A stretch of 64,000 nucleotides of DNA from a virus (lineage: Duplodnaviria; Heunggongvirae; Uroviricota; Caudoviricetes): positions 1 through 64,000 of IMG/VR virus record IMGVR_UViG_3300035670_000138, one strand, 5' to 3'. The position numbers were made by a program, and so were the translations under genes. The notes beneath the pieces were generated by a model that was not told the origin of the DNA, did not search any database, and saw only the letters and a program-made list of their open reading frames with translations. This document shows, piece after piece, positions 1-64,000 of the stretch. Within the stretch, counting starts at the first letter, position 1; each line of letters begins with the position of its first letter.

Positions 1-1
1 A

Positions 2-85
2 CTAAATGAAGAAATTGTCGACCTTAAATCAGAAATATTTGCATTACAACTAACAATTGCTTACTATGAAAACAATAAAACTATT
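2..85 (+). CDS. 3' end of a CDS cut by the window start (coiled-coil-like C-terminus ...LNEEIVDLKSEIFALQLTIAYYENNKTI*)
   Basis: The reading frame is open from the first base to a TGA stop at 83-85, with no in-frame start inside the window. Confidence 0.25.
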
Positions 86-189
86 TGAAGTATTTATGTT
101 CCTAATGACACTTCCAATAACATCATACGGAATATTAATGTATATTATAAACTATTTACAATTAATATTCTCATTCATAAGGAGATGCT

Positions 190-384
190 ATGTTACGAAA
201 GTTTAGAGATGGACTTGCTTACTTTATAATGTCGAGAGAAACTGAGGAAGTTATAAACTCAGCATTGAGATACTACGATCAAATGTTAGCAATCCAAGAA
301 GAAATTACCAAAATGGAAAGTACTATGCAAGAGTCAATTAAAAATGGTTATCTAGATATAAATAAGACGGGAGTGTTACAATGA
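190..384 (+). CDS. hypothetical protein (64 aa)
   Basis: The ORF has an SD (taaggagat) upstream of an ATG. A 4-nt ATGA overlap couples it to the next gene. Confidence 0.45.
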   Translation: MLRKFRDGLAYFIMSRETEEVINSALRYYDQMLAIQEEITKMESTMQESIKNGYLDINKTGVLQ

Positions 385-827
385 GTGCGTTAACTAAGCT
401 AATATTACTGGTATTTTGTATAATATTCTATATTAGTCTTGCAGAAGCTCGGACATTAGACACAATAGTAGTTCACACTACTGACGCTAAGCCTGAATGT
501 GGAGCTAAATGTGTAGATGAATATCATAAGTCATTAGGTTGGGATTCTTGCGGATATCATTATATAGTACTAGCTGATGGCACTATCGAACCTTGTCGAG
601 AATTAGACCAAGTAGGAGCGCATGTTAAAGACCATAACGAGACTAGTATAGGGATTGCTTGGGCAGGGAATGATGTTCCAACTGAGATACAAAAGAAACA
701 TTTATTTTGGCTTGTAAAAGTTCTAAAAAAGTATTATAATATAACTGAGGTCAAAGGACATAATGAGTATAACTCAAATAAGACATGTCCTAAAATTGAT
801 ATAAGTGAATTGAAAAGTAACAAGTAA
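381..827 (+). CDS. N-acetylmuramoyl-L-alanine amidase (Amidase_2/PGRP, T7-lysozyme-like) with an N-terminal signal peptide; endolysin
   Basis: The hydrophobic N-terminus is LTKLILLVFCIIFYISLAEA. Amidase_2 motifs are present: VVHTTD, GYHYIV, GAHVKDHNETSIGIAW and VKGHNEY..CP, which include the Zn ligands H, H and C. Confidence 0.8.
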   Translation: MSALTKLILLVFCIIFYISLAEARTLDTIVVHTTDAKPECGAKCVDEYHKSLGWDSCGYHYIVLADGTIEPCRELDQVGAHVKDHNETSIGIAWAGNDVPTEIQKKHLFWLVKVLKKYYNITEVKGHNEYNSNKTCPKIDISELKSNK

Positions 828-843
828 AAAATAGGAGAGTTTT

Positions 844-1008
844 ATGATTTTCGTATTGTTAGTAGTTATAAGTTCAGAACCTAATGTTATATTAACACAG
901 GAATTTTCTAGTCAGGAAAGATGTATAAAGGCAGGGGAAGAGTTTGAGAAATTAACAGATGCTATTATCAAGAAGTCTTGGTTATCTTTTAAGTGTGTTG
1001 AGAAATAA
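844..1008 (+). CDS. small membrane protein (54 aa) just after the endolysin; holin/spanin-like candidate
   Basis: This ORF is not in the supplied track because it is under 60 aa. It starts at an ATG with SD aggagag. Its N-terminus MIFVLLVVISS is hydrophobic, and it is packed tightly between the amidase and the next gene. Confidence 0.3.
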   Translation: MIFVLLVVISSEPNVILTQEFSSQERCIKAGEEFEKLTDAIIKKSWLSFKCVEK

Positions 1009-1010
1009 AT

Positions 1011-1304
1011 ATGACTAAAAAAGAATTTTTGAAAAGAATTGATAAGGCAATTGAAACGATAAATAAAGAATATGAAGAATATTCATGTAACTCTATTAGA
1101 TGTTCATTTCCTTTACTGAAAGGTTTTTATAGTGTGGTTGAGGATACTTATAATATTTTATTTAATAATGAGAATAAAGTTTTTTGGCTTGATGATTATA
1201 TTTACCAAGAACAACCAAAATGGACTCCAGAAGAAGTCCGAATATTTTTCATTACAATGTTTGCTGAGTGGTGTTTAGTGCATAAAGAGTATAAGATGTT
1301 TTAA
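1011..1304 (+). CDS. hypothetical protein (97 aa)
   Basis: ORF in the compact + strand array. Confidence 0.4.
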   Translation: MTKKEFLKRIDKAIETINKEYEEYSCNSIRCSFPLLKGFYSVVEDTYNILFNNENKVFWLDDYIYQEQPKWTPEEVRIFFITMFAEWCLVHKEYKMF

Positions 1305-1322
1305 AGTGAAAAATGGGGTTGT

Positions 1323-1763
1323 ATGAGTGATAATAGAAAGCTGATTTTTACAAAATCAGGCTTTGGGGTAAAAGAAATATCCAAAGGAATTGGAATAAAA
1401 AGAAATCTAAAAACTTTAATTCATATATTAAAACAGAGTAGGAGTATGAAAATGAGTGAAAATGAGTTTGATAATTACGATAGTATGATGTTGCTAGAAT
1501 CTAAAATAGAAGAACTACAACAACAAATAAAAGAACGTGATGAGTTGATTTTGGAGCTTGAGAAGGTTAGAGAGTTTTATGGGGATAGAGATAATTGGAA
1601 ATTTCAATCTTATTCTAGTGACTGCAAGGACGTTATTTTTCGTGATACTGATTGTAAATCTATTGATGGGAAAGGGGAATTTGCTTGTTCTTCTGGCGGC
1701 AAACTAGCTCGCACACCATTAAAGAATCAAAAGTTATTAGATGAGATAAAGGGGAGAGTATGA
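1323..1763 (+). CDS. hypothetical protein with a coiled-coil (146 aa)
   Basis: ORF with SD gggg upstream. It contains the heptad-like segment LLESKIEELQQQIKERDELILELEKV. Confidence 0.45.
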   Translation: MSDNRKLIFTKSGFGVKEISKGIGIKRNLKTLIHILKQSRSMKMSENEFDNYDSMMLLESKIEELQQQIKERDELILELEKVREFYGDRDNWKFQSYSSDCKDVIFRDTDCKSIDGKGEFACSSGGKLARTPLKNQKLLDEIKGRV

Positions 1764-1811
1764 GCAATTCTTGTGAGCATGGAATATTATACTAAATAAT
1801 TGTGAGGCGAA

Positions 1812-2018
1812 ATGAAAAAAGAAAAGATTACAACAAAAAGAAGAAAACTCTTACATTTTGAAAAGCTTCCTACAGAAGAAGGGATTAAACAACTTAATGA
1901 TATAATTAGTGATTTATTATCACAACCATATGCTAACCAAAATGATAGTTTTATAAAAGACTTAAAACAACAAAGAGATGATCTTAAAAAAAAAATTAAA
2001 TCAAAGGGGAAAGTATGA
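1812..2018 (+). CDS. hypothetical basic protein (68 aa)
   Basis: ORF with SD gaggcg. The protein is Lys-rich. Confidence 0.35.
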   Translation: MKKEKITTKRRKLLHFEKLPTEEGIKQLNDIISDLLSQPYANQNDSFIKDLKQQRDDLKKKIKSKGKV

Positions 2019-2161
2019 ACGAACGACAAATTGTGGGCTATAGTTTTTTAACAATAGGATTAATTTTGATGTTGACAAATAATCATCTTCCTGCTATACT
2101 ATTCAACAGTATGGCTGTAGGTATTTTCTTAACAGATATGATTAACAAAAAGGAGAAATAA
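2015..2161 (+). CDS. small membrane protein (48 aa)
   Basis: Its ATG overlaps the upstream stop (ATGA). Two hydrophobic segments are present. It ends exactly where the RNR gene begins. Confidence 0.3.
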   Translation: MNERQIVGYSFLTIGLILMLTNNHLPAILFNSMAVGIFLTDMINKKEK

Positions 2162-4015
2162 TTGAACAAAAGTAATAAGTTACTATCGGACATTGTAGCA
2201 TTTAGAACGTACTCTAAGTACTTACCTCACGCAATGAGAAGAGAATCTTTAGAAGAAACTATTAATAGAAATATGACACAACATTTAGATAGATTTCCTA
2301 AACTATCTAGGGATATTATAAAAGCATATAAACAAGTGCATGATTTAAACCAAATGCCGAGCATGAGAGCTATGCAATTTGGAGGAGAAGCTATCCTAAA
2401 AAATAACGTAAGGCAGTACAACTGTAGCTTTGTTAACGTATCATATGTAAGATCTTTCCAAGAAATATTATTTATATTACTATCGGGTACAGGTGTGGGA
2501 TTTTCAGTTCAAAATAGACACATTAAGACTTTACCTTTAGTAAAAGCTCCGAAAGAAGAGGGAACATTTAAAGTACACGATTCAATCGAGGGTTGGGCAG
2601 ACGCATTAGGAGCATTAATGTCTGCATATTTCTATGGCGGAATTAGACCTCTATTCGATTTAACTGGTATTCGTGAGAAAGGATCTTATCTAGTTACTAC
2701 TGGTGCTAAAGCTCCCGGTCCTGAACCTTTAAGACAAATGTTAATTAAGGTAGAATCGCTTTTAAAACCGGCTTTAGGTAGAAAGCTAACAGACATAGAG
2801 GTACACGACATAATCTGTTTAATAGCCGATTGTGTGCTTTCTGGAGGCATTAGACGAGCTGCACTTATGTCATTGTTTGACAGAGACAGCAAAGCTATGC
2901 TTACCTGTAAACATGGAGAGTGGTGGAATAAACACCCTCACAGAGCTAGAGCTAATAACTCGGCAGTATTACCTAGAGGGGAAGTTAGTAAAGACGAATT
3001 TAAACACATTTATGATATGTGTATACAATCTAATGCAGGTGAGCCGGGATTTTTCTGGACAAATAATTTAGATTGGGGTACTAATCCTTGTGCAGAGATT
3101 GGGCTACAAACTAACCAATTTTGTAATCTAACCAGTACGAGCTTAACTGGTATTAAAAATAAGAAAGATCTACATAATAGAATATATGCTTCAGCTTTAA
3201 TTGGAACTCTCCAAGCAAGCTATACGGACTTTCCTTATCTATCAGATCAATGGAGAGAGACTACTGAGCGTGAAGCATTATTGGGTTGCTCTTTTACTGG
3301 AGTGGCAGATGCCGGAGCTATTAGTAAAGAAGACCTTAATGAAGCTGCGAAATTAGCATTAGATGTTAATGAAAAATATGCAAAGAAGCTAGGTATTAAT
3401 ATTTCAAATAGAGTTACTACTTTAAAGCCAGAGGGTACGGCTAGTTGTATCATTGGATCATCAAGCGGAATCCATGCTAGGCATGACGAGTACTATCTTA
3501 GAAGAATTAGAATGAATAAAGATGACGCTCTAGCTAAGTATTTAGCTGAGACTATTCCCAATTTAGTTGAGCAAGACTTATTTAGTCCAAGTGGAGTTGT
3601 AGTTACTATTCCGCAAATGAGTCCACAAGGATCTATTTTAAAGTCCCAAGAAACAGCATCTAGCTTGTTTAAAAGAACTATGTTTTTCTATGAAAATTGG
3701 GTACTTCCGGGGCATAGAGCAGGAGATAATACTCACAATGTATCTGTAACTATCTCATATAAGCCAGAAGAAATCGAAGGATTATTTAACGACTTATGGG
3801 ATAACAGACTAAGCTACGCTGCGGTTAGCTTACTTCCGTTCGACGGAGGATCTTATAAGCAAGCTCCTTTTGAATCTTGTGATAAAGAAACTTTTGATAA
3901 GTATGAGTTACTAGTTAGCGATATCGACCTAACTAAGGTTAAAGAATTAGCAGATTATACTGATAGACTTAAAAACGTAGCATGTGCCAATGGTGTATGC
4001 GAATTGGAGTTATAA
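2162..4015 (+). CDS. ribonucleotide reductase, single-chain; probably class II (adenosylcobalamin-dependent, NrdJ-like). TTG start
   Basis: The protein is 617 aa and carries the catalytic-loop motif NPCAEI (N-P-C-x-E) near residue 400, with RNR-like sequence throughout. No NrdB-type small subunit gene is adjacent. SD aaaggag sits 7 nt before the TTG. Confidence 0.75.
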   Translation: MNKSNKLLSDIVAFRTYSKYLPHAMRRESLEETINRNMTQHLDRFPKLSRDIIKAYKQVHDLNQMPSMRAMQFGGEAILKNNVRQYNCSFVNVSYVRSFQEILFILLSGTGVGFSVQNRHIKTLPLVKAPKEEGTFKVHDSIEGWADALGALMSAYFYGGIRPLFDLTGIREKGSYLVTTGAKAPGPEPLRQMLIKVESLLKPALGRKLTDIEVHDIICLIADCVLSGGIRRAALMSLFDRDSKAMLTCKHGEWWNKHPHRARANNSAVLPRGEVSKDEFKHIYDMCIQSNAGEPGFFWTNNLDWGTNPCAEIGLQTNQFCNLTSTSLTGIKNKKDLHNRIYASALIGTLQASYTDFPYLSDQWRETTEREALLGCSFTGVADAGAISKEDLNEAAKLALDVNEKYAKKLGINISNRVTTLKPEGTASCIIGSSSGIHARHDEYYLRRIRMNKDDALAKYLAETIPNLVEQDLFSPSGVVVTIPQMSPQGSILKSQETASSLFKRTMFFYENWVLPGHRAGDNTHNVSVTISYKPEEIEGLFNDLWDNRLSYAAVSLLPFDGGSYKQAPFESCDKETFDKYELLVSDIDLTKVKELADYTDRLKNVACANGVCELEL

Positions 4016-4084
4016 TATGAGCTGTCCATTTTGCACAACTCCTTGCGGAAATAATTGGTGTCCATATAACAAAGGAAATAAAAA

Positions 4085-4237
4085 ATGAAAGAAGAATTAA
4101 AACTTATCGAGAAAATTGGTAAATTGTTGACGTTAGAACCTCAAGCAAATCTGCGAGTATTAAATTACTTAATGTCGCTTGAACACGCTAAACAGTATAG
4201 ATCATATAATAATAATAATCAACTAGGAGAAGAATAA
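4085..4237 (+). CDS. small hypothetical protein (50 aa)
   Basis: ORF under 60 aa that the track misses. Its stop overlaps the next start (TAATG). Confidence 0.25.
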   Translation: MKEELKLIEKIGKLLTLEPQANLRVLNYLMSLEHAKQYRSYNNNNQLGEE

Positions 4238-4410
4238 TGAAATTATTACTTGTATTACTTATTGTTGGCTGTGCTAACAATACAATTGTTGACAAAAAGC
4301 ACAAATGTGTGGTAGAATTAGTTAAGGAAGGAGTTACCGCTAAGGAATCTGCCGAAGCCTGTAAATATACCTTTGATAACTCTGCTGTAAGATTAGACAT
4401 GAGGAAGTAA
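4237..4410 (+). CDS. small lipoprotein (57 aa)
   Basis: The sequence MKLLLVLLIVGCANN has a signal peptide and a lipobox L-I-V-G-C. Two further Cys residues follow. Confidence 0.4.
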   Translation: MKLLLVLLIVGCANNTIVDKKHKCVVELVKEGVTAKESAEACKYTFDNSAVRLDMRK

Positions 4411-4412
4411 TT

Positions 4413-5270
4413 ATGCTCGAAAAATTCTTAAACTATATCAAAGATTTTAACAATACTAAGGTAGTTGACTTAGATCCTATTTCATCTAGTCCCGAAGTCC
4501 TTACAGGCAATCCTCACCTTTGGAATGGTCAGTATTCACTTATTGTTCGTTATTTAGGATTAGCCGAGAATCTTAATCCTTTCACAAAATATCACGATCT
4601 TTGTGAAATTCCTAACCATGCAGGGATATATACTAGACTTCCTTTTGAATTAGAACAAAAGCTAGGCTTTGATGCTATTAGCTTTGATGAGCTAAACGGA
4701 ATTAGTTTTAGTTCTAGTGAGAAGGCTTGGAGAATCTGTAACTATGGTGAAAGAAATTCTTGGATCTTCGACGAGCTTAGACCTGACACTAAACCTAAGT
4801 TCACATTAAAGGATTACTTAGCTTTACCTAAAGTTATATTCAATGTTGTGAAAATGGCTATTCAAACTAAGAGGCTTGGAGGAAGTGGAGCTATCGATCA
4901 AGTTATATTCTCCAATCCAATAACTACATATTATTCTCGAAAAATGCAACCAAGACATGTATTTGTTTGGAAAATGTCAGCTAATAGGTTAAACGAGATT
5001 ACTTGGTTAGAAAAGCTACATTTTGTATTGAATACTTTGAGAAGTATAAAGACTCCGAAAACTAGCGGTAAGAATATGCATTTGTTCATCATACTGAAAA
5101 TGATGCTAATGAACTCGGCTTTGTTAAAAAACAAGCTAATTAAGTATGCTTGTAAAAAGTTCTTAAACGAAGTAAACCATGTTGAAAATGCTACAAAGTT
5201 TTACCCTGCAAATCACCCATTTATCGAAGCTATCGGTCTTATATCAGATAAAATGAAAAAAGAGTTATAG
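4413..5270 (+). CDS. hypothetical protein (285 aa)
   Basis: Long ORF with SD gaggaag. I recognise no motifs. Confidence 0.5.
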   Translation: MLEKFLNYIKDFNNTKVVDLDPISSSPEVLTGNPHLWNGQYSLIVRYLGLAENLNPFTKYHDLCEIPNHAGIYTRLPFELEQKLGFDAISFDELNGISFSSSEKAWRICNYGERNSWIFDELRPDTKPKFTLKDYLALPKVIFNVVKMAIQTKRLGGSGAIDQVIFSNPITTYYSRKMQPRHVFVWKMSANRLNEITWLEKLHFVLNTLRSIKTPKTSGKNMHLFIILKMMLMNSALLKNKLIKYACKKFLNEVNHVENATKFYPANHPFIEAIGLISDKMKKEL

Positions 5271-5271
5271 T

Positions 5272-5415
5272 ATGACACCTAATGAGTTATCTGCTAATTA
5301 TATAGTACTGAAAGATAGAGTTCGTCGATTAGAACAAGAGAATAATGAACTAAAAGAAGAAATTGTTAGACTTAAAGCTAAAATACTTCTTGACGAAAAT
5401 AAAAAATCAGAGTAG
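5272..5415 (+). CDS. small coiled-coil protein (47 aa)
   Basis: ORF under 60 aa. It contains the heptad segment LKDRVRRLEQENNELKEEIVRLKAKI. Confidence 0.25.
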   Translation: MTPNELSANYIVLKDRVRRLEQENNELKEEIVRLKAKILLDENKKSE

Positions 5416-5434
5416 TATATATCAGGAGGTTCTC

Positions 5435-5905
5435 ATGAACATATTTTTCACAGATCCCGATCCTGTTAAATGTGCCGAGTATCTAGACAACAAACGAGTA
5501 ATTAAGATGATTCTCGAATCCTGTCAAATGCTATCTACTGCAATAAATGAGTCTGGAGGGAAAGCTCCATACAAATCTACTCATAAAAATCATCCCTCAA
5601 ATGTTTGGGTTAGACAGTCTTACGATAACTTTAAATGGTTATGGAATCATATGTTAGCTTTAAACGATCAGTATTATACTAGATTTGGTAAGAATCATAA
5701 GTCTGCTGTTATATTTAAAAACTCCGACATTCTAGATCAAGCAGAAGCTTTACTTCCTAAAGTAGGGTTAACCAATAAGCCTAATTGTGCTGCTAATTCT
5801 GGGTTAGGAATATCATATAAACATGTTAGCGATATATACGAGGCATATAAACTATACTTGAATGATCGTTGGGAGAATGATAAAAATGATGTTAAATGGA
5901 GTTAA
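5435..5905 (+). CDS. pyrimidine-dimer DNA glycosylase-like (T4 endonuclease V superfamily) protein
   Basis: The SD aggagg precedes the ATG. The N-terminus MNIFFTDPDPVKCAEYLDNKRVIKMILESCQML..HKNHPSNVWV..NFKWLWNHMLALNDQYY resembles bacterial and phage PDG-family (Pyr_excise-like) proteins. I call the function from memory only. Confidence 0.4.
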   Translation: MNIFFTDPDPVKCAEYLDNKRVIKMILESCQMLSTAINESGGKAPYKSTHKNHPSNVWVRQSYDNFKWLWNHMLALNDQYYTRFGKNHKSAVIFKNSDILDQAEALLPKVGLTNKPNCAANSGLGISYKHVSDIYEAYKLYLNDRWENDKNDVKWS

Positions 5906-6251
5906 GCTTAAGAATGGAGATCTTCTTGTTAGAAACTCCTATTACCCCATAATAGAATCAAAGATTACAAGAAAATGTTTATTTAGATTTGAGGAATATA
6001 AAGGAGAATACTATTTATATTCTAATATTGAAGCTTTTTGGGGAGATTCAACTAAATATATCTCACTAAACTCTGATTATCCGAATTGTCATAATGAATA
6101 TACTAGATATATAAATTTACCTTTAGTAAACATACAAACATACTACACTCCGTATATGAAATGTTATCCAAATTCATCATTATACAAAACATTATATCCT
6201 AACGGTCAGGAAGACGGTAATTTTTGGAAGGTATTACAATGCGAAAATTAG
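5886..6251 (+). CDS. YPNG-tail family member 1 (C-terminus ...CYPNSSLYKTLYPNGQEDGNFWKVLQCEN)
   Basis: The conserved C-terminal module lies at the extreme C-terminus. SD gggaga precedes the ATG at 5886. Confidence 0.55.
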   Translation: MMLNGVKLKNGDLLVRNSYYPIIESKITRKCLFRFEEYKGEYYLYSNIEAFWGDSTKYISLNSDYPNCHNEYTRYINLPLVNIQTYYTPYMKCYPNSSLYKTLYPNGQEDGNFWKVLQCEN

Positions 6252-6496
6252 TTTATTGTATAAGAAATAAAAATCGTAAAGAGTTAGTTAAGAATAGAGC
6301 ATACTTAGCTATAGGATATAAAAAATTTAATGAGGGGTATCTTTTTACATTAGAAGGACATTCCACATTTGACTATTGCTGCACTAGATTTAAAGAAATT
6401 AGGCTATATCCCAACACTAAATTATTTCAACAATTATATCCAGACCATATATTATACCAAGGTAAACTAGGAGTTCTCAGTGAAATTAAGTTATAG
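6224..6496 (+). CDS. YPNG-tail family member 2, divergent (...LYPNTKLFQQLYPDHILYQGKLGV...)
   Basis: The ATG follows the ggaagg embedded in member 1's tail codons. The C-terminal module is present but degenerate. Confidence 0.5.
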   Translation: MEGITMRKLVYCIRNKNRKELVKNRAYLAIGYKKFNEGYLFTLEGHSTFDYCCTRFKEIRLYPNTKLFQQLYPDHILYQGKLGVLSEIKL

Positions 6497-7490
6497 TAAA
6501 GTTGAAAAATACAAACAATGTCCGGCTTCTTACGATTTTCATTACAATCAGAAGTTGCGAAATAAGTATATAGGATCTCCATTATTCTTCGGCACAGCAA
6601 TAGATGATGCGATTGGAGTATTAAAGCTACCATTGATTAAACAACTTACCGATAAACAGAAAGAACAGATAAAAGAAACTCCCGAGAATGTCTTTAAAAA
6701 AAGAATGACATATATGAATCATAACGGAGAAGAAATAAATATTAGAGAATTTCCCTTTATAAATTATTCAAAGTCAGATATAGATACTTCTATATTCTCC
6801 GAAGCTGATATAAAAGAAATCAATGATAAGTTTTTCGACAATCCTTTAACTAGTAAACAATTACAAGAATATGCAGAATTTATTGCAGATCAAAAAAGAT
6901 CTGAAAAAATAGTTGAAAAAAATGATTTTCTAGCTTACAATAGTATTTGTTGGCTATCTCTTTACAATAAGGGGATTATGATTATAGATTGCTACAGAAA
7001 AGAAATTATACCGCAAATATTGGAGATTGTTTCTATACAGGAAACTGTGAGTATTACTAATAATGATGGGGATGAAATTGTTGGATTTATCGACGATATT
7101 AGAATATACAAAGACGAGCCGAATGTTATGTACATAAACGATGATAAAACTAGCTCTAAGGCATATAAACAAGAACAGCTAGATGAAAGTCCTCAATTAT
7201 CGACATATGCTTGGTATAAGGATATTCCTAATATAAGCTATACTGTTATGGAAAAGTCAGTAAGAAAGAAAGAGCCGAGAATTAGGATTAATATATTGAA
7301 AGGCATTAGTTCAGATGATTATAAGGATAAAGTACTAGATGAATATGAGAATGTATTGCTAAAGATAAACAATAATGAGTATCCTAAAGACTTTAATTCA
7401 GGGTGCAAGTTTTATGGAGCTAAATGTTTGTATTACGATATTTGTCATAATGATACTATGCCTGAATATATTGTTGAAATGAAGAGGTAG
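6480..7490 (+). CDS. PD-(D/E)XK nuclease of the RecB/Cas4 family with a 4-Cys cluster. GTG start
   Basis: The N-terminus YSKVEKYKQCPASYDFHY carries the single N-terminal Cys typical of Cas4/AddB. The core has IVGFIDDI..DDKTSSKAYK..QLSTYAW (D, D/ExK and QxxxY). The C-terminus CKFYGAKCLYYDIC supplies the other three Cys. SD aggag precedes the GTG. Confidence 0.7.
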   Translation: MKLSYSKVEKYKQCPASYDFHYNQKLRNKYIGSPLFFGTAIDDAIGVLKLPLIKQLTDKQKEQIKETPENVFKKRMTYMNHNGEEINIREFPFINYSKSDIDTSIFSEADIKEINDKFFDNPLTSKQLQEYAEFIADQKRSEKIVEKNDFLAYNSICWLSLYNKGIMIIDCYRKEIIPQILEIVSIQETVSITNNDGDEIVGFIDDIRIYKDEPNVMYINDDKTSSKAYKQEQLDESPQLSTYAWYKDIPNISYTVMEKSVRKKEPRIRINILKGISSDDYKDKVLDEYENVLLKINNNEYPKDFNSGCKFYGAKCLYYDICHNDTMPEYIVEMKR

Positions 7491-7494
7491 AGCT

Positions 7495-7701
7495 ATGGAA
7501 TATAGATTGAAAGATAGATTAGATATGATGAAAGCAGATTTAACGAGGGAATTAGAGGAACTGATTTCTCGTAGAGATAGACTTTTGGTAAATTTAAAAT
7601 CATTCCAAAGTTCACTAAATGAATGTCAAAATCAAATTTTAGAAACACAATCAGCAATGGTTGAATTAGATAAACTACTGGAGGAAAAACAATGGAAATA
7701 G
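7495..7701 (+). CDS. hypothetical coiled-coil protein (68 aa)
   Basis: SD gaggtag precedes the ATG. Confidence 0.45.
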   Translation: MEYRLKDRLDMMKADLTRELEELISRRDRLLVNLKSFQSSLNECQNQILETQSAMVELDKLLEEKQWK

Positions 7702-8021
7702 ATTTAGGTAGAGACATTGATTCTATGAAAAAAGAGGCATTAGTGAAGTATGTTAGAGAATTAGTCGCACACATTAAAGGATTGACTAAAAAAGAACAAT
7801 CTTTAGAGAATGAAGAGAACTTACCTTATGATGCAGTTAGCGTTGTAGGTAAAAAGTTCGTCACTTTAAAGTTCGATCTTGAAAGCGGTAAAGCTAAGGT
7901 TGTTGACGTAAAGACTGACACAAGAGACATTAGAAACAACAACATGGCAGTATACTATGCTAACCACAAGTTACTGGAATTAGGGAAAAAACAAAAGGAG
8001 AAAGAAGATGAAAAAAATTAA
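7692..8021 (+). CDS. hypothetical protein (109 aa)
   Basis: SD ggagga precedes the ATG. Confidence 0.45.
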   Translation: MEIDLGRDIDSMKKEALVKYVRELVAHIKGLTKKEQSLENEENLPYDAVSVVGKKFVTLKFDLESGKAKVVDVKTDTRDIRNNNMAVYYANHKLLELGKKQKEKEDEKN

Positions 8022-8379
8022 TGGAAGTTTACTAAAGGCTAGAATGGACGATAAGCAATTATTAGTAAGCCAAGCTAGTTTTTTGGAGAATCTAGAAACA
8101 GCAGGAAAGGGTGCTAACGGTATTATTCAAGAAGCTAAGAAGTTTTTAGCAATTAACGAAGATGATAGCGTAATTGCATCAAATGCTGAAGTTATTAAGA
8201 TTTACAATAAGACATCAAATGCTGTTGTAAGTTTTGATAGAGCATTGCTCGCTTTAAAAGAGTTAGAGTTACTAGATAGTAATGAAACTCAAGTTTTAGA
8301 CAATTTACATAAAAAACTTGTTGAAAAAATTTGTGATTTATACGATATTAGTAATGACGAATTATTCTTGGAGGAATAA
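8008..8379 (+). CDS. hypothetical protein (123 aa)
   Basis: SD aaggag precedes the ATG. Confidence 0.45.
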   Translation: MKKINGSLLKARMDDKQLLVSQASFLENLETAGKGANGIIQEAKKFLAINEDDSVIASNAEVIKIYNKTSNAVVSFDRALLALKELELLDSNETQVLDNLHKKLVEKICDLYDISNDELFLEE

Positions 8380-8934
8380 ATGAAATCAAGTGAAAGTATT
8401 ATTAACATAGCAAAAGCTCTAAACAAAGCTCAAGCTGAATTAGGAAGTGTTGTAAAAGGAAGTAATAACCCTTACTACGACTCTAAATACGCCGATATTA
8501 ACGACGTAATTAAGACTATTAAGGAAACATTGAATAAGAACGATATCACGTTTATTCAGCCTTTAATGGTTAAAGAAGTGGCAGGACTTAAGGTTACTGT
8601 AGTTGAGACTGTATTGTTACACAATACGGGAGAATATATCTCAAGCGAAACTGAAGTTGTAACTAAAGACAATGGTGACGCTCAGAAATATGGAGCAGCG
8701 ATTACTTATAGTCGAAGATTTGGGCTACAATCAATCGTAGGATTACCTGCTGAAGACGATGATGGGAATACTGCAACAGGTAAAGCACCTAAGACTCCTC
8801 CGGCTACTGCTTCTACTACAAAAAACGAAGCTAAGTCTGACTCTCCTACAAAGTTTTCAAATAGAGGTCAAAAATTAACAAATACTGCACCAAGTAAACC
8901 TCAAGCTAACAAAGGAGATGACGATGATATCTGA
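8380..8934 (+). CDS. erf: Erf-family single-strand annealing protein (SSAP) with an SSB-like acidic C-terminal tip
   Basis: Erf signatures are ALNKAQAELGSVVKGSNNPYYDSKYADINDV, HNTGEYI, GAAITYSRRFGL and PAEDDDG. A low-complexity P/T/A linker ends in GDDDDI. Confidence 0.65.
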   Translation: MKSSESIINIAKALNKAQAELGSVVKGSNNPYYDSKYADINDVIKTIKETLNKNDITFIQPLMVKEVAGLKVTVVETVLLHNTGEYISSETEVVTKDNGDAQKYGAAITYSRRFGLQSIVGLPAEDDDGNTATGKAPKTPPATASTTKNEAKSDSPTKFSNRGQKLTNTAPSKPQANKGDDDDI

Positions 8935-9205
8935 TGAACAAAAAAAGGGAGAGAATCTTATAATGGATACCGTTCTTTCACTGAGAGAACAATTATGTGA
9001 TAAGATTTCGGGAATGGGTAAAAATAGCCTACAAAGAGTTATGAAATCTTGGGCTAAATTCCCTGAAACTCCAGAGATTAATAACTGGAATAAAGACGAA
9101 GTAGACGCTATTAATTTGGCTTTTAAACTAATCGATGCTCAAGTTTCAGCATCAATCATAGCAATTGGAAACAACCAATTAAACAAAGGGGAAGGAAATG
9201 AGTAA
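8918..9205 (+). CDS. hypothetical protein (95 aa)
   Basis: SD aaaggag precedes the ATG. Confidence 0.45.
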   Translation: MTMISDEQKKGENLIMDTVLSLREQLCDKISGMGKNSLQRVMKSWAKFPETPEINNWNKDEVDAINLAFKLIDAQVSASIIAIGNNQLNKGEGNE

Positions 9206-9512
9206 AGCAAAGTCAGTAGACCTTGGCACAGTCAGAAAAGGGAAGAATGGTCCGTATTTTACATTCGACACAAGTATTAAAAAAGTACAAATTACTAGAG
9301 AATTTCAAGGTAAGGACGGAACAGTTACGCAAGTATTAGAAGTTCCTCTAAACGAGAAAGGATATCTAGAGTCGGCGTTTATTAGTAAAATTGATGATTA
9401 TTTTTCTAATAAAGTTGACAGAAATTTTATGACTGCTGAAAAAGCAGAAAGTGCTAAGAAAAAATTAGCAGAAAAGGGCGTAAGCTCTATTTTCCAAGTT
9501 AAAGTAAAATAA
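9198..9512 (+). CDS. hypothetical protein (104 aa)
   Basis: SD gggaagg precedes the ATG. Confidence 0.45.
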   Translation: MSKAKSVDLGTVRKGKNGPYFTFDTSIKKVQITREFQGKDGTVTQVLEVPLNEKGYLESAFISKIDDYFSNKVDRNFMTAEKAESAKKKLAEKGVSSIFQVKVK

Positions 9513-9519
9513 CTACAAC

Positions 9520-9543
9520 GGAGGGACTTGTTCCCTCCATTTA
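9520..9543 (+). terminator. hairpin GGAGGGA-cttgt-TCCCTCC followed by ATTT; weak intrinsic terminator or RNA structure
   Basis: It is a perfect 7-bp GC-rich stem sitting between gene blocks. The following U-run is short. Confidence 0.4.
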
Positions 9544-9545
9544 AA

Positions 9546-9788
9546 ATGAAAATAAAACTAAGTAAAGAAATTGAGAAGAATTTAATATTGAAGCCTCAAA
9601 TTTTGAGACATTTTGAGACTAATGATCCGACACCTCAGAATATAGCTTCTTATTGTGCAATGGTTGGAGTTCCAATAGTTAGTACTTATTACTATTTAAT
9701 TACTGACAATAACAGAAAAGAATTGATTAAAGATTTAATTAGATTGTGCGAGTTTTACGATATGGAGGTTGATTGTGAGATTACCTAA
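9546..9788 (+). CDS. hypothetical protein (80 aa; alternative TTG start at 9528)
   Basis: ORF. The start is ambiguous because the hairpin overlaps the region just upstream. Confidence 0.35.
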   Translation: MKIKLSKEIEKNLILKPQILRHFETNDPTPQNIASYCAMVGVPIVSTYYYLITDNNRKELIKDLIRLCEFYDMEVDCEIT

Positions 9789-10041
9789 AGTCGGTGAATA
9801 TTGGAAAGGTCGAGACTTTTATGGTGAGATAGTTTCTGGTGAGGTAACTAAAGTAGGAAGTTCATATGAACCTGATATGCAATATATAAAAATAACTCGT
9901 GAAGATGTAGGTTTAGCTCTAGAATTACATTGGGTACTTGCTATTGAACCTGCATTTAGGGATTACCCCAACACTGAAATATTTCGTAAATTATATCCTA
10001 ATGGACAAGAATGTGCTAGATTTTGGAGGGTAAATGTCTAA
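9775..10041 (+). CDS. YPNG-tail family member 3 (...DYPNTEIFRKLYPNGQECARFWRVNV). GTG start
   Basis: The C-terminal module is present. SD ggagg sits 6 nt before the GTG. Confidence 0.5.
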   Translation: MRLPKVGEYWKGRDFYGEIVSGEVTKVGSSYEPDMQYIKITREDVGLALELHWVLAIEPAFRDYPNTEIFRKLYPNGQECARFWRVNV

Positions 10042-10318
10042 ATTTTACAATATAAAAATAAATACTTTAGTAGAGTGCATAGATACTTCAGATTTAATAG
10101 ATGCTGCAATTAAAGAAGGAAATAAATACATAGTATATCGTTATAATTATGATCCCTATATAGACACTGTTCACCTAAAATGTGTTATATCGGGAGAATT
10201 TTCCGGTCCTTATTTTGTTCACAGGTTTAAGTCAGTTAAATTTTATCCAAATACATCTCTTTTTAGAGAGTTGTATCCAAATGCAATTATTGAAAAAAAT
10301 TTCTTGAAAATAATTTAA
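10034..10318 (+). CDS. YPNG-tail family member 4 (...KFYPNTSLFRELYPNAIIEKNFLKII)
   Basis: The ATG follows the ggaggg embedded in member 3's tail codons. Confidence 0.5.
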   Translation: MSKFYNIKINTLVECIDTSDLIDAAIKEGNKYIVYRYNYDPYIDTVHLKCVISGEFSGPYFVHRFKSVKFYPNTSLFRELYPNAIIEKNFLKII

Positions 10319-10355
10319 AAACATTATATACTAAAAAAGACGGAGGTAAGAATTG

Positions 10356-12266
10356 ATGACATCATATTATAGAGTTTGTAACGGAGTAAAAGACAAAGGA
10401 ATATTTGTTTCAGAAGGCACTGATTTCAGTAAATATACTTCTGGAGAATTTTATGTATCGGTATTTAAGTACAATGAAGAACAAAAACAGAAATTTGAAC
10501 AAACAGGAACAGTTGCAGGAATACAAGATGTAACTGGAGATATATTATATTTTGATCTAGATTCTTCCGATCTAGAGCAAGCAAGAAAAGATACTATTAC
10601 TTTAGTAAATAGATTAGAAAAATATTTTCCCTCTGAAACTATCAATATTGCCTTGTCTGGCAATAAAGGGTTTCATGTGAGTGTTCACACTCAATCCTCC
10701 TTCAAATCAGAGGAAGCTAAGTCATTTGCAGTTAATTTATGTTCAGACTTGGCTTCTTTTGATTCTCGTATTTACAACGCAAATAGATTAATTAGAGTTG
10801 AAGGTAGTGTTCACCCTAAGACTAAACTCCGCAAAACTAGAATTAATAAGCAAGAGTTGATAAACGAGCCTATTTCGTACATGCAAGAGCTTTCTAAGGA
10901 TTTATATTCATATATTAAGCCAGTTAAAGCTAAATTAAGCAATGAAGTTATTGAGTTAATGAGTACTGTTGAAGTTAAAAAAGATGAAGTAACAATTACT
11001 GATAGTGTTGATTACTTCGCCAACCCATTACAGTTACAGCCTTGGAAGCTTGCAATTTCTCAAGGATTTTTCCCTAGCGGAACTAGAAGCGATTCATTGA
11101 TGATATTAGCTTCTACTCTAAAAAACCGAGGAATGAATGAGACACAATGTTATTACTATTTAAAAGCTGCTGCGGATTTACAGGCTACTAGGTATCAACA
11201 AGATAAATTTAGTAAAGATGAGATATGGAAAAATATCATAACTCAGGTATACAATCCTAACTGGAAAAATGGTTGTTATTCTGAAGAGAACTTTCCTGCA
11301 AAACTTAAGACATACTTCGAAGAATTAGGTATTCCTAGAAAGGAGTTTAAGGACGTTGCGGGAGAAGTCATCAAGATTGATGAACAATTCGACGACTTTG
11401 CTTCATATGCAATGGATATTGATAAATATACAATGAGATTCGGTATTCCAAGTTTAGACAAGAGACTTAAAGTAAGAAAAGGTCATCTTATCGGAATGTT
11501 AGCAGGACCGGGGGTAGGAAAGACCTCATTTGCGATAGAACTGTTAAACAATACTTCAAATGAAGGTATAAACTCAGTATTTGCATCATATGACATGTAT
11601 AAACATAATGTATACCAAAAATTAATTCAAAGGCATACAAAATATACTGAAGATGAGCTTTTTAACTTTTTTAAAAATAGAGATATGCAAAAAATCTCGG
11701 AGTTTAAGCAAATATTAACTGACAACTATAAAAATGTAGCGTTTTGTTTTAAGTCAGGACAATCAATTACTGAACTAAAAAAGACAATCAAGATGCAAGA
11801 AGAATCGACGGGCAAGAGTGTCGAGCTAGTTGTAGTTGACTATCTAGAGTTAATCCAAACAGATAAATCAGATCCTACAGCAAGTAGTGCTGAAGCTATT
11901 AATGGTTTAAGAGAAATTGCAAATGAGGGTAGAGTAGTTGTTACATTACTACAGCCTAATAAAATGAGCAGTAAGCCGGATGAGCCTATGTTAAGCTATA
12001 ATGCAGCTAAAGGTTCTTCGATGATTGCTCAAGCAGTAACTGCGATGTTTACTTGTAATAGACCGGGATATTCATCTGAAACTCCCGAGAATGATAAATT
12101 CTTCTCAATTAACTGTGTTAAGAATAGAAATGGTCCGCTATTTAGCTTAGACTTCGCTTGGGACGGTAAAACGCAAAGAATAAGCGAAATGGATAGCGAG
12201 CAAAGAGCTTGGTTAAAAATGTTAAGAGAATCTAAAATGGAGCAAGACGAGGAGGATGACATTTGA
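10356..12266 (+). CDS. primase-helicase: N-terminal archaeo-eukaryotic (AEP/PrimPol) primase fused to a DnaB-like SF4 helicase
   Basis: AEP motifs are I YFDLDSSD, II SGNKGFHVSV and III RIYNANRLIRVEGSVHPKT. The helicase has Walker A GMLAGPGVGKTS and Walker B LVVVDYLE. Confidence 0.75.
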   Translation: MTSYYRVCNGVKDKGIFVSEGTDFSKYTSGEFYVSVFKYNEEQKQKFEQTGTVAGIQDVTGDILYFDLDSSDLEQARKDTITLVNRLEKYFPSETINIALSGNKGFHVSVHTQSSFKSEEAKSFAVNLCSDLASFDSRIYNANRLIRVEGSVHPKTKLRKTRINKQELINEPISYMQELSKDLYSYIKPVKAKLSNEVIELMSTVEVKKDEVTITDSVDYFANPLQLQPWKLAISQGFFPSGTRSDSLMILASTLKNRGMNETQCYYYLKAAADLQATRYQQDKFSKDEIWKNIITQVYNPNWKNGCYSEENFPAKLKTYFEELGIPRKEFKDVAGEVIKIDEQFDDFASYAMDIDKYTMRFGIPSLDKRLKVRKGHLIGMLAGPGVGKTSFAIELLNNTSNEGINSVFASYDMYKHNVYQKLIQRHTKYTEDELFNFFKNRDMQKISEFKQILTDNYKNVAFCFKSGQSITELKKTIKMQEESTGKSVELVVVDYLELIQTDKSDPTASSAEAINGLREIANEGRVVVTLLQPNKMSSKPDEPMLSYNAAKGSSMIAQAVTAMFTCNRPGYSSETPENDKFFSINCVKNRNGPLFSLDFAWDGKTQRISEMDSEQRAWLKMLRESKMEQDEEDDI

Positions 12267-12598
12267 AAGACGACTTTGATGACTTCGGCATGATATTTAG
12301 AGATCCTGAGTATGTAGATTCTCAACAAGAGATTGCTCTACTAATATCTCAGGTAGAAAGATTGGACGATATGTCTTTATTAGACGAGATGACTGAAATA
12401 AATAGAGAAATATCAGATTATAAATTAAAAGATATTCTATTTGAATATAATACCTTCCTAAAGGAAGATAGTTATCAAAATTATATTCTTGATGATGATA
12501 ACAGAAAATATCTTGAAAATTTATATATTCTGTTTTATACTGAAATAACACTCCACGAACAAGAAGGAGCTAAATTTGTATACGAACCCAAGCTCTAA
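12263..12598 (+). CDS. hypothetical acidic protein (111 aa). TTG start
   Basis: SD ggagga sits 6 nt before the TTG. Confidence 0.4.
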   Translation: MKDDFDDFGMIFRDPEYVDSQQEIALLISQVERLDDMSLLDEMTEINREISDYKLKDILFEYNTFLKEDSYQNYILDDDNRKYLENLYILFYTEITLHEQEGAKFVYEPKL

Positions 12599-15065
12599 AG
12601 AAAAACTAATTGTCCAAGATGATAACGATTATTCCGAGTTTAAGAATTATTTATCAGGTAAGCAATATAGTTTAAATGGCACTACAATAGAAACCGATGA
12701 TTATATTATTGATCTTAATCCTAAATATCTAGATTCGTTCAAGGGAAAAAAATATGAAAATCCCATAATCTATGGCAAAGATCAGACGGAAAATATAGTC
12801 GCCGTTGAAGTAAAAGATGATAAATTGTGGCTTTTTAAGAACGATGACACTATCGAATGTAGACCCCTAGATTTGTGGATTACTTGTGCAAAAAAACCTA
12901 GCAGTAAGTGGGATACTCTCGGAGGATTTCAACATTATAGGTATATCAGACATTTTAATACTATCGAAGAATATAAAGAAACTAAGACTAAATTAATTCA
13001 AAGAAAGTTCGACTATTTCACTATAAATAATCTCGAAGAAAACGAGCTAATAACCAAAGGTATTACTTTATTTAAAGGACTCAAGGTTAACGAAGTGTCT
13101 AGACTAGGGTTCGATATAGAAGCTGACGGATTAGTGACCACTAGCAGTTCTATGGTATTTACTATAGCTAATACTTTTAGAAAAGACGGCATTGAAATCA
13201 AGAAAACTTTTAGGGTAGATCATTACGACAATAATCCTGCAGAAATGATTGATGATTGGTGCAAATGGGTTAGAGAACACAATCCAACCATAATGGTAGC
13301 ACATAATGGGTTCGGGTATGACTTGAAGTATTTAAACCATGTTGCTAAATTATATGGTACTAAGTTATATTTAGGTCGAGATGGTTCTGAAGTAACATTC
13401 TCGCATTATGCTAAAAATTACAGGTATGACGGTAACTCGTCTTGGGAATATACCGATTGTCGAGTATTTGGTCGCCATGTTGTAGATACTGCGTTTTTAG
13501 CGGTAAAATACGATATAGGTAGAAACTTCCCTTCTTGGGGATTAAAGCCTATTATAGACCATTTAGGGCTTGTTAAAGAAGGTCGTCAGTTTTATGATGC
13601 ATCTAAAATCCGTGAAAACTGGAAGAATCTAGTAGAACGTGAGAAGATTGTAGAATACTGTTCTGATGACGGTGATGACTGTTTAAATTTATATGAACTA
13701 ATGGTTCCATCTTTCTTTTATATGTGTCAGAATATACCTAAGCCGTTTCAGTTGATGTTACAAGGTGCGTCAGGTGGTTGGTTAAATAGTATGATGATTA
13801 GAGCTTATCTACAACAAGGTAAGTCTATTGCCAAGAAAAGCTCATTAGCTGAGGGTGAAAAGGTTTCTGGAGCTATTTCGTTTGGTATGGCAGGAATCCA
13901 TAAAAATGTATATAAAATCGACATTAAATCAATGTATCCTAGTATAATGCGCCAATGGAAATTGTCGGACAAGGATAAAGATCCCGATAATTATTTCTTT
14001 AATCTTGTTGAAACATTTACTTTAGAGAGGTTTAAAAATAAGGCTTTACATAAGCAAACAGGCGAGCAGTACTATGATGATATGCAGTCGTCACAAAAAG
14101 TATTTATTAACTCACTATATGGAATGTTAGGAGCTGAACTAAACTATAATAGTTATGTTAATGCAGACTTTGTAACAGGTATGGGTAGACAGATTATTCG
14201 TAAAACAATGGTTTGGGCTACAGGTAAAGATGTAGATTACTGGTTTCCTGAGTATGAATTTCCTAAAGATGTAAAATATAATAACATTCTCGATAAAATA
14301 GACTTGACAAAAACTCATAATTTTGTTATAGTAAATGCAGATACTGACTCTATCTCTTTTAGAAAGAATGATGGAGCCGAGTTTACCGAGGAAGAAATGA
14401 AATCTCTTTTAAAAGAAATAAATTCATTACTACCAGAGCTTCTTGAATATGAAGACGATGGGTACTTTGATAAAGTAGTTGTTGTAAAGGCTAAAAACTA
14501 CGTTTTAAAGCAAAAAGGTAAGGATAAGATTAAATATAAAGGATCTTCTTTAACTGACTCTAAGAAAGAACCTGCGTTAACTGAAATGTTGAAAGAAGTA
14601 ATTGAAAATTCTTTAATTCACGAAAAAGTCGACTATCTAGATATATATAATACTTATCTAAAAGAAGTAAAAGATATACAAGATATAAATAGATGGGCAG
14701 TTAAAAAGAGTATTAGTGAAAAGTTATTTGAAAGCGATCGACCTAATGAAACTAAGGTAATTGATGCTTTGAAAAATAGACCTGTTCAAGTTGGAGATAA
14801 GATATATCTATATAACGATATAGACGGACTTACTCCTGAGATCAAAAAAGGCGAGGTTGTTATTATTAAAAAAACTGGAGAGCCTAAAATGATCGAGAAT
14901 AGAGTATTAAGAATGGTCGAGGATTTTGAAGGATCATATGACATGTTCCATTATGTTGAAAGAGTATATAATACTATGAAGATTCTTGAAAATGTTATAG
15001 ATATGTCTAGGTTAACTAAATATCATCTAGTTGGTAATCAGAAAAAATTCGAGTCTTTATGTTAA
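12576..15065 (+). CDS. family-B DNA polymerase with a 3'-5' exonuclease domain. TTG start
   Basis: Exonuclease motifs are Exo I GFDIEADG, Exo II NGFGYDLKYL and Exo III YCSDDGDD. Polymerase motifs are A DIKSMYPSI, B KVFINSLYGMLG and C VNADTDSI. SD aaggag precedes the TTG. Confidence 0.85.
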   Translation: MYTNPSSKEKLIVQDDNDYSEFKNYLSGKQYSLNGTTIETDDYIIDLNPKYLDSFKGKKYENPIIYGKDQTENIVAVEVKDDKLWLFKNDDTIECRPLDLWITCAKKPSSKWDTLGGFQHYRYIRHFNTIEEYKETKTKLIQRKFDYFTINNLEENELITKGITLFKGLKVNEVSRLGFDIEADGLVTTSSSMVFTIANTFRKDGIEIKKTFRVDHYDNNPAEMIDDWCKWVREHNPTIMVAHNGFGYDLKYLNHVAKLYGTKLYLGRDGSEVTFSHYAKNYRYDGNSSWEYTDCRVFGRHVVDTAFLAVKYDIGRNFPSWGLKPIIDHLGLVKEGRQFYDASKIRENWKNLVEREKIVEYCSDDGDDCLNLYELMVPSFFYMCQNIPKPFQLMLQGASGGWLNSMMIRAYLQQGKSIAKKSSLAEGEKVSGAISFGMAGIHKNVYKIDIKSMYPSIMRQWKLSDKDKDPDNYFFNLVETFTLERFKNKALHKQTGEQYYDDMQSSQKVFINSLYGMLGAELNYNSYVNADFVTGMGRQIIRKTMVWATGKDVDYWFPEYEFPKDVKYNNILDKIDLTKTHNFVIVNADTDSISFRKNDGAEFTEEEMKSLLKEINSLLPELLEYEDDGYFDKVVVVKAKNYVLKQKGKDKIKYKGSSLTDSKKEPALTEMLKEVIENSLIHEKVDYLDIYNTYLKEVKDIQDINRWAVKKSISEKLFESDRPNETKVIDALKNRPVQVGDKIYLYNDIDGLTPEIKKGEVVIIKKTGEPKMIENRVLRMVEDFEGSYDMFHYVERVYNTMKILENVIDMSRLTKYHLVGNQKKFESLC

Positions 15066-15307
15066 AAATGAAAAAATATGTAGGACATGAGTTAGATACT
15101 GCGTTAGATCGTCGTTCTTGGTTAATTAACTATAGTAATAGCTGTATAAATGATACAATATATAGCTCTGCAGAAGAAGGACTATTAAATGATAGTATCG
15201 GAGAGGTAACTCAAAATGTTCTAAATGATTTTTATAGAAAAATAACTGAACCTGAGTTTAATTATGCAAGATATTACGGTTTAGATGAGGAAGATTTTGA
15301 AGATTAG
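15059..15307 (+). CDS. hypothetical protein (82 aa)
   Basis: ORF overlapping the polymerase stop. Confidence 0.4.
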   Translation: MLKMKKYVGHELDTALDRRSWLINYSNSCINDTIYSSAEEGLLNDSIGEVTQNVLNDFYRKITEPEFNYARYYGLDEEDFED

Positions 15308-15333
15308 GTAACAAAACGGTAAATGGGGGAATT

Positions 15334-16347
15334 ATGAACATTAAAGGAACATTCAAATTAAAAAGCTGTATAACTATTAAAGATATGGTCGAAAAACATG
15401 CTGACGGTCTAGAGGTTATTGTAAGTCCTTCAGATTTGGCCGTTCAAAATGAAACTCACTTACTTCAATTCGACTATCATTCTCCAAAAGGTGACGAGAA
15501 GAAGTATCTTATTAAAAAAGGTATATTTAACCTAGAGAAGGCATCCTCGGGGATTATATGTACTCCATTAGAAATGAAGCCTCTAAGACTACTTGATAAA
15601 AATAAAGCGTCACAAAGTATTTTAAATGAGTTTAACTTGTTTTTTAATAAACTAGATGTGTACGAAGAACTCGACCTTGTTAAGAAAAGAGGAATATTAC
15701 TATACGGTCCTCCGGGAACTGGTAAAACTGCTAATATTTCTAGAGCAGTAAATGAACTTACTAAAAACGACGATACAACTGTTATTAGTTGGAACGCATC
15801 TTCTATTAGATCTTCCGATATTCTCGACTTTTTCTCAACAGGGGTTGAATATGATACTGATGTTAAAAAGCTGATAATTATTATCGAAGATATTGGTATG
15901 GGAGTTGAGGGATATGGCGGACCTAGAGAAATCGATAGGAGCTTATTAAACTTACTAGATGGATCTGGAACGGTTGTGAAAGTTCCGACCTTGTTTATTG
16001 CAACTACAAATTATGCTCAAAATTTACCTGAACCTCTTATTAGACAGGGAAGATTTGACCAATGGGTTGAAGTATCTCCTCCTAATCCTGACGATAGAGT
16101 TGATCTATTTAAGTTTATTTCTAAGGAAGATAACCTTTCTGAAAAAGATATCGCAGTTTTAAAAGGTAAGGATCTTAATGGGTTTTCTGTTGCAGATCTA
16201 AAAGAACTGTCGATTAGATGTAGAAGAGACGGTATTACTGTATCTGAAGCGGTTAAACAATTAGCTGACCTTAAGAAGAGATTCTCTAAAGGATTCGAGA
16301 ATAAGAAAAGTGCAGGATTTATGAGATATGAAGATGACAGCTATTAA
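15334..16347 (+). CDS. AAA+ ATPase
   Basis: Walker A is GILLYGPPGTGKT, Walker B is LIIIIEDIG, and sensor/arginine-finger-like residues follow downstream. SD gggggaa precedes the ATG. Confidence 0.75.
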   Translation: MNIKGTFKLKSCITIKDMVEKHADGLEVIVSPSDLAVQNETHLLQFDYHSPKGDEKKYLIKKGIFNLEKASSGIICTPLEMKPLRLLDKNKASQSILNEFNLFFNKLDVYEELDLVKKRGILLYGPPGTGKTANISRAVNELTKNDDTTVISWNASSIRSSDILDFFSTGVEYDTDVKKLIIIIEDIGMGVEGYGGPREIDRSLLNLLDGSGTVVKVPTLFIATTNYAQNLPEPLIRQGRFDQWVEVSPPNPDDRVDLFKFISKEDNLSEKDIAVLKGKDLNGFSVADLKELSIRCRRDGITVSEAVKQLADLKKRFSKGFENKKSAGFMRYEDDSY

Positions 16348-16543
16348 AAAATTCAGCCTAGATGAAAATGAAACATACTTTGGACTTATTAAGATTACTT
16401 ATAAGAATGACGATACCGGAATAGTTAAAGCTAAAGGATTTTTCGCATATAAAAGAGGATTACTAAAAGATCAAATTGTAGAAGGTCCGAAAACATACGA
16501 ATTTCCGCTAGAAAATATGAAACATTGGAAGGAGATAAAATAA
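16328..16543 (+). CDS. hypothetical protein (71 aa)
   Basis: ORF overlapping the previous stop. Confidence 0.4.
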   Translation: MKMTAIKKFSLDENETYFGLIKITYKNDDTGIVKAKGFFAYKRGLLKDQIVEGPKTYEFPLENMKHWKEIK

Positions 16544-17034
16544 TGCCTTATCATTATTGGGGAGATGAAGATTTCGATTGGAATGCTTTATATAGTGCTG
16601 AGAAAGAAATTCGCAATATCTGTATGAAATATGCTAGAGTTTGTATTCTTTCTAAAGAGAAATATGGAACTATAAGATGGGAACATTTTGGAGTATGTGA
16701 CGATACTCTACATTCATTAACTCATCCCGGATATATGTATAGTCAATATCCTAAGTGGTTATGGAGTTTAGATCTGAAGATTAGACCTCTAAAGTTTGTA
16801 TATCCAATTATTAGATTTTGGCAAAGTTTAGTGATTCAGTATGCTTTTACTATAACTTGTTTAAAATACCCTCATATACAAAATGAAATTCTTTCAGATT
16901 GTCCTAGAGAAGTCCTACCTGTAGATCTTGCTATAAAGGCATCTACTGGTTGGTGTAATTCCTGTACTCATTGTAATAAATTGTCGAGCATTATAGAATA
17001 TGTATGTCCAAATTGCGGAAAGGAGAAAAGATGA
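16543..17034 (+). CDS. Cys-rich hypothetical protein with a C-terminal zinc ribbon (CNSCTHC...CPNCG)
   Basis: SD ggag precedes the ATG at 16543. The C-terminus carries CxxCxxC..CxxC. Confidence 0.45.
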   Translation: MPYHYWGDEDFDWNALYSAEKEIRNICMKYARVCILSKEKYGTIRWEHFGVCDDTLHSLTHPGYMYSQYPKWLWSLDLKIRPLKFVYPIIRFWQSLVIQYAFTITCLKYPHIQNEILSDCPREVLPVDLAIKASTGWCNSCTHCNKLSSIIEYVCPNCGKEKR

Positions 17035-17240
17035 CACCAGAACAATTTTGCTATTGGTTACAAGGATTAGTTGAAATAGGTAAACCTGAACAATTAAACA
17101 AAGAACAAATTCAAATTATCAAAGAACATCTAGACTTAGTATTTACTAAGGTAACTGGAGATCAAACTATAATTATTAGGGAAAATAGTCCTTGTGATAT
17201 TCAAATTCCTAATTTTCCTAAAACCGATATCTATTGCTAA
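17031..17240 (+). CDS. hypothetical protein (69 aa)
   Basis: SD aaggag precedes the ATG. Confidence 0.4.
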   Translation: MTPEQFCYWLQGLVEIGKPEQLNKEQIQIIKEHLDLVFTKVTGDQTIIIRENSPCDIQIPNFPKTDIYC

Positions 17241-17248
17241 TTAGTTGC

Positions 17249-17277
17249 TTGACATTTTCTTGGAATTGTGGTAATAT
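17249..17277 (+). promoter_or_regulatory. sigma70-like promoter: TTGACA, 17-nt spacer, TG-n-TAATAT
   Basis: It has a perfect -35 and an extended -10. It lies in a 55-nt gap ahead of the gene starting at 17296. Confidence 0.5.
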
Positions 17278-17295
17278 TATTTTGGAGGTAAGGGG

Positions 17296-17484
17296 ATGAT
17301 CGATTTAATCAAAAACTTTTTCATATTAATACTAAGATTACTTGGACTATATAGAACTAAAACTATATCTGAGAAGATTATTGACGATAAACTAGACAAG
17401 ATTAACGACAAACTGGAGGATATTGATGACCAAGATTTGGATGCTGACGAGCTTGCTGATGCTATTAATAAGCGTGACAAATAG
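17296..17484 (+). CDS. hypothetical acidic protein (62 aa)
   Basis: SD ggaggtaagggg precedes the ATG. Confidence 0.45.
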   Translation: MIDLIKNFFILILRLLGLYRTKTISEKIIDDKLDKINDKLEDIDDQDLDADELADAINKRDK

Positions 17485-17782
17485 TTTCGCTCAAGATTCT
17501 GTCGCAATTAAAAAAGGCGAACCTGCTCCGTTTTCTGGTAATCTGGTAAAAACTGAGCTTTTGCAGGAGTTTTTTAAGAGTCATCAAAAAGTACCCCTCC
17601 TAGAAGAGTCTATTGAGCTTCACAAGCAGAAACATGAGATATACAAGGAAAGTCTAAGGGAGTCTGAAAAACAGCTTTCTAGGGCTAATTTGAAGGCTAA
17701 TTTAGGCATGATTGGAGCATTTGCTCTAGGGGTAGTATTAACTGGTGTTGCAGCAAAAGCTGCGATTGAATCAACGAGGTAA
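17426..17782 (+). CDS. secreted or membrane-anchored protein with a signal peptide (MTKIWMLTSLLMLLISVTNSFAQD) and a C-terminal hydrophobic helix
   Basis: SD ggagga precedes the ATG at 17426. A signal-peptide-like N-terminus is followed by the C-terminal segment GMIGAFALGVVLTGVAA. Confidence 0.45.
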   Translation: MTKIWMLTSLLMLLISVTNSFAQDSVAIKKGEPAPFSGNLVKTELLQEFFKSHQKVPLLEESIELHKQKHEIYKESLRESEKQLSRANLKANLGMIGAFALGVVLTGVAAKAAIESTR

Positions 17783-17861
17783 AAATGAAAGACTGTACAG
17801 TATTGCTTTTAGCTTTTATTGTTATTCCACTAATTGTTGGATTATTGAACTGGAGAAACGG

Positions 17862-18068
17862 ATGAGAAGACCTCCAGAAGGTTTTGAGTTATATGTCGAA
17901 AAAGGATTTATTTTTATGTTAGTTTTAATAATGTTGGTAGTATTCTATTTTCTATTATTCAAATTTACTAAAATAACACTAATTGCAACTGGAGTTTTAT
18001 TATTAATACCTATTTCAGGTTATTTTATAGTAAAACTAGAAAAAAAGACAGGGAAGACAATACTATGA
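17862..18068 (+). CDS. small membrane protein with 2 predicted TM helices
   Basis: SD ggagaaacgg precedes the ATG. The hydrophobic segment is FIFMLVLIMLVVFYFLLF...LIATGVLLLIPISGYFIV. Confidence 0.4.
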   Translation: MRRPPEGFELYVEKGFIFMLVLIMLVVFYFLLFKFTKITLIATGVLLLIPISGYFIVKLEKKTGKTIL

Positions 18069-18268
18069 AAAAAGAATTATTAACAATTTTAGCAGTCATT
18101 CTACCGACAATATATATCATATCATTCTTTCATGGAATGAACGACGCTAACTTTAGATATATAGGGTACTGTAAGAAGAGTTCTACATATCTATTTCATT
18201 ATACAGGAATAGCTCAAGTTTACGACTTGGGATGTAAATTAGGTAGGAGGATTGATGAAGAGAAGTGA
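18065..18268 (+). CDS. small membrane protein (67 aa) ending ...IDEEK
   Basis: It has a hydrophobic N-terminus. Its stop sits inside the 19-nt junction repeat GATGAAGAGAAGTGAAATG. Confidence 0.4.
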   Translation: MKKELLTILAVILPTIYIISFFHGMNDANFRYIGYCKKSSTYLFHYTGIAQVYDLGCKLGRRIDEEK

Positions 18269-18551
18269 AATGATTCTAAATATAGCTATAGAGATGATGG
18301 GTAGACTTCCTGAATGGGAGAAACAAGAAAGGTTGAATTTTGCTGAGGAGGTACTTCAAGTTTTAGAGATAAATGGAATGTTACCTCCAAAGGATAATGA
18401 AGATTGGCTAGATTGGGTGGAGCATGAGGTGGAGAAAGAACATAAAGAAAATCATGGTTATGGAATAACAGCAAAGAGAAGACACTATGCAATAAGAGGA
18501 GCTATTCTGGCAATAAAAACTACATGGGATAACGAAGATGAAGAGAAGTGA
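18255..18551 (+). CDS. MKRSEM-family protein A (98 aa)
   Basis: It starts MKRSEM.., contains NGMLPP and has a W-rich acidic C-terminus. It is a paralog of 18538..18732. Confidence 0.45.
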   Translation: MKRSEMILNIAIEMMGRLPEWEKQERLNFAEEVLQVLEINGMLPPKDNEDWLDWVEHEVEKEHKENHGYGITAKRRHYAIRGAILAIKTTWDNEDEEK

Positions 18552-18732
18552 AATGCTAAAAGCCATACATGAAGCTTTAATGGATTATAAATTTAGAGAT
18601 GCTATAACTGGAGAAACATATTATACTGCTGATGATATTTTAGAAATAGTAGAATCTCTAGGAATGTTGCCTCCCCACGTTTTGGGAGCTAAACATTGGG
18701 ATGAGGATAACTATTGGGAGCCAGAAGAATAA
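18538..18732 (+). CDS. MKRSEM-family protein B (64 aa)
   Basis: It starts MKRSEM.., contains LGMLPP and ends YWEPEE. Its first 18 nt are identical to those of protein A. Confidence 0.45.
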   Translation: MKRSEMLKAIHEALMDYKFRDAITGETYYTADDILEIVESLGMLPPHVLGAKHWDEDNYWEPEE

Positions 18733-18953
18733 TGTTTATTGAACACTTTTTAACACCAATAGATGATTTGGAAGCTTTCTGTGAAAAATATGGTTTACAA
18801 GTAGACGAATACCCTTGTAAAAAATGTGGAAATATATTAAAAACAGATACTCCTTTTGTAACAAAAGAAATGCGAGGGTTGTATGCTAAGGAGTGTACTT
18901 GTGGCAACAAGAATACTCCTTTTAGTTACGTTATTGTAGAGGTGGAAAAATAA
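18732..18953 (+). CDS. small zinc-ribbon protein (CKKCG...CTCG)
   Basis: ORF with a Cys4 pattern. Confidence 0.4.
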   Translation: MFIEHFLTPIDDLEAFCEKYGLQVDEYPCKKCGNILKTDTPFVTKEMRGLYAKECTCGNKNTPFSYVIVEVEK

Positions 18954-18962
18954 GGAACCAAA

Positions 18963-19778
18963 ATGAACCAATACTCCGAATTAGTCAAAGATGTATTATA
19001 TAACGGCATTGAATCAAAAGACAGAACAGGTACCGGAACACTATCAGTATTTGGTCGCCAAGTTAGATATGACTTATCTAAGGGATTCCCACTTCTCACA
19101 TTAAAAAAGACATATTGGAAAGGTGTGCTAGTTGAACTACTGTGGATAATGAAAGGTAGTACAAATACTTCATTCTTGCAGAAGCATAATATTACTATAT
19201 GGGACGAATGGCAAGACTCCAACGGAGATCTAGGTCCTGTATACGGCAAACAATGGAGGAATTGGGATGGTAGGGATCAACTACAAGCTTTAATCTATGA
19301 CATTAAAAATAATCCGGATTCTCGAAGATTAATAATCTCAGCATGGAATGTCGGAGAATTAGACAAGATGGCTTTACCTCCCTGTCATTCTTTTGTTCAG
19401 TTCTATGTTCGTAATGGTAAACTAAGCTGTCAATTATATCAGAGATCTGCGGACTTATTCTTGGGAGTTCCTTTCAATATAGCGTCATACGCCTGTTTGA
19501 CGTATTTAATTGCTCATGAATGTGGACTAGAAGTTGGAGAATTTATCCATACATTCGGAGATCTACACTTGTATTTAAACCATATAGATCAAGCTAAGGA
19601 AGTTATTACTAGAGAAGAGTATCCTCTTCCTACTTTAAGTATAAACATACCTCAAGGAAAATTACTAGATTTTATAGACAATCAAGTAGAAAATATGAGT
19701 TGGGGAGATATTTCCAAAAGAATTGTCTTGCAAAATTATAAATCACATGCTACTATAAAAGCGGAGGTTAGTATATGA
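18963..19778 (+). CDS. thyA: thymidylate synthase (ThyA, folate-dependent)
   Basis: Similarity to ThyA runs the full length. Examples are DRTGTGTLSVFG, GDLGPVYGKQWR, the active site ALPPCH, FNIASY (the Asn gives dUMP specificity) and GDLHLY. Confidence 0.9.
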   Translation: MNQYSELVKDVLYNGIESKDRTGTGTLSVFGRQVRYDLSKGFPLLTLKKTYWKGVLVELLWIMKGSTNTSFLQKHNITIWDEWQDSNGDLGPVYGKQWRNWDGRDQLQALIYDIKNNPDSRRLIISAWNVGELDKMALPPCHSFVQFYVRNGKLSCQLYQRSADLFLGVPFNIASYACLTYLIAHECGLEVGEFIHTFGDLHLYLNHIDQAKEVITREEYPLPTLSINIPQGKLLDFIDNQVENMSWGDISKRIVLQNYKSHATIKAEVSI

Positions 19779-19893
19779 AGATTAAACCGCCGAAAGTTAG
19801 ACTTCCTATTGCTAACAAACCTAACTCTACTCACAAAGATAAGAGTAAGTATAATAGGAAGAGAGATAAGAAGGATAGAGAAAGGACTAGAGA

Positions 19894-20391
19894 ATGAGAA
19901 TGTCTCCATTTTCAGCAGTGCTAAGAATATTACTATTATTTAGTATTGTAAATAGCTGTGCTAGATTAAGTAAAATGGTCAGAATAGAGCCAACTCATAA
20001 TGGAATAGATCCTCGACTATCTTCGTATGTATCAGAAGTAAAACGACTGTCTAAAGGATGCTTAGGTAATGTTAAATATGCTGCGATAACTAATTTGAGT
20101 GAACAGTACGATCAAAGTCTCGCAGGAATGGCTAGTTATGTACTGCCTAATTTTAAACATCAGATAGAATTAGACGACTATTACTGGAAGAGAGTATCTC
20201 ATATACCGAGATTACTGACAGTAGCTCATGAACTATATCATATTGAAAATACTTACTTCTATCATATAAACGAAGTTGACGAATGGGGATGTGCTAAGCA
20301 TTTTATGTTCCATCAAGTTCAATCGTATTGGTGCGATGTATTTAACTTTGAAAAGTATGTTAAACAAATGCAGGATTGTCACGATGAGTAA
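19894..20391 (+). CDS. secreted protein with an HExxH zinc-metallopeptidase-like motif (VAHELYHIEN)
   Basis: A signal-like N-terminus MRMSPFSAVLRILLLFSIVNSCA is followed later by the HELYH motif. The motif alone is weak evidence. Confidence 0.3.
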   Translation: MRMSPFSAVLRILLLFSIVNSCARLSKMVRIEPTHNGIDPRLSSYVSEVKRLSKGCLGNVKYAAITNLSEQYDQSLAGMASYVLPNFKHQIELDDYYWKRVSHIPRLLTVAHELYHIENTYFYHINEVDEWGCAKHFMFHQVQSYWCDVFNFEKYVKQMQDCHDE

Positions 20392-20713
20392 GTATTTAGG
20401 TAAAAGAGTAAAGATTAACAAAACAGGTGAAACTGGAATTATAGTAGCGTTTGATAACTATGACGGAGATTATGTTTTTATATATGACGATCGTGATTAC
20501 AACCCAGATTCTGTTTTTATAGATGCCGACGATTATATATTTATTGGTAGCGGAGTTATTAGAGTAGATAATATAATGGATTATTTACGTAGAGAATATG
20601 ATTGGTTTTATTCTGTGGAATTTACCCCAATTAAATTATACCCTAATACGGAATTATTCAAAAAGTTATATCCTAACGGTACTGAAAAAGAAGGATTTTG
20701 GGAGGTTTGTTAG
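20384..20713 (+). CDS. YPNG-tail family member 5 (...KLYPNTELFKKLYPNGTEKEGFWEVC)
   Basis: It starts at an ATG with SD ggtaaaag. The C-terminal module is present. Confidence 0.55.
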   Translation: MSKYLGKRVKINKTGETGIIVAFDNYDGDYVFIYDDRDYNPDSVFIDADDYIFIGSGVIRVDNIMDYLRREYDWFYSVEFTPIKLYPNTELFKKLYPNGTEKEGFWEVC

Positions 20714-21072
20714 TGACAGAAGTTGAAGCAAAAAAATATATAGGTAAAAAAATTAAATGTACGATTAGACCACTTGTTGAAGGTATCGTTGTTGGATTTT
20801 CAATGAAGGAACAGGATTTTTTAATAGCACCACCCTTTCGAAAAATTTCTATTTCATTAGATGAATTTGTAAATGATATACACTCTAAACTTTATGGAAA
20901 TGAATCATATTGGTTTGATTTTGATTTATGTGACAAATTCAAGAATAGTGAATATGACTTTATACGGTTCGATAACGTGATATTATTATCTAAGTTTTAT
21001 CCTAACTCTACGTTATTTAAAACTATATATCCTAACGGTACTGAAGAAGATGGATTTTGGAGGGTAGATTAA
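20713..21072 (+). CDS. YPNG-tail family member 6 (...KFYPNSTLFKTIYPNGTEEDGFWRVD). GTG start
   Basis: The GTG lies 7 nt after the GGAGG encoded by member 5's FWEV codons. Confidence 0.55.
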   Translation: MTEVEAKKYIGKKIKCTIRPLVEGIVVGFSMKEQDFLIAPPFRKISISLDEFVNDIHSKLYGNESYWFDFDLCDKFKNSEYDFIRFDNVILLSKFYPNSTLFKTIYPNGTEEDGFWRVD

Positions 21073-21075
21073 GTT

Positions 21076-21468
21076 ATGAAATATAAATTGTTAAACACAG
21101 ACATATTATATTCCAAATCTGAGTTTAAAAAACTATACAGTATGTTAGGTAAAAAATACTTAATAGATGAATCTATAGTTAAGGTTGTAGGTTTAGATCT
21201 TGATGATAACGATTTGCTTTGCGTGGATGCAAATTCAAAACTTGACGAAACCCATTCGGAATATTCTTTTTTTAACGTTTATAATAATAAAAAAAATTAT
21301 AACATAATATTTGCTATTGATTCTGTTAAATTTGAACTAAATGAATGGGATTGGCATTATGGATCACACCTAGTTCCTTATGTGAAAAAATATCCCAAAA
21401 CTAAGCTATTCAAAAAGTTATACCCTCAAGGTAAATCTGTAAAAGGATTTTGGGAAGTCGAACAATGA
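21076..21468 (+). CDS. YPNG-tail family member 7 (...KKYPKTKLFKKLYPQGKSVKGFWEVEQ)
   Basis: The ATG follows the ggaggg embedded in member 6's tail codons. Confidence 0.55.
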   Translation: MKYKLLNTDILYSKSEFKKLYSMLGKKYLIDESIVKVVGLDLDDNDLLCVDANSKLDETHSEYSFFNVYNNKKNYNIIFAIDSVKFELNEWDWHYGSHLVPYVKKYPKTKLFKKLYPQGKSVKGFWEVEQ

Positions 21469-21686
21469 ATATAATTGAGAAAACCACTAGTACTTGTTAC
21501 TATAAGATAGATCTTTTATTCCCTAAGTTTATAATTCACAAGAAAGTAAATAGTGAATTTGGAGAATGTTACATAACTAAATTTGATTTATCAACAAAAT
21601 TAATGTTGCAAGATTACGAAAAACGTGTTATAATAGATTTTAGAATCCTCGGATTTGGTATACGAGGATATTTTAGTTGGAGTTAA
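21465..21686 (+). CDS. hypothetical protein (73 aa)
   Basis: The ATG follows the gggaag in member 7's tail codons. Confidence 0.35.
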   Translation: MNIIEKTTSTCYYKIDLLFPKFIIHKKVNSEFGECYITKFDLSTKLMLQDYEKRVIIDFRILGFGIRGYFSWS

Positions 21687-21842
21687 CCACTATGAAATAT
21701 TTTATTAACGTAATGAAGAATGGTAGAATCTTGGTAAAAAGTCATGATACTGGAGATACTAAAATATGCTCCAAACTAGAAGACGCTATAAACTTTATTA
21801 AAGAACAAGAAAGCAAAGATGAAGAATCTAAGGAGAAAATTT

Positions 21843-22790
21843 ATGAGTAGACCTGTAGAATGGGATAAGAAAATTATCGAAATGATAAAAGCTATGTATG
21901 CTAGATTTAGCTATAAAGAGATAGCTGACGCTGTTAACAAAGCTTTTGGTACAGAACACTCTCCAAATGCTATAAGAAAGGTTCATGAAAGGTATTATGT
22001 TGATCCCAAGCCTGAACATACATTTGCTAAGCCTAAAGTTCTATTAATTGACATTGAGACAAGTCCCATTATTGCTGCGGTATGGGCGGTCGGAGGAAAG
22101 CCTCAACACGTTCCTCTGGAGAATAAAATTAAAGATTGGGCTATCCTAAGTTTTTCAGCTAAATGGTTTGATAAAAAACCTGTAATGTATATGGACACTA
22201 GTAAAAAAGCAGATCCTTATGATGATAAAGAGTTATGTTTAAAGCTTAAAGAGTTATTAGATGAGGCTGATATTGTAATCTCACAAAACGGAAGAAAATT
22301 CGACGTTCCTAAAATCAATGCTCGACTTTTCGAACATAAAATCCCTAAGCCTACTAGTTTTAGACATATAGATACTTATTTAATTTCAAGATCACACTTT
22401 GCCTTTACTAGTAATAAGCTTGCATATTTAACATCTAAGTTTACTAAACATGAGAAACTTAAACACTCGAAATTTCCGGGAATATCTCTATGGTTGGAAT
22501 GTTGCTTGAATAAAAACAAGAAAGCATTTGCTGAAATGAAGAAGTATAATGTGATGGATACTGTAGTTTTACAGGAAATCTATGAATTACTAGCTCCTTG
22601 GGATAATTCTCTAAATTTTACAATGTATGGAGATAAAGAAACTTGCTCTTGCGGTAATTCTGAATTTAAAGCTTCAGGGTATTACTATACTAACTCTTGC
22701 GTATATCAGAAGTTTCAATGTACTAAATGTGGTAAAGAATATAGAGATAAGAAGAACTTAAAAACTTCAAGATTTGCGAATATAAAGTAA
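21843..22790 (+). CDS. RNase-H-fold 3'-5' exonuclease (PolB-exonuclease-like, RNase_H_2 type) with a C-terminal zinc ribbon
   Basis: SD taaggag precedes the ATG. Motifs are LLIDIETSP (Exo I-like DxE) and ISQNGRKFDVP (Exo II-like). The C-terminus has CSCG...CTKCG. Confidence 0.45.
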   Translation: MSRPVEWDKKIIEMIKAMYARFSYKEIADAVNKAFGTEHSPNAIRKVHERYYVDPKPEHTFAKPKVLLIDIETSPIIAAVWAVGGKPQHVPLENKIKDWAILSFSAKWFDKKPVMYMDTSKKADPYDDKELCLKLKELLDEADIVISQNGRKFDVPKINARLFEHKIPKPTSFRHIDTYLISRSHFAFTSNKLAYLTSKFTKHEKLKHSKFPGISLWLECCLNKNKKAFAEMKKYNVMDTVVLQEIYELLAPWDNSLNFTMYGDKETCSCGNSEFKASGYYYTNSCVYQKFQCTKCGKEYRDKKNLKTSRFANIK

Positions 22791-22801
22791 TTGAGGTACT
22801 T

Positions 22802-23377
22802 ATGAGTAATAAGCTAAACGATATAGTCGAACTCGCTCATGACTATCATATAAACTTATCCACTAAGACTACGTGGATTACTGGCGAAATTGATGAAGAA
22901 CAAGCCGATAGGTTAAGTAAGAACTTGTCAATTCTAGACAGTAATCAAAACAATAAGCCTATAACTATAATACTAGATTCGTCGGGTGGAGAAGTTAATC
23001 AGGGGCTTAGAATGTACAATCTTATATGTAATTGTACGAACGTGGTAAGGATTATTGTCGAGGGTAAGGCTGAATCTATGGCTAGTATTATACTACAAGC
23101 CGGAGATGAAAGGATTATGTTTGCAGACTCTCATTTAATGCTACATATAGGTACTGAAGCATTTGCCGAAGATCACCCTGAGAATGTTAAAAGATGGAAA
23201 GCTAAGGCAGAAATTGACACAAAAAGAACAGAAGACATATACTTAAGTCGGATTAAAGAAAAAAAGAAAAAATTTACAAGAAATCAGTTGAAAGAAATGT
23301 TAAACTTTGATACAATATTATCACCAAAGGAAGCAATGGAGCTTGGATTGGTAGATAGGATTGAAACAAATGTATAG
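22802..23377 (+). CDS. ClpP-family (S14) serine peptidase
   Basis: The segment ITIILDSSGGEVNQGLRMYN matches the ClpP oxyanion region. GKAESMAS carries the catalytic Ser and MLHIGT the His. Confidence 0.6.
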   Translation: MSNKLNDIVELAHDYHINLSTKTTWITGEIDEEQADRLSKNLSILDSNQNNKPITIILDSSGGEVNQGLRMYNLICNCTNVVRIIVEGKAESMASIILQAGDERIMFADSHLMLHIGTEAFAEDHPENVKRWKAKAEIDTKRTEDIYLSRIKEKKKKFTRNQLKEMLNFDTILSPKEAMELGLVDRIETNV

Positions 23378-23717
23378 CGAAAATGAAATCCTCGTATTAG
23401 TTGAAGACATAGGCGAAGAAGGTACTGATAAGTTCATTGCAAAAGGAACTGAGGTTATCTTTCTAAAAGTAATTGACAATCCTGCAGACCTTAGTAAAGC
23501 TATGGTTCATATAAAGCACGGTAAAAGAGGTCTAGTTGTTCCGGAAATAGCAGTTACGCCTAAAGATCGTAAGAAGCTAGTTAAAGCGTTAGACGAGTTT
23601 AACAAAGCGTTTCTAGAGCAAAATCCTGACCTTAAAAGGTATCACCCAAATATAATTTTAAGATACTATTATAGATTTATTCACTTCATCAAAGGATTGA
23701 TAAATGGACGAAATTAA
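23370..23717 (+). CDS. hypothetical protein (115 aa)
   Basis: ORF overlapping the ClpP stop. Confidence 0.4.
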   Translation: MYSENEILVLVEDIGEEGTDKFIAKGTEVIFLKVIDNPADLSKAMVHIKHGKRGLVVPEIAVTPKDRKKLVKALDEFNKAFLEQNPDLKRYHPNIILRYYYRFIHFIKGLINGRN

Positions 23718-23967
23718 GTATGTTAGATGGAAAAAACCTACCGATTTAAGAAGTAAATTCACTAAGGGAAAGAAGTATAGAGTTGAAATTCGATCTGCTA
23801 ATAGGATCAATATTTACGACGATGTTGGCAATTCTCGCCATTGTAATTTTGATGTTATTGAACAATACTTCGATTTATTCGATTATTTGCCAAATACTAA
23901 GTTATTTAGAGAATTACATCCAAATGCGTCTGTTGAGGGAAATAAACTTAAAGTATTAATTAAGTAG
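23704..23967 (+). CDS. YPNG-tail family member 8 (...DYLPNTKLFRELHPNASVEGNKLKVLIK)
   Basis: The C-terminal module is present. Confidence 0.5.
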   Translation: MDEIKYVRWKKPTDLRSKFTKGKKYRVEIRSANRINIYDDVGNSRHCNFDVIEQYFDLFDYLPNTKLFRELHPNASVEGNKLKVLIK

Positions 23968-23975
23968 GGGAATGT

Positions 23976-24245
23976 ATGAATATTAAAGTTGGAGATAAAA
24001 TCCGTTGGATATATTTAGAACATCGTAAAGATTTAACAATGAATAATGTATATACAGTTAATAGAGTAGAAAACAACGAAATATGGTTTCGTGACGATGG
24101 TGAGTGGGAACGCTTTGTGTACGACTATCAATTTCCTAATTGTTTTGAACTAGTTAACAAGTATTATCCTAATACTAGTTTATTTAGAAAACTGTATCCA
24201 GAAGGTAAAGAACAAGGTAAATTTATAGAGGTAACTCGTGAATAA
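23976..24245 (+). CDS. YPNG-tail family member 9 (...KYYPNTSLFRKLYPEGKEQGKFIEVTRE)
   Basis: SD gtagggg precedes the ATG. The C-terminal module is present. Confidence 0.55.
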   Translation: MNIKVGDKIRWIYLEHRKDLTMNNVYTVNRVENNEIWFRDDGEWERFVYDYQFPNCFELVNKYYPNTSLFRKLYPEGKEQGKFIEVTRE

Positions 24246-24276
24246 TTCTCCAAAAAAGTATAATAAAGGTAAACCT

Positions 24277-24594
24277 ATGATGAGTTTGATTCGTCCTGAA
24301 TTTCAAAAAGGATTGGCATCAGCTTTAACATATGGATATGAAAAGTATGGCGAGAGAAGAGGTGCTATCCAAAACTATTTAAAAGGGGAAGGATTTCATT
24401 ACTCTACAATATACGACTCTCTACAGAGACATTTAGGTGAGTGGTGGAGTGGTAATGATTTAGATGAAGAAAGTAAGATACATCATTTATATATGGCTGC
24501 GGCTAATCTTATGTTTTTAGCGACATATGAAATGTGTGATAAGGGAATTGACGATAGAATAAGCTTGGAGGATGAAGATGAAGTTGAAGATTAA
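24277..24594 (+). CDS. dATP/dGTP diphosphohydrolase N-terminal-domain-like protein (phage nucleotide-pool enzyme)
   Basis: The pattern LIRPEFQKGLASALTYGYEKYGERRG...LQRHLGEWWSGNDLDEESKIHHLYMAAANLMFLATYE resembles the phage dGTP_diPhyd_N family. I call this from memory. Confidence 0.35.
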   Translation: MMSLIRPEFQKGLASALTYGYEKYGERRGAIQNYLKGEGFHYSTIYDSLQRHLGEWWSGNDLDEESKIHHLYMAAANLMFLATYEMCDKGIDDRISLEDEDEVED

Positions 24595-25018
24595 ATTACT
24601 AAGTGAAAATGCAATAGTACCTGAATATAAAACCGAAGGTGCATCAGGGTTTGACTTTCATGCATTAGAGGATATATCAATATCTGCAGGACAGACAAAG
24701 CTGATAAAAACTGGACTATCTTTTGAAATTCCTAAAGGGTATGAACTACAAGTAAGACCTAGATCAGGGTTAAGTTTAAATACTAAGCTAAGAGTTTCTA
24801 ATTCTCCGGGAACTGTGGATCACGATTTTCGAGGCGAGGTATGTATAATTATGGATAATATCAGTGGTGCAGAAAGCGTTTTTTCAACAATAAAAATCAA
24901 AAAAGGAGATAGAATAGCTCAAGGGGTTATTTGCCCCGTAGTTAGAGCGGAATTTGATGTAGTAAATGATTTAAGTGAAACTAAAAGGGGTTCTGGAGGA
25001 TTTGGTTCTACTAACTAA
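24578..25018 (+). CDS. dut: dUTP diphosphatase (trimeric dUTPase)
   Basis: dUTPase motifs are GASGFDF, RPRSGL, GTVDHDFRGEV and a C-terminal RGSGGFGSTN. Confidence 0.85.
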   Translation: MKLKIKLLSENAIVPEYKTEGASGFDFHALEDISISAGQTKLIKTGLSFEIPKGYELQVRPRSGLSLNTKLRVSNSPGTVDHDFRGEVCIIMDNISGAESVFSTIKIKKGDRIAQGVICPVVRAEFDVVNDLSETKRGSGGFGSTN

Positions 25019-25027
25019 AGGATTAAA

Positions 25028-25417
25028 ATGAAACCTAAAAAGGTTCCTAGAAGAGAAGAAAAAGACGGACAATTAGATAAACTAAAAAATAGAGTGAGAA
25101 ATTTAGAAAAGGAAAATCACAGATTAAAATCTGAATTAAGAACATATGAACAGGCGTTTAAAAATACGACTAAATTTTTAAGAGATAATACTAAAGAGAT
25201 TAGCCTAGAAAAGCTAATAGATGCTGCGAAAAAAGGCGACTCATTAAAACAAGTTAGAGATAGCGAAGTTAAAAAAACATGTAAATTTTGCTTCTCAACT
25301 AACATTCATGTTGGCACTATACCGTCAGGTAAAATGATAATGTGTAGAGATTGTAGTAAAACGGAGGTAGAAAGAAATGATCGAGGGCAAATTAGCGAAC
25401 CAGATTCCGAGATGTAA
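25028..25417 (+). CDS. hypothetical coiled-coil protein with a Cys cluster (129 aa)
   Basis: ORF with the Cys pattern CKFCFS...CRDC. Confidence 0.4.
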   Translation: MKPKKVPRREEKDGQLDKLKNRVRNLEKENHRLKSELRTYEQAFKNTTKFLRDNTKEISLEKLIDAAKKGDSLKQVRDSEVKKTCKFCFSTNIHVGTIPSGKMIMCRDCSKTEVERNDRGQISEPDSEM

Positions 25418-25625
25418 GTTTAACACTAAATGTGAGAAATGTAATAAAATATTATCGTTTCCTAAAATAGATCACATTGTCGGAGAATCTAACACATATT
25501 ATGTATATAACTATCTAGATACTTCTAACTTCATATATGAGACTAGTTCAGGAAGTTCAGTTGTATACTGTAGTAAATATTGTCGCAATAAACATAACCA
25601 TAGGTTTAAAAATGCCAATAAGTAA
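25377..25625 (+). CDS. small Cys-rich protein (82 aa)
   Basis: ORF with CKFNTKCEKCN...CSKYC. Confidence 0.35.
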   Translation: MIEGKLANQIPRCKFNTKCEKCNKILSFPKIDHIVGESNTYYVYNYLDTSNFIYETSSGSSVVYCSKYCRNKHNHRFKNANK

Positions 25626-26016
25626 TAAAGTCCATTTAAAGAATAAAATCATAATGAAGCTACGCCAAATGACTTGGGAATGGCAACCTATTGTCAATGC
25701 TGAGAAGAGAACTAAGGTAGATAAGGCAACTAATGAATGTGAGTTGTGCGGGACATATGTATATACTGGATCTAGTAAAAAGAGTCACGAAGCTTTGATT
25801 GAGAAATATCCCGATAGAAATGTTATAATGGGGACTCTATACAAAGACCATATAAATCCTGTAGTTCCTATAGGTAAAACTCAGCAAGAAATGACTTATG
25901 ATGAAATTGTCGACAGTTTATTTTGCGAAGAAGATAATATTCAATGTATTTGTAAACAATGTCACGATATTAAGAGTAAGTCTGAAAATATTCAAAGAAA
26001 AGACTTGAAAAAATAA
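25612..26016 (+). CDS. HNH endonuclease-like protein
   Basis: The Cys/His pattern CELCG...KDHINPVVPIGKT...CICKQCHDIKS fits an HNH core. Confidence 0.45.
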   Translation: MPISNKVHLKNKIIMKLRQMTWEWQPIVNAEKRTKVDKATNECELCGTYVYTGSSKKSHEALIEKYPDRNVIMGTLYKDHINPVVPIGKTQQEMTYDEIVDSLFCEEDNIQCICKQCHDIKSKSENIQRKDLKK

Positions 26017-26043
26017 TATTTATTTGTTAATATAAAACTAGGT

Positions 26044-26235
26044 ATGTATAACTTTATACTATTTTATATTTATTTTGCGAGAATCATGACAAACGAATCA
26101 GTAAATTATGTTGAACCAATTCCTGTTGATAAATGTGAGTATTATGTTTGTCAATCTAGTACATATAGAGAGTGTCTAAAAGAGGAAATTGACTATAGGA
26201 TTCTTGAATGTTCTAACATAAGGATAGAAAAATAA
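26044..26235 (+). CDS. hypothetical protein (63 aa)
   Basis: ORF. Confidence 0.3.
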   Translation: MYNFILFYIYFARIMTNESVNYVEPIPVDKCEYYVCQSSTYRECLKEEIDYRILECSNIRIEK

Positions 26236-26576
26236 TGTTGAATCATCTAGTAAGAAGTCATTTCTTTGGAGAATTTGGTATTTATGAAATAATAGCAAGG
26301 TCTTCTAGTGAAGCATTGTTACTTTGTAGTGACAAAGAATATTCTCGACCTTTTAAATTAAATAAAACTATACTTAACGATATGAAAATAGCGGAGAGTT
26401 TAGGACAAATGACTATCTCTGAAAATATAGAAAAACATCTTAATAAACCTATAACTTGGACATGGTTAGAAATTGGCGGAAGTATTTGTACTAAATTTGT
26501 ACCTAATACTTCTCTATTTAGAGCTATGTATCCTGATGGTGTCGAGTTTGGTAATAAACTAAGGGTAATGAAGTGA
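26235..26576 (+). CDS. YPNG-tail family member 10 (...KFVPNTSLFRAMYPDGVEFGNKLRVMK)
   Basis: SD aaggatag precedes the ATG. The C-terminal module is present. Confidence 0.5.
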   Translation: MLNHLVRSHFFGEFGIYEIIARSSSEALLLCSDKEYSRPFKLNKTILNDMKIAESLGQMTISENIEKHLNKPITWTWLEIGGSICTKFVPNTSLFRAMYPDGVEFGNKLRVMK

Positions 26577-26800
26577 AAAGAAGTCAGTTTAAAGCTAAAA
26601 TATTAGACAAAATAAAAGATATTCCTCCCGAGGATAAGAGTTCTATAGCAGATGCATTCATTGATATTGTCGATGAAATGAAGATAGTTCCTACAGAAAG
26701 GTTTATCACTTGCGGAGAGTATTTCAATCTAGATAAAAATGATCCTAATTTCAACACCATCTATAGATTTAAAGTTAATAGATGGGACCCAGAAGAATAA
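26573..26800 (+). CDS. MKRS-family protein C (75 aa). GTG start overlapping the upstream TGA
   Basis: It starts (M)KRSQF and ends WDPEE. It is related to proteins A and B at 18255..18732. Confidence 0.4.
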   Translation: MKRSQFKAKILDKIKDIPPEDKSSIADAFIDIVDEMKIVPTERFITCGEYFNLDKNDPNFNTIYRFKVNRWDPEE

Positions 26801-26802
26801 TC

Positions 26803-26831
26803 TTGACAAATTTACAATTATAATATATACT
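26803..26831 (+). promoter_or_regulatory. sigma70-like promoter: TTGACA, 17-nt spacer, TATACT
   Basis: It has a perfect -35 and sits just ahead of SD aaggagg and the ATG at 26848. It shares ATTTACAATTA with the region upstream of the gene starting at 190. Confidence 0.45.
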
Positions 26832-26847
26832 AATTAAGGAGGTGTGT

Positions 26848-27087
26848 ATGTTACAAGTATTGATTGCATTGTGGATTGCTTTTTTAGTTATTTATCTAAT
26901 CAATAATTTAGTGATTAGTAAATACAAACAAGTTGAGGAAGATGAAGAATTAGAGGACATTATTGAGGATCAAGAATCATTAGAAAGACAGGCTAAGATT
27001 ATAGAGGAACAAGAAAAGAAATCCTCGTATTTTAGCAGATTAAGAAATAAGAAAAAAGTAGAGTCATTTAAAAAGGAGAAGAAATGA
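26848..27087 (+). CDS. small membrane protein (N-terminal TM, acidic coiled-coil tail), first gene of the SPFH cluster
   Basis: The segment LIALWIAFLVIYLINNLVI is hydrophobic. SD aaggagg precedes the ATG. Confidence 0.5.
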   Translation: MLQVLIALWIAFLVIYLINNLVISKYKQVEEDEELEDIIEDQESLERQAKIIEEQEKKSSYFSRLRNKKKVESFKKEKK

Positions 27088-28325
27088 GTTTAAAACAACA
27101 GTTTTTATTAGGAGTGGCAGTACTAGGTACAATTACAGTACTTGCACTATCGGGCAGCATTGTTGAAACAAACAATGAAGGTTACTATCAAATTAAACAA
27201 GCGTCGTTTACTGGAGACATGAGTGTTAGAAATACTCCGGGTATGTACTTCCAGAACTTCGGTAATATTTCTGATTACCAAATCTCAGACATGTACTATT
27301 TCGGTTCAAACGATAGCAGCGAACCTATCTTAGTAAGGTTTAACGACGGTTCAACAGCTAAGATTTCAGGTTCTATTAAGTTTAAACTGAGTCAAAAAGA
27401 AGAAGATCAACTTCTTTTACACAAAGATTTTAAGAACTATAACGCTGTAGTAAACGACTTAGTTAGACAGACGGTTGCCGAATCTCTAAAGCAAACAGCA
27501 TCTTTGATGAAAGCTGAAGAGACTTATTCTTCGAAAAGATCTGAGTTTGTATCACTATCTGAAGATCAAATCGCTAAGGGTATTTTCGCAACATCTGCTA
27601 AAGATATTGAAGTTGAAGATATCTCTGGTCAAAAGTTTATCCAAAGAGCAGTTGATGTTAAACTTGATGACAAAAACCAACCAGTTATTGAAAAGAACTC
27701 TCTGTTGAAGAGATACAATATCCAATTACTACAATTCGTAATTACCGATATTGACTTTGATGAAACTATCGATAAGTTAATTAACGAAAAGAAGAAGGCT
27801 GAGCAAGCTAAGGTTGTTGCTAAAGCTAAAGCTGAAGAAGCTAAGCAAGATGCGATTACAGCTAGAGAACAAGGTGCTGCAAGGATTGCTCAAGCTAAGG
27901 CTGATGAAGAAGTTGAGAAGATTAAAGAAGTAACTCAAGCTTTAAAAGCTAAAGAAGTTGCCGAGCTTGACGCTAAAAAACGTAAAGTTGTAGCAGAACT
28001 TGATGCTCAAAAAGAGTTCGAAGTTGCTAAACTAAACCGTCTTAAGGCTGAAGAAGAAGCTAACGCTAAACTTACTATTAAACAAGCTGAAGCTAAGGCT
28101 AACGAATTACTAGTTAAGGCAGGGTTAACTCCACTAGAAGCTGCTAAAATGGAAATGGAGACTAAAATTGGCATTGCTAGAGAGCTTTCTAATATTAAGT
28201 TACCAAGCACATTTATCGGAGCAGGTTCTGGAGCAGGTGGAGCAGCGTTAGATCCATTTACTGCTGTAGGGTTAGAATCGTTAATGAGAATTAATGAAAA
28301 AATGTCTGCAGGTAATAAAAAATAG
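27084..28325 (+). CDS. SPFH/band-7 (stomatin/HflKC/flotillin-like) membrane protein
   Basis: An N-terminal TM (LGVAVLGTITVLALSG) is followed by an SPFH-like core and a long A/K/E-rich coiled-coil (AKAKAEEAKQDAITAREQGAARIAQAKADEE...). Confidence 0.65.
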   Translation: MSLKQQFLLGVAVLGTITVLALSGSIVETNNEGYYQIKQASFTGDMSVRNTPGMYFQNFGNISDYQISDMYYFGSNDSSEPILVRFNDGSTAKISGSIKFKLSQKEEDQLLLHKDFKNYNAVVNDLVRQTVAESLKQTASLMKAEETYSSKRSEFVSLSEDQIAKGIFATSAKDIEVEDISGQKFIQRAVDVKLDDKNQPVIEKNSLLKRYNIQLLQFVITDIDFDETIDKLINEKKKAEQAKVVAKAKAEEAKQDAITAREQGAARIAQAKADEEVEKIKEVTQALKAKEVAELDAKKRKVVAELDAQKEFEVAKLNRLKAEEEANAKLTIKQAEAKANELLVKAGLTPLEAAKMEMETKIGIARELSNIKLPSTFIGAGSGAGGAALDPFTAVGLESLMRINEKMSAGNKK

Positions 28326-28326
28326 C

Positions 28327-28355
28327 TTGACTAAATTAAAAAAATAGAGTATTAT
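28327..28355 (+). promoter_or_regulatory. possible sigma70-like promoter: TTGACT, 17-nt spacer, TATTAT
   Basis: Good hexamers and spacing. It lies immediately upstream of a terminator-like hairpin, so its function is ambiguous. Confidence 0.3.
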
Positions 28356-28360
28356 GTAAG

Positions 28361-28385
28361 GGTGGAGAATAACTCCACCTTTTTT
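28361..28385 (+). terminator. intrinsic terminator: GGTGGAG-aataa-CTCCACC followed by TTTTTT
   Basis: It has a perfect 7-bp stem, a 5-nt loop and a 6-U tract. It sits between the SPFH gene and the NfeD-like gene. Confidence 0.6.
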
Positions 28386-28396
28386 AGGAGAAAAAA

Positions 28397-29206
28397 ATGA
28401 AATGGTTGTTATTGTTAATGTTGAGTATGACATATTCTCATGCTCTAGTTCTTGGAGAGAATAATACAGTATCTCTTAGGAACGAATATCGTTCTAATAC
28501 TGTATCAACGGTTATCCACAAGCTACAAAAAATTCACACTAATCTTCCAGAAGGTGCTGAAATTAACTTGTATTTAGACAGTCCGGGTGGATCGATTATT
28601 GCAGGTGAAGAATTAATCAAGTTTGTTAACTCTTTAAATCGTCCTGTGAACGTGATTTGCAACTTCTGTGCATCTATGGCTTTCCAAACCCTTCAAGGAA
28701 TTAACGGTAAAAGGTTAGTTACTAATATGGGTATTTTAATGTCACATAAGGCTTATGGAGGCTTTGACGGAGAATTTCCGGGGCAATTAGAAAACAGACT
28801 TAATTTCTGGTTAAAAAGGCTAAATAAGGTTGATGAAGCTGTTGTTAAGAGAACAAACGGAAAACAAACTTTAGAAACGTATAAAGAATTATACGAGAAT
28901 GAATATTGGTGTACAGATACTGATTGTATTAATGATGGATTTGCTGATGCAGTTGTTGACGTAACTTGTGATAAAACTCTTAACGGGATTGAAACACAGA
29001 TTGTCCAAGGATTCTTCGGTAATTTTGAGGTACATTTAAGTAAATGCCCTATAATCACTGGCGTAATAAAGTATAGATCTCTTGATAGTGACGGTGATCC
29101 TATTGGTCCATTTATTACAAATTCTGAAGACGATTTAATGGATCTATTACTGAAGGGCAAGTCTATCCAAGGTATTAATAGAATTAACTTAAACGATGTT
29201 AGATAA
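28397..29206 (+). CDS. NfeD-like / ClpP-class (S49/S14) secreted serine peptidase
   Basis: The signal peptide is MKWLLLLMLSMTYSHA. LYLDSPGGSIIAGEELIKF is a ClpP-like oxyanion segment, and CASMAFQ carries the catalytic Ser. The gene follows the SPFH gene, as in bacterial stomatin/NfeD operons. Confidence 0.55.
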   Translation: MKWLLLLMLSMTYSHALVLGENNTVSLRNEYRSNTVSTVIHKLQKIHTNLPEGAEINLYLDSPGGSIIAGEELIKFVNSLNRPVNVICNFCASMAFQTLQGINGKRLVTNMGILMSHKAYGGFDGEFPGQLENRLNFWLKRLNKVDEAVVKRTNGKQTLETYKELYENEYWCTDTDCINDGFADAVVDVTCDKTLNGIETQIVQGFFGNFEVHLSKCPIITGVIKYRSLDSDGDPIGPFITNSEDDLMDLLLKGKSIQGINRINLNDVR

Positions 29207-29558
29207 AAAATTAGATGAGTTACTAGATTTACTCCAAAAAGTTGAGGCTAAAGCTGAAGTTGAAAAAAGTGGATGTTCGTTCGAAAAGTTCGTATTGGAG
29301 TACGGGATACGTTCGGGATTAACTAGGGTCCCGAACTATCTCATTTATAGCTTGTATGATAGCAACTATAAAAATGCTTACGGAAAGAATCACTTTTTTA
29401 GATTAATGAGTTCGAGGTTTAAGTCTGTTAGAACAGGAAAACAACGAGCTTATTTACTTGACGGTTCATCTTTTGATTTATCTAGAGAAGGGAAATTAAA
29501 GGCTAAGCACTATGACAAAGAAAAAAGAATTGAAAAAAAGAGTAAGAAGGGAAGATAA
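29196..29558 (+). CDS. hypothetical basic protein (120 aa)
   Basis: ORF. Confidence 0.35.
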   Translation: MLDKKLDELLDLLQKVEAKAEVEKSGCSFEKFVLEYGIRSGLTRVPNYLIYSLYDSNYKNAYGKNHFFRLMSSRFKSVRTGKQRAYLLDGSSFDLSREGKLKAKHYDKEKRIEKKSKKGR

Positions 29559-30105
29559 GAAACACCCCTTTTTAGACAAGAGTTACAATTTGAAAAGCAG
29601 AAGAGATTACATTGACAATACTTATTACGTAAATGGCGTTAAAGACGTTAAAGGTAAGACGGTAATGAGAGAGTTAACCGAGGAAGAAAAAGACTTCCTA
29701 AACAAGTTTAATGCAGAATATTACTGCGCTTCTTTCGATAAGGACGACAATAATAATCTACATAAATATAAAGCAAGTAAAGACCAATTAAACGAAGTTA
29801 GAGAATATATTAAAGAACTTAAACAACACATAAAAACTTTAGAAAAAACAAATGCAAGCAAGGAAAAGCTAAGATCTTTATATAGAGAGGTTGAAGCTAC
29901 AAGGGAACAACTGTTAGAGTTAAATCCTAAATTAAAATGTACTGATGCTAATAATCTAAGAAATAATTGTTTACTGAATATAGGTAAGGCTAGAAATGAG
30001 ATTGAGTTTATACCTTGGGACGATCTAGATCAAGATGCTATAGGTACACCAGATGTTGAATTATTATATTTATTAAATGATATTGATTCGAAGATTAAGA
30101 AATAA
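29512..30105 (+). CDS. hypothetical basic coiled-coil protein (197 aa); last + strand gene
   Basis: ORF. Its 3' end overlaps the convergent - strand gene by 11 nt. Confidence 0.4.
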   Translation: MTKKKELKKRVRREDKKHPFLDKSYNLKSRRDYIDNTYYVNGVKDVKGKTVMRELTEEEKDFLNKFNAEYYCASFDKDDNNNLHKYKASKDQLNEVREYIKELKQHIKTLEKTNASKEKLRSLYREVEATREQLLELNPKLKCTDANNLRNNCLLNIGKARNEIEFIPWDDLDQDAIGTPDVELLYLLNDIDSKIKK

Positions 30106-30448
30106 ATAGTTTTACTATATCTTCATAGAAATTTATAACCGCAGTTAGAACCCCGACTATAGTTCCTATAAACCCTATTCTTATACTCCAAGTTTTGATC
30201 TTTTTAATATTTTCTTGTTTTAGACGTTTTTCGAATTGATATTGTTCGGCAATTTCGACAATAGTTGGAAGTTTTTCTAATACTGGTTGAAGTTCATTTA
30301 TTATCTTCTTATCTCCAGTAATATGATCTTCGAATATCTCCATCTTATTACTCATCTTCTCAGCATGTACTTTAAAGTCCGTTTTAAGTTCTGCTACATC
30401 TTCTTTAACTTTGTCAATTTTTTCTTCTAGTTTGTCGAACTTTTCCAC
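30095..30448 (-). CDS. coiled-coil protein with a C-terminal transmembrane helix (117 aa); last gene of the late operon
   Basis: The C-terminal segment is IGFIGTIVGVLTAVINFY. Confidence 0.45.
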   Translation of the reverse strand: MEKFDKLEEKIDKVKEDVAELKTDFKVHAEKMSNKMEIFEDHITGDKKIINELQPVLEKLPTIVEIAEQYQFEKRLKQENIKKIKTWSIRIGFIGTIVGVLTAVINFYEDIVKLFIS

Positions 30449-30462
30449 ATCAACTCTCCGTT

Positions 30463-33396
30463 TTAACTTGTTTTGGCGATTTTATCTAGTAATGACTTTA
30501 TTCTCTCAACATCTGAGAATGATTCAATTTGTACTACTTCGTTTTGTAAAGCTACTTTTTGTTCTTCAGGTATATTCATTTCGTTTATTCCTTGAAAAGC
30601 TCTTTCAATTTCATACTCAGGGGTTTCCATACCTGATGATTTCATCTTCATAATTTTGTTTAAATTTGACTTTATATTTTCAATAGGGGTATTAAACAAT
30701 TTTTTTTCTTGTTGTCTTCTTTGAATTAACCCGGGGTTAGGAACGCCATTTACCTTAACAACGTCCATATTATTGAATATACCTTTAACATCTTTATTCT
30801 CTAAAGCCCTTTTCAGCAATTTGTGCTCTACGTGTCCGGTATTATACCAATAACTAATTAAAGAAGCTATTTGATTATCATTCATAAATTCAGATAGATC
30901 AGCTTTAGCTATCTTTGATAATTCATTATACTTTTTATCTACATCTTCTTTCACTAGACCTGTAGCCTCTTCTTCAGATATACCTTCTTTATATATTTGA
31001 GACAATCTATCTTCAGGGATTCTACCTTTGAATAACTTGGTTCCATATGCTAAAGTATCTTCTCCTCCCTCAATACTTTTATGAGGTTTCCATCTATTTG
31101 TTTTTTTATCAAATCCGCTATTTTTAAAAGATTGATTATTTTCTAGTTTTTTAATCAATTCAATTGCTTTATTTTTAAAGTCTGGCGTTTTTTCTTGTTC
31201 TTCAGAATCCAAATCTGTAGTTATAAATTTATCAGATTTCTCGTTTGGAGGAATTGGAGAAGAATCTATATCATTTTCAAAGCTCGAAGTTTCTTCCTCT
31301 TCATACATTTCTTCTATAGATTTTCTAATAGCAGGTTGTTGAGATAATGACCAAAGTAAAGCATTTTTAAGAGGACCTTCTGCTTCCATAGCCTTTTTAA
31401 TATTGCCTCCGATACCTTGAAGTACTGCATTATTAGAATTGCTAAACTTATTACTAATTTTAGCTAACGATTCGTCAGACATTTTGTTTAACGATTGAAT
31501 AGCTTTTCCTGATTTATTTACTAAAGGTTTAACTGCTTTACCATATAAAGCACCTGCTACCTCAGAAGCTAAACCTGTAGCTTTTTGAGATACCCCTGCT
31601 TTAGTAAATTCGCCTGAAGGGCTATGAGAACCTTCTGTAATTCTATTTACTTCAGAAATTAAATCTATGTCTTTCATTTTCTTAGAAATAGGATCAGAGT
31701 CTTTTAATAAGTTTCTTTCAATATAGTCTTTTTCTGTTCCCATTTTATTAGGAAGTTTCTTCATAAGCTCTACCATATCTTGAGACATGTACTGAGAACC
31801 TTTCTGCATAATATCTTTATCTATACCAAGAATGTCGAGAATTGCATACATTTTAGCATATTCTTGTTTATTTTCAGATAAGTTTTCAATCATTTTAGGA
31901 ACAGTATTTCTTCCTAATTTCCATAGTTCTTTATATCTAGCTGCTGCTGCTCCGCCTTCTTCAAAAGCTTTCTTTTGTGCTGCAGCTAAGAAACTAAGCA
32001 TATCATCAATTGACATTTTCTTAAAGTTGATGTCTTGTACAGGGATATCTTTATATCTTTTATATACTTCACCTGTTGCTTCGTTTAAATAGCTACCAAC
32101 TAATTTACCATCTTCTTTAGATATGTTAATCTTAGAAGGTTGAAATGGAGTTACGTCTTCTAAGAACTTCTTTTGAGTATATTCTGCAACTTCTTCGCCT
32201 GTTTCAGGATCTATCACCATTTCTTTAAATTTAGCTTTTCCACCTTTGATTCTTCCGCCAACAGTTTCATAAGGCATTTCCGAAACTTGATCGTATGATT
32301 TATTCATATTTTCAATTTGTTCTAAACTAAGGTCTTTTTTCTCAGCTTCCATTACTGCTTTACCTTCAGCTTTCTTTTGAGAAGCTACATCTTTATTCTG
32401 AGATTTTTGTAGCTTAGTATTAATTTCAGATTGTAGTTCTTCTTCTAACTCTTTAGTTAATCTTTGTTCTATGTTAAATAAATCTTCAATTTCTTGAGCA
32501 AGTTTTTCAGCTTCAATCTTATCTTTACCTAATAAGTATTTAGCTTCTTCTTTAACTCGGTTAGATATAGATTGTAGATCGCCAGTTAAGTCAAACTCTG
32601 CGTTTAATTGAGCAGCTTTCTCTTCTGCAGTTTTTTTATCTAATCCTAGTTTTTGAAATTTAGCTTGAAATGAATCTAGTAGTTCTTTTATATCTTTTTC
32701 GAGAATTTCTCCTCTTTTCTTAGTACTAGTCATACCATATTTAGCAGCAAATTCGAACGGCTTAGTGATTGTAGGGAATTTCTCAGCAAGAGCTTCAGCA
32801 CCTTTTTTAAGCTGTCCTAGTCCCTTTCCTGCACCTTTAGCTACGGCAGGTAAAGCTACACCAGTTGCTGCTCCTAAACCTGCTCCCGTGGCTACATCTT
32901 TAGCTACTTCAGGAATATCTGTAATATTTTCAGTTCTACCTAATGCAGCGGCTGCTCCATATTTAGCACCAGTTTTAGCAAGTTCTTTTACAGATTGTTT
33001 TGCAGCAACTTTACCTAAATTAGCAGCGGCGGCAGCTCCACCTGAAAATAACGCAGGGACTACTCCTGATGCAATATCCGCCGCCATATACGTAGAAGGG
33101 TTAGCTTCTTCAGCTTTCTTGAATTTTTCACGTTCAATGTCTCTATACTTTTTGTATAACTGAGGTAAATCTTTTATTGTAGGCTCGCCTGTTGCAACAT
33201 CAACGGCAGCAGTTATCCCTCCAAGTATTTCATCTGCGAAATCAACTGTACCTCCTTGAACTCCGCCTCTCCAAGCAGATTCAAGTTTAGATACTTCGTC
33301 ATCACCAGATACTTCATCATCGAACCCTGATAGATCTAATTCTTGATTTTTTGATACTTCTTCGTCAAATGACGATAAATCTATTTTTTTAGTCAT
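30463..33396 (-). CDS. large virion-associated protein (977 aa) with a GH24 (T4-lysozyme-like) peptidoglycan-hydrolase domain; internal/ejection or tape-measure-like protein
   Basis: Residues around 700-850 read DTLAYGTKLFKG...NQIASLISYWYNTG...NGVPNPGLIQRRQQEKKLF, which matches phage lysozyme motifs. The rest is Gly/Ala-rich and coiled-coil. Confidence 0.55.
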   Translation of the reverse strand: MTKKIDLSSFDEEVSKNQELDLSGFDDEVSGDDEVSKLESAWRGGVQGGTVDFADEILGGITAAVDVATGEPTIKDLPQLYKKYRDIEREKFKKAEEANPSTYMAADIASGVVPALFSGGAAAAANLGKVAAKQSVKELAKTGAKYGAAAALGRTENITDIPEVAKDVATGAGLGAATGVALPAVAKGAGKGLGQLKKGAEALAEKFPTITKPFEFAAKYGMTSTKKRGEILEKDIKELLDSFQAKFQKLGLDKKTAEEKAAQLNAEFDLTGDLQSISNRVKEEAKYLLGKDKIEAEKLAQEIEDLFNIEQRLTKELEEELQSEINTKLQKSQNKDVASQKKAEGKAVMEAEKKDLSLEQIENMNKSYDQVSEMPYETVGGRIKGGKAKFKEMVIDPETGEEVAEYTQKKFLEDVTPFQPSKINISKEDGKLVGSYLNEATGEVYKRYKDIPVQDINFKKMSIDDMLSFLAAAQKKAFEEGGAAAARYKELWKLGRNTVPKMIENLSENKQEYAKMYAILDILGIDKDIMQKGSQYMSQDMVELMKKLPNKMGTEKDYIERNLLKDSDPISKKMKDIDLISEVNRITEGSHSPSGEFTKAGVSQKATGLASEVAGALYGKAVKPLVNKSGKAIQSLNKMSDESLAKISNKFSNSNNAVLQGIGGNIKKAMEAEGPLKNALLWSLSQQPAIRKSIEEMYEEEETSSFENDIDSSPIPPNEKSDKFITTDLDSEEQEKTPDFKNKAIELIKKLENNQSFKNSGFDKKTNRWKPHKSIEGGEDTLAYGTKLFKGRIPEDRLSQIYKEGISEEEATGLVKEDVDKKYNELSKIAKADLSEFMNDNQIASLISYWYNTGHVEHKLLKRALENKDVKGIFNNMDVVKVNGVPNPGLIQRRQQEKKLFNTPIENIKSNLNKIMKMKSSGMETPEYEIERAFQGINEMNIPEEQKVALQNEVVQIESFSDVERIKSLLDKIAKTS

Positions 33397-36266
33397 TATA
33401 ATTTTCCTGCTTCTTTCAACGCTTGTATAGCTTTTTCTCTAGATATTTTATTAGCTTTCATAACCTTCTCTATACCTCTTTCTTGAGATTCTGTATACCC
33501 TGATTGAGTTATGCTTTGCTCTTTACCAGTTTTAGCCATACCATATTTATCGTATGGGAATCCTTTATCAGATCCGTTTTTATTAACATACTCATAAAGG
33601 TCGTCAGAGAATTTTACTTTATTTTTAATAACTTTTTCCAACTCCTTAGCTCTTTTTAAATTTTCTTTTTCACTCAATTTTTCATTGTATTGAAGACTCA
33701 TTATTCTTTCGCCTTCTTTTTCAGTAAATTGAGCACCTAACGTTGGACGTAATGTTTCTTGGATAGCAGATTGAATTGAATCTCTAGCACTAATTGAATC
33801 CTCTGTTCTAATAGCATCTGGTAAATATCCTACAAATCCTCCACTAATAGAGTCTTTGCCTGATTTTAAAATATTAATACCTTTATTTATTTTATCTAAG
33901 TTAGATATTAATTGTGGTCTATCTTTAGTTTGATATTCTACTCCAGTTTTAGCTAATTGCTTCATCTTCTCTTTTTCAAATACCGAATCTTTGCTATCAC
34001 CGTATAATCTCTCAGCACCTTTATCTGTAACTCTAACTAGATCATTACCTACTTTGTAAATATTTTTACTAGAAGGAGTTTTAGCTCCTTGATATTTTGA
34101 TAGTAATTCTGCCATTTTACTTAATTGATCTAACTTTTGAGTTTTAGCTGTTGACTCTTTTTGTTCGATATTCTTAGCTAAATCCATATTTAATGGCTTA
34201 TAGTATGGGTTATAGTTCGCTGCAGCTCTATCCATAATGTCGGCAAATGTCGACCAATTCTTCATAGATTGACTTACTGGTTCTTCTTTATTATAATCTT
34301 TTACCATCTTATTATATTGAGATAATATTTTTTTATGTTCAGCAGCAGGATCAAATTCTTCCTCTTGTTCTTCTTTTGTTTGAAGATTTGGAGATTTTGC
34401 TTCCTGATTAACTTCTTGAACTGAAGCAGGTTGTCTTTGTAATGGTTGAGTTGTTGGTTCCATTTCTTCAGCTTCTTGCATAGCAGCTAATTCTGAAGCT
34501 TTTTGCATTTCTAATTCTTCATCAGAAAGAACTGTTCCTCCTCCGTTGAACTTAGCTTTAGCTTTTAATTGTTCTTGGTATTCTCTAGGAACACCTTCGA
34601 CAATGTCTTTATCACCTAGATCTTGTAAATCAGCTTTTCCTCTTAGAAGATCCATTAATCTTTGTTGTTGAGATACGTTTAATACCATTTCACCGGAATT
34701 AAGCTTTGCATCAACTCTATCGCCTGCATATGAATCTCCTTTAACCACATTTCCTTGGTTATTAGACTTATGCATTAGATCGCCATTTTCAGCTTTATAA
34801 TATGTTCCGCCATCTTGAGCAGCGAATGGATTAGCAAACTGTTGAGCTGCTTGTAATCTTTGAGCTAATACGTTTTCAGGTTGAGCAAACTGAACATTAG
34901 TATCTAACTTTAGTTCAGGTTTAGCTTGTGGTTTTTGAGAACTTAGAGAAGATACTATGTCGGTCATAGCCGATAGTTTATCTTTTGTATCATTACTTAA
35001 CCCCTCTACTTTTTTAGAAGGAGCTTTACTTTCTATTTTTTTACCTGAACCTCCCATTCCTCCATATTCAGGTCTAAATGGAATATCTGCAGATTCTTTA
35101 GTAACATACTCAGATCTTTGAGGATTAAATGTATTTTTTAATTCATTATCTGTTAATTTTTTACTAAATATATCAAGTCCTGAAGGTACTTTAGTTTGAG
35201 GTTGACTAACTGGAGGAGGTGTTAACATTGCAGGAGTTTCATTAGTTTGGAAAAGATCTGGTACTTGTGCCTCAGTATTTTGAGGTCTATATATCAATGC
35301 TCCACCATCTGCATGAATTACGTTACCGTCTTTTGCATGAATTACTCCGCCATCTTTAAATAGAGATCCAAATGCACCTCCCAATCCGGCTCCTGCTTTC
35401 ATACCTTCAGCAGCCCCTTTAGGACCACCTGCGTAAGCTCCGATTCCGGCTCCTATTAAAGTACCAATAGCCTGTCCTCCGCTTCCTTTTTGTGGCATAC
35501 TAGCTGCCATCTGAGCGTAAGCATTTGTAGCAGATTGTCCTGCTCCTGCTTTAGCTAATTGGTTTTGGAATTGCTGTTGATCTCTTCCAATATTGTACAT
35601 AGTTGATTGATTTTGTAATGCAGCTTTTTGATTTTCAATAGCCTGTCTAGCAGCAAGATTTTGCTGATTAGTTTGCATTCTAGCTGCAGTATTTGCTTGA
35701 GCAATTCTATCTTTAGCACTAGCTAAATTAGCTCCTCTCCCATAGTCAGCTTGTTCCATTTGTCCTGCCATACTACCCATTTGTTGAGCAGCTTGTGCTC
35801 TATTGGCACTAGATTGTGCAGCCATTTGCATAGCTTTTTGGCGAGCATTTGAAGCATCAGCTTGTTGACCTGATAAAGAAGCAGCTAATTGTGCTCCAGA
35901 ATCAAGAGTTCCTCTACTAGCCATTTCTTGCATTAAACCTTGTTGTCTAGACTTAGCAGAAGCATCTGCTTGTCCTAACATTTCTTCCATAGCTAATTTA
36001 TCTTCAGGAGTTAATCCTTTTTCAGATCTTTCTTTTATAGATTGCAATGCTTGCATCTGAGCTTGTTTTAAACGAGGATCTGTCTGTACGTCTTCTAATG
36101 CAGATGGTCCTAATTCTTCAGCTTCAAGTAATCCTACTAATTCTGGATTCTTTAATACTAATTCCTGAAGTTCCGGTAAAGGAAGTTTCTTTAGCATTTC
36201 CATTTGTTCAGCTTGTGCTGCCATTGCTGCTCTTTGTTCTGCAGGAATTTTTTGTTTCTTACCCAT
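33396..36266 (-). CDS. large Q/A-rich low-complexity virion protein (956 aa); putative internal/ejection protein
   Basis: Long Gln/Ala-rich tracts are present. Its start codon overlaps the stop of the upstream gene. Confidence 0.4.
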   Translation of the reverse strand: MGKKQKIPAEQRAAMAAQAEQMEMLKKLPLPELQELVLKNPELVGLLEAEELGPSALEDVQTDPRLKQAQMQALQSIKERSEKGLTPEDKLAMEEMLGQADASAKSRQQGLMQEMASRGTLDSGAQLAASLSGQQADASNARQKAMQMAAQSSANRAQAAQQMGSMAGQMEQADYGRGANLASAKDRIAQANTAARMQTNQQNLAARQAIENQKAALQNQSTMYNIGRDQQQFQNQLAKAGAGQSATNAYAQMAASMPQKGSGGQAIGTLIGAGIGAYAGGPKGAAEGMKAGAGLGGAFGSLFKDGGVIHAKDGNVIHADGGALIYRPQNTEAQVPDLFQTNETPAMLTPPPVSQPQTKVPSGLDIFSKKLTDNELKNTFNPQRSEYVTKESADIPFRPEYGGMGGSGKKIESKAPSKKVEGLSNDTKDKLSAMTDIVSSLSSQKPQAKPELKLDTNVQFAQPENVLAQRLQAAQQFANPFAAQDGGTYYKAENGDLMHKSNNQGNVVKGDSYAGDRVDAKLNSGEMVLNVSQQQRLMDLLRGKADLQDLGDKDIVEGVPREYQEQLKAKAKFNGGGTVLSDEELEMQKASELAAMQEAEEMEPTTQPLQRQPASVQEVNQEAKSPNLQTKEEQEEEFDPAAEHKKILSQYNKMVKDYNKEEPVSQSMKNWSTFADIMDRAAANYNPYYKPLNMDLAKNIEQKESTAKTQKLDQLSKMAELLSKYQGAKTPSSKNIYKVGNDLVRVTDKGAERLYGDSKDSVFEKEKMKQLAKTGVEYQTKDRPQLISNLDKINKGINILKSGKDSISGGFVGYLPDAIRTEDSISARDSIQSAIQETLRPTLGAQFTEKEGERIMSLQYNEKLSEKENLKRAKELEKVIKNKVKFSDDLYEYVNKNGSDKGFPYDKYGMAKTGKEQSITQSGYTESQERGIEKVMKANKISREKAIQALKEAGKL

Positions 36267-36270
36267 TCTA

Positions 36271-36615
36271 TTATTCTCCTAAAATATCGTAACAATAATT
36301 TTTTATATATGGTTCGTTCTCATCTCGTCCTGTAAACTTAAATCCGAGTTTAAGGTGAATTTCGTCACTTTTTTCAAAGCCAGATTTACGTTCAGAAGTA
36401 CTAGAGAACATATAATTATAACCTTTTTGTTTAAATTCTTCAATCATTTTTTTTAAGGTTCCTGTAACTTTTCCTTGACCTCTTATCTCTGGAATAGAAT
36501 ATACATCAAATATGTACACATTATCATTTTCAACTAAATAAGTAATAAAAAACTCATCGGTATATACACAATCAACATTTTCAGTTTCTTTAATATAATC
36601 TGCGTATAATTTCAT
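36271..36615 (-). CDS. GNAT-family N-acetyltransferase (114 aa)
   Basis: The acetyl-CoA-binding motif-A-like segment is IPEIRGQGKVTGTLKKMIEEF, and the rest of the sequence has the features of a GNAT β-sheet core. Confidence 0.5.
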   Translation of the reverse strand: MKLYADYIKETENVDCVYTDEFFITYLVENDNVYIFDVYSIPEIRGQGKVTGTLKKMIEEFKQKGYNYMFSSTSERKSGFEKSDEIHLKLGFKFTGRDENEPYIKNYCYDILGE

Positions 36616-38291
36616 TATTTAGTTCTCAATTTACTTAAAAGTTGAGTCATTTCATCTTGTGTTAATCTATCTCTAGTATTCTCTTTCATTAAGTCAGTTC
36701 CTTGAGTTCCTGCAAGCTTAGATAACGCCGAGTATCTTGCCATTTGTTCAGGACTTGCTAGTGACTCTCTTCTAATGTCAGCTCCAGATCTTAAGTCATC
36801 TAAACTTAGACCTCCCTGAACTCCTTCTAACTCTTTAGCCAGTAATTTATTATAATCGAAAGATTTAGCTCTAGAACCGATATCTGATATTTTATTTACT
36901 AAATCAGATACGTTAAATGTCGCTCTGTTATAAACGCCTAAAGTATTAGGATCTATTCCGCCGAATTTACCTGTGTCAGACATTCCTAAAAGAGCTAGGT
37001 CTTGTTGAGATAATTTACCTAATGCTGTATTTCCTATTGCAGCATTTAATCTAGCTTCTGCGTTCTTTCCACCAGTAAACTGTATTCCCTTAAGTTTAGC
37101 AGCGTCACCTGTTGATATATAATCTTTAAGGTTTTGTAACTGATTTATTTCTCCTGACCCTGAAACTCCTGTATTGAGTTGTTTTAATCTTTCAATTTGT
37201 TTATCAATATCTGCCATGTTTGAGATGCCGTATTGATTTCTACCAACATTGGTCATTCCCGTAAATAGATCCGACAATAATTGTTGTCTACCTTCAGCAG
37301 TTCCCATATTTAATTGATTCTGTAAAGCTTGCAATCTTTCTTGAGTACCTGTTTGTAATCCAGTTAACTCATCTAGCTGAGCTTTTCTTGCAGCTTGTTC
37401 TGCAGCTACTTGAGCGTCTAGATCTGTTATAACTTGTTTACTAGCACCAGTTGTCTGCTCTTGTAATCCAGTTCTAAAGTCCTGAGCACCTTGTTCGGCT
37501 CCTTGTAAAGCTGCTGCTTGTTCTTGTAAAGCACCTTGTATTCCTCCCTGAGCTTGTTTTGCAGCTCCTTGAGCCTGTTGAGCTAATGCTTGTCTAGCTC
37601 CTTGATCTGAACCTACAATAAGAGCATCTAGCCCTTGTTGTCCTTGAGTATATTGTTGTCCGCCTTGAGCGAATCTTTGTTTAAGTAATTCTCTTCTTCC
37701 TTCATCACTTGCAGATCTTCCTGCTTGTTGTTGAAGCCTTGCAGCTTCTGCTTGTTGAGGAGATAAGTTCATACTTTGAATTTGACCAAATCCCTCGTTA
37801 CCTGTAGCTAAGTTTCTAAATCTTCCCACATCAGTTTCAGACAGTTCTTGTCCTTGATTTGCAGCTTGGATTTGTTGATTAGCGAAATTCTTCGCAGCTT
37901 CCATTCTTGCATTGTACTGAGTTACTTGATTTTGCTGAGCTTGTTGTTGTTTAGCGACTTGCTCGCCAACATTACTTGCTTGCTTTTCTAAAACAGATCC
38001 TGCAGCTTTAGCCATATTTGCAGCTTGCGGTTGGTTAGCTTGTGCATACTTCTGAATGTTAGTAAACATTCCTGAAGAAGCTTTAGGCTGTTTGTTTTGA
38101 GATGGTTGAGCTTGTCCTGCTGCTTGTTGGGCGGTGTTTGCACCTGCTTGGATTGTTGCAGGTTGAGAGGGTGCGGACGCACCTGAATCGGTAGGTTGTT
38201 GGGTAGGAGCTGTCTGTCCACCTTGGCTAAGAGGTGTAGAAGAAGCTACCTGTTGTTGTTGATTGCCCGTATTTGAAGCATCGTAAGCCAT
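36615..38291 (-). CDS. Q-rich low-complexity virion protein (558 aa); first gene after a late-promoter motif
   Basis: The N-terminus is Gln/Ala/Thr-rich. The conserved motif lies 23 nt upstream of its ATG. Confidence 0.45.
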   Translation of the reverse strand: MAYDASNTGNQQQQVASSTPLSQGGQTAPTQQPTDSGASAPSQPATIQAGANTAQQAAGQAQPSQNKQPKASSGMFTNIQKYAQANQPQAANMAKAAGSVLEKQASNVGEQVAKQQQAQQNQVTQYNARMEAAKNFANQQIQAANQGQELSETDVGRFRNLATGNEGFGQIQSMNLSPQQAEAARLQQQAGRSASDEGRRELLKQRFAQGGQQYTQGQQGLDALIVGSDQGARQALAQQAQGAAKQAQGGIQGALQEQAAALQGAEQGAQDFRTGLQEQTTGASKQVITDLDAQVAAEQAARKAQLDELTGLQTGTQERLQALQNQLNMGTAEGRQQLLSDLFTGMTNVGRNQYGISNMADIDKQIERLKQLNTGVSGSGEINQLQNLKDYISTGDAAKLKGIQFTGGKNAEARLNAAIGNTALGKLSQQDLALLGMSDTGKFGGIDPNTLGVYNRATFNVSDLVNKISDIGSRAKSFDYNKLLAKELEGVQGGLSLDDLRSGADIRRESLASPEQMARYSALSKLAGTQGTDLMKENTRDRLTQDEMTQLLSKLRTK

Positions 38292-38314
38292 GAATGTCCT
38301 TTAATATATCATCT

Positions 38315-38334
38315 CTATATATAGTTGTTAATTT
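38315..38334 (-). promoter_or_regulatory. conserved late motif copy 1 (- strand: AAATTAACAACTATATATAG); putative late promoter
   Basis: It is one of four near-identical 20-mers, each upstream of a - strand gene start. Confidence 0.5.
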
Positions 38335-38384
38335 AACTAAGTAAAATTATTAAAAAAATTCAAAAAACGAATAATATCAATACA

Positions 38385-38789
38385 TTAGTAAAAAATGATT
38401 GTTAGTCTGTATTTATTGTTAGCTTGTAACCCTGTAATATTATTTACTTGTATAAATCCTCCGGCTAACCTAGTGAAACTTATGAAGGGTTGCTGAGTGG
38501 GATATATACTTGGATTTGAAAGGTTTATAGCATCAATTACTTGATGTCCTCTTACTGTACTTAAATCTGTGGCAATTTTATTGTTTAGTAAAGGTTTACC
38601 TGTAGAATCAACTGTTATATCTACAGTTTTGATATTCTCGACCTTATTTTCAAAGTCAATTCTTTTATCGGCTAATTCTACAACTTCTTGCATAAAGGAG
38701 TTTAATATCCCTCCTAATTGTCCCATAGGTTGCTGTAGTTCTTCAGGAAAGTCTTCGGCACGTATTTGCCTTACATTATTTAATTTCAT
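38385..38789 (-). CDS. hypothetical virion-module protein (134 aa)
   Basis: ORF. Confidence 0.45.
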   Translation of the reverse strand: MKLNNVRQIRAEDFPEELQQPMGQLGGILNSFMQEVVELADKRIDFENKVENIKTVDITVDSTGKPLLNNKIATDLSTVRGHQVIDAINLSNPSIYPTQQPFISFTRLAGGFIQVNNITGLQANNKYRLTIIFY

Positions 38790-38797
38790 CTTATATC

Positions 38798-41700
38798 CTA
38801 TTTATAGGCTCTAGAAGATACTGCTCTAACAACTCCTGAGATACCTAAAATTCTGAAGTATTCTCTAGCATTTTCATGAACGAAAGCTAAACTTAAGTAT
38901 CTACATCTTTGTTTAGTTCTAGGTACTATATCTCTGAAAGGTATGTCATTACCATCTCCTCCCCAAAAGTGGTTAGGATCTGACCAAGGCATGTCCCCGA
39001 AATAACCTATTCCCTTACCTTTAAAAGGAACTTCTTCGAAGTCTTGAGCAACATCTGAAGCATATTTAGCAATAGCATCATTGAAGTTATTTTGGTCGAA
39101 CATTATCGAGATTTCTCTAACCTGTTTTAAAGCAGAAGGATCGCCAAAATGTTGAGGATTCCACTCGATTTCTTTATCGAAGTGTTTGTATACCATAATC
39201 TCTCCTTCTAGGAAAGGTCTGGCAGTATGAACAGTTATTTCATTTGTCTGAACGTCTACTTCAGTAATATATGCTTCATATACAACAGTTTCTGGCTTTT
39301 TATAACTTTTTATCGAAGTTATTGTATCAGGGAAGTTAAGTTCGTCAACTAGAGTTTCGGTTAACGTTCTATAGTTAGTACTGTTAAAAACTTTAGCAGT
39401 TATATTTACGGCATCTAAAGTTACTAAATAGTCGTTTAAATTCTGGAGCTTCTCTGCAATATCATCTCCTGCAGATACTTTAAATGAATCATACATTGTC
39501 GAGCTTATTGGAGGTACAATCCCTGAATCAAATTTGTCCATTTTATTTAACAATCTATTATTAACATAAGTAATAGTTACTAATTGAGTTTGAGTAATAA
39601 CATCGCTAGTCTTAACATCAGTTAGACTTGATATTACCATTTTATTTTCAACAACAGTTCCTTCTGATATTGTTCTAGTAAACTCTCTATCTGCATGATC
39701 CGTTCTATTACTATTTTTTCTTTCTTGCATTAAATAGTTTCTAGTAGAACTTCCTAAATATAGTCGATCATCTCTTGTTGCAACATATCCACAATTAGCG
39801 TCTATTTCCCATCTAGTCCATGTTCTTTCAAATATGTTATATCTAAAGGCTTGAGTTGCATATGTATCTGTAGTTTTAGTTGGAGCAAACATGATATAAG
39901 CTCTATCGTTTTCATAAGCAATACCGAAAGATAATAACTTGTAGTCAACTCTATGGTTAGCAAATGCATCGATTAGATTCTCAATTCCTCCAGAAATAAT
40001 GCCTACACCCGAGTCAGTTATTGTAACAATTCCTTGCTCAGTTAAGCAATATATTTGGTTATTTAAAACTCTAGCAGTATCTGGAGCAATAATCCTAGTA
40101 TTGTCAAGAAGTCTTACTGAAAAGTTTGGAGCCGAAGTTCCTGAAACGATAAATACTCCGTCTTCTTTTAGTACGAATAAATTATCTCTTAGAGCCAATA
40201 TTCTCCATATTTCCGCATCTTTTCCGCCAACATCAATATAGTTAACTATAGGTACTGCCTCTGGTTCATTTACTTTTGAGAAGTATAATCTATTTTGAGA
40301 TTCTAGATTGTCAGACTCTAAATCTGCTGTAAAAATTGCACTATTATCTACTAAAAATCCGTTAGTCATGTCGTCGCTATCTATCGTTACAAGATTCGCA
40401 ACAGGTATAGTAAAGCTATTAGCATCAACTACAGTTATTGTAAATATTCCCGATATTTCAGCAGGAGCGTCTAAATCTAATGCATCAGGTAAGAAAGATA
40501 CAAATACTTCATCTCCAGTTGAATATCCATGACCTGTTAATGTTATCTTTGTGGCAGGTCCTGTTCCCTGTAATCTCTCCATAGGTTTAGAGAAAGGAAC
40601 TTCAGGGCTAAATTCAAGCCCAATGCTTGTGTTAGCAGGTTCATCTATTGAAATGTAAAATTGTTTATCTTCTAAGGTTTTATTCTCTAAAAGGATAATA
40701 CCCGGCAAATCAGTTGAGCCTGATAAATAATATGCGTTTACTGGAGAATTTGAATCTCTGTTTATCGTTTTTACTAAGCTTCTAGCAGTTTCATCGATAG
40801 ATTGAGCTACTGAGATTAACCCTGAAAGAAGTACATCTCCTCCGGCTTCTGTGTCAAAATCTTCACCAGAACCTTGAGTTGTTACTGATATAGACCATCC
40901 TGTACCGATGTCTGTAGCAGGAGTATTAGTTATAGTAGTTATATCGTCTACTGAGCCATTATTTGCATGTAGTATTCTAATTTGATTAGCAGCTACTGTT
41001 GAACCTGTATCAAACGGATTTGTGACAGTTTCAATTAAAAAGTCGAAATTATCATTTAAAGCGTCGTATATAGCATCAACTATTTCTTGTTGAGTCATTC
41101 CTGTTGTTAAAGATACTCTATAGCCGAGTCTTCCTTCAATTTCAGGGTTAGTCCCTGTCCCGTCCTTATCGAACCATAGGTAAAACTTTCTTTCGTTATT
41201 TGATGAGTTTAATAGAATATACGAACTATTCGCAGTATCCGCAAATGTACCTGCAGTAATTGTAGTGTCTTCAGCTACACCTACAAAAGTATAGTATCTA
41301 GTTGTGTCTTCATTTCCGACAATAAATCTTGTTGAACCGCTAACAAAGTCGTCAATTGATAGTATGTTAAATTGTAATCTATGTCTAGACTTAGTGTTAG
41401 CATAGAACATTGAGTTTCTAAATAGCTCCATATCTAGCGATATTGGAGGAGGTTCGTTTGATTGAAGTATCCCTTGACCTGTTACTTGGTTTGTATATAA
41501 CGGAGCTGATGATGCTCTAAAGCTCTCAGGAACATTGTCTACAAACGATATTTCACCATTAGTTATATCCGAATCAAGGATGCTAGATTCGTATACTAAA
41601 TTCATCTCATCGCCCGGATCTAGATCGGTTAGTTCTAATCCTTCGACAGATTCGATATATGCAGTTCTATAAATTTGATAAAAGTAAGAAGTGGTTATAT

Positions 41701-42751
41701 TGTTAGGAACAGTTAAAGTTACTTCAACATTAGCACTATTTCCAACAGTAACAGAGCCGTCATTTGTTTTAGTTACAGTTATATTCGGAGTTCCACCTGA
41801 AGCTTCGCTTATATCTTGAATGTCGCCTTCTTCACTATTGGTAATTATTACTTTAGTATTATCTCCAATATCAATTTCAGTTGTTATTTCAGGGATATTA
41901 GCGGCTAGATCGTTGGCGAGTATTGCTGCAACTACGTCATTAGCAGTAGATCCTCCTGTCTGAATCTTAATATAAGTAGTGCCAATAGTGTCGGCTTTTT
42001 TAGGAGGGGTAGCTGTTCCAGATACTTCGAAATATACTGTATACTTTAGTTCTAGAGTATTTAATAGAAAATAGTCACCATTAGCAATACCTGCAGCATT
42101 ATCTATTTTTACAGAAGATGCTTCTAACACTTTAACGTCATCAGAATAATTGGTTACTACATATCTTGCACTCGGAGATCCGAGAATTAAATTATTATTT
42201 TCATCTTTGGTTCCAAATAAAATTCTGTATGCAACTTTTGATTGTGGAGGTAAAAATCCTCCGCCTGTTGCAGGAACAGTAACTGCGAAGAGGTCTGAAC
42301 CTTTTATACCTCCGGCATCTGTTATATTTAATGTACTAGTTGAAGACATTCCTGAGTTATTTTTTAACGATATCTTCTTAATACCTTCAGCAGTAGTGAT
42401 GTACATATTACCGTTAGATTCTTCCCACTTAATTCTATAGTTTTGTAGAACTTCTTGGAAAGATCCTGATACTGGCTGAAAATCAGAGTTTTCATCTTCA
42501 AACTCAAACTTATCAGCATAATATCTGATTATTCTATTTTTGTATTCTATAATTTGTTTGATAGTATTGGCAGTTGATTCTGTTCCGCCTGTTGCTCCGC
42601 CAAAGTCATTAAGACCTCTTCTTGGAGTGATAACTCCGTCTTCGTCTACGTTAACGTTAGTTGCTTTACGTAGAGAACCTTCAGGGGTAGATAACTCCGA
42701 ACCATTAGTTACTAACCCGTGGCACTTTATAAGATTAGCTCTTTGTGACAT
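38798..42751 (-). CDS. giant structural protein (1317 aa); likely a tail or particle-associated protein
   Basis: It is the longest ORF in the window and sits in the late operon. I recognise no catalytic motifs. Confidence 0.45.
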   Translation of the reverse strand: MSQRANLIKCHGLVTNGSELSTPEGSLRKATNVNVDEDGVITPRRGLNDFGGATGGTESTANTIKQIIEYKNRIIRYYADKFEFEDENSDFQPVSGSFQEVLQNYRIKWEESNGNMYITTAEGIKKISLKNNSGMSSTSTLNITDAGGIKGSDLFAVTVPATGGGFLPPQSKVAYRILFGTKDENNNLILGSPSARYVVTNYSDDVKVLEASSVKIDNAAGIANGDYFLLNTLELKYTVYFEVSGTATPPKKADTIGTTYIKIQTGGSTANDVVAAILANDLAANIPEITTEIDIGDNTKVIITNSEEGDIQDISEASGGTPNITVTKTNDGSVTVGNSANVEVTLTVPNNITTSYFYQIYRTAYIESVEGLELTDLDPGDEMNLVYESSILDSDITNGEISFVDNVPESFRASSAPLYTNQVTGQGILQSNEPPPISLDMELFRNSMFYANTKSRHRLQFNILSIDDFVSGSTRFIVGNEDTTRYYTFVGVAEDTTITAGTFADTANSSYILLNSSNNERKFYLWFDKDGTGTNPEIEGRLGYRVSLTTGMTQQEIVDAIYDALNDNFDFLIETVTNPFDTGSTVAANQIRILHANNGSVDDITTITNTPATDIGTGWSISVTTQGSGEDFDTEAGGDVLLSGLISVAQSIDETARSLVKTINRDSNSPVNAYYLSGSTDLPGIILLENKTLEDKQFYISIDEPANTSIGLEFSPEVPFSKPMERLQGTGPATKITLTGHGYSTGDEVFVSFLPDALDLDAPAEISGIFTITVVDANSFTIPVANLVTIDSDDMTNGFLVDNSAIFTADLESDNLESQNRLYFSKVNEPEAVPIVNYIDVGGKDAEIWRILALRDNLFVLKEDGVFIVSGTSAPNFSVRLLDNTRIIAPDTARVLNNQIYCLTEQGIVTITDSGVGIISGGIENLIDAFANHRVDYKLLSFGIAYENDRAYIMFAPTKTTDTYATQAFRYNIFERTWTRWEIDANCGYVATRDDRLYLGSSTRNYLMQERKNSNRTDHADREFTRTISEGTVVENKMVISSLTDVKTSDVITQTQLVTITYVNNRLLNKMDKFDSGIVPPISSTMYDSFKVSAGDDIAEKLQNLNDYLVTLDAVNITAKVFNSTNYRTLTETLVDELNFPDTITSIKSYKKPETVVYEAYITEVDVQTNEITVHTARPFLEGEIMVYKHFDKEIEWNPQHFGDPSALKQVREISIMFDQNNFNDAIAKYASDVAQDFEEVPFKGKGIGYFGDMPWSDPNHFWGGDGNDIPFRDIVPRTKQRCRYLSLAFVHENAREYFRILGISGVVRAVSSRAYK

Positions 42752-43740
42752 TAGTATCCTTTTCTACGTCTTATATTTCTATTTATAAAAACGTCGGTTA
42801 ATGTTCCATGTCTTGGTTTGATCTTCTTAGGGGCTAATTCTACCCTATCGTCGACAATTTGAACTGTTGATGTAACCATACGATCTAATCTAACTTTAGC
42901 GTTATTTAATCCTTCAGTATCTCCCATTGCCTCTAAGATATGAACTGCAGTTAATTGTGCAAGAACTGGGTGCATTTCTGTTGGGATATTTGGTACTGGA
43001 CTTTCTTCAGCAAATGTGATATAATCACCTTGTTTTATGTTTACAAGTTGATCTTGAATATCCGAAGTATTAAACGATATAGTTTTTAAAGAAGAGTTAA
43101 CCGTTGTAGGTTGTAAATCCCAAGATAATATTTTGTTAGGACTTTTACTGTCAACAATGTCGTATTTAATAGTGCTTCCTAAACTTCCGTCTGTTAGCTG
43201 AAATTTATTGGGCATAGTTACAAATGTAAATGTAGTTATTCCTGTGTTTAGATCGTTATTAATAGTTTTAATAACCCCTGCTTCGCTAGTTTTAGTTAGA
43301 ACATTTGGTCTAATATAAAAGTATACTCTAACATATTCATAGCTTCTTGTAGGTTGGATTAACTTAATCTGATTTCCTTCAATATAGAATTTATCCATAC
43401 CGTAGTTGCTATAAGCTTCGTCGTGGTCAGGAAGTTCGGATATACCAATTTGAGTTAATTCCCAAACCTGACTAGATTCAATTAAGCTGATATCCATTAC
43501 TTTATTACCAATTGCTCTATCTGGAATATTGTAGATACCTTCATTATTAGCAGGAATATCGATATGAGTAGCTAAATGTCCCTCTTTTATCGACAATAAC
43601 TTATCTAATAATTGAACGTCCATTTCCTCATTGGCAATAGCCAAAATGTTTGTATCATCAAATGTTCGGTTGTCACTAGGAACCATTGCCCTATTTCTAA
43701 CCGATTCGATTAGCTTATCGCCAGTAAGTATTCTAGACAT
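42751..43740 (-). CDS. hypothetical structural-module protein (329 aa)
   Basis: ORF. Its stop overlaps the start of the next gene (ATGA). Confidence 0.45.
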   Translation of the reverse strand: MSRILTGDKLIESVRNRAMVPSDNRTFDDTNILAIANEEMDVQLLDKLLSIKEGHLATHIDIPANNEGIYNIPDRAIGNKVMDISLIESSQVWELTQIGISELPDHDEAYSNYGMDKFYIEGNQIKLIQPTRSYEYVRVYFYIRPNVLTKTSEAGVIKTINNDLNTGITTFTFVTMPNKFQLTDGSLGSTIKYDIVDSKSPNKILSWDLQPTTVNSSLKTISFNTSDIQDQLVNIKQGDYITFAEESPVPNIPTEMHPVLAQLTAVHILEAMGDTEGLNNAKVRLDRMVTSTVQIVDDRVELAPKKIKPRHGTLTDVFINRNIRRRKGY

Positions 43741-43743
43741 TTA

Positions 43744-44019
43744 TTACCCCAATATTTTCTTTTTGATAGCTTCTTTATCTACTGAACCACAAGCTTCGCA
43801 ACCTTTGCCTTCACATTTTGGACAAGATTCTTCCTCGCCGTTTTCCATTAGTTCTTCAGCCATCTCAAGACCTTCTTTAAGACCTTCCGGTGAAGAAGCT
43901 CCTACAGTTACTTGCATTGGCTTTTTAGGTAGAATAGATTTGAAATCTTCTCTACTTTTTTGTTTCATTTTCCCCTTAAGCATTTTAAGCATTTCTTTTC
44001 TTGCTTCTAATTTGTCCAT
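43744..44019 (-). CDS. small zinc-ribbon protein (CPKCEGKGCEACG); first gene after late motif copy 2
   Basis: It has a Cys4 pattern and an acidic region. The motif lies 27 nt upstream. Confidence 0.45.
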   Translation of the reverse strand: MDKLEARKEMLKMLKGKMKQKSREDFKSILPKKPMQVTVGASSPEGLKEGLEMAEELMENGEEESCPKCEGKGCEACGSVDKEAIKKKILG

Positions 44020-44046
44020 GTACTACCCCTTTCTTAAATAACCTAT

Positions 44047-44066
44047 CTATATATAGTTGTTAAATT
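44047..44066 (-). promoter_or_regulatory. conserved late motif copy 2 (- strand: AATTTAACAACTATATATAG)
   Basis: Same 20-mer as copy 1. Confidence 0.5.
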
Positions 44067-44115
44067 ATACCAAAAAAATGTAATAAATTTTCATTTTTCC
44101 AGTATTTCTAATATG

Positions 44116-44637
44116 TTATATTATACTAAAGATTGGATTAATTCCGTTTTTCTTAAGTATATTACGTATTTGTGACGGTTTTATTAAATCAGGGCTATAA
44201 CCTGAGTAATTCTTGCAAATATAAGGAATTACATCTCTATATACCAATTCTGAACAATTCTGTCCGTCCTTAAATGGGTTAGTCGATTTTATTCCCAATC
44301 TCTTTAATTTATCAACTATAAATATACCTATATTCTGCAACATTCCATAATGTTCGCCACAGTTATCAAGAAGGTTATTTCTCATTAAATTATATGTTTC
44401 ATCATCAAGACTTACTTCATATGATTCCATTATCTCATTTTTATTTAAAAAACGAGTAATTGATATAAAGCTAACTCCTGAGCCTATTACTGAATGATAA
44501 ATAAAGTTCTGGTTTAAATGAGGAGTATCAAACTCTATAGAAACATGAGATACAGGGATACCTTCATACCATTGTAAAAGCTTGGAGAATATAGCTCCTT
44601 GTTTATTTCTAGTAAAATGTATTTTAAATGTTTTCAT
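44116..44637 (-). CDS. permuted papain-like (NlpC/P60 superfamily, YiiX/YaeF-type) putative amidase/peptidase
   Basis: The order His then Cys fits the permuted family: GIPVSHVSIEF, then a C-terminal GQNCSELVYRDV (CSELV is the Cys motif). Confidence 0.4.
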   Translation of the reverse strand: MKTFKIHFTRNKQGAIFSKLLQWYEGIPVSHVSIEFDTPHLNQNFIYHSVIGSGVSFISITRFLNKNEIMESYEVSLDDETYNLMRNNLLDNCGEHYGMLQNIGIFIVDKLKRLGIKSTNPFKDGQNCSELVYRDVIPYICKNYSGYSPDLIKPSQIRNILKKNGINPIFSII

Positions 44638-44638
44638 A

Positions 44639-45376
44639 TTAAGCTTTATATAGATCCATTCTTATTTGTATTTTATGTGTAACACCTGCATCGTGTTTTA
44701 TTATATACTGAAATCTATTTGTAGGAAAAGGAACTCCTACGGTATTATATTTAATGTATTTAGAAGCTCTGCCATCAGTTTCAGACTCTTCGAAGTATCT
44801 AAGATTCATTCCTCCTTCAACAAAGCTAACTACGCTTATTTCACTGTAATTATTTAATTCGTTATATACTCCGGCAGTTACCCACATTCTAATATCAGAA
44901 GAAGCAGGGTTTATTTGAGATATTCTCCCCGATACTATTTCAAAATCAATCGCTCTTTTCATTGTTACTACAGTTTTAACTGTGTTTTCAGTAACGTTAG
45001 TTATTTGATTATTTGAGTCATATCTATGAACAACTATTTCATTTAAGTTATTACCATTTCTGTCGTGATTGTGGCAAGTACCTGTAGCAGTTTCTATTTC
45101 AAAAAAGTATGCTTGATAATGCCACCCCTTGTTGGTAGCGGCTAGTCTAGTAACCTGCCTTCCGTCACTATCTACTTCAATTGGTCTATTCCCTAAGCTT
45201 TTGTAATTAGCTTCAAACTCTGTAATATCTGCAGAATTAGGAATTAAATAACATTTTACAATAAGACCGTTATATGACACATATAATGAATAGGATAAAT
45301 CATCAGCCTGAACATACACCCAACCTATTGACGTACCTAATAATTGTTTAAATTCTGCCCAAGTTACTTCTATCAT
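44639..45376 (-). CDS. hypothetical structural-module protein (245 aa)
   Basis: ORF. Confidence 0.45.
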   Translation of the reverse strand: MIEVTWAEFKQLLGTSIGWVYVQADDLSYSLYVSYNGLIVKCYLIPNSADITEFEANYKSLGNRPIEVDSDGRQVTRLAATNKGWHYQAYFFEIETATGTCHNHDRNGNNLNEIVVHRYDSNNQITNVTENTVKTVVTMKRAIDFEIVSGRISQINPASSDIRMWVTAGVYNELNNYSEISVVSFVEGGMNLRYFEESETDGRASKYIKYNTVGVPFPTNRFQYIIKHDAGVTHKIQIRMDLYKA

Positions 45377-47082
45377 GTGTTTTCACCCCAAATTAAAGAC
45401 GCTGCTGCTGCAACCGTTCCGTTTGTAGCTCTTACTGAAATAGTTAACACATCATCGTTACTCATAATTAAATCAAATGGAGTTAAATCTATTGTAATAT
45501 TTGAACTTTTAGAAAGAGCTATTGTATATAGTATTTCGCCGTTAGTAACTGTACCTGAATCTGTCGCAGTTATCAGTGTAGTATCTTCATCTGTTGAAAA
45601 CCATTTCAATACTCCAGTAATTGAAGGATTTAATCTGAGTTCGAATATTACAGGGTTAGTAGCTTCAGATGATAAAGTCAGTCCTAGTAGTTTAACGTCT
45701 GAAATGTTTAAAACAGCCCCTGTTACTGTTATTTTTTTAAATGCAAGTAAGTTTGTTAATGAAGTTCCTATACCACTAGTTGATGATATATAAGAGTGGG
45801 TTTTACCCGGAAAGTCTGTTTGGTTTTCATTAAATGCTGACATTGATGCACAGCTAACACTTACATTAGTTGTACTACCCATACTTGCAGCAATAATTCC
45901 TAATTTAAAATGAGGAATATCTAATGATGGTGAAGTATTTGCGTTAGCATAATTTATTCTATGAACTAATATAAAATTTCCATTATTGGGATTTTCCACA
46001 TAAAATCGAATTGCTCCATATCCTAAATATTGTAACTGTATTTGATATACATTCCCTTTTTGTGGATTTAAAATAAAAGGATCGTCAGAAGTTGTTAGTG
46101 TTGTTATATTCCAGTTACTTTGCGAAATAAATTCTTCTATCTCAGTCAATCCTGCAGCAGTTTGTGCAAATGTACCTGCTAGGTTTCCCGTTGAAGTTAA
46201 TGAATAAGTGTTACTCTTTGCCCCTGTACCTGTACTCTGAAATAACACAGTACTTCCTATATTGTAAGCATTCCATCCTGTAAAAGAACCTTGAGCTATT
46301 TCATATGCGTTTTGTTCAATAGATGAGTTTGTTACTGATATATTATAAGCAACTCCATTTAATGTTACCGTTGCTGTTTGTGAGCTTGTTGCTCTTTGAG
46401 TTATTGTTAATGTTCTTATTTCTGGTCGTCCGCCTGTCTTTTTTAAGATACCAAATGTTGTTCCTGAATAACCAAAAGCTAATTCATTTCCAATATTATT
46501 AAATCCTGCTCTTAGTATTGAGTTTGCAACTGGAGTTGAGAATTTAGCAGTAAATCTAGCTAAGCTCCCGATACCTCCGTGATAGTCTAATACTTTTTTA
46601 CTTCTTAAAACTCCGTAACCTCCAACAGAGGTTCCAGATTCAACTTCGAACTCTCTTCCCGGAGCATGGTCATGAATACCTGCAAAAGATCCTGTTCCGC
46701 TTGTGTATGTCTCAATTGTTCTTTCAAGAAGACCTTTTGATGCACTAACGTTTACATATGGAGATAGTTGAGCGGTTAAAATTTCACCAAAAGCAGAGTT
46801 AGGTGTATCTATTTTTACAGGATTTGTTGTATCATTATTTATAGAGATAGATTGAGGAAATATTCCTTTAATTAAGTCTATACCGTCAGATATTGATAAG
46901 TCAAAAGATCCGTCGTTTACAACTAAATTACCTGCTCCAACTTCAGTTATAACATCACTAGATGCTGCCCAAAGTAAATAATCCTGTGGCGGTATTGTAT
47001 ACTGACTTGAATTGTTTATTGTTATACCTGTATCGCTTACTGTAATATTCGATCCTGAATCATTTTTTAATATTTTACTCAT
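45373..47082 (-). CDS. hypothetical structural protein (569 aa)
   Basis: ORF. It is S/T/N-rich and predicted β-rich. Confidence 0.45.
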   Translation of the reverse strand: MSKILKNDSGSNITVSDTGITINNSSQYTIPPQDYLLWAASSDVITEVGAGNLVVNDGSFDLSISDGIDLIKGIFPQSISINNDTTNPVKIDTPNSAFGEILTAQLSPYVNVSASKGLLERTIETYTSGTGSFAGIHDHAPGREFEVESGTSVGGYGVLRSKKVLDYHGGIGSLARFTAKFSTPVANSILRAGFNNIGNELAFGYSGTTFGILKKTGGRPEIRTLTITQRATSSQTATVTLNGVAYNISVTNSSIEQNAYEIAQGSFTGWNAYNIGSTVLFQSTGTGAKSNTYSLTSTGNLAGTFAQTAAGLTEIEEFISQSNWNITTLTTSDDPFILNPQKGNVYQIQLQYLGYGAIRFYVENPNNGNFILVHRINYANANTSPSLDIPHFKLGIIAASMGSTTNVSVSCASMSAFNENQTDFPGKTHSYISSTSGIGTSLTNLLAFKKITVTGAVLNISDVKLLGLTLSSEATNPVIFELRLNPSITGVLKWFSTDEDTTLITATDSGTVTNGEILYTIALSKSSNITIDLTPFDLIMSNDDVLTISVRATNGTVAAAASLIWGENT

Positions 47083-47567
47083 TATGATTGTCCTATTAGA
47101 GTAACGTCTACCCCTAAATTTTTAGCAGATCCTGCTGTTATTCTTACTGCTAATTGTCTTCCTTGGGTTGCTATTACTTCTCCAAAGTCTAGAACGGTAA
47201 AGCTTCCTGTTCTTGCTGAAACCACGCTTACTGTTGCTAATAACGTTAAGTTTATTTCATTACCTTCATGCTCATATATACCTATATCAAATGTGCTTAT
47301 GTCTTCATTACCTATATCTATTTGTTTTAGTTTAGGGTTATTTATACCCATTGTAACACCTGTTTTATTACTAGGAACGCTTCCTGTTCTAAGTAGCCAT
47401 GTTCCTGATGTTACGTTTCCTGATCTACCAAATCCGAATCCCGGGCTTGCAGATACTCCAATTTCTTCAATTGCATCTTGTACGTTTGTTGCTTCAAATT
47501 CATTAGTGGAATTATCAAACGGAGTACTTCTTGCAACTTGTGTGGACGCTCCTCTTCTTGTACTCAT
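47082..47567 (-). CDS. hypothetical structural protein (161 aa)
   Basis: ORF. Confidence 0.45.
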   Translation of the reverse strand: MSTRRGASTQVARSTPFDNSTNEFEATNVQDAIEEIGVSASPGFGFGRSGNVTSGTWLLRTGSVPSNKTGVTMGINNPKLKQIDIGNEDISTFDIGIYEHEGNEINLTLLATVSVVSARTGSFTVLDFGEVIATQGRQLAVRITAGSAKNLGVDVTLIGQS

Positions 47568-47852
47568 TTAAGATACCTCTGTAATTCGTACATCAATAGT
47601 TCCTGAAGCTGCGACAATCCATACCGGAAGTTCGTCTGTAGCCTCTAATGGGAATACTTGTCCTTGATATATTTTAGTCCCCGTTAAAGATGTAACTGAA
47701 TCACTATACCCGAAGTATACATCTCCGTTTAACGGCTGAATAGTTAAAACATTTCTTTCTTCAAGTCTAGAAGCTCCGACTTTAACTTCTTGCGGAGTTG
47801 TTGTAACAGATAATGCTCCATGTACTGCAGGACCATTTAAAGGTATAAACAT
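47568..47852 (-). CDS. hypothetical structural protein (94 aa)
   Basis: ORF. Confidence 0.4.
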   Translation of the reverse strand: MFIPLNGPAVHGALSVTTTPQEVKVGASRLEERNVLTIQPLNGDVYFGYSDSVTSLTGTKIYQGQVFPLEATDELPVWIVAASGTIDVRITEVS

Positions 47853-48073
47853 TACTTTTTAACCTTTTCTTTTTCAACTTTAGGTTCAATTACTCTTTTG
47901 ATTTCTAATATATTCGAATCTACTTTAGGTAGTAGATCTTTTTGCATATAACTTAATAGTCCGAAGTATTTAATAACTTCTTGAGTGTTCATTTCAAATT
48001 TAGCCTTTTGAGCTACAAAATTAAGAAACTCCACGATTTTTTCTTTGTCTTTATCGTTAAATTTATTTTCCAT
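47852..48073 (-). CDS. hypothetical protein (73 aa); first gene after an internal promoter
   Basis: ORF with SD aaggaa on the - strand. Confidence 0.4.
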   Translation of the reverse strand: MENKFNDKDKEKIVEFLNFVAQKAKFEMNTQEVIKYFGLLSYMQKDLLPKVDSNILEIKRVIEPKVEKEKVKK

Positions 48074-48093
48074 AATTTCCTTTTTTATTATAC

Positions 48094-48122
48094 ATTATAA
48101 CATAAAAGAGGGAGTTTGTCAA
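48094..48122 (-). promoter_or_regulatory. sigma70-like promoter on the - strand: TTGACA, 17-nt spacer, TATAAT
   Basis: Both hexamers are perfect. The -35 sits in the loop of the terminator hairpin. Confidence 0.45.
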
Positions 48123-48131
48123 CCCCCTCCC
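48101..48131 (-). terminator. intrinsic terminator (- strand: GGGAGgggg-ttgacaaa-CTCCC followed by TCTTTTAT)
   Basis: A GC-rich stem is followed by a U-run, immediately after the stop of 48141..49067. Confidence 0.5.
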
Positions 48132-48140
48132 TTAAATTAA

Positions 48141-49067
48141 TTAAGATAATTCTAGAGTTCTAATTTCTTGACCTAGAGTAGACGCTACAAATTCAATGTC
48201 AACAGAAGATCCTGCTCTCATTTCAAGCATAGCTTGTGGAGCTAAAGGAAATCCGTTAGCAGCAGTTACACCTGACTGACCAATGTATACTAATTTGTTT
48301 GAGTTATTCAATACAAATAAGTATTTTCTGTTAGCCAATGGTGAAGCGATGATGTTTTCAGCAACGTTAGCAGCATCTAAAGCGTTAGCTGTAGCTGCGA
48401 TAGCTGTGTTTGCAATAGCAACATCTTGAATTGATAGAGGTACTGATTGAACAATGTTAACGTCTAGAGCTTGATCTGCACCTACTAAAGTAGAAGTTAA
48501 CGCAGTTCCTGCACCGTCAAATAAGTGAGAAGCAACTGAATCTTGAGCAGCAGATAAATCTCTGATGTCTAAATCTGTAGCAGATACCACAGCGTTGATA
48601 GACCCGTCAACATTTACAGCTAAGAAGTCAGTACCATCACCAATTTTAATAGAATCGCTGACATGGCTAATGTCACGGATGTCTAAATCAGTAGCTTGTA
48701 CTGTCACAGTGTTTGTAATGCTGTCAATTGTCCATGTTCCACCTTGGTGAGCAGTTACTGAATCTGTTGCGAAAGCTAAGTCTCTGATGTCTAAATCTGT
48801 AGCAGTTACTACAGCATTAATAGATCCATCAACGTTAACTTCCATAAAGTCAGTCCCGTCGCCAATTTTAACTGAATCGTCTACGTGAGATAAGTCTACC
48901 TCAACGTTAACACCATCAGCAATACTAACGTCTAATGCTTTCTTTCCACCTACAGTACTATGCGTTAACAAAGTTCCGTCAGATGAACGTAAGAAAGCTC
49001 CTACGCTGTCACTTGCTGCAATAGTATCAACGTCTGTTACGTCAAATACTAATTTCATTTTACTCAT
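48141..49067 (-). CDS. structural protein with an internal tandem repeat (2x about 38 aa, KIGDGTDF-x-VNVDGSINAVV-x-ATDLDIRDL)
   Basis: Repeats lie at aa 60-97 and aa 134-171. The gene is followed by a terminator, which suggests high expression. Confidence 0.5.
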   Translation of the reverse strand: MSKMKLVFDVTDVDTIAASDSVGAFLRSSDGTLLTHSTVGGKKALDVSIADGVNVEVDLSHVDDSVKIGDGTDFMEVNVDGSINAVVTATDLDIRDLAFATDSVTAHQGGTWTIDSITNTVTVQATDLDIRDISHVSDSIKIGDGTDFLAVNVDGSINAVVSATDLDIRDLSAAQDSVASHLFDGAGTALTSTLVGADQALDVNIVQSVPLSIQDVAIANTAIAATANALDAANVAENIIASPLANRKYLFVLNNSNKLVYIGQSGVTAANGFPLAPQAMLEMRAGSSVDIEFVASTLGQEIRTLELS

Positions 49068-49099
49068 TATTTCCTCCTATAAACCCCTAACATTAGGGA

Positions 49100-50113
49100 T
49101 TATTTCCAAGTTACTATTTCCATTACCATGTTTGCTTTTGGTGCAGTAAAGTATAAAGTTTCTTTACCTGCAATTATTTGAAGATTATTCTCTTCATATA
49201 CAACACCATAACCTTTACTTAAATAAGCTCCTGCTGATACCCAAGACACTGTGTAAGTACTCTTACTGTCTCTAATATTCATTTGGAAGCGTTTAGTATC
49301 TAAAGGTAAAGCTAAGCTATATTCAGTTCCTGCAACAGGCATACTTACGTTATAAACCGAAGGATCTTTCGATATAATCGGATCAAGGCTTACAACCGAT
49401 GTTACAGTTATTTCATCTCTTTCTACGTCAAAACTTGCAGTATAAGGGTTATATAATAATCCCTTTAATTTATTCCCGTTATAAACAGGACTTCCATCTA
49501 AGTCGTAGGTTAATTCAACTTCGCCTACAAGGAAAGAACTTCCTTCTTTAAGTCTTGTTACTAAGAATCCTGTAGTACCTACGTCTAAAGGATCTGTCTC
49601 TCCAAACTGAAAATATTCTACATCTACTTTATTCGAGATTATTTCATCATTTATTACTACAAACTCTGTAGTATTGCTAATTACTGACTTTAACGTAAAT
49701 GCAACAAGTGCAGCAGGATCGTTATTATTTAAGTCTACTTGTATCTCTACATCTCCGATTCCGGGGGCTGTACCTACTCCTGATACCTTAAACCAAAATA
49801 CATAACTCTTTTTACTTATAGATTCCTGAAGAATCATATAAGTACCTGCTAAATCACCTCCAACATCAGCTCTAACCGTTATTCTGTCCTGAGTAGGATC
49901 GGTTGCCTGATAATATTCAACTTTTGTTGGTCTATCATTTACGTCCAATGTCTGAACGAAATGAGTATACGCATCTTTTAATATCGCATTAGTATCATAC
50001 TGTCTATAAGCAGACTGAAGCTCCGAGAATGCCATCTTCTGCGTCTGTGAGCCGTCAAATTGCGAGTTTTTGACGTTTCTAAAGTCTAACTTATTGTCCT
50101 TCTTATTGCTCAT
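49100..50113 (-). CDS. hypothetical structural protein (337 aa)
   Basis: ORF. Confidence 0.45.
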   Translation of the reverse strand: MSNKKDNKLDFRNVKNSQFDGSQTQKMAFSELQSAYRQYDTNAILKDAYTHFVQTLDVNDRPTKVEYYQATDPTQDRITVRADVGGDLAGTYMILQESISKKSYVFWFKVSGVGTAPGIGDVEIQVDLNNNDPAALVAFTLKSVISNTTEFVVINDEIISNKVDVEYFQFGETDPLDVGTTGFLVTRLKEGSSFLVGEVELTYDLDGSPVYNGNKLKGLLYNPYTASFDVERDEITVTSVVSLDPIISKDPSVYNVSMPVAGTEYSLALPLDTKRFQMNIRDSKSTYTVSWVSAGAYLSKGYGVVYEENNLQIIAGKETLYFTAPKANMVMEIVTWK

Positions 50114-52155
50114 TAAATCCCCGTAACAGCAGCTCTAAATTTTACATCCATCGAAACGAACCCCGTGTAAATAGGGCTAGAGTAAATAATTTGTCCTGAA
50201 TTGTTTATGTTAAAATCAACGTTAGTATCATCACCTCTTGACTCTACAGTAATTTCCCAAGAAGCACCTTTCTGTATACCTCTTATTTCAAATTCTTCGT
50301 ATAAATCAGTGTCTGCATCAACTACAACGCTAACTTGAGCGTTAAACGATCGTACAGAGCCATTTGCAAAAGCGAACCCTGTAACGTTAGCTGAAGATGC
50401 TCCAGATGCTCCCGAGAATGATGTTTCACTTAAGTCGCCTGAACTAGATAATGAAATCCCTGATAAGAAATTAGCTCTTGTCATCTTCTTTCTAGCAGAA
50501 GCTGAATTATCCCAAATTAAGATCTCATCGGCATTGTCGGCAGAAGTTTCAGCAGTAGTTCCGTTAATATCAACAACTAAAGATCTAGTTGCAGTTATGT
50601 TACCGCCACCAGATAGTCCGGAATTTGCAGCCGTTTGAATTTCAACAGTACTATGATCTACGTGTTCATTAGATACAAAGTCTGCTAAAGAATCGTGACT
50701 AACCCCTGCAGGAATAACTGCAGCAGTAATTGTGTTATTTACGTCGTCATATGTTAAGTCGACGCTCGAAGAATCTACAAGTATTCCTCCTACAGCATCT
50801 TGAGCTTTTTCATTTGTGAAGTATAAATTAGTACCTTCAGCAATATCTGTTGTACTTTTTGTAGCTAATCTTGTGTCAAAATCTCCGTTAAAATTAGCTG
50901 CGATATATTTTTCACTATCTAATTCATTTAATGCAGCTTGAACGTCTGTAGCCACTAAATTTCCTGACGGAACATTTGAGATAGCCGAAGCATCATGAGC
51001 ATCTACTGCGTCGTTAATATGGTTAGTTAAGTCTGAAGCTAACGCTCTAGTATCAATGTCTGATTGTAGTTCATTTAACGCAGCTTGAACGTCTGTTGCT
51101 GCTAAATTACCTGCCGGAGTATTATTAATCTGAGCTGCACTATGCTTGCCCGGATCAGTGTCTATATGGTCCGCTAAAGTAGACTCTGCTGTATCTAGCC
51201 TACCTTCTACTTCGTCTATTGCAGTTTGAACGTTAGTTGCTACTAATCCCGAGCTTATATTACTATAAGATATCTCAGAAGCTTGATCTTTTGTAGCAAT
51301 TTGATCATTTATGTAAGTTTTAATAGCCTGAGATGAAGCTAGATTTGTATCACTAACTGCTCCAGAAATATCTGTCTGGATTACTCCTGCTTTAAAATTA
51401 TCTGTTTCAATATTTGACAATGTGTTATCGTCAACATTGATTGTTTTGTTTAGTAAGGTTTGAGTATGTTGAGTTGTAACTATCTCATGAGCACTTCCTA
51501 CTTCCCCTGCCTTAAATTTCGACTGTAGAGTAGAGTCATACCCAATTAAAGCATCTGTTGCGTCAGACATTTCAATAGTAATACCTGCGTCTTGAGTATC
51601 TGCAGAAGCTTGTGTTCCGTTTTTATTTAGTACTATATTACCATCTTCAACGTCTAAAGTTGTAGAGTTTACTGATGTAGTTGTTCCATTTACAGTTAAA
51701 TTACCATCAATTGTAAGGTCATTAATTCCTGTTACGTTATTTAGATCGTCGACAGTAATAGCAGTAGCTTCAACGTCTATTCCCGAAGTTCCTACCGACT
51801 TAACAAGTTTATTGTCAGTCATAGGTAACGCTGCGTTAATTTTAGTATCTAGTTCATCTTGGATCTTTTGAGAAGACCATAAAGATGAGCTTGTAGTGCT
51901 TGCATCATCTAACGGAGCGTGTTCATCAGCTTCGTAATTAAGCAATGCATCATGGTTGATATTTGCTTCATTAACGTCAATTTCTAGAGTCTCATTTCCG
52001 CCCGGATTAGCTGTAGTTACTGAAACTTTACTAGATCCTTCGACAATTTTATCTTCTAAAAAGCCGGACAATGTATCATCTGCTGACACCTTAGCTTTCT
52101 TATCGTCTGATCCGCTTCCGCCTTCAAATATGGTGATTTTTTTGTAAATACCCAT
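50113..52155 (-). CDS. tail-fibre-like protein (680 aa), modular paralog of 59646..61586
   Basis: It shares the modules TQTLLNKTINVDDNTLSNIETDNFKAGV and ATDVQAALNELQSDIDTRALASDLTNHINDAVDAHDASAISNVPSGNL (the latter twice) with the 646-aa protein. It is T/S/N/D-rich. Confidence 0.55.
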   Translation of the reverse strand: MGIYKKITIFEGGSGSDDKKAKVSADDTLSGFLEDKIVEGSSKVSVTTANPGGNETLEIDVNEANINHDALLNYEADEHAPLDDASTTSSSLWSSQKIQDELDTKINAALPMTDNKLVKSVGTSGIDVEATAITVDDLNNVTGINDLTIDGNLTVNGTTTSVNSTTLDVEDGNIVLNKNGTQASADTQDAGITIEMSDATDALIGYDSTLQSKFKAGEVGSAHEIVTTQHTQTLLNKTINVDDNTLSNIETDNFKAGVIQTDISGAVSDTNLASSQAIKTYINDQIATKDQASEISYSNISSGLVATNVQTAIDEVEGRLDTAESTLADHIDTDPGKHSAAQINNTPAGNLAATDVQAALNELQSDIDTRALASDLTNHINDAVDAHDASAISNVPSGNLVATDVQAALNELDSEKYIAANFNGDFDTRLATKSTTDIAEGTNLYFTNEKAQDAVGGILVDSSSVDLTYDDVNNTITAAVIPAGVSHDSLADFVSNEHVDHSTVEIQTAANSGLSGGGNITATRSLVVDINGTTAETSADNADEILIWDNSASARKKMTRANFLSGISLSSSGDLSETSFSGASGASSANVTGFAFANGSVRSFNAQVSVVVDADTDLYEEFEIRGIQKGASWEITVESRGDDTNVDFNINNSGQIIYSSPIYTGFVSMDVKFRAAVTGI

Positions 52156-52164
52156 TGATTCTCC

Positions 52165-52518
52165 TTAGTGTCTCTTTCTTCCGCTGTAGTTAGCACCTGT
52201 AACGTCTATGCTTCCAGTTCCTGCAAATCTTAATCTAAGATAGCTTGGACCCATTCCTGCAATATCGTATATGATAGTATCAGATGCATTTGTTAGTAAT
52301 TGATCACTATCTGTTACGTCAACAAAAGAGATACCATCTACAGATGTTTGAACATATACTGTTAGGTTTGGAGATATTCCGTTAACATAGTCGATTTGTA
52401 TACCAAATTCAGCTTCTCTATTGTCGATTGTTATAGTCTTTGAAACATAACCATCTTCAACAGTAACAGGACCTTCTATCAGTTTTATCTTTAATATAGC
52501 GTCTAAAACAAATCCCAT
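52165..52518 (-). CDS. hypothetical protein (117 aa)
   Basis: ORF. Confidence 0.4.
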   Translation of the reverse strand: MGFVLDAILKIKLIEGPVTVEDGYVSKTITIDNREAEFGIQIDYVNGISPNLTVYVQTSVDGISFVDVTDSDQLLTNASDTIIYDIAGMGPSYLRLRFAGTGSIDVTGANYSGRKRH

Positions 52519-52520
52519 TT

Positions 52521-53123
52521 TTACTCCAATATTTTGTTAATTTTATCGTTAATCTTTTTAGTTTTACTTATTATACTATTACTTACTTCTATATATTTCT
52601 TTCTGTAAAATTGTTCGAAGTTTTGAAGCTTTAATTTAGTAATTGACTTTAATGTTTCGCCTTTACTAAAGTTTCTAAGATACTCTCTATATTCCCTGAA
52701 AAGCTTCTTAATTTCGGGTTCTAGAGGACAGTCGGCTATTTGCGTAAAATCTGTCTTTTCTAGTATCAAATCTCTTTTATCAGTTAGTAACCTTAGATAT
52801 TCTTCCGGTTCTAATGATGTCTCAGTTTCTTCTATTGTGTAACTATATTCCGGAGGATATGTTACTAAATACTCAATTCCTTCAACTACTGGTAGACCTA
52901 AATCGTCTAGTACTATTTCATATGTAGAAGGATCAAATTTGTATTTCTCAACTTCTTTATATTCAAGGTTTACAGGTTTATTTTCCTGTCTAACCTCTCT
53001 AGCATTTTTACCAAAGTTCTCTTTATTTATATGACCTTGTAGCCAATTTTCAGCGTCAACTTTATTCTCGAACTTTGCCGAGAATTGTCTTCCGTGAATA
53101 TTACTTACCTTTACGTGGAACAT
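52521..53123 (-). CDS. hypothetical protein (200 aa from the ATG; the track's alternative TTG start is at 53150)
   Basis: ORF lying between fibre genes. It may be a fibre assembly factor. Confidence 0.4.
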   Translation of the reverse strand: MFHVKVSNIHGRQFSAKFENKVDAENWLQGHINKENFGKNAREVRQENKPVNLEYKEVEKYKFDPSTYEIVLDDLGLPVVEGIEYLVTYPPEYSYTIEETETSLEPEEYLRLLTDKRDLILEKTDFTQIADCPLEPEIKKLFREYREYLRNFSKGETLKSITKLKLQNFEQFYRKKYIEVSNSIISKTKKINDKINKILE

Positions 53124-53255
53124 TCTTGTCTCTGTTCTTAAAAAATTCAATCTGAGATAATCTACGCAAAGCCTCTTTTTTAGTGTTATAGTCTGAACCG
53201 AGATTTTTTCCCGATTCAGACATCACTTTAAATTTATCGCCTTGTTTCTTTATCA

Positions 53256-55343
53256 TTATTTAATTCTTGCTATTGAGAAAGTGTTATTCGTTCCAGTTGT
53301 TACAGGAGTTACAGGTGCTCCCACTGTATTTCGTATTGTTATCTGTTGACCTTTTTGAGCGTATCCTACATACGAAGTTTGAGCTATAGCTTGTGACGAT
53401 ATTATTAGACCATCCGATTTTTGAGTTGAATCTATAAATATTGCAACTGCTAAACTTACACTAGCATTAGGTCTTGCTGATGCTCGAATTAAGTAATATC
53501 CACTAACAGGTATTGTATAAACTCCTGTGGAGGTGTTATAAGAATTGTGAGTATCAAAATCTTTAGTTTCATATATAAAATTAGATCCGTTGCCAACACT
53601 TGCACCACTTGTATTAGAATAACTAGCAGCAACAGTTTCTGTTTCCAATATTGTTTGCGGTTGAGCTAGTTTTTGGATATGGATGTGATGATACTGGGTT
53701 GTATTTGAAAGAGTTAAAGAATTTGCCGCTCTAAAGCTTAAAACTTGTCCTTTTGTTAATCTAAAGGTACCACTTATCTGATGTTCTGCTACTGTCGATC
53801 CTGCGAACCCTACAGCTTTATTTAATGTACCATCAATGTATGCATTAATTACTGTATTTGAAGATGTTGTAAAGTTCACAAACCCTTTAACATCGTAATC
53901 CCCTGTCTCAGGAGCAGTAAATTGCGTCCCATTCCATGAACCAGTTGTATCTTCAACCTCTGTAAAATCAATATTAGTTGTGTTAGCAGTTATAGCTGTT
54001 CCACCATTTCCTGCACCCCTTACTCTCACTTCTCTATTGCCAATATCTTCTGATTGGACAGAATTTGATGACCAACCTTGGACGGGTATTTCAAATTGAC
54101 CTGTTACTCCAAAAGGTGCTCCACCAAAAGACACGAAGCTAGATGACCAAAGATTGTATGAATATTGTAAAGCACTTCCTGAATTAGTTACAAATTGTAC
54201 CAACAACCTACTGTTATCATTAACGTCGACAGTAACAAATCCATGTCTTTCAACTCCACCATTTTCATTTGTAATAACTGTACCGACATTAGCGCTAACA
54301 TAAGAAGCGTTGGATGGTGTCTTTGATAAATCGACCTTGATTCCAGTAGGTAAATTAATTACATAAGTGCCACTTCCTGCTGTTCCCACACTAGATTGTA
54401 TAAAATCTAATCTACCTATAAATGAACTCCCTACTCTTTTTCCGTGAAATTTATCAACAACTATAGTACCCTTTGTTGGATTAGTTGTTGTTCCAGATAT
54501 AGGTATTGATCCATAATCTATCCAATCAGTCATAGCTGACCCATAACTAACTTCTCTAGGTCCCACTTGTACATTATCTAAGTTGACCGTATATGCACTT
54601 GCATTAGTTGAACTAACGTGCAATATTAATCTGTATGAAGTAGAAGTGGCATCAGATTGGAACCACGCTAAATGAGTTCCTTGCGTCCCCTTTAAATCTT
54701 CTCCATTACAGCGAATTAATCTTGAATTAGTTACGTCATAAATCTGTACTCTTATATCATTATCGTCATAATCAGCCGAAGTTAAGTAATCAAAGCTAAT
54801 ATATAATTTCTTAGATAAGTCAGCTTTTTCAATTGTGAAAGGTATACTAACACCTTCACCTTGTCTGTTTACTGCAGTTTTAGTCAATAAAAAGTCGGCA
54901 GTATCTCTCAAAGGAGTTGTCGTATTTCTAGTAAATGTGATGTTTGGAGATCCACCAGTTCCATCTACAGCGTTAGCTCCTGCTGCGTCAGCATATGTAG
55001 ACCACCCGTCAGTATTTAACTCAGCGTCAGGATTACTAATATAGTTAATTCCGCCTTGTCCAGATCCCACTTCCGCTAAAGCTGCATCTAAAACTTGATA
55101 CATCTTTTTAGCGTCTGTTGCGAAGCATAGTTGACCGTTTGAAGCAGTCAAAGCATAAGTTTGAAGGTTTGATAAAGTATCTTTCTTTACGTCGGCTCTA
55201 ACCGGACTTTGGATTGATGCAGAAATTACATCTGATCCATTTATGTCACATGTCGAGTCTAATGTCTTATTTTCGAGAGTCTGTGAACTATCTAAGTCCG
55301 TAACTCCCGTTGGTTTTTGTCCTGATGCTAAACTAGTTGCCAT
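53256..55343 (-). CDS. tail-fibre/receptor-binding-like protein (695 aa) with a C-terminal C1q/TNF-like pattern
   Basis: It shares the N-terminal module SIQSPVRADVKKDTLSNLQTYALTASNGQLCFATDAKKMYQV with the 646-aa fibre. The C-terminus is GVYTIPVSGYYLIRASARP... Confidence 0.5.
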   Translation of the reverse strand: MATSLASGQKPTGVTDLDSSQTLENKTLDSTCDINGSDVISASIQSPVRADVKKDTLSNLQTYALTASNGQLCFATDAKKMYQVLDAALAEVGSGQGGINYISNPDAELNTDGWSTYADAAGANAVDGTGGSPNITFTRNTTTPLRDTADFLLTKTAVNRQGEGVSIPFTIEKADLSKKLYISFDYLTSADYDDNDIRVQIYDVTNSRLIRCNGEDLKGTQGTHLAWFQSDATSTSYRLILHVSSTNASAYTVNLDNVQVGPREVSYGSAMTDWIDYGSIPISGTTTNPTKGTIVVDKFHGKRVGSSFIGRLDFIQSSVGTAGSGTYVINLPTGIKVDLSKTPSNASYVSANVGTVITNENGGVERHGFVTVDVNDNSRLLVQFVTNSGSALQYSYNLWSSSFVSFGGAPFGVTGQFEIPVQGWSSNSVQSEDIGNREVRVRGAGNGGTAITANTTNIDFTEVEDTTGSWNGTQFTAPETGDYDVKGFVNFTTSSNTVINAYIDGTLNKAVGFAGSTVAEHQISGTFRLTKGQVLSFRAANSLTLSNTTQYHHIHIQKLAQPQTILETETVAASYSNTSGASVGNGSNFIYETKDFDTHNSYNTSTGVYTIPVSGYYLIRASARPNASVSLAVAIFIDSTQKSDGLIISSQAIAQTSYVGYAQKGQQITIRNTVGAPVTPVTTGTNNTFSIARIK

Positions 55344-55359
55344 ATTATTCTCCTATTAT

Positions 55360-55593
55360 TTACCCGTTATATTTAAGCCATTTTTGTAAAGGACATTCTT
55401 CTTGTCTAAATTTCGTTTTAGCTGATAAAAAACATCCACATTTCGAACATTGATTTGTAGTTTTTATCCTATATTCACAATCATTACATATATCTTGTCT
55501 TTGACTTGATACTATTTCCGGTACGCTTTGATCTACACCTTTAGCAGCATTAGCTGCAATTGTGAATAAACTTTTCATTCCAGATTTAAGCAT
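55360..55593 (-). CDS. small Cys-rich protein (77 aa)
   Basis: It carries about 8 Cys in C-x2-C spacing: CNDCEYRIKTTNQCSKCGCF...EEC. Confidence 0.4.
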   Translation of the reverse strand: MLKSGMKSLFTIAANAAKGVDQSVPEIVSSQRQDICNDCEYRIKTTNQCSKCGCFLSAKTKFRQEECPLQKWLKYNG

Positions 55594-56086
55594 TAGCTAC
55601 CTCTTCCTTTTGCATTTTCTGAATATTCTCCAGAATTTGATCAAGCATTGGTAAGTTAAATCCGTCTACTTTTCCTAAAAATCCATACTCATTTTCAGCG
55701 TCTATACTAGATCCGTGAAACACGAAGAATTTAGGTACTTGTATTGGAGCTTTTAAAACTAACTCTCCATTTTCATCTCTAGCAAGTCTTGTTAAAGCCT
55801 TACCTTTAGCATCATAAATTACGTCACCATCTTCATCTTTTATTTCTTCCATTACTGGTTGTTTTTCAGTAAAGTTAGAATAGAAATCGTAAACAGCTTG
55901 GTTATTTAGTTCCATTTCAAAAAACTTGTAATCTTGGAACTTTTTAGGCAGTTCTGCATATCCTTCTTTTGCTTCAGAACATGCAGAACACCCATTAACC
56001 CAAATCATTAGTACTGATAATTGATCTTTTTTAAGTTCGTCTAAATTTTCAACTTGTAGCGTATTAACATTCACGTTAGACTCCAT
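55586..56086 (-). CDS. thioredoxin-fold protein with a CxxC motif (WVNGCSACS)
   Basis: The CSAC motif follows a W. A downstream VPKFFVF resembles the Trx cis-Pro strand. Confidence 0.4.
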   Translation of the reverse strand: MESNVNVNTLQVENLDELKKDQLSVLMIWVNGCSACSEAKEGYAELPKKFQDYKFFEMELNNQAVYDFYSNFTEKQPVMEEIKDEDGDVIYDAKGKALTRLARDENGELVLKAPIQVPKFFVFHGSSIDAENEYGFLGKVDGFNLPMLDQILENIQKMQKEEVANA

Positions 56087-56091
56087 TTATT

Positions 56092-58617
56092 TTACCATTC
56101 GTCTGTTTCTATGTAGTTGTCTGGAAGTTCACATATTTTTAAATAAGATGCACTAGTTGGAGGAGTTTGACCATTCAAAATAACATTCGTCATATCTGTC
56201 AGGTCAACTCTTATTGTTGAATTTAAAGGTTGAAATGGCCCAAATGTTTCACTGAATGAATCCCTAAATAGCACCAAGTTGCTAGCTCCCCCAATCACCA
56301 CAGCAATGTCAGTGCCGTCACCATATTCAACTCTGGCAGTAAATGTTTTTTGATTATTTACCACTGTAGACTCTAAAACTTGAAATCTGTACGCTAATGT
56401 GTATTTTTTTGTTAAATCCAAATTGTTAAAAGTTAACGCTGAAACGATGCCAGTGCTACTTGTAGTTGAAGTCATGTATTTTGTCTGACATTTCACGTTT
56501 TTATTATCATTCAAATTTTTAACAATGCCTGCTAGATCAGGTTCTTGCTTAATTGTTAGCCAATGTAAATTGGATAAGTTTTGAACTGTAAATCCTGTGT
56601 TTGATCTAATAGCAAGTTTATCTCCTGCGTTTAAATAAACGACACCTTGAATATGATGAGATTGAGCTGCACCAATATTTCCACTTAATGAAATGCTTTG
56701 GTTAAACCCTAATCCTGTATCTATATATGCATAAAATACTGGATCAATACTCCCTGCTGCTCTAATATTACCAGATATAGAATAGAACCCTGCTCCATCG
56801 CTAGGTACAGTCATATATCTATTAGCAGAATCCCATATTGAAAAAGGATCAGATAGTTCATTAAACTGGATATTTCCTGTATTTGCTGCAATTATGCTTG
56901 CATTATCATTTCCGTCTAGTCTGACATTATAAAGCTCAGTACTCTTAATCTGCTCGAATTGTCCGACAATCATTGTAGATTTTGATGTAGGTTTATAATC
57001 TACAGTAATATCAGCTCTTAAGTTACTGCCTGTATAAGGCATATTTACTAATTCACAAGCACCCGCTCCTGCGGTTAATGCTACACTTTGTAAATCAAAT
57101 TTAGTAGCAGAACTTAAATCTGATGATAAGTTTAATACAAAAGTTTTGGAACTATCCCAATTATCTCCGTTTGGGATATAACTAGCACTCACAGACGTGT
57201 GGTTAGTTGAGCCGTCGCTATATCTCCATAAGCAAGCACTATTCACAGTGTTAAAAACATTAACAAATCCTCCATTTACAGTTATATGATACTGTCCTGC
57301 TTTACTTCCGGCAGGTAAAATAAAATGTGGAGTTTTTGTCCCATCGTGACTAATATCTATATTTAAAGATGAAGTAGGATTATTACAATCCGCATCTGCT
57401 ACATATGATTGCCACGAGGTAGTCTTGGTATTTGACCAAATACAATTTGCAGAAGGAGCAAATGTTAAAGTTCCTAATGTTCTTGCTAATTCTGTAGTTT
57501 GTTGTGTTACAATTGTAGTTTTTGGAGGGTAGTAATAAACTGATGCAGTTAATTTTCCTTGAGTTGGAGAATTTATGATTGTTGCGTTTAATCCTGTTGT
57601 TTGAGTTATTGCTCCCAATTGAAATTGTTTCAAACTAGCGGAACTACTATTTGCAACAAATGTTATACTAGCTTCACTTCCTTGAGTTGAAACTCCTCCT
57701 GTATCAAAATAAATACCCCCGCCGTAAAAAGTATTACTACCGTCACTGATATACTGATACAGCCTACCAGTGGCACTATAATTACTCGTAAATGATCCAT
57801 TGAATACTATCTTATAACTTCCAATTTTTGTATTTAACTGAAAAGCCGGAATTTTAGTAGACGGAGCAATTAAATCTCCTGTCACCGATGGAGTAGGACA
57901 GTCTGCATCGGCAGTATATCCAGTAAAAGTTGAATTAGATGTAGTTTGACCCCAATCACAATTTGTAGTTCCTGCCCATGTAATAGTTCCGACCAATTCA
58001 CCTTGAGCAACTTCAAATCCATAAGAACTCGGAGTCAACCCTACGAAAGGCTGATCAATATATACATCACCAGTTACTCCAATTGTAGACTCTACTATAA
58101 AGCCCATTTCAGTTCCGCCGATAACTACTGGTAGCTCATATTGCTTCCACTTATTAGTAGCTGATACTGGTAGCGTAGATAACTTAACTCCATCTTGAAC
58201 TGAAGATATTTGTAAGTTTTGAACACTAGTTCTAATCCATACTGAAACAGTACCTTGAATCTCATGTAATGATGAATCAACTGGAGCTTGGAATTGAATA
58301 GATCCTACTGATCCAGAAAATGTAGCTTTGATTGATTTATTGTTATCGTCAATTGGTAAGAATGTTACTGTATCAACAGCAGAAGTTACGTTAACTAAGT
58401 CTGGAGTTAGTTTTTCAAACTCAGGCATTAAGTTACCACCAATTCCTGCTGATCCGCCTACACTAGACCAATCTGCTGAAGTAGCATCATAACGCTTTAT
58501 CTTGTTATCGTCAGTTGAATCTGCAATTAAATCCCCTGCTTCAGGGTTTACAATTTCTGAAGGGTCTATCGGATTTAACGTAAGACCGTTTTTTACTTTA
58601 AAGCTATTTTTACTCAT
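56092..58617 (-). CDS. tail-fibre/spike-like protein (841 aa)
   Basis: The N-terminus reads FKVKNGLTLNP. It is S/T/N/G-rich and β-rich, and its C-terminus resembles that of the 695-aa protein. Confidence 0.45.
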   Translation of the reverse strand: MSKNSFKVKNGLTLNPIDPSEIVNPEAGDLIADSTDDNKIKRYDATSADWSSVGGSAGIGGNLMPEFEKLTPDLVNVTSAVDTVTFLPIDDNNKSIKATFSGSVGSIQFQAPVDSSLHEIQGTVSVWIRTSVQNLQISSVQDGVKLSTLPVSATNKWKQYELPVVIGGTEMGFIVESTIGVTGDVYIDQPFVGLTPSSYGFEVAQGELVGTITWAGTTNCDWGQTTSNSTFTGYTADADCPTPSVTGDLIAPSTKIPAFQLNTKIGSYKIVFNGSFTSNYSATGRLYQYISDGSNTFYGGGIYFDTGGVSTQGSEASITFVANSSSASLKQFQLGAITQTTGLNATIINSPTQGKLTASVYYYPPKTTIVTQQTTELARTLGTLTFAPSANCIWSNTKTTSWQSYVADADCNNPTSSLNIDISHDGTKTPHFILPAGSKAGQYHITVNGGFVNVFNTVNSACLWRYSDGSTNHTSVSASYIPNGDNWDSSKTFVLNLSSDLSSATKFDLQSVALTAGAGACELVNMPYTGSNLRADITVDYKPTSKSTMIVGQFEQIKSTELYNVRLDGNDNASIIAANTGNIQFNELSDPFSIWDSANRYMTVPSDGAGFYSISGNIRAAGSIDPVFYAYIDTGLGFNQSISLSGNIGAAQSHHIQGVVYLNAGDKLAIRSNTGFTVQNLSNLHWLTIKQEPDLAGIVKNLNDNKNVKCQTKYMTSTTSSTGIVSALTFNNLDLTKKYTLAYRFQVLESTVVNNQKTFTARVEYGDGTDIAVVIGGASNLVLFRDSFSETFGPFQPLNSTIRVDLTDMTNVILNGQTPPTSASYLKICELPDNYIETDEW

Positions 58618-58655
58618 TTTATTCTCCTAAGTTCACTTTCCGTTAGGTTTGTATA

Positions 58656-58856
58656 TTATAATTTTGGTTGTATTACATTATCAATAATTTCTAGTTCAGG
58701 CTTTAATACTGATACCCACTGGTTATCAATAAAAGCTATTGTATATTGCTCAGTAATTTCAGGTAAGTCACCTGAAACAGAGTTTTCTGGTTGTTCGTCA
58801 GTTTCTACTGACTCTATGAAAATTTTTGTATCTGCATCAAATTTATGAAATAACAT
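58656..58856 (-). CDS. hypothetical small protein (66 aa)
   Basis: ORF. Confidence 0.35.
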   Translation of the reverse strand: MLFHKFDADTKIFIESVETDEQPENSVSGDLPEITEQYTIAFIDNQWVSVLKPELEIIDNVIQPKL

Positions 58857-58863
58857 ATATCTC

Positions 58864-59643
58864 CTATAACTTTATGATGTAATTAACTAATGAATTTTGT
58901 GGTCTTGTTTCGGTTACTATGCCTGTATTGTTTGCTGTACTCTTAGTATAGGTCCCAAGTAATCCTCCCCCGTCGCCATCTGGAGCTAAACACTGAGAAC
59001 CGCCTCCTGCTCTTGTGTTATAGTTGTGACTTATATTATGTCCGTGAGCCTTTATTGCTTCATCTTGAACCGAACCTACATTGTTACCACTATTACCTCC
59101 AACTCCGTTAACAGTTCTACTGGATGCATCTGGATCTTCATATTGAATAATAACTGCACTATTTGTTCCTGAAATAGCTATTTTAGTCCCAGCTAAAGCA
59201 TTAGCTTTAGACGTAGCGAAAGCTAGTGTATTTGAATTAATTACTATAGCATAATAATCAATACTAACTGCTAAACCAGTTAAAGTTCCACTTGATAATC
59301 TTACTTTAAATCCTGTTCTATTTATACCGTGGTTAGTAAATGTTGCATTATTAGAAGAAGGAGTCCCTGAACCTGAAACAGTTGATATATCCACCTTACC
59401 TCTAAGAAAGCTACCTCTAAGGTCCGGTAAGTTAAAAGTAGTACTACCATCCCCATTACCCCAAGAAGTTCCTATAGCAGCAAATAATGCAGCATATGTA
59501 CTTCTACTTAAAGTAGTTCCGTTACACAAAACCCATCCCTCCGGTGCAGTAGCTCCTGCAAAAGGAACCACAGTTCCCGAAGGAAACTGAACAGGGAATA
59601 AAGCTAATTCATTTGTTGATTTTCTTTTAGTTCCGCTTGCCAT
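58864..59643 (-). CDS. tail-fibre protein with a phage tail-collar domain and a Gly-rich C-terminus
   Basis: The segment PEGWVLCNGTTLSRSTYAALFAAIGTSWGNGDGSTTFNLPDLRGSFLRG matches the tail-collar (T4 gp12-type) domain. Confidence 0.65.
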   Translation of the reverse strand: MASGTKRKSTNELALFPVQFPSGTVVPFAGATAPEGWVLCNGTTLSRSTYAALFAAIGTSWGNGDGSTTFNLPDLRGSFLRGKVDISTVSGSGTPSSNNATFTNHGINRTGFKVRLSSGTLTGLAVSIDYYAIVINSNTLAFATSKANALAGTKIAISGTNSAVIIQYEDPDASSRTVNGVGGNSGNNVGSVQDEAIKAHGHNISHNYNTRAGGGSQCLAPDGDGGGLLGTYTKSTANNTGIVTETRPQNSLVNYIIKL

Positions 59644-59645
59644 TA

Positions 59646-61586
59646 TTATACCTCAAATAAGTTTTTAATATCTAGTTGTAATTTACTAACATAACCCGTT
59701 CCTGCTAAGTTCGAGCTTGTATATAACAATTGTCCCGTTACGTCTATACTAAAAGTAACTCCTGCATCATCTCCTGAAAAATCGTCAGATAATGACCAAG
59801 TGTTAGCTGTAGTTTTATATGATAATCTTAACTGACCGACTTGAGAAGCCTCATTTGAATCAGTTGATCTATAAATGCTATAATTAATTATCGCTGCTCT
59901 GAACCCATCAAAAATCGCTCCAGTTACTGCCGTAGGAGAAGCTTGGTTATTTGTGATAGTTGCTCCACTTATAGTAACTTCTCTGTTAAATTCAGCAGAA
60001 GCTGCTAAGTCTGGTAGAACTAAAATTTCAGTAGCAGATATTGCTTTACCTAAAATAATTTGGTAAGTATTTGTTTGAGTAGGCTTAGGTTGAACATAAT
60101 TGCCGGGAGTTGAAGGATCTGCATAAACAAATTCTCCTGCTGTTAATCCCGAGAATCCACCTAATTTACCTGAGATAACAATATCTACTGGAGCAGCTCC
60201 GGCAGTTGCCTCTCTTGTAAAACCAATAAATTCAATCTTAGCATCATCAGTACAATCTAATTTATTTACTTGACCGATTGAGCTAATATATACTGCAGTT
60301 CTAATTGCCATCGGCTCGTTTGCAGTAATTGTAACAACTTGTTCTTGAACAAAAGCTCCATTCCAAGTTGAACCATTTTTCTGTAAGAATTGTTTATCTT
60401 CAGAAGCTGAAACATCAACATCGGCAAGATCGTTTAACGGAGTTTGTTCTCCAACAACGCTAGGTCTATAAACCATAACTTGTAAAAAGTTAGCACTTTC
60501 TACGAAGAATAAAGGGTTAGAATAATCAGTTGTTGGTTCAGTCGATGTCGGCTGTCCTAACACTGAGTTAGATAGAAAGTAGTACTGTCCTACTGTAAAT
60601 CCGTGAGCAGGAACTTCTACTCTACCGAATTGGTAAGCAACAAAGCTATCTACATCAGGAACTTCAGTAACTACGAAAGTAGCAAGAGTTGCGCCTGAAT
60701 TAGCTTGTCCTTTAACCCAAGAAGTACCATTGTGATAAATACCGTTACCAACAGATAGTCCGTGAGCAACTTGATCTATTTCAATAGTGGTTCCACCTGC
60801 TCCGCCTACTGGCTGAAGTTCGTTTGCAATAATTTGGAACATTTTAAGTTCGTCTGTTGCAAATACTAACTGTCCATTAGTTGCAGTTAATGCATATGTT
60901 TCTAAGTTAGCTAAAGTATCTTGTTTTACGTCCAATCTTGTTGGAGTTTGGATACTAGCATTTGTAATTGTTCCGTTATTTGCTAACGCTCTTGTATCAA
61001 TGTCTGATTGTAGCTCGTTTACAGCTCCCTGAAGGTCTGTAGCAGCTAAATTGCCTGAAGGTACGTTAGATATAGCTGAAGCGTCGTGAGCGTCTACAGC
61101 GTCGTTTAAGTGGTTAGTAAGGTCACTAGCTAAAGCTTTTGTTTGTAAAGCAGCGTCAACATCATCTAAAGCTGTCTGAAGGTTACTACCTAGTACTTCA
61201 ACATTACCTGTTGGATCATAAGCTATTTCAGAAGCTTCGTTTTGTCCTGCTAATCCGTTATCAATATAAGTCTTTACTGCTAAAGCTGAAGGGATTTGAG
61301 TGTTTGATGCACCTGATAAACCCGTGTCGGTGTTCAACACCCCAGACTTTAGATTATCTGTTTCTAAATTACTAACAGTGTTATTATCAGCATCGATTGA
61401 TTTATTAGTTAATGTCTGAGTTTGATTCTCAGTAACAACAGATCTGTCTGCTGCATTTAAACGTATTTTGAGTTTGTTATCATTACTGTCAACTGACATT
61501 TCACCGTCAGATGAGTGAGTATTTACAGTCAAGTCGGTTGGCTTTAACTTGACTCCTATATCTAACTTTTTTCTAACTTTAGCCAT
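59646..61586 (-). CDS. tail-fibre-like protein (646 aa), modular paralog of 50113..52155 and 53256..55343
   Basis: It shares modules with both paralogs (see findings). Confidence 0.55.
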   Translation of the reverse strand: MAKVRKKLDIGVKLKPTDLTVNTHSSDGEMSVDSNDNKLKIRLNAADRSVVTENQTQTLTNKSIDADNNTVSNLETDNLKSGVLNTDTGLSGASNTQIPSALAVKTYIDNGLAGQNEASEIAYDPTGNVEVLGSNLQTALDDVDAALQTKALASDLTNHLNDAVDAHDASAISNVPSGNLAATDLQGAVNELQSDIDTRALANNGTITNASIQTPTRLDVKQDTLANLETYALTATNGQLVFATDELKMFQIIANELQPVGGAGGTTIEIDQVAHGLSVGNGIYHNGTSWVKGQANSGATLATFVVTEVPDVDSFVAYQFGRVEVPAHGFTVGQYYFLSNSVLGQPTSTEPTTDYSNPLFFVESANFLQVMVYRPSVVGEQTPLNDLADVDVSASEDKQFLQKNGSTWNGAFVQEQVVTITANEPMAIRTAVYISSIGQVNKLDCTDDAKIEFIGFTREATAGAAPVDIVISGKLGGFSGLTAGEFVYADPSTPGNYVQPKPTQTNTYQIILGKAISATEILVLPDLAASAEFNREVTISGATITNNQASPTAVTGAIFDGFRAAIINYSIYRSTDSNEASQVGQLRLSYKTTANTWSLSDDFSGDDAGVTFSIDVTGQLLYTSSNLAGTGYVSKLQLDIKNLFEV

Positions 61587-61601
61587 TATATTCTCCTAAA
61601 T

Positions 61602-62072
61602 TTATAGTGCAGATTCGTCGATAATTGCTTTAGCTTTATACTTAATGCTAAGACCGTTTGGAGCATCATCAGGATCAGCAACAGTTTCAAATCTAAACTG
61701 ACCTCCGACTGTATCAAATGAAACATTGGTATCTTCTCCAACAAATTCTGAGTTTATTAAAAATACAGAACCGTTATAGACTCCTTCAATTGTAAATGAT
61801 TCATATTTTGTAGGATTTACATTGAACTCTCTAGTAATCATTCCTTCGATAAAAACTCTTTGAACAAAGCTTGTATCAAATTGAAGACCTGATATATCAC
61901 CAGAAGTACCTGCTAATATTGTTTCAGTTGTAGATATGTCTCCGGGACCTTTTACTTCTTTTAAAGCGTCGGTTACAGCTTCTGCCCATCCTGTAGCTTC
62001 TTCACCATAGTTAGAAGATCCAGTGACGGGGTATTCAAAAATCTCTTCTCCGACCTGTAAATTTTTAGACAT
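61602..62072 (-). CDS. hypothetical structural protein (156 aa); first gene after late motif copy 3
   Basis: The motif lies 8 nt upstream of its ATG. Confidence 0.45.
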   Translation of the reverse strand: MSKNLQVGEEIFEYPVTGSSNYGEEATGWAEAVTDALKEVKGPGDISTTETILAGTSGDISGLQFDTSFVQRVFIEGMITREFNVNPTKYESFTIEGVYNGSVFLINSEFVGEDTNVSFDTVGGQFRFETVADPDDAPNGLSIKYKAKAIIDESAL

Positions 62073-62080
62073 AATTACCT

Positions 62081-62100
62081 CTATATATAGTTGTTAATTT
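62081..62100 (-). promoter_or_regulatory. conserved late motif copy 3 (- strand: AAATTAACAACTATATATAG)
   Basis: Same 20-mer as copies 1 and 2. Confidence 0.5.
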
Positions 62101-62151
62101 TTCAGAAGAAAAAATAAAAAAAAATGGTTTTTCCAACAATTACAACCAGTT

Positions 62152-62195
62152 ATAATAAAAAAGCCCCATCAGAACGACAGGGCTAAAAGGAAGGA
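62152..62195 (-). terminator. intrinsic terminator after the capsid gene (- strand: AGCCC-13 nt loop-GGGCT followed by TTTTTTATTAT)
   Basis: A stem and U-run lie 20 nt after the stop of 62214..63488. Confidence 0.4.
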
Positions 62196-62213
62196 TTTTA
62201 TGATTACATCAAA

Positions 62214-63488
62214 TTATGAAACTGCGATGTATCTTAATTGACAGATAGAAGCAGGTCTAGATGTGAAAAGAGCTTGGTCAGTATGACATCTCATTTCAAC
62301 ACCATGATATCCTTCTAGTAACTCTAAGTATTCCTCACCATCTGGTCTTTTGAAAGTAACTTCTTGAGAACCAATTCTCTTGAAATCTTTTTCACAGATT
62401 AAGTAAGAATACCCTTCTTTTACGAAAGTAGAAGCAACAACTTTGATAATCCCGTTTTGTCCGTAGAATTGTAATTCTCTAGCACCTGAGATTTCTTTGT
62501 TAGGGTTATAAGATGAGTCAGAAACTCTCTTAGCATCTTGTTCAGTTAAAAGGTCATTCCACTGCTTAGGGTTAACATAGCAAGTAACTTCTTCTTCCAT
62601 TAAACCTTTTTCAACCATTGCTTCAATACCTTCTTCGATTTTAGCAAGCGAAAGAACTGCAGGAGTTACGTCAGTACCTACGTCAACGATAGAACCTTGG
62701 AATAATGGCTCATTAGCATTTGCAATACCAAATAGAGAAGTTCTTTCTTGAGCGATACCGTGGATACCGATAAACTCGTTCTTCTCTGGAGAAGAAATAT
62801 CTTCTTTGGCAGCACCTTTGAAGAAAATTAAATCGTTAGCAACAATTTCAGCTACACCAAAGTTACCTGCTGACTTCTTTAAAGTAACAGTTTTATCTTT
62901 TAAAGAATAACCTTGGATAGTATAAATACCTCTCTTAGTAGCTAAGTTTGAAGAGAAAACTTCAACTTCAGCACCAGTTGTACCGTTCCAAATACCTGCA
63001 GCCCATTCAGCATCTTTAATTTCAATGTCGGCAGTAGGTGCACCATCTATGTTATTAGTTTTAACTACGCCAATACCTGATTGTCCGTAGAACATTTGTA
63101 CTTCTAATCTGTGGTACATAGACTTAAGCATGTTACCAACCATTAGGTCCATTGCTTTTTCGATTGATTGAGAGCTATCTTTTGATCTCGATAAAGCACC
63201 GATAGAAATAGCTGATCTTAAAACTAACTCTCTAGCTTTAATTAAAGCTTCTTGCATTTTAAATTCTTTTACTTGATTAAGTTCGAAAAGTGATCCACTT
63301 TCCCCTGCGTATGTAAATCCCGATTCAAGAGATAAAATTACAGGTTCATTGTACGATTTACCCATTTTTTTAGATGAATCGAATTTAATAGCGTTAAATA
63401 ATTTTACATGGTCTGGAACTAATTTAGCAACTTTGTCGCTATATCTTTCCTTAAAAAGACCGTTTAGTGTACTTACTTGGTTTGACAT
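62214..63488 (-). CDS. putative major capsid protein (424 aa)
   Basis: The call rests on context. It follows a scaffold-like ORF and a late motif, it is followed by a terminator, and its size fits HK97-fold capsid proteins. I recognise no diagnostic motif. Confidence 0.45.
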   Translation of the reverse strand: MSNQVSTLNGLFKERYSDKVAKLVPDHVKLFNAIKFDSSKKMGKSYNEPVILSLESGFTYAGESGSLFELNQVKEFKMQEALIKARELVLRSAISIGALSRSKDSSQSIEKAMDLMVGNMLKSMYHRLEVQMFYGQSGIGVVKTNNIDGAPTADIEIKDAEWAAGIWNGTTGAEVEVFSSNLATKRGIYTIQGYSLKDKTVTLKKSAGNFGVAEIVANDLIFFKGAAKEDISSPEKNEFIGIHGIAQERTSLFGIANANEPLFQGSIVDVGTDVTPAVLSLAKIEEGIEAMVEKGLMEEEVTCYVNPKQWNDLLTEQDAKRVSDSSYNPNKEISGARELQFYGQNGIIKVVASTFVKEGYSYLICEKDFKRIGSQEVTFKRPDGEEYLELLEGYHGVEMRCHTDQALFTSRPASICQLRYIAVS

Positions 63489-63678
63489 TTTGTATTCTCC
63501 TTAGAATGTTTATTTTTTTAGTTTTGTCAAAGATTTTTGTTGCTAAAAACTTTATAATATGGTATTCTCTAACAGAGCTTCAATCTTAATAAAGGTATGA
63601 AGATGTTACAAGAAGCCTTTTTTACATTGCTTTTAATGTTCAAAAGTCTTTAAACCGGAGAAGTAATTATACCTCTCC

Positions 63679-63698
63679 GATATATAGTTGTTAATTTT
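63679..63698 (-). promoter_or_regulatory. conserved late motif copy 4 (- strand: AAATTAACAACTATATATCG), followed by a hairpin and a roughly 190-nt leader
   Basis: One mismatch to the other copies. It lies upstream of the capsid gene. Confidence 0.45.
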
Positions 63699-63757
63699 TC
63701 AAGCTAAATAATTAAAATTTTTACAAAAAAATTCAGATTTGCAATAATATCAATTAC

Positions 63758-63997
63758 TTATTTGATCTTAGATCTGCCCGAAAGTAGATCTGAGATCTTA
63801 ATTCCCGGACCATCGTCTTTCTTAGATTCGACAACAGTTTTGCTAACGTCAGTCTTTAAGTTCTTAACGCTTGCAATTTTCTTAGCCTGTTCAATTCTTT
63901 CTTCTCTTAACGAGTTCAGTACATCATCGCCTAAAATAGACTTTAATGCATCTTTACTTTTTAAGCTAGAAATAGACTTCTTGAATCTAGAAATCAT
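63758..63997 (-). CDS. Lys-rich helical protein, possibly a scaffolding protein; its 5' end may extend past the window edge
   Basis: Its composition is scaffold-like. It sits immediately upstream of the capsid gene. The ORF reaches the last codon of the window. Confidence 0.3.
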   Translation of the reverse strand: MISRFKKSISSLKSKDALKSILGDDVLNSLREERIEQAKKIASVKNLKTDVSKTVVESKKDDGPGIKISDLLSGRSKIK

Positions 63998-64000
63998 TTT

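What the first reader, a model, noticed from the sequence alone, without database searches (positions are those of the whole stretch)
5886..26576. Ten-member paralogous family of small early proteins sharing an invariant C-terminal tail (YPNTxLF+xLYPNGxExGxFW+V)
Ten separate ORFs end within 0-5 residues of the same roughly 25-aa module. They are 5886..6251, 6224..6496, 9775..10041, 10034..10318, 20384..20713, 20713..21072, 21076..21468, 23704..23967, 23976..24245 and 26235..26576. The upstream 60-100 aa of each differ. Several have a short β-strand-like G+x[VI]+[IV] segment near the N-terminus, which hints at a small β-barrel. Synonymous codon variation occurs across copies, for example ccc/cct/cca, aat/aac and ttc/ttt, while the amino acids stay conserved. 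That points to protein-level selection on the tail rather than a purely DNA-level repeat. The members sit in five clusters of one to three genes between replication and nucleotide-metabolism genes. I do not recognise the motif from any described family. Possible roles include a shared docking or targeting peptide. It could bind a common host target, act as a degron for the two phage ClpP-like peptidases, or serve as a packaging signal. Another possibility is a diversified anti-defence or host-takeover arsenal built on one scaffold.
Basis: seen in the sequence. Interest (0 to 1): 0.85.

Follow-up and report, generated by a model that had tools for sequence, protein, structure and literature searches.

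The report
Phage small-protein family sharing one mini-domain
An uncultured low-GC phage carries ten (about twenty genome-wide) small genes that share an undescribed 30-residue mini-domain joined to fast-changing partner domains, which looks like a diversified toolkit built on one handle, though its function is unknown.

Summary
Exactly ten + strand ORFs in the window end in the module K-x-YPNT-x-LF-[RK]-x-LYP-[NDE]G-x-E-x-G-x-[FK][WL]-x-V. Each scores HMM E 1e-13 to 1e-20 and the next six-frame hit is E 0.2. A degenerate DNA pattern gives 10 hits against 0.14 expected.

Conservation is at the protein level. Third codon positions are the least conserved, synonymous sites are near random, the other frames hold stops, and no RNA structure is predicted.

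The module matches nothing in Pfam, PHROGs, NCBIfam, PADLOC, PDB sequences, cultured phages or IMG/VR. An exhaustive search finds about 101 clusters, all small metagenomic proteins. The module is C-terminal in 77, N-terminal in 15 and near-C-terminal in 9, so it is portable.

AlphaFold2 (pLDDT 92) models member 9 as an SH3-like small beta-barrel running without a linker into a strand-helix-hairpin module. Bodies are unrelated by BLAST and evolve far faster than neighbouring genes (13-36% against 68-83% identity), yet omega is below 1.

Two further points are new. The last module codons double as the Shine-Dalgarno of the next gene. The same phage appears to carry about ten more copies just outside the window.

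The function is inferred: a constant interaction handle on variable binders. It is a new protein family of a familiar kind.

The parts
5886..6251 (+). Member m1 (121 aa from ATG 5886; alternative ATG 5862 gives 129 aa). Module core YPNSSLYKTLYPNGQEDGNFWKV at 6165-6233. Long-type body.
   Evidence: gene callers give 121 aa (P0012) and 129 aa (P0105)
6239..6496 (+). Module core 6407-6475, subtype C (LYPDHILYQGKLGV). CTA-GGA-GTT supplies the AGGAG Shine-Dalgarno for the PD-(D/E)XK nuclease gene, which starts at GTG 6480.
   Evidence: (P0005)
9775..10041 (+). Member m3 (88 aa, GTG 9775). Module core 9964-10032. TGG-AGG-GTA forms the GGAGGG Shine-Dalgarno for m4, which starts at ATG 10034.
   Evidence: (P0003)
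10034..10318 (+). Member m4 (94 aa). Module core 10244-10312, subtype B (LYPNAIIEKNFLKI). It is followed by a 34-nt spacer carrying its own GGAGG before the primase-helicase gene (10353).
   Evidence: (P0001)
20384..20713 (+). Member m5 (109 aa). Long-type body (YLGKRVK..G.IVAFD). Module core 20639-20707. TGG-GAG-GTT forms the GGGAGG Shine-Dalgarno for m6, which starts at GTG 20713.
   Evidence: (P0009)
20713..21072 (+). Member m6 (119 aa, GTG start). Long-type body. Module core 20998-21066. TGG-AGG-GTA forms the Shine-Dalgarno for m7, which starts at ATG 21076.
   Evidence: (P0011)
21076..21468 (+). Member m7 (130 aa; an internal start gives 108 aa). Long-type body. Module core 21391-21459 (YPKTKLFKKLYPQGKSVKGFWEV).
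   Evidence: P0010; P0106
23704..23967 (+). Member m8 (87 aa). Short-type body. Module core 23887-23955, subtype B (LPNTKLFRELHPNASVEGNKLKV). It lies one gene downstream of the non-structural ClpP (22802-23377).
   Evidence: (P0004)
23976..24245 (+). Member m9 (89 aa), the modelled member. SH3-like barrel at residues 8-59; module strand 61-65, helix 68-73, hairpin 78-80/83-87. Module core 24165-24233. GAG-GTA supplies the Shine-Dalgarno for the MazZ-like gene, which starts at GTG 24238.
   Evidence: (P0002)
26235..26576 (+). Member m10 (113 aa). Module core 26499-26567 (VPNTSLFRAMYPDGVEFGNKLRV). The next gene starts at GTG 26573, overlapping its stop codon.
   Evidence: (P0013)

Best explanation
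The ten ORFs are real protein genes of an undescribed, lineage-restricted phage family. The family is defined by an autonomous mini-domain of about 30 residues, with consensus K-x-YPNT-x-LF-[RK]-x-LYP-[NDE]G-x-E-x-G-x-[FK][WL]-x-V. AlphaFold2 predicts it as one beta-strand, a two-turn helix and a beta-hairpin. Most conserved residues look like fold determinants: two Pro-Asn turns, a Thr/Ser helix N-cap, a Gly hairpin turn and an aromatic/aliphatic core. No catalytic-looking polar cluster is conserved. In most members the module follows, without a linker, a small and rapidly diverging body. That body is an SH3-like beta-barrel in the one member modelled, and a second 'long' body class also exists. 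In about 15% of family clusters the module comes first and is followed by unrelated sequence. The phage keeps about 20 copies at fixed positions: a dense array at the head of the rightward arm, and pairs or triples in front of replication and nucleotide-metabolism genes. My proposed mechanism is inferred, not shown. I propose that the constant module is a shared interaction handle, acting either by self-association or by docking to one common phage or host partner. The variable bodies would then bind different targets, so the set would work as a diversified arsenal of host-directed adaptors or inhibitors, under pressure to change the bodies while keeping the handle. A second constraint is shown rather than inferred. 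When the module ends a gene, its last codons (TGG-AGG-GTN, TGG-GAG-GTN or CTA-GGA-GTT) form the Shine-Dalgarno of the abutting downstream gene, so members are translationally coupled to what follows.
Against: There are no expression, interaction or phenotype data, and the host is unknown. There is no linker and the whole-chain pTM is 0.71, which fits a single compact unit as well as a separate handle. The conserved residues are mainly structural, and I cannot point to a conserved surface patch that would mark a shared partner. Fast body evolution could reflect relaxed constraint rather than an arms race, since omega is below 1 everywhere measured. That L062 belongs to the same genome is inferred from identical longest-contig length (76,727 bp), shared samples and GC content, not from sequence overlap. 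The AF2 alignment consists of family members whose bodies align poorly.
Confidence: 0.45

Rival explanations
1. This is one fast-diverging small-domain family with no shared partner. The module is simply the most constrained part of the fold, a C-terminal cap or folding nucleus on a small beta-barrel. Each paralogue then works independently, for example as an RNA-, DNA- or RNA-polymerase-binding protein in the manner of KOW, Tudor and LSm barrels.
Against: The module occurs at the N-terminus with only 4-20 residues before it and unrelated sequence after it in 15 clusters, several of them in this same phage. It therefore does not need the barrel. At least two body classes show no profile similarity to each other. 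AF2 was confident on the module even when the body was unresolved.
Confidence: 0.3
2. These are mobile gene cassettes. Members would be small accessory ORFs that spread and swap between core genes by recombination. The conserved module-coding end would act as the junction and bring a Shine-Dalgarno so that the downstream essential gene stays expressed.
For: Members sit immediately upstream of core genes and supply their Shine-Dalgarno. At conserved positions a relative carries a body that does not align with the window's on a recognisable tail (m7 and m8 against L022). L030 is a recombinant whose crossover lies between the end of a member and the first ~170 nt of the next gene. The phage encodes an ERF recombinase and a PD-(D/E)XK exonuclease.
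Against: Synonymous sites in the module are essentially randomised (0.527 against 0.473). DNA identity between copies is only 60-79%, with exact runs of 17 nt or less, which is poor substrate for homologous exchange. The amino-acid sequence is what is conserved, including in members where the module is not at a gene end. Omega is below 1 in bodies and tails. The L030 crossover interval is about 200 nt wide and mostly inside the conserved nuclease gene.
Confidence: 0.1
3. The tail is a terminal sorting signal. It could be a degron for the phage ClpP, a capsid-packaging signal or a secretion tag.
For: A non-structural ClpP (PF00574, E 2.6e-27) lies one gene upstream of m8/m9, and the same arrangement is kept in L022. 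A second ClpP-fold prohead protease is present. The T4 internal proteins are a precedent for a shared targeting peptide on variable cargo (my own knowledge, not tested here).
Against: Known C-terminal degrons need a defined extreme C-terminus. Here 0-7 unconserved residues follow the module, and in 24 of 101 clusters it is N-terminal or internal. The module is a folded 30-residue unit rather than a short linear motif. No cleavage-site-like motif is conserved next to it. ClpP co-occurrence could be tested in only two related genomes.
Confidence: 0.07
4. The repeat is primarily a DNA- or RNA-level element, such as a regulatory site, recombination site or structured RNA, that happens to lie in coding sequence.
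For: The last three codons do carry an RNA-level signal, the Shine-Dalgarno, with significant codon bias.
Against: Third positions are the least conserved, and the other frames hold stops. Synonymous sites are near random. RNAalifold predicts 0 pairs. There are no Rfam hits. Promoter-like sites are not enriched (87 against 91.6 expected). Distant homologues are recognisable only as protein.
Confidence: 0.03

Closest known systems
T4 GoF / MotB.1 / Frd.2 family of LSm-like (SH3/FeoA-like) early proteins (Kim et al. 2025, PMC12152347)
   Different: There is no sequence relationship (hhalign probability 0.15% to GoF and MotB.1). In T4 the barrel is the shared element and the C-terminal domains vary and are joined by flexible linkers. 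Here the barrel varies and the terminal module is the shared element, joined without a linker. T4 has 3 members and this phage about 20. Frd.2 was not compared.
SH3-like small beta-barrel superfold (KOW, Tudor, LSm, FeoA, chromo-like)
T4 internal proteins (IPI/II/III) sharing a capsid-targeting sequence; poxvirus ankyrin/PRANC arrays (design analogues, from my own knowledge)
   Same: These are multi-copy viral families in which one short constant element is combined with diversified partner domains.
   Different: The T4 targeting sequence is an N-terminal peptide of about 10 residues that is cleaved. PRANC is an F-box-like domain that recruits a eukaryotic ubiquitin ligase. Neither resembles this module in sequence, and nothing here shows targeting or recruitment. 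The resemblance is in design only.

Membership tests
Any curated protein family (Pfam-A, PHROGs v4, NCBIfam 20, PADLOC-DB 2) | A significant profile-HMM match covering the module | tested here: not met
   No hit on the module in any library. The only hits are weak ones, below threshold or off-target, on bodies: DUF4222 E 0.004, phrog_4927 E 9e-4, phrog_9730 E 7e-4 and NanU 21.8 bits against a 425-bit cutoff.
Proteins with a solved structure (PDB sequences) | A sequence-profile match to any PDB chain | tested here: not met
   0 hits at E<=10 with profile A4.
SH3-like small beta-barrel fold class | Five-stranded, strongly bent antiparallel barrel of about 50-60 residues, recognised by structure comparison | tested here: met
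KOW motif family (PF00467) | Match to the KOW profile (Gly-rich 27-residue motif) | tested here: not met
   No Pfam hit at E<=1. There is only a visual '+xGDxV' resemblance.
T4 GoF/MotB.1/Frd.2 LSm-like family | Detectable sequence-profile homology of the barrel | tested here: not met
   hhalign of A6 against GoF and against MotB.1 gives probability 0.15%. Frd.2 was not tested.
T4 GoF/MotB.1/Frd.2 LSm-like family | Conserved N-terminal barrel with variable C-terminal domains on flexible linkers | tested here: not met
   The architecture is the inverse: variable barrel, constant C-terminal module, no linker.
C-terminal degron (ssrA-like) | A short linear motif whose last residues at the extreme C-terminus are conserved | tested here: not met
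   0-7 unconserved residues follow the module. It is N-terminal or internal in 24 of 101 clusters, and it is predicted to be folded.
Nucleotide-level repeat (promoter/stem-loop cassette boundary, attC-like site, structured RNA) | Frame-independent nucleotide conservation, or a conserved inverted repeat or RNA structure | tested here: not met
   Codon position 3 is the least conserved. Synonymous sites are near random. RNAalifold predicts 0 pairs. There are no Rfam hits.
Early / host-takeover gene class | Transcription early in infection | not testable with these tools
   Positional inference only. The genes are co-oriented with replication genes, and the L062 array starts the rightward arm next to the divergent terminase arm. 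Promoter scans were uninformative.

The most novel reading that the evidence does not exclude
The 30-residue module is a docking handle that plugs about 20 different small binding domains into one shared machine, for example the phage's own non-structural ClpP or a host hub protein. That would make this a phage-encoded array of interchangeable substrate or target adaptors, a bacterial-virus counterpart of the F-box/PRANC logic of eukaryotic viruses. The bodies would be evolving under host pressure.
Probability: 0.12. Interest if true: 0.85.

Novelty: new variant of a known kind. Interest (0 to 1): 0.55.

Why it matters
About twenty of this 77-kb phage's genes appear to be built on a single unannotated mini-domain that no curated library or solved structure covers. 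The design is a constant handle joined to hypervariable small binding domains, kept at fixed genomic positions while the bodies change several times faster than neighbouring genes. That is what one expects of proteins at the phage-host interface. The family is therefore a compact, testable entry point into the function of phage 'dark matter' genes, and a candidate source of small modular binders. The overlay of a Shine-Dalgarno on the module's last codons is also a clean example of dual coding that constrains both codon choice and gene order.

Tried and rejected
Megablast of the region against cultured phages found nothing. The 37-residue tail alignment was too short for the indexed protein search. 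The IMG/VR scans with the tail alignment and with a back-translated pattern found no member.

The species-representative genome scan gave four hits, all chance: weak scores, not in real ORFs, and no hairpin half. I therefore found no prophage or host lead by that route.

The first AF2 run, with 13 sequences, left the body unresolved (pLDDT 42-63). Foldseek of that model against the PDB was meaningless. The AFDB50 library was unavailable. BFVD gave only generic small barrels at E>1e-3.

P0081 and P0088, the multi-stretch hits that suggested a repeat protein, are low-complexity junk.

Contexts for P0016, P0019 and P0029 were too short to use. The distant relative L001 shares only PolB with the window, so it could not test co-occurrence with ClpP.

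Sigma-70 promoter and terminator scans showed no enrichment. A uniform charge signature (DNA mimic or basic nucleic-acid binder) was rejected, since pI ranges from 4.3 to 9.6.

The L030 recombination breakpoint could not be tied to the module itself. A resemblance of NTSLF to the beta-clamp-binding motif QL[SD]LF, and of [LY]PxxL to F-box starts, was considered from memory and dropped. The residues involved look like buried fold determinants, and no test was possible.
Full report
Yes. The ORF list shows all ten + strand ORFs with the stated ends. An HMM built from the ten tails, run against every stop-to-stop segment of at least 20 aa in all six frames, returns exactly these ten (E 1.5e-16 to 5e-20), and the next hit is at E 0.3. 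A second HMM, built from about 90 tails taken from across the family, gives the same ten, with the next hit at E 0.23. A degenerate DNA pattern for P-N-T-x-L-F-x-x-L-Y-P with up to two mismatches hits 10 times, all on the + strand at these sites. Dinucleotide-preserving shuffles give 0.14.

'Invariant' is too strong. Only the two prolines are invariant, and N, L, F, Y and V are at least 90% conserved. Mean pairwise tail identity is 55%, with a range of 39-80%. Three tail subtypes are visible...NGxExGFWxV...NAxxExNxLK[VI] and ...DHILYQGxLGV.

2. PROTEIN-LEVEL OR NUCLEOTIDE-LEVEL CONSERVATION?
It is protein-level.
- In the 24-codon core, mean pairwise nucleotide identity is 0.59, 0.67 and 0.44 at codon positions 1, 2 and 3. 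It is 0.36 at all three positions in the flank.
- The two other frames contain stops and are less conserved.
- Among pairs of identical degenerate amino acids, 52.7% use the same codon. The genome's own codon usage predicts 47.3%. Synonymous sites are therefore almost fully randomised, which means these are old duplicates with no recent gene conversion.
- DNA identity between copies is 60-79%.
- RNAalifold predicts no base pair across the ten tail-coding segments.
- Rfam finds nothing in window positions 1-30,000.
- Sigma-70-like sites are not enriched: 87 found against 91.6 expected.
- Between closely related strains (L008, L019, L030; 95-98% nucleotide identity) family genes have omega of 0.15-0.4, so they are under purifying selection and are real genes.
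- Every member has a Shine-Dalgarno-like sequence 5-12 nt before its start.

Wherever the module ends a gene, the next gene's start codon lies 7-15 nt after tail codon 21. Codons 20-22 then spell a Shine-Dalgarno: TGG-AGG-GTA, TGG-GAG-GTT or CTA-GGA-GTT.

Codon choice confirms this across 30 non-redundant members with DNA.
- Glu at position 21 is GAG 7 times of 9, against 1 of 14 at tail position 15 (Fisher p=0.001). Genome-wide usage of GAG is 30%.
- Arg at position 21 is AGG 5 times of 8, against 0 of 13 at tail position 7 (p=0.003). Genome-wide usage of AGG is 15%.

The two members in that set whose module is not at a gene end use the ordinary AGA and GAA there but still keep W-x-V. The protein constraint is therefore primary, and the Shine-Dalgarno is an overlay. 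Members are thus translationally coupled to the downstream gene.

4. HOW WIDE IS THE FAMILY?
Curated libraries and solved structures do not know the module.
- Pfam, PHROGs, NCBIfam and PADLOC give no hit on it.
- A profile against all PDB sequences gives 0 hits at E<=10.
- tblastn against 50,697 cultured-phage records gives nothing better than E=4.
- IMG/VR gives nothing.
- The scan of 185,579 species-representative genomes gave only four chance hits.
- The extended motif strings do not occur in the searchable literature.

The word-indexed search of 5.8 billion proteins found only 8 hits, 5 of them the window's own proteins. The exhaustive HMM search of 1.84 billion 50%-identity representatives found 103 hits at E<=1e-3. 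Two of these are low-complexity junk. The remaining 101 are proteins of 30-140 aa, with a median of 101 aa among the 77 C-terminal-module proteins. None carries a name other than 'hypothetical protein'.

The module is C-terminal in 77, N-terminal in 15, and near-C-terminal with a short extension in 9. In the N-terminal members only 4-20 residues come before it and unrelated sequence follows it. It is therefore a portable unit, not just the end of one fold.

5. COPY NUMBER AND GENOMIC ARRANGEMENT
The window phage recurs at more than 99.9% identity in four independent samples. It is far from any cultured phage. PolB is about 25% identical to Salinibacter and Nostoc phages. TerL is 33% identical to a Silvanigrella phage.

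Multi-copy clusters recur in related low-GC (29-34%) contigs. L002 has three in tandem and L022 has four. L023 and L037 have three each. L007, L008, L013 and L019 have two each.

Positions are conserved.
- L008 and L019 carry a pair in front of the PD-(D/E)XK nuclease, as m1/m2 do.
- L007 carries a pair in front of the primase-helicase, as m3/m4 do.
- L022 reproduces the order member, exonuclease, ClpP, two members, MazZ-like, dUTPase, HNH, member, prohead protease.

The window understates the family. The 186 nt directly upstream of position 1 (L064) encode another tail. A 7.75-kb contig, L062, carries TerL on one strand. On the other strand, at the head of the rightward arm, it carries nine members within 2.7 kb, several with the module at the N-terminus.

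I infer that L062 is part of the same genome from three observations.
- Its members and the window's members are each recorded on JGI contigs whose longest is exactly 76,727 bp.
- They come from the same samples.
- Both have 32% GC.
No sequence overlap was available to prove it. If the inference holds, the phage has about 20 members.

6. STRUCTURE
With 13 sequences, AF2 was confident only on the module: pLDDT 87-95, against 42-63 for the body. With 33 short-type members, the whole 89-residue member 9 reached mean pLDDT 92.1 and pTM 0.71.
- The body has strands at 8-11, 25-32, 35-39 and 45-49, a short helix at 50-56 and a strand at 57-59.
- The module follows with no linker: strand 61-65 (N-K-Y-Y-P), helix 68-73 (S-L-F-R-K-L) and hairpin 78-80/83-87.

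There are three caveats. This is a prediction for one member. The alignment of the bodies is weak.

7. THE BODIES
With tails removed, no two of the ten window members are linked by BLASTP. Their mean identity is 22.3%, against 20.9% for shuffled controls. Family-wide there is a 'short' class of about 55 residues with a KOW-like '+xGDxV+h...G+xYxV' signature. There is also a 'long' class of about 85 residues with the pattern YLGKKVK..G.IVG.D...NI.DY.GKE.Y.Y. The two classes show no profile similarity (hhalign probability 0.7%). Body pI ranges from 4.3 to 9.6.

Bodies evolve much faster than their surroundings.
- Against L007 and L008, the flanking nuclease and primase-helicase are 74% and 79% identical. 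Tails are 48-80% identical, and bodies give only local alignments of 8-11 residues.
- Against L022, neighbouring genes are 68-83% identical, bodies 13-36% and tails 36-64%. At two positions (m7, m8) the relative carries a body that does not align with the window's, at 13-17% identity.
- Between close strains, family dN is 0.04-0.08, against 0.002 for the nuclease.

8. MOST LIKELY MECHANISM
Shown:
- The family is real and under selection on the protein.
- It is defined by a portable module of about 30 residues.
- The bodies are variable and fast-evolving, and the one modelled is an SH3-like barrel.
- Copy number is high, positions are fixed, and members are coupled to the downstream gene through the Shine-Dalgarno.

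Inferred: the module's conserved residues read as fold determinants, namely Pro-Asn turns, a Thr/Ser helix N-cap, a Gly hairpin turn and an aromatic core. No catalytic-looking cluster is conserved, so the module is a structural or binding unit rather than an enzyme.

The combination of one constant unit, many unrelated and rapidly changing small binding domains, and placement among replication genes and at the head of an arm fits a particular reading best. In that reading the members form a diversified set of host-directed binders that share a common interaction handle, acting by self-association or by docking to one partner. I give this about 0.45.

The absence of a linker favours this rival. 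The N-terminal-module proteins and the second body class count against it.

Three further rivals rank lower. The mobile-cassette reading gets about 0.1. It is supported by the Shine-Dalgarno supply, the non-alignable bodies at m7/m8 and the L030 mosaic, and opposed by the randomised synonymous sites. The sorting-signal or degron reading gets about 0.07. ClpP adjacency is conserved in two genomes, but the module is folded, is not at the extreme terminus, and is sometimes N-terminal. The purely nucleotide-level element gets about 0.03.

9. COMPARISON WITH WHAT IS KNOWN

It is not the same family. hhalign probability to GoF and to MotB.1 is 0.15%. The logic is also inverted: in T4 the barrel is constant and the C-terminal domains vary on flexible linkers, whereas here the barrel varies and the terminal module is constant. 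At fold level, member 9's body belongs to the SH3-like small beta-barrel class, but no sequence family (KOW and others) is matched. T4 internal proteins and poxvirus PRANC arrays are design analogues only, cited from my own knowledge.

10. VERDICT

For novelty, this is an undescribed protein module and family, which I class as a new variant of a known kind: lineage-specific expansions of small phage accessory proteins on small-barrel scaffolds.

I score interest at 0.55. The expansion (about 20 genes in 77 kb) and the constant-handle, variable-body design are striking and testable. However, no function is demonstrated, and families of unknown small phage proteins are common.

Noticed in passing
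window 24238-24594 (and L022:3371-3724): A gene matching PF18909, the N-terminal domain of dATP/dGTP diphosphohydrolase (MazZ-like; E 1.7e-24), sits directly upstream of and overlapping the dUTPase gene (24572-25018). It is 83% identical in the relative L022, where the dUTPase itself is only 38% identical. This may be a nucleotide-pool or DNA-modification module. No PurZ-like gene was looked for.
   Followed up: no
L062:4204-6896 and L064:1-110 (outside the window, upstream of position 1): Nine more family members lie in a 2.7-kb tandem array at the head of the rightward arm, next to a divergent terminase gene. One more tail ends 76 nt before window position 1. The phage therefore appears to have about 20 members. 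The link to the same 76,727-bp genome rests on contig-length records, shared samples and GC content, not on sequence overlap.
   Followed up: partly
L008, L019, L030 (orthologues of window 5886-7490): L030 is a recombinant. It matches L019 up to about L008 position 592 (the end of the m2 orthologue) and matches L008 from about position 789 (inside the PD-(D/E)XK nuclease gene). The family cassette and the adjacent core gene therefore have different histories.
   Followed up: partly
L062:163-1689 (-) and the whole window: The terminase's nearest cultured relative (33% identity) is a phage of Silvanigrella aquatica. As far as I recall, that host is a low-GC freshwater bacterium. The window is 32% GC, uses strong GGAGG Shine-Dalgarno sites and has no tRNA genes. 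This is only a weak host lead.
   Followed up: no
window 19894-20391: A 165-aa ORF directly upstream of m5 has a lipoprotein-like signal peptide and an HExxH motif (VAHELYH). It gives a weak match to PF18894, putative phage metallopeptidase (E 2e-4, just below the cutoff).
   Followed up: no
window 12576-15065 and 21819-22790: The family-B DNA polymerase is accompanied by a separate gene matching phrog_403, 'DNA polymerase exonuclease subunit' (E 7e-80), located 7 kb downstream. The m5-m7 triple lies just upstream of that exonuclease gene.
   Followed up: no
window 20467-20490 and 20506-20529: There is a short internal direct repeat inside the body of m5 (DYVFIYDD / DSVFIDAD; 88% nucleotide identity). 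It suggests an internal duplication of a beta-strand unit.
   Followed up: no
window 22802-23377 and 28397-29206: Two ClpP-fold genes are present (PF00574, E 2.6e-27 and 9e-16). PHROGs assigns the second to head-maturation proteases. The first is non-structural and sits one gene upstream of m8/m9, and the same order is kept in L022.
   Followed up: partly

What the first reader, a model, noticed from the sequence alone, without database searches (positions are those of the whole stretch)
20384..21468. The conserved tail codons double as the ribosome-binding site of the next gene (a translational-coupling cassette)
In the triple tandem at 20384..21468, the codons for G-F-W-E-V (ggattttgggaggt) contain GGAGG positioned 6-9 nt before the next start. 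These starts are GTG 20713, ATG 21076 and ATG 21465. The same happens for the pairs at 6224 and 10034. Each family member therefore carries, in its last 15 nt, the SD for whatever lies downstream. This reads as a portable cassette with a self-contained 3' expression boundary. The roughly 75-nt 3' segment is also similar enough between copies to act as a recombination substrate for cassette gain, loss or exchange. That would be analogous to the conserved boundary elements flanking hyperplastic regions of other large phages.
Basis: partly seen in the sequence, partly recalled or inferred. Interest (0 to 1): 0.6.

Follow-up and report, generated by a model that had tools for sequence, protein, structure and literature searches.

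The report
Ribosome site inside a gene-family tail
Three neighbouring small phage genes, members of an undescribed family, end in a shared protein motif whose last codons also form the ribosome-binding site of the next gene; this is real, but it is how nearly every gene in this tightly packed phage is arranged.

Summary
Three tandem genes (20384-20713, 20713-21072, 21076-21468) share a 75-nt 3' segment, 71-77% identical, that ends in G-F-W-[E/R]-V. Only two tails contain GGAGG; the third has GGGAAG. The spacers to the next start are 7, 12 and 7 nt, not 6-9.

They belong to a family with at least 11 copies in this roughly 77-kb uncultured phage and about 90 sequence clusters in metagenomes. Members have a variable SH3-like barrel and a conserved 27-residue C-terminal module. 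There is no confident Pfam match.

In 21 of 27 members with DNA in hand, the three codons [W/L/I]-[E/R/K/G]-V pair with the anti-Shine-Dalgarno sequence, and a start codon follows the V codon by 1-9 nt. Codon choice is biased towards that pairing (z = -6.9 against synonymous recoding). Most members with a distant downstream start lack the motif.

This arrangement is the genome's rule: 40 of 63 plus-strand genes have their ribosome site inside the upstream gene.

A relative (L018) has one gene where the window has three, one extra member elsewhere, and one where the window has two. Gain and loss of members is therefore real. Recombination within the tail is not supported, because the DNA similarity is about what protein conservation predicts. 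Overall this is ordinary operon architecture in a new, fast-changing gene family.

The parts
20384..20713 (+). Family member w5 (109 aa), first of the triple
   Evidence: ORF. Exact protein P0001, called identically in three samples. Family HMM E=2.8e-48.
20713..21072 (+). Family member w6 (119 aa). Its GTG start overlaps the TAG stop of w5 by 1 nt.
   Evidence: 119 aa in all three call sets. HMM E=1.3e-51.
21076..21468 (+). Family member w7 (130 aa). The start is ambiguous: ATG 21076 (Logan calls) or ATG 21142 (JGI call, 108 aa).
   Evidence: P0015 is the 108-aa form.
20632..20706 (+). Conserved 75-nt 3' segment of w5, encoding IKLYPNTELFKKLYPNGTEKEGFWEV
   Evidence: Reference copy of repeat family D1. 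AlphaFold pLDDT 90-97 for this module, folded as strand-helix-hairpin.
20991..21065 (+). Conserved 75-nt 3' segment of w6
   Evidence: 77% identical to the w5 copy. Shares a 20-nt exact match with it.
21384..21458 (+). Conserved 75-nt 3' segment of w7
   Evidence: 71% identical to the w5 copy.
20700..20706 (+). Embedded SD GGGAGGT (codons W-E-V), with GGAGG 7 nt before GTG 20713
   Evidence: Duplex dG -11.4 with the anti-SD.
21059..21064 (+). Embedded SD GGAGGG (codons W-R-V), with GGAGG 12 nt before ATG 21076
   Evidence: dG -9.8. The spacer is long, and the motif is unused if w7 starts at 21142.
21452..21457 (+). Weak SD-like GGGAAG (codons W-E-V with GAA), 7 nt before ATG 21465
   Evidence: dG -4.8, the weakest of the synonymous variants sampled.
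21465..21686 (+). Unrelated 73-aa downstream gene, whose ATG overlaps the w7 stop (ATGA)
   Evidence: Its L018 orthologue (75 aa, 49% identity) starts at TTGA right after that phage's single family member.
20371..20376 (+). SD-like CAGGAT inside the upstream 165-aa gene, serving w5
   Evidence: dG -4.1, spacer 7.
5886..6251 (+). Family member w1 (121 aa, P0003). Tail TGG AAG GTA, with GGAAGG 7 nt before ATG 6239.
6239..6496 (+). Family member w2 (85 aa, P0004). Tail CTA GGA GTT gives AGGAG, 6 nt before GTG 6480 of the PD-(D/E)XK nuclease gene.
   Evidence: The same arrangement is seen in L006.
9775..10041 (+). Family member w3 (88 aa). Tail TGG AGG GTA, with GGAGG 4 nt before ATG 10034.
10034..10318 (+). 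Family member w4 (94 aa, P0005). Tail TTG AAA ATA has no SD. The DnaB-like gene downstream has its own SD, CGGAGGTA.
   Evidence: Its orthologues in L005 and L020 behave the same way.
23704..23967 (+). Family member w8 (87 aa, P0006). Tail CTT AAA GTA has no SD at the usual codons. The SD for w9 (TAGGGGA) lies over the stop codon. L018 has no w8.
23976..24245 (+). Family member w9 (89 aa, P0014). Tail ATA GAG GTA gives AGAGGT, 5 nt before GTG 24238.
   Evidence: The downstream N-terminal extension PKKYNKGKPMM is conserved in L018, which supports the GTG start.
26235..26576 (+). Family member w10 (113 aa, P0002). Tail CTA AGG GTA gives AAGGG, 7 nt before GTG 26573.
   Evidence: Its L018 orthologue has TTA AGG GTT before ATG.

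Best explanation
**What it is**
- The triple tandem is a local expansion of an undescribed family of small early-region phage proteins (60-130 aa).
- Each protein has a fast-evolving SH3-like beta-barrel.
- Each also has a conserved 27-residue C-terminal module, K-x-Y-P-N-T-x-L-F-[KR]-x-L-Y-P-x-G-x5-[FM]-[WLI]-x-V, predicted to fold as strand, helix and beta-hairpin.

**How the tail works**
- The genes sit in a long polycistronic unit in which almost every cistron abuts or overlaps the next.
- As a result, the last strand of the module is also the Shine-Dalgarno site of whatever gene follows.
- The exposed middle residue is free to be E, R, K or G, and selection picks the codons that best pair with the anti-SD (GAG, AGG, AAG, GGA).
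- The next start codon lies 1-9 nt after the V codon, and the family's own stop floats from 17 nt of overlap to a 3-nt gap.

**Gain and loss**
- Members are gained, lost and duplicated between related phages as start-to-next-start units.
- A unit therefore takes over the resident SD and hands a new one to the displaced downstream gene.
- This is the ordinary way a gene must be built to persist in such an operon. It is not a dedicated mobile-element boundary.

**Shown versus inferred**
- Shown: the motif positions, the codon bias, the genome-wide norm and the copy-number variation.
- Inferred: actual ribosome use of the motif, coupling of translation, and the protein's function.
- The function is most probably that of an accessory host-interaction protein whose common C-terminal module docks on a shared partner.
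For: - **Family.** There are 10 members in the window plus one just upstream. About 95 clusters at 50% identity score E<=1e-3 among 1.84 billion representatives; a few long repetitive ones are probably spurious. The small ones mostly carry the module at the C-terminus, and in 69 of the 89 I could parse 0-4 residues follow V.
- **SD at homologous codons.** The motif is present in 8 of 10 window members, in w0 and in relatives L003, L005, L006, L007, L008, L018 and L022.
- **Codon bias.** For 21 members with a start within 12 nt of the V codon, mean dG is -8.4 against -4.7 under synonymous recoding (z=-6.9, 0 of 3000). For 6 members with a distant or overlapping start it is -1.7 against -1.0. 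The rare codons AGG (14% of Arg), CTG (4% of Leu) and GTG (7% of Val) are used there.
- **GGAGG marks starts.** 17 of 28 occurrences do so.
- **Genome-wide norm.**
- **Starts.** They are supported by independent gene calls and by conserved N-termini in orthologues.
- **Copy-number variation and precise indel edges.**
- **No transcription signals.** Promoter and terminator counts are not above background.
Against: - There are no expression data, so SD use is inferred.
- The host, and therefore its anti-SD sequence, is unknown.
- The w6-to-w7 spacer is 12 nt, and the w7 start is disputed between gene callers.
- The w7 tail uses GAA, the weakest synonymous option.
- One member, L022 3126-3449, has a perfect TGGGAGGTA with no start nearby. 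The motif can therefore persist without that use, or simply reflect ancestry.
- Orthologous junctions are not independent data points, so the z-score is inflated.
- E, R and K are also natural residues for an exposed beta-strand position, so protein-level constraint explains part of the purine richness.
Confidence: 0.7

Rival explanations
1. The conserved 3' segment is a dedicated mobile-cassette boundary. In this reading it is at once a protein module, a ribosome site and a recombination site. Homologous exchange between tails would move, duplicate or delete cassettes without polar effects. It would be a coding-sequence counterpart of T4-type PeSL elements or integron attC sites.
For: - Member number and position differ between relatives whose flanking genes are 45-87% identical.
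- Syntenic slots hold members with different N-domains. L006a, in the w1 slot, resembles w5. P0007, in the w0 slot, resembles w8/w9.
- DNA homology with relatives resumes at the conserved segment: L006:525 with window 6386, and L005:339 with window 10236.
- The L018 single gene has a w5-like N-half and a w6-like C-half.
- There is a 20-nt exact match between the w5 and w6 tails.
- The phage encodes an ERF-type annealing protein.
Against: - The tails are only 40-76% identical.
- Codon identity at shared residues is 283 against 253 expected, so there is no DNA-level homogenisation.
- The indel edges that could be read lie at start codons, not inside the tail.
- Homology resuming at the tail is what fast divergence of the N-domain alone would produce. 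P0010 and w2 remain alignable by eye.
- The tails contain no hairpin or inverted repeat.
- No cassette variation is seen among four near-identical sampled strains, which are 99.98-100% identical.
Confidence: 0.15
2. The SD-like tail is only a by-product of the protein motif, since W is always TGG and the exposed charged residue and V follow. Downstream genes would then be translated by SD-independent reinitiation at the stop-start overlaps.
For: - W-[E/R/K]-V is conserved at protein level across about 89 family proteins.
- One member keeps TGGGAGGTA with no gene to serve.
- w7 uses GAA.
- Overlaps of 1 and 4 nt are the classic reinitiation geometry (PMC12548453).
Against: - Synonymous choice is strongly biased towards SD pairing where a start follows, and not elsewhere.
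- Where the residue before x is L, the rare G-ending codons CTG or TTG are used to complete GGAGG.
- Members followed by a long gap have non-SD residues, and the next gene then carries its own strong SD.
- GGAGG is about 26-fold concentrated before starts.
Confidence: 0.1

Closest known systems
Spatially and translationally coupled cistrons in prokaryotic and phage operons, with the SD of the distal gene inside the proximal ORF and overlaps of 4 or 1 nt (review PMC12548453)
   Same: The genes are co-directional. The stop-to-start spacings are a 1-nt overlap, a 3-nt gap and a 4-nt overlap in the triple. The SD lies in the last codons of the upstream gene. The same arrangement holds at 40 of 63 genes of this phage.
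   Different: Here the SD falls on the same three codons of a conserved protein module in many paralogues and in relatives. One motif therefore carries both constraints repeatedly. Dependence of downstream translation on upstream translation was not tested.
PeSL elements (promoter-early stem-loop) that flank variable ORFs in the hyperplastic regions of T4-type phages (PMC2839356, PMC4122927)
   Same: A short repeated sequence sits at the edges of small, variable, function-unknown early genes whose presence differs between related phages.
   Different: PeSLs are intergenic, carry an early promoter and a terminator-like stem-loop, and are described as mediating exchange. Here the repeat is coding, there is no promoter or terminator signal above background and no hairpin. 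The DNA similarity is about what the protein conservation predicts.
Phage morons and multi-copy accessory gene families in early regions
   Same: These are small non-essential-looking genes gained and lost between relatives, placed between conserved replication and nucleotide-metabolism genes.
   Different: From my own knowledge, morons are defined as autonomous units with their own promoter and terminator. These genes have neither and depend on the surrounding operon.
SH3-like, Tudor and KOW small beta-barrels (for example the SH3 domains of Dda, RecD2 and Pif1 helicases, and the TraI translocation-signal domain)
   Different: Sequence identity is only 8-15%, so the match is generic to the fold. 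The conserved YPNT...LYPNG C-terminal module has no confident match in the PDB by sequence (best E=0.026, Quinolinate synthase A), in Pfam (best hits E 7.5e-05 to 0.004, one member each) or in isolated phage genomes.

Membership tests
Translationally coupled operon junction | Co-directional ORFs with a stop-to-start spacing of about -4 to +3 nt | tested here: met
   w5/w6 overlap by 1 nt (TAGTG). w6/w7 are separated by 3 nt. w7 and the 73-aa gene overlap by 4 nt (ATGA).
Translationally coupled operon junction | An SD for the distal gene lies within the proximal ORF at a functional distance | tested here: met
   GGGAGGT, GGAGGG and GGGAAG lie with 7, 12 and 7 nt between GGAGG (or GGGAAG) and the start. 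Codon bias favours pairing. The third is weak and the second is far from the start.
Translationally coupled operon junction | Translation of the distal gene depends on translation of the proximal gene | not testable with these tools
   Only a proxy was possible. The predicted unpaired probability of positions -15 to +3 is 0.32-0.58 against a genome mean of 0.53, so there is no clear sequestration.
PeSL (T4-type mobile regulatory cassette boundary) | A composite early promoter plus stem-loop terminator in an intergenic spacer | tested here: not met
   The scan found 44 promoter-like sites against 48.7 expected, and 3 terminator-like sites against 3.4, none on the plus strand. The repeat lies wholly inside coding sequence.
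PeSL (T4-type mobile regulatory cassette boundary) | DNA-level conservation of the repeat beyond what any coding constraint explains | tested here: not met
   The copies are 40-76% identical. Identical codons number 283 against 253 expected from codon usage.
Moron | An own promoter and terminator flank the inserted gene | tested here: not met
   Junctions are overlapping or 3 nt or less.
Integron-type gene cassette | A 3' imperfect inverted repeat (attC) and an integrase nearby | tested here: not met
   There are no local inverted repeats in the tails. No integrase appears among the called genes or Pfam hits of the region.
YPNT-LYPNG C-terminal module family (defined here) | A small protein ending in K-x-Y-P-N-T-x-L-F-[KR]-x-L-Y-P-x-G-x5-h-[WLI]-x-V, with 0-6 further residues | tested here: met
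   All three genes score E<=1e-48 against the family HMM built from these three genes, which is circular. The independent support is the other window members at E 3e-12 to 5e-3.

The most novel reading that the evidence does not exclude
The conserved tail is a three-in-one element: a protein docking module, a ribosome-binding site and a short-homology recombination site. It would let this phage lineage insert, duplicate and swap accessory genes inside essential polycistronic operons without polar effects. That would be a coding-sequence analogue of PeSL or attC cassette boundaries.
Probability: 0.15. Interest if true: 0.6.

Novelty: new member of a known kind. Interest (0 to 1): 0.3.

Why it matters
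- **Annotation.** For this phage group, start codons of genes that follow family members can be placed with confidence 1-9 nt after the V codon. Examples are GTG 6480, GTG 24238 and GTG 26573.
- **A clean example of dual coding.** One exposed beta-strand residue varies among E, R, K and G while its codon stays purine-only and G-rich.
- **An undescribed protein family.** It is widespread in metagenomes, with about 90 clusters. Copy number changes between close relatives (3 against 1, 0 against 1, 2 against 1, 1 against 4-5). That pattern is typical of host-interaction or counter-defence genes, and the family may be worth testing for function.
- **Limits.** The mechanism of expression itself is textbook operon architecture, so the finding does not open a new question about translation or mobility.

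Tried and rejected
- **Isolated phages (INPHARED).** Megablast of the region, tblastn of w5 and tblastn of a consensus tail gave no relative. The DNA polymerase is only 24-26% identical to Salinibacter and Nostoc phage polymerases.
- **IMG/VR and JGI metagenome scans.** Scans with the family pattern gave only chance matches. One call failed for lack of a conserved stretch.
- **A more distant relative.** The 78.7-kb phage (L009-L012, found through the 165-aa neighbour) has no family member in the 20 kb read, so it could not inform on the triple.
- **First AlphaFold model.** The model built from 15 sequences was poor outside the tail, and its Foldseek search against the PDB was meaningless.
- **RNA, transcription and repeat signals.**
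  - Rfam and tRNA scans found nothing.
  - The promoter and terminator scan gave background levels.
  - mRNA accessibility around the junctions was unremarkable.
- **Strain-level variants.** L013-L015 are 99.98-100% identical to the window and show no cassette variation.
- **Pfam, PHROGs and the PDB by sequence.** No family covers the C-terminal module. A few PHROG hits are each limited to one or two members; I did not check which part of the protein they match.
- **Rejected idea.** I rejected the view that purine-only codons at the x position prove an RNA-level constraint on their own. E, R and K are also what an exposed strand residue would be, and V, I or L occur there in 21 of 89 family proteins.
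Full report
**What is in the window**

The window is an AT-rich (34% GC) segment of an uncultured phage whose contig is 76.7 kb long. Plus-strand replication and nucleotide-metabolism genes run to about 30.1 kb, and minus-strand structural genes follow. It has no near relative among isolated phages.

At 20384-21468 there are three co-directional ORFs of 109, 119 and 130 aa. Each ends in a 75-nt segment, at 20632-20706, 20991-21065 and 21384-21458. The second and third are 77% and 71% identical to the first.

**Checking the observation**

| Gene | Tail codons (W-x-V) | Motif | Spacer | Next start | Junction |
|---|---|---|---|---|---|
| w5 | TGG GAG GTT | GGAGG 20701-20705 | 7 nt | GTG 20713 | overlaps the TAG stop by 1 nt |
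| w6 | TGG AGG GTA | GGAGG 21059-21063 | 12 nt | ATG 21076 | 3 nt after the TAA stop |
| w7 | TGG GAA GTC | GGGAAG 21452-21457, no GGAGG | 7 nt | ATG 21465 | ATGA overlap |

- Two Logan call sets give these starts. The JGI set agrees for 20713 and 21465 but starts w7 at ATG 21142.
- ATG 21142 has no SD in front of it. If it is the true start, the second tail's GGAGG is idle.
- For the pair cited at 6224, the supported start is ATG 6239, preceded by GGAAGG and 7 nt.
- At 10034 the motif is GGAGG with a 4-nt spacer.

"GGAGG at 6-9 nt" holds strictly for only one of the three junctions.

**The gene family**

A profile built from the three genes finds seven more members in the window:

- w1 at 5886-6251
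- w2 at 6239-6496
- w3 at 9775-10041
- w4 at 10034-10318
- w8 at 23704-23967
- w9 at 23976-24245
- w10 at 26235-26576

An eleventh member (w0) ends 76 nt before the window's first base.

The members share only a C-terminal module, K-x-Y-P-N-T-x-L-F-[KR]-x-L-Y-P-x-G-x5-[FM]-[WLI]-x-V. Their N-terminal parts are barely alignable.

- A search of 1.84 billion cluster representatives gave 95 proteins at E<=1e-3.
- A few long repetitive hits look spurious. The small ones are 60-140 aa and mostly carry the module at the C-terminus; in a few it lies near the N-terminus.
- In 69 of the 89 I could parse, 0-4 residues follow the V.
- Pfam, PHROGs, the PDB by sequence and isolated phage genomes have no confident match to the module.

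**Is the tail a ribosome-binding site?**

I read the three codons [h]-x-V in 27 members for which DNA was in hand. These were 11 from this phage and 16 from fragments of relatives (L003, L005, L006, L008, L018, L020, L022), whose neighbouring genes are about 32-87% identical in protein, most of them 45-87%.

In 21 of the 27, a start codon follows the V codon by 1-9 nt. There the codons are:

- TGG GAG GTN
- TGG AGG GTA
- TGG AAG GTA
- TGG AGA GTT
- TGG GAA GTC
- CTG or TTG GAG GTT
- ATA GAG GTA
- CTA or ATA GGA GTT
- TTA or CTA AGG GTN
- TTA AGG ATT
- TTA AAG GTA
- TTG GTG GTG

The pairing energies compare as follows:

| Group | n | Observed mean dG | Expected under synonymous recoding | Significance |
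|---|---|---|---|---|
| Start within 12 nt of the V codon | 21 | -8.4 kcal/mol | -4.7 | z=-6.9, 0 of 3000 |
| This phage alone | 9 | sum -67.5 | sum -44.8 | 1 of 3000 |
| Distant or overlapping start | 6 | -1.7 | -1.0 | not significant |

- Rare codons are recruited: AGG (14% of Arg), CTG (4% of Leu) and GTG (7% of Val).
- In the six other members, the tail is TTG AAA ATA, TTG ATA ATA, CTT AAA GTA or TAT GAA ATA. The next gene then has its own strong SD in the spacer (for example CGGAGGTA before DnaB) or an SD displaced a few codons.
- There is one exception. L022 3126-3449 keeps TGGGAGGTA with no start nearby.
- GGAGG is itself a good marker of starts in this genome. 17 of its 28 plus-strand occurrences lie 3-13 nt before a called start.
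- Downstream starts are corroborated by orthologues.
  - The PD-(D/E)XK gene starts with GTG right after the AGGAG tail in both this phage and L006.
  - The peptide PKKYNKGKPMM, just upstream of the start called in L018, is conserved with synonymous changes between the window and L018. This supports GTG 24238 in the window and a TTG in L018, each 5 nt after the tail SD.

I conclude that the embedded SDs are real and under selection. Their use by ribosomes remains an inference.

**Is it special?**

No. On the plus strand, 57 of 63 genes have an SD with dG of -4 or lower. 40 of 63 have it inside the upstream gene, and 48 of 62 junctions are overlapping or 10 nt or less apart. Every gene in this operon-like block carries the next gene's SD in its tail.

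Short overlaps with an SD in the proximal ORF are the commonest junction type in prokaryotes (PMC12548453).

What is particular is that the SD falls on the same three codons of a conserved module.

- The model explains why this costs little. The last strand alternates buried W/L/I and V with an exposed middle residue.
- Across 89 family proteins that residue is E 25, R 22, K 12 and G 3, but also V 11, I 5 and L 5.
- Protein constraint therefore fixes TGG and GTN, and the SD constraint chooses among purine codons.

Strict translational coupling is not shown. The junction geometry fits it, but the SD regions are not predicted to be unusually structured.

**Do cassettes vary among relatives?**

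Yes. L018 is a 10.3-kb fragment syntenic with window positions 17.5-30.1 kb, and its neighbouring genes are mostly 45-87% identical.

| Position | Window | L018 |
|---|---|---|
| Between the 165-aa gene and the 73-aa gene | w5, w6, w7 | one member (115 aa) |
| Between ClpP and the 112/115-aa gene | none | P0098 (102 aa) |
| Before the dGTP-diphosphohydrolase-like gene | w8, w9 | one member (w9-like) |
| w10 slot | w10 | one member |

- Upstream of the amidase gene, L022 has four or five members in tandem. L003 has one, and the source phage has w0 plus an unrelated 55-aa gene.
- Syntenic slots can hold members with different N-domains. L006a sits in the w1 slot but resembles w5, and P0007 sits in the w0 slot but resembles w8/w9.
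- The P0098 indel is exact.
  - The ClpP tail SD (AGGATTGA...) is followed in the window by the ATG of the 115-aa gene.
  - In L018 it is followed by the GTG of P0098, whose tail (TTGGAGGTTCCAT) then abuts the same ATG.
  - The w8 indel has the same shape.
- The unit of gain and loss is therefore "own start codon to the base before the next start". Such a unit necessarily brings an SD for the displaced gene.

**Is the tail the recombination site?**

This is not supported.

- Across the ten window copies the 75-nt segments are 40-76% identical.
- The longest exact matches are 20 nt (w5/w6), 16 nt (w5/w7) and 15 nt (w1/w5), against a background 95th percentile of 8 nt.
- At positions where two copies share an amino acid they share the codon 283 times, against 253 expected from codon usage. 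Protein conservation accounts for nearly all the DNA similarity, and there is no sign of homogenisation.
- The readable indel edges lie at start codons.
- The L018 single gene has a w5-like N-half and a w6-like C-half. This is compatible with a deletion between paralogues. At 30-40% identity it is equally compatible with descent from an unduplicated ancestor.
- There is no promoter, terminator or hairpin in or near the tails. The PeSL elements of T4-type phages (PMC2839356, PMC4122927), morons and integron cassettes are therefore analogies of outcome, not of mechanism.

**Verdict**

The finding is a correct and slightly over-stated reading of ordinary operon architecture in a tightly packed phage, applied to a new, fast-evolving and copy-number-variable gene family. 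The embedded SDs are well supported computationally. Gain and loss of members among relatives is demonstrated. A dedicated recombination role for the tail is not supported. I rate interest at 0.3. The family itself, rather than its ribosome sites, is the more promising lead.

Noticed in passing
window 21076-21142: Gene callers disagree on the w7 start. Logan calls ATG 21076 (130 aa), and JGI calls ATG 21142 (108 aa, which is P0015). The later start has no SD and would leave a 69-nt gap. The earlier one has GGAGG at a long 12-nt spacing.
   Followed up: partly
L016 3-110 (ends 76 nt before window position 1): An eleventh family member (w0, the C-terminus of P0090) lies just outside the window. 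Its tail TTA AGG ATT gives AAGGA, 7 nt before the ATGA start of a 55-aa gene.
   Followed up: yes
window 22802-23377, 27084-28325, 28397-29206: There are two ClpP-family protease genes and a Band_7/stomatin-like gene in the early-to-middle region. The second ClpP-like gene sits next to the stomatin-like gene.
   Followed up: no
L018 3938-4201: The relative has an 87-aa gene between the RNase_H_2-like gene and ClpP. It had no tblastn match in the window at E<=1e-4.
   Followed up: no
P0056, P0061, P0095: These metagenome proteins of 270-327 aa are made of four tandem repeats that resemble the family's SH3-like N-domain (GDxVxCID...GKxYxV...DDxG...RF) and lack the YPNT tail. The barrel may therefore be an independent, reusable domain.
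   Followed up: no
window 9775-10041 versus L007 313-624 and L020: The w3 orthologues share an identical first 10 residues (M/V-RLPKVGEYW) and the tail. The middle 60 residues are unalignable although the neighbouring genes are 64-84% identical. This suggests internal replacement or extreme divergence.
   Followed up: partly
L022 3126-3449: This family member has a perfect TGGGAGGTA tail but no start codon for 70 nt. It is followed by a degenerate 73-aa family member and may mark a decaying end of the array.
   Followed up: no
window 19894-20391: The gene upstream of the triple encodes a signal-peptide-like N-terminus and has a weak match to the putative phage metallopeptidase family (PF18894, E=2e-4, below the cutoff). 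Its only homologue outside this phage group, apart from the 163-aa gene at the same position in L018 (45% identical), is 38% identical and lies in a 78.7-kb phage that uses a family A polymerase.
   Followed up: partly

Follow-up and report, generated by a model that had tools for sequence, protein, structure and literature searches.

The motif AAATTAACAACTATATATAG is almost certainly, judging by its distribution and sequence context, the promoter of the late genes in a family of ~79-kb tailed phages that is widespread and uncultured. It was analysed in a 64,000-nucleotide stretch of one such genome (the window) and in related loci. The main interest lies in the combination of a sharp late promoter with the lack of a recognisable sigma factor or RNA polymerase to read it. 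The favoured interpretation, to which we would give an even chance, is that of a phage single-element late promoter recognised by a sigma-like subunit on the host core polymerase, as described for gp36 of phage phiEco32.

A scan of the window found three exact copies of CTATATATAGTTGTTAAWTT, the + strand reading of the motif, and a fourth copy, CGATATATAG, with one mismatch (Table 1). The four copies listed in an earlier sequence-only reading were all located again with 0–1 mismatch, the coordinate of the fourth (63679) being off by one, and the distances to the start codons on the − strand had been given correctly (23, 27, 8 and 189 nt). The next best match in the window is mismatched at 3–4 of 20 positions; the sole further match with at most three mismatches (44306–44325, three mismatches) lies in the opposite orientation within a gene. 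By chance, 0.11 matches with up to three mismatches are expected, and five were reached in none of 100 dinucleotide shuffles of the window. All four copies are intergenic and lie on the late-gene strand. Contrary to the earlier reading, the late module has further intergenic gaps besides theirs, at 48074–48140 and 53151–53255. The former gap contains a perfect TTGACA-N17-TATAAT promoter overlapping a terminator and represents host-type punctuation within the late module, distinct from the motif copies.

Table 1. Motif copies, transcription signals and putative transcription units in the 64,000-nt window.
Feature	Position	Strand	Remarks
Motif copy 1, perfect	38315..38334	−	23 nt upstream of ATG at 38291
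Motif copy 2 (AATTTAACAACTATATATAG)	44047..44066	−	27 nt upstream of ATG at 44019
Motif copy 3, perfect	62081..62100	−	8 nt upstream of start codon
Motif copy 4 (AAATTAACAACTATATATCG)	63678..63697	−	Putative capsid-gene promoter; 189-nt leader
Stem-loop GGAGAGGUA-UAAU-UACUUCUCC	63657..63678	−	First base coincides with the final base of copy 4 (putative +1)
Putative major capsid protein gene	62214..63488	−	424 aa; flanked by copy 4 and terminator
Intrinsic terminator AGCCCTGTCG-TTC-TGATGGGGCT followed by TTTTTT	62162..62184	−	Behind the capsid gene; −13.5 kcal/mol
Terminator hairpin GGGAGGGGG...CTCCCTC followed by TTTT	48094..48140	−	Overlaps 12/12 sigma-70 promoter; −21.4 kcal/mol
Putative unit downstream of copy 3	48141..62072	−	15 structural/tail genes
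Putative unit downstream of copy 2	38385..44019	−	Proteins of 91, 329, 1317 and 134 aa, each conserved among relatives
Putative unit downstream of copy 1	30095..38291	−	558-, 114-, 956-, 977- and 117-aa proteins
Host-type promoter TTGACA-N17-TATACT	26803..26831	+	Early/middle module

A search beyond the window, as proposed in the sequence-only reading, found two more copies of the motif in the same phage just outside it, one ahead of the portal gene at the terminase-portal junction and the other heading the late cluster, with neither a co-directional gene nor a host-type promoter upstream of it. At least six copies on the − strand partition the virion module into units. The first three would extend from the cluster head to the terminase, from the portal (a weak SU10_portal match) to the scaffold, and over the capsid gene with its hairpin-capped leader and own terminator; the tail genes and then two units of large virion proteins would follow. 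The capsid assignment is based on the position behind the portal and the 115-aa and 330-aa scaffold-like genes. The putative capsid protein is 37–76% identical to its counterparts in relatives; it has no family match of its own, and beyond the relatives a search gave only a 23% match to an unannotated phage. The proteins of the copy 3 unit include those of 156, 646, 259 (Collar domain), 66, 841, 166, 77, 695, 209, 117, 680, 337 and 308 aa. The products of the copy 1 unit, where the 977-aa protein carries a lysozyme domain, are probably ejection and lysis-associated virion proteins.

The terminator reported earlier between the capsid gene and copy 3 is real and comprises a 10-bp stem and a T run on the − strand. 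Re-initiation behind it fits the layout of the region. The capsid gene's own promoter, the 5′ stem-loop, the strong terminator and re-initiation at copy 3 would together yield a very abundant monocistronic capsid mRNA. The first 45 nt of the capsid leader fold with −17.2 kcal/mol (z = −5.1). In 8 of 10 orthologous capsid leaders a hairpin begins 0–2 nt from this motif position; these hairpins are unrelated in sequence and are anchored at motif position 17, at the 3′ end.

All 95 occurrences of the core TTAACAACTATA in 957 kb of family loci are on the late strand, none on the opposite one (0.37 expected). A start codon lies within 400 nt of 120 of the 126 unique family copies, at a median distance of 26.5 nt. 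The 17-mer is retained exactly in relatives whose proteins share only 35–75% identity; an orthologue of copy 4 precedes the capsid-gene homologue in relatives, and that of copy 1 was found in two pairs of related loci (L013/L052 and L006/L235). At the same gene junctions, more distant relatives possess lineage-specific variants, among them TTAGCAACTATA, TTGACAACTATA, TTAACAAGTATA, TTAACAAGTTA, TTAACAAATAT, TTAACAAATAA, TAACAACTAAATATAG and AATAACACCCTTAT; the terminases of relatives with variant cores at homologous junctions are 38–49% identical. At least 364 terminase relatives are present in IMG/VR, and among deposited phages no detectable DNA similarity and no close protein similarity to the phage of the window were found. 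In 596 Gb of scanned bacterial genome sequence the motif turned up at 84 loci, 83 of which were single matches, about the chance level; the only relative was a phage contig within a MAG, and none of 185,579 species genomes was enriched in the 17-mer. Since lineage-specific variants occupy the same junctions and there is no bacterial enrichment, the motif appears to be a phage-specific single-element promoter, and its specificity follows the phage lineage and is not a host signal, so that its reader is taken to be phage-encoded. The earlier proposal of a late promoter dependent on a factor specific to the phage is strongly backed by the strand and position bias, the exact conservation, the lineage variants, the lack of bacterial enrichment and the anchored hairpins.

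A function other than that of a promoter (RNA processing, translational control by an operator, packaging, replication, or the binding of a repressor or structural DNA-binding protein) is very improbable. A dimer could bind the 10-bp palindrome CTATATATAG, but the orientation bias is absolute (95 versus 0) even though the palindromic half permits both orientations. The distance to the start codon, ranging from 8 to more than 200 nt, does not suit a translational operator. One copy in relatives, placed in a 1.7-kb non-coding region without a downstream gene, could speak for such a function; however, conserved non-coding sequence follows this copy, as expected of promoter-driven RNA. The fixation of the leader hairpins to the 3′ end of the motif, as well as the copy at the late-cluster head, also argue against a non-promoter role.

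The information profile built from 135 unique family copies shows conservation as one unbroken block from about −20 to +4 and nothing around −35. Taking the terminal G as +1, the invariant TTAACAACTATA corresponds to −16 to −5, while −4 to −1 is the most variable part and changes freely among the variants; positions +1 to +4 are purine-rich and C-poor. The terminal position is G in 67 of the 135 copies. In copy 3 (G-AGGTAATT-ATG) the ribosome-binding site GAGG starts at the putative +1, and ribosome-binding sites also begin at the terminal G in L060 (copy at 1751) and L198. The promoter would therefore be a single continuous element of ~24 bp with an A/T-biased part at −20 to −17, the invariant block and an A/T-rich TATA at −4 to −1, and transcription would start at the terminal G or within ~2 nt of it and continue with purines. 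Both this start and the late timing are predicted.

The motif does not follow the pattern of host sigma-70, with −35 and −10 hexamers 16–18 bp apart: there is no −35 conservation, and only copy 4 (11/12, TTAACA-N17-TATAAT) and copy 1 (10/12) fit it with TTAACA as −35. Meanwhile, the nucleotide metabolism and replication genes of the + strand have canonical TTGACA/TATAAT promoters at hand for the host polymerase with its ordinary sigma; besides the promoter in Table 1, comparable sites begin at 2072, 4289 and 28327. Host-type transcription evidently operates in this phage, and it is conceivable, if improbable, that sigma-70 reads TATA(T/A)A as a −10 element while a phage activator bound to TTAACAAC substitutes for −35 recognition, after the model of T4 MotA/AsiA or the late activators of other phages. 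The lack of a −35 element and the canonical TATAAT directly after the box in L195, L185 and L199 agree with this, and the variation of the box among lineages would suit a co-evolving DNA-binding protein. However, the hexamer is not −10-like in other lineages (TTAACT, TAAGGT, TTAGAT), and a start 7 nt past it would leave the first late gene without its ribosome-binding site (L060 1751, L198 6872) and cut into the anchored capsid-leader hairpins. Besides, the box abuts the −10 directly, which to our knowledge is not a known activator geometry, and no helix-turn-helix activator was identified; the model of one candidate, the 120-aa protein at 29196–29558, is unusable (pLDDT 52).

The sequence-only reading compared the motif to T4-type late promoters. 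These are a bare 8-bp element, a TATAAATA-like −10, read by a gp55-like sigma with the gp33 co-activator and the sliding clamp. Like them, the motif has an A/T-rich TATA-type run (TATATATA) near the putative start, no −35 and late structural genes downstream, and the family B DNA polymerase with an adjoining AAA+ ATPase recalls a T4-like replisome. Nevertheless, conservation is lowest in the TATA run, the specificity residing in the lineage-dependent invariant 12-bp block upstream of it and not in a bare −10, and PHROG and Pfam searches matched none of the window ORFs to gp55, gp33 or the clamp (gp45). A T4-type mechanism is thus extremely improbable; of the earlier suggestion of a phage-encoded or phage-modified sigma or activator, the need for a phage-specific factor stands and the T4-type analogy falls.

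Neither the window nor its flanks nor the relatives yielded a homologue of a sigma factor or RNA polymerase; ~4–5 kb of the genome lies outside coverage, and the equivalent stretch was examined in two relatives. Pfam and PHROG searches of the window ORFs bore out the earlier remark that the window holds no identifiable factor: there is no sigma-70 region 2/4 domain (Sigma70_r2, r4) or PHROG sigma family, and no Pfam RNA_pol or PHROG polymerase match. The search for a gp55-like late sigma or RNAP-modifying factor elsewhere in the genome, also suggested there, recognised none in the flanks or relatives. Phmmer and jackhmmer detected no similarity to phiEco32 gp36 among the window ORFs. In ~4300 six-frame ORFs from the window and family loci, an HMM of T7, KSY1, N4 gp16 and Xp10 catalytic domains and phmmer scored below 8 bits, and the DxDGD polymerase motif is absent from the large ORFs. 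One candidate reader, the 197-aa protein at 29512–30105, was modelled and is predicted to form a generic bundle of helices that matched no fold.

In phiEco32, the single-element promoter tAATGTAtA directs starts 6–8 bp downstream (PMC8948821). Its reader gp36 is no more than a distant relative of sigma factors and was difficult to recognise from sequence; it came to light when RNAP isolated from infected cells was analysed by mass spectrometry (PMC12276001). Because gp36 and gp47 of phage 7-11 share only 15% identity (PMC8948821), a sigma-like reader can escape sequence methods. Both phiEco32 and the phage of the window are podoviruses of ~77–79 kb with the late cluster opposed to a sigma-70-driven early/middle cluster, in both, a lone conserved element lacking a −35 box precedes late operons, and the promoter consensus shifts between phiEco32 and 7-11 as it does within the family of the window. 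By contrast, the motif here is longer and different (12 invariant and ~8 biased positions versus 9), the putative start lies 4–5 nt past the invariant block and not 6–8 bp, and neither gp36, gp79 nor any sigma homologue was detected. By analogy, the reader may be a small, highly divergent sigma-like specificity subunit, the product of an early or middle gene, which would take the place of sigma on the host's core polymerase and recognise a single extended element with no −35 box. The host core with a small factor is the likelier arrangement because host-type promoters drive the other strand and a perfect one lies inside the late module, and because no large unassigned ORF is polymerase-like, while dozens of small ORFs are unassigned and phiEco32 provides a precedent.

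The short spacing and the ribosome-binding sites at the terminal G count against a sigma reader and suit a T7-type enzyme better. It is possible, albeit rather unlikely, that the motif is a T7-type promoter served by a phage RNA polymerase, either a single-subunit enzyme encoded in the 4–5 kb outside coverage or a non-canonical one among the unassigned proteins. As in T7, T3 and SP6, the element is contiguous (−20 to +4, compared with ~19–23 bp from about −17 to +4/+6), has no −35, combines an A/T-rich edge, a specificity block, TATA, a G at the putative start and purines, and drifts in specificity between lineages; both the ribosome-binding sites and the 5′ stem-loop begin at +1. The +1-anchored register matches T7 phi1.1A at 13 of 22 positions (AC.ACT...TATAGAG), but it is not a unique best, since a shifted alignment reaches 12 of 21 through the TA repeats. 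Having a promoter, a leader stem-loop and a terminator to itself, the capsid gene is reminiscent of the phi10/Tphi arrangement of T7. Lactococcus phage KSY1, a 79-kb podovirus with a 610-aa RNA polymerase and annotated phage promoters, is a precedent, although those promoters (GAGATACAAAAATAACTAATA...) are dissimilar to the motif. Against such an enzyme, the polymerase searches found nothing in the window and family ORFs examined, and in relatives the stretch from the late-cluster head via the early genes to the exonuclease and Erf genes encodes only small ORFs, a GHKL ATPase, MoxR/VWA proteins and a deaminase. Furthermore, early and middle genes, including those of replication, use host-type promoters throughout, unlike in the T7 group.

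Phage promoter/reader pairs, such as those of T7, SP6, T4 gp55, N4 and phiEco32, are central to transcription research and its tools. The promoter described here is very sharply defined, with 12 invariant bases despite 35–75% protein identity, and forms a natural series of specificity variants. Given such a promoter and series in an abundant uncultured family, the search for the reader is tractable, through co-variation of promoter variants and proteins across hundreds of contigs or expression of candidates, and the motif set is a ready operon map for annotating the family genomes. Should the reader prove to be no more than a divergent sigma factor, as in the favoured phiEco32-like interpretation, the finding would be an ordinary addition to a known class. 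There is some prospect, though we consider it doubtful, that the reader is detectably related neither to the sigma-70 family nor to T7-like or multisubunit polymerases and represents a new class of specificity subunit or polymerase; it would then be common to a widespread uncultured phage family and co-evolve with a T7-like single-element promoter.

The pattern CTATATATAGTTGTTAAWTT (+ strand; AAATTAACAACTATATATAG as read on the - strand) was matched exactly at three sites of the window and with one mismatch at a fourth, versus 0.11 matches expected by chance with up to three mismatches. The sole extra match within this threshold, at 44306, has three mismatches, lies within a gene and is oriented oppositely. 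A window scan at a looser threshold gave no sites between one and four mismatches, which sets the four sites apart as a class of their own. All of them are intergenic and precede the ATG of a - strand gene (Table). The number of copies and their placement before - strand gene starts, as proposed in the sequence-only reading, are therefore borne out, as is a terminator separating the putative capsid gene from copy 3; the fourth copy is at 63678 and not at 63679. The gaps with the motif had also been taken for the only intergenic gaps of the late module, which is wrong, since two others are non-coding as well.

Copy 4 also matches a sigma-70-type promoter (TTAACA-N17-TATAAT) at 11 of 12 positions; therefore, the capsid gene could be served by host-type and phage-type initiation alike. 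The match of copy 1 is weaker (10/12). One of the gaps lacking the motif contains a strong terminator hairpin (-21.4 kcal/mol) overlapping a TG-extended sigma-70 consensus promoter (12/12), upstream of the genes at 47852-44116. A consensus promoter inside the late module implies that part of the virion module may be host-transcribed.

The phage has a G+C content of 33% and two converging modules. The + strand (1-30.1 kb) encodes an amidase, ribonucleotide reductase (RNR), PD-(D/E)XK nuclease, Erf, primase-helicase, family B DNA polymerase, AAA+ ATPase, thymidylate synthase, exonuclease, dUTPase, MazZ-like pyrophosphohydrolase and ClpP-like proteases. The - strand (30.1-64 kb) encodes virion proteins, and the motif is confined to this module. 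Canonical TTGACA-N17-TATAAT-type promoters were found in the + strand intergenic regions, so the host holoenzyme can express the early and middle genes. A megablast search with the late module revealed no DNA similarity to deposited phages. The best protein matches among them (about 23-30%) are to a Silvanigrella phage, in which the motif is not present.

Features of the window phage and of related or compared loci
Feature	Location	Strand	Remark
Motif copy 1	window 38315	-	23 nt before ATG
Motif copy 2	window 44047	-	27 nt before ATG
Motif copy 3	window 62081	-	8 nt before ATG
Motif copy 4	window 63678	-	189 nt before ATG; one mismatch
Sigma-70-type match at copy 4	window 63666-63694	-	
Terminator overlapping perfect TTGACA-N17-TATAAT promoter	window 48074-48140		late module gap; hairpin and promoter at 48094-48140 (-)
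Non-coding gap without motif	window 53151-53255		late module
Host-type promoters	window 2072, 4289, 26803, 28327	+	start positions
MazZ-like gene	window 24238-24594	+	
Genes with YPN...GFWxV module	window 5862-6251, 20276-20713, 20698-21072, 21076-21468, 26235-26576	+	
Further genes with this module	L009 1061-3551; first ORF of L058/L241		
Early/late divergent region with G+C-rich segment	L060 1236-1780		same phage
Early-cluster non-coding region with motif	L154 2120-3830; L037 ~400; L171 4587; L172 4187; L174 3411		relatives
GHKL-type ATPase	L243 12480-17811 (cassette); L246 11229-13316		relatives
197-aa protein	window 29512-30105		
120-aa protein	window 29196-29558		
285-aa protein	window 4413-5270		
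KSY1 gp033	L229 15987-18446		Lactococcus phage

Two contigs of the same phage, L060 and L009, obtained by exact-protein look-ups, reach 10.8 kb beyond the window end. They carry, in order, a scaffold-like gene, the portal (a P22_portal match and a weak SU10_portal match), the large terminase and six small genes, followed by a divergent intergenic region and small early genes in the opposite orientation. The search for more copies elsewhere in the genome, proposed earlier, was successful here: one copy is located 11 nt before the portal ATG and another at the head of the late cluster. This brings the genome to at least six motif copies, which all have the same orientation. For genome closure, metagenome contigs were scanned twice and IMG/VR once with exact patterns, without a match, and the contigs from exact-protein look-ups all break in one paralogue-rich or non-coding region.

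A C-terminal module of about 25 aa, YPN(T/S)x(L/I)FKxLYPNGxExxGFWxV, is common to at least 14 small proteins of the phage, whose N-termini are unrelated. Eight are encoded by tandem early genes, and the assemblies break at this paralogue region. The gene of the MazZ-like dATP/dGTP pyrophosphohydrolase (Pfam dGTP_diPhyd_N, PHROG 801) adjoins that of dUTPase, near those of thymidylate synthase and RNR, and is the most conserved middle gene (74% identity in relative L235). The setting may point to altered nucleotide pools; a PurZ was not seen. About 8 kb past the window end, the early/late divergent region includes about 250 nt of G+C-rich sequence without ORFs, next to the first late promoter and flanked by a sigma-70-like promoter and a hairpin terminator. 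This segment matched no Rfam family and may represent a phage non-coding RNA.

An exact scan of IMG/VR with TTAACAACTATATATAG yielded 54 loci, many contigs having two or three matches. Most of these contigs belong to relatives of the window phage (capsid protein 37-76% identical, terminase and portal 37-72%), which carry the motif at the same gene junctions. The terminase-profile search found 364 relatives, whose large contigs mostly measure 70-87 kb; several are close to 79 kb, and one complete relative, IMGVR_UViG_3300010149_000002, has 78.8 kb. Loci L055-L057 and L151, fetched by RNR/PolB anchors, were rejected as relatives, having only that single gene in common. The 12-mer TTAACAACTATA was counted in 957 kb of family DNA oriented by the terminase: there were 95 occurrences on the late strand and none on the opposite one, with 0.37 expected per strand.

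The information content of 135 unique copies, numbered with the terminal G as the putative +1, forms one block. From -20 to -17 the bias is towards A/T; the twelve bases from -16 to -5 are invariant, which the search pattern imposes; TATA occupies -4 to -1, G stands at +1 in half of the copies, and +2 to +4 are purine-rich and C-poor. There is no conservation near -35. A start codon follows within 400 nt in 120 of the 126 unique copies (median 26.5 nt). Such an architecture excludes an ordinary host promoter. No relevant paper on the motif core sequence was found in the literature. Comparative genomics strongly supports the interpretation of the motif as a putative phage late promoter, as first proposed; set beside these data, a non-promoter function is very improbable.

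Copy 3 reads ...TATATAG-AGGTAATT-ATG and the head-of-cluster copy ...TATATAG-GAGACATGCT-ATG. Upstream of the latter there is neither a co-directional gene nor a host-type promoter; therefore, its ribosome-binding site would have to lie on a transcript whose start is no further downstream than the terminal G. For copy 4, the putative transcript has a 9-bp stem-loop (-17.2 kcal/mol, z = -5.1) from its very first base. Hairpins of unrelated sequence begin 0-2 nt from the same motif position in eight of ten orthologous capsid leaders, even where the preceding four or five bases differ. Together, the ribosome-binding sites and anchored hairpins point to a probable transcription start about 4-5 nt after the invariant block. 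As a general trait of motif transcripts, 5' hairpins were rejected (9.5% versus 6.3% in controls); the anchored ones are limited to capsid leaders.

Distant relatives (terminase 38-49% identical) lack the 12-mer and have their own repeated variant at the same places: the head of the late cluster, the terminase-portal junction and around the capsid gene. The variant cores (TTAGCAACTATA, TTGACAACTATA, TTAACAAGTATA, TTAACAAGTTA, TTAACAAATAT, TTAACAAATAA, TAACAACTAAATATAG, TTAACAACTTA and AATAACACCCTTAT) as a rule precede T(A/G)G and purines. This indicates that the motif specificity drifts with the phage lineage. Among 185,579 bacterial and archaeal species (one genome each), 84 motif loci were found, 83 of them single, which is about the chance level. 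Just one comes from a relative, namely an 8.4-kb phage contig that had been binned into a MAG; therefore, the motif is not a host promoter. As judged from these sequence comparisons, a non-host signal combined with lineage drift is the signature of a putative phage-encoded reader, in line with the phage factor postulated earlier.

The likeness to T4 late promoters noted for the TATATA core does not hold, since variation within the motif falls on the TATA run, and a T4-type system is the least probable of all readings; the single-element types of phiEco32 and T7 fit instead. An activator acting with the host sigma could also read such a signal, but this is improbable. There is an even chance that the reader is a sigma-like factor, as in phiEco32, where a phage sigma on the host core recognises one element only, tAATGTAtA, and transcription begins 6-8 bp downstream of it (PMC8948821). 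That protein is only a distant sigma homologue and was found by mass spectrometry of infected-cell RNAP (PMC12276001). The phiEco32 model agrees with the layout of the genome, the host-type promoters of early genes, the many unassigned small genes and the absence of any unknown protein of polymerase size. The fine structure of the motif is fitted better by the T7 model, with a phage polymerase, canonical but unseen or non-canonical, as the reader: the contiguous element ends at the start, 13 of 22 positions are identical to T7 phi1.1A in register, ribosome-binding sites and hairpins lie at +1, and a promoter-capsid-terminator cassette is present. However, this would be a T7 model without its defining enzyme, and it is the less probable of the two.

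No Pfam RNA_pol or sigma domain and no PHROG polymerase or sigma family was detected in any window ORF, which agrees with the earlier statement that no late factor is identifiable there. A local profile built from the catalytic domains of T7, KSY1, N4 gp16 and Xp10, and phmmer with its proteins and phiEco32 gp36, gave less than 8 bits in about 4300 six-frame ORFs of the window and family loci, about 4-5 kb of the phage's own genome, in the paralogue and non-coding region between L009 position 1 and L241 position 1, being unseen. Strict T7 polymerase motif patterns and a DxDGD search yielded nothing convincing. The missing stretch was read in two relatives, where it leads from the late-cluster head across the early genes as far as the homologues of the nuclease and Erf of the window. 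Apart from small ORFs and a non-coding region of 1.7 kb, its sole contents are a GHKL ATPase, MoxR/VWA proteins and a deaminase.

The virion proteins of 1317, 841 and 956 aa, considered as hidden polymerases, had no PDB match by phmmer or profile. The 197-aa protein, considered as a sigma, was modelled by AlphaFold (pLDDT 65) as an unremarkable helical bundle, which no PDB fold matched significantly; the protein is conserved beside the late-module end and has only 11 homologues. The model of its 120-aa neighbour (pLDDT 52) was unusable, and the 285-aa protein gave only a short match, to designed TPR proteins. The local profile also matched, besides the annotated KSY1 polymerase gp014, gp033 of the same phage (E = 8e-7), which may be a second polymerase-like protein. 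The GHKL-type ATPase of relatives (638-696 aa) is followed in L243 by a MoxR-like AAA+ protein and a VWA/metallopeptidase (DUF2201) protein; this cassette, located between early and recombination genes, is absent from the window.

The 1.7-kb non-coding region inside the early cluster of relatives contains a motif copy driving a conserved non-coding sequence (AAGACCGTTAAAAAATG...). Contig L009 of the window phage ends in the equivalent region, with TTGGCA-type repeats. The region may be an origin or a genome terminus; the motif copy there is reminiscent of T7, which has promoters at replication origins. The significance of the motif is that a signal with no recognisable reader is found in an abundant family of uncultured phages, together with a natural series of specificity variants.
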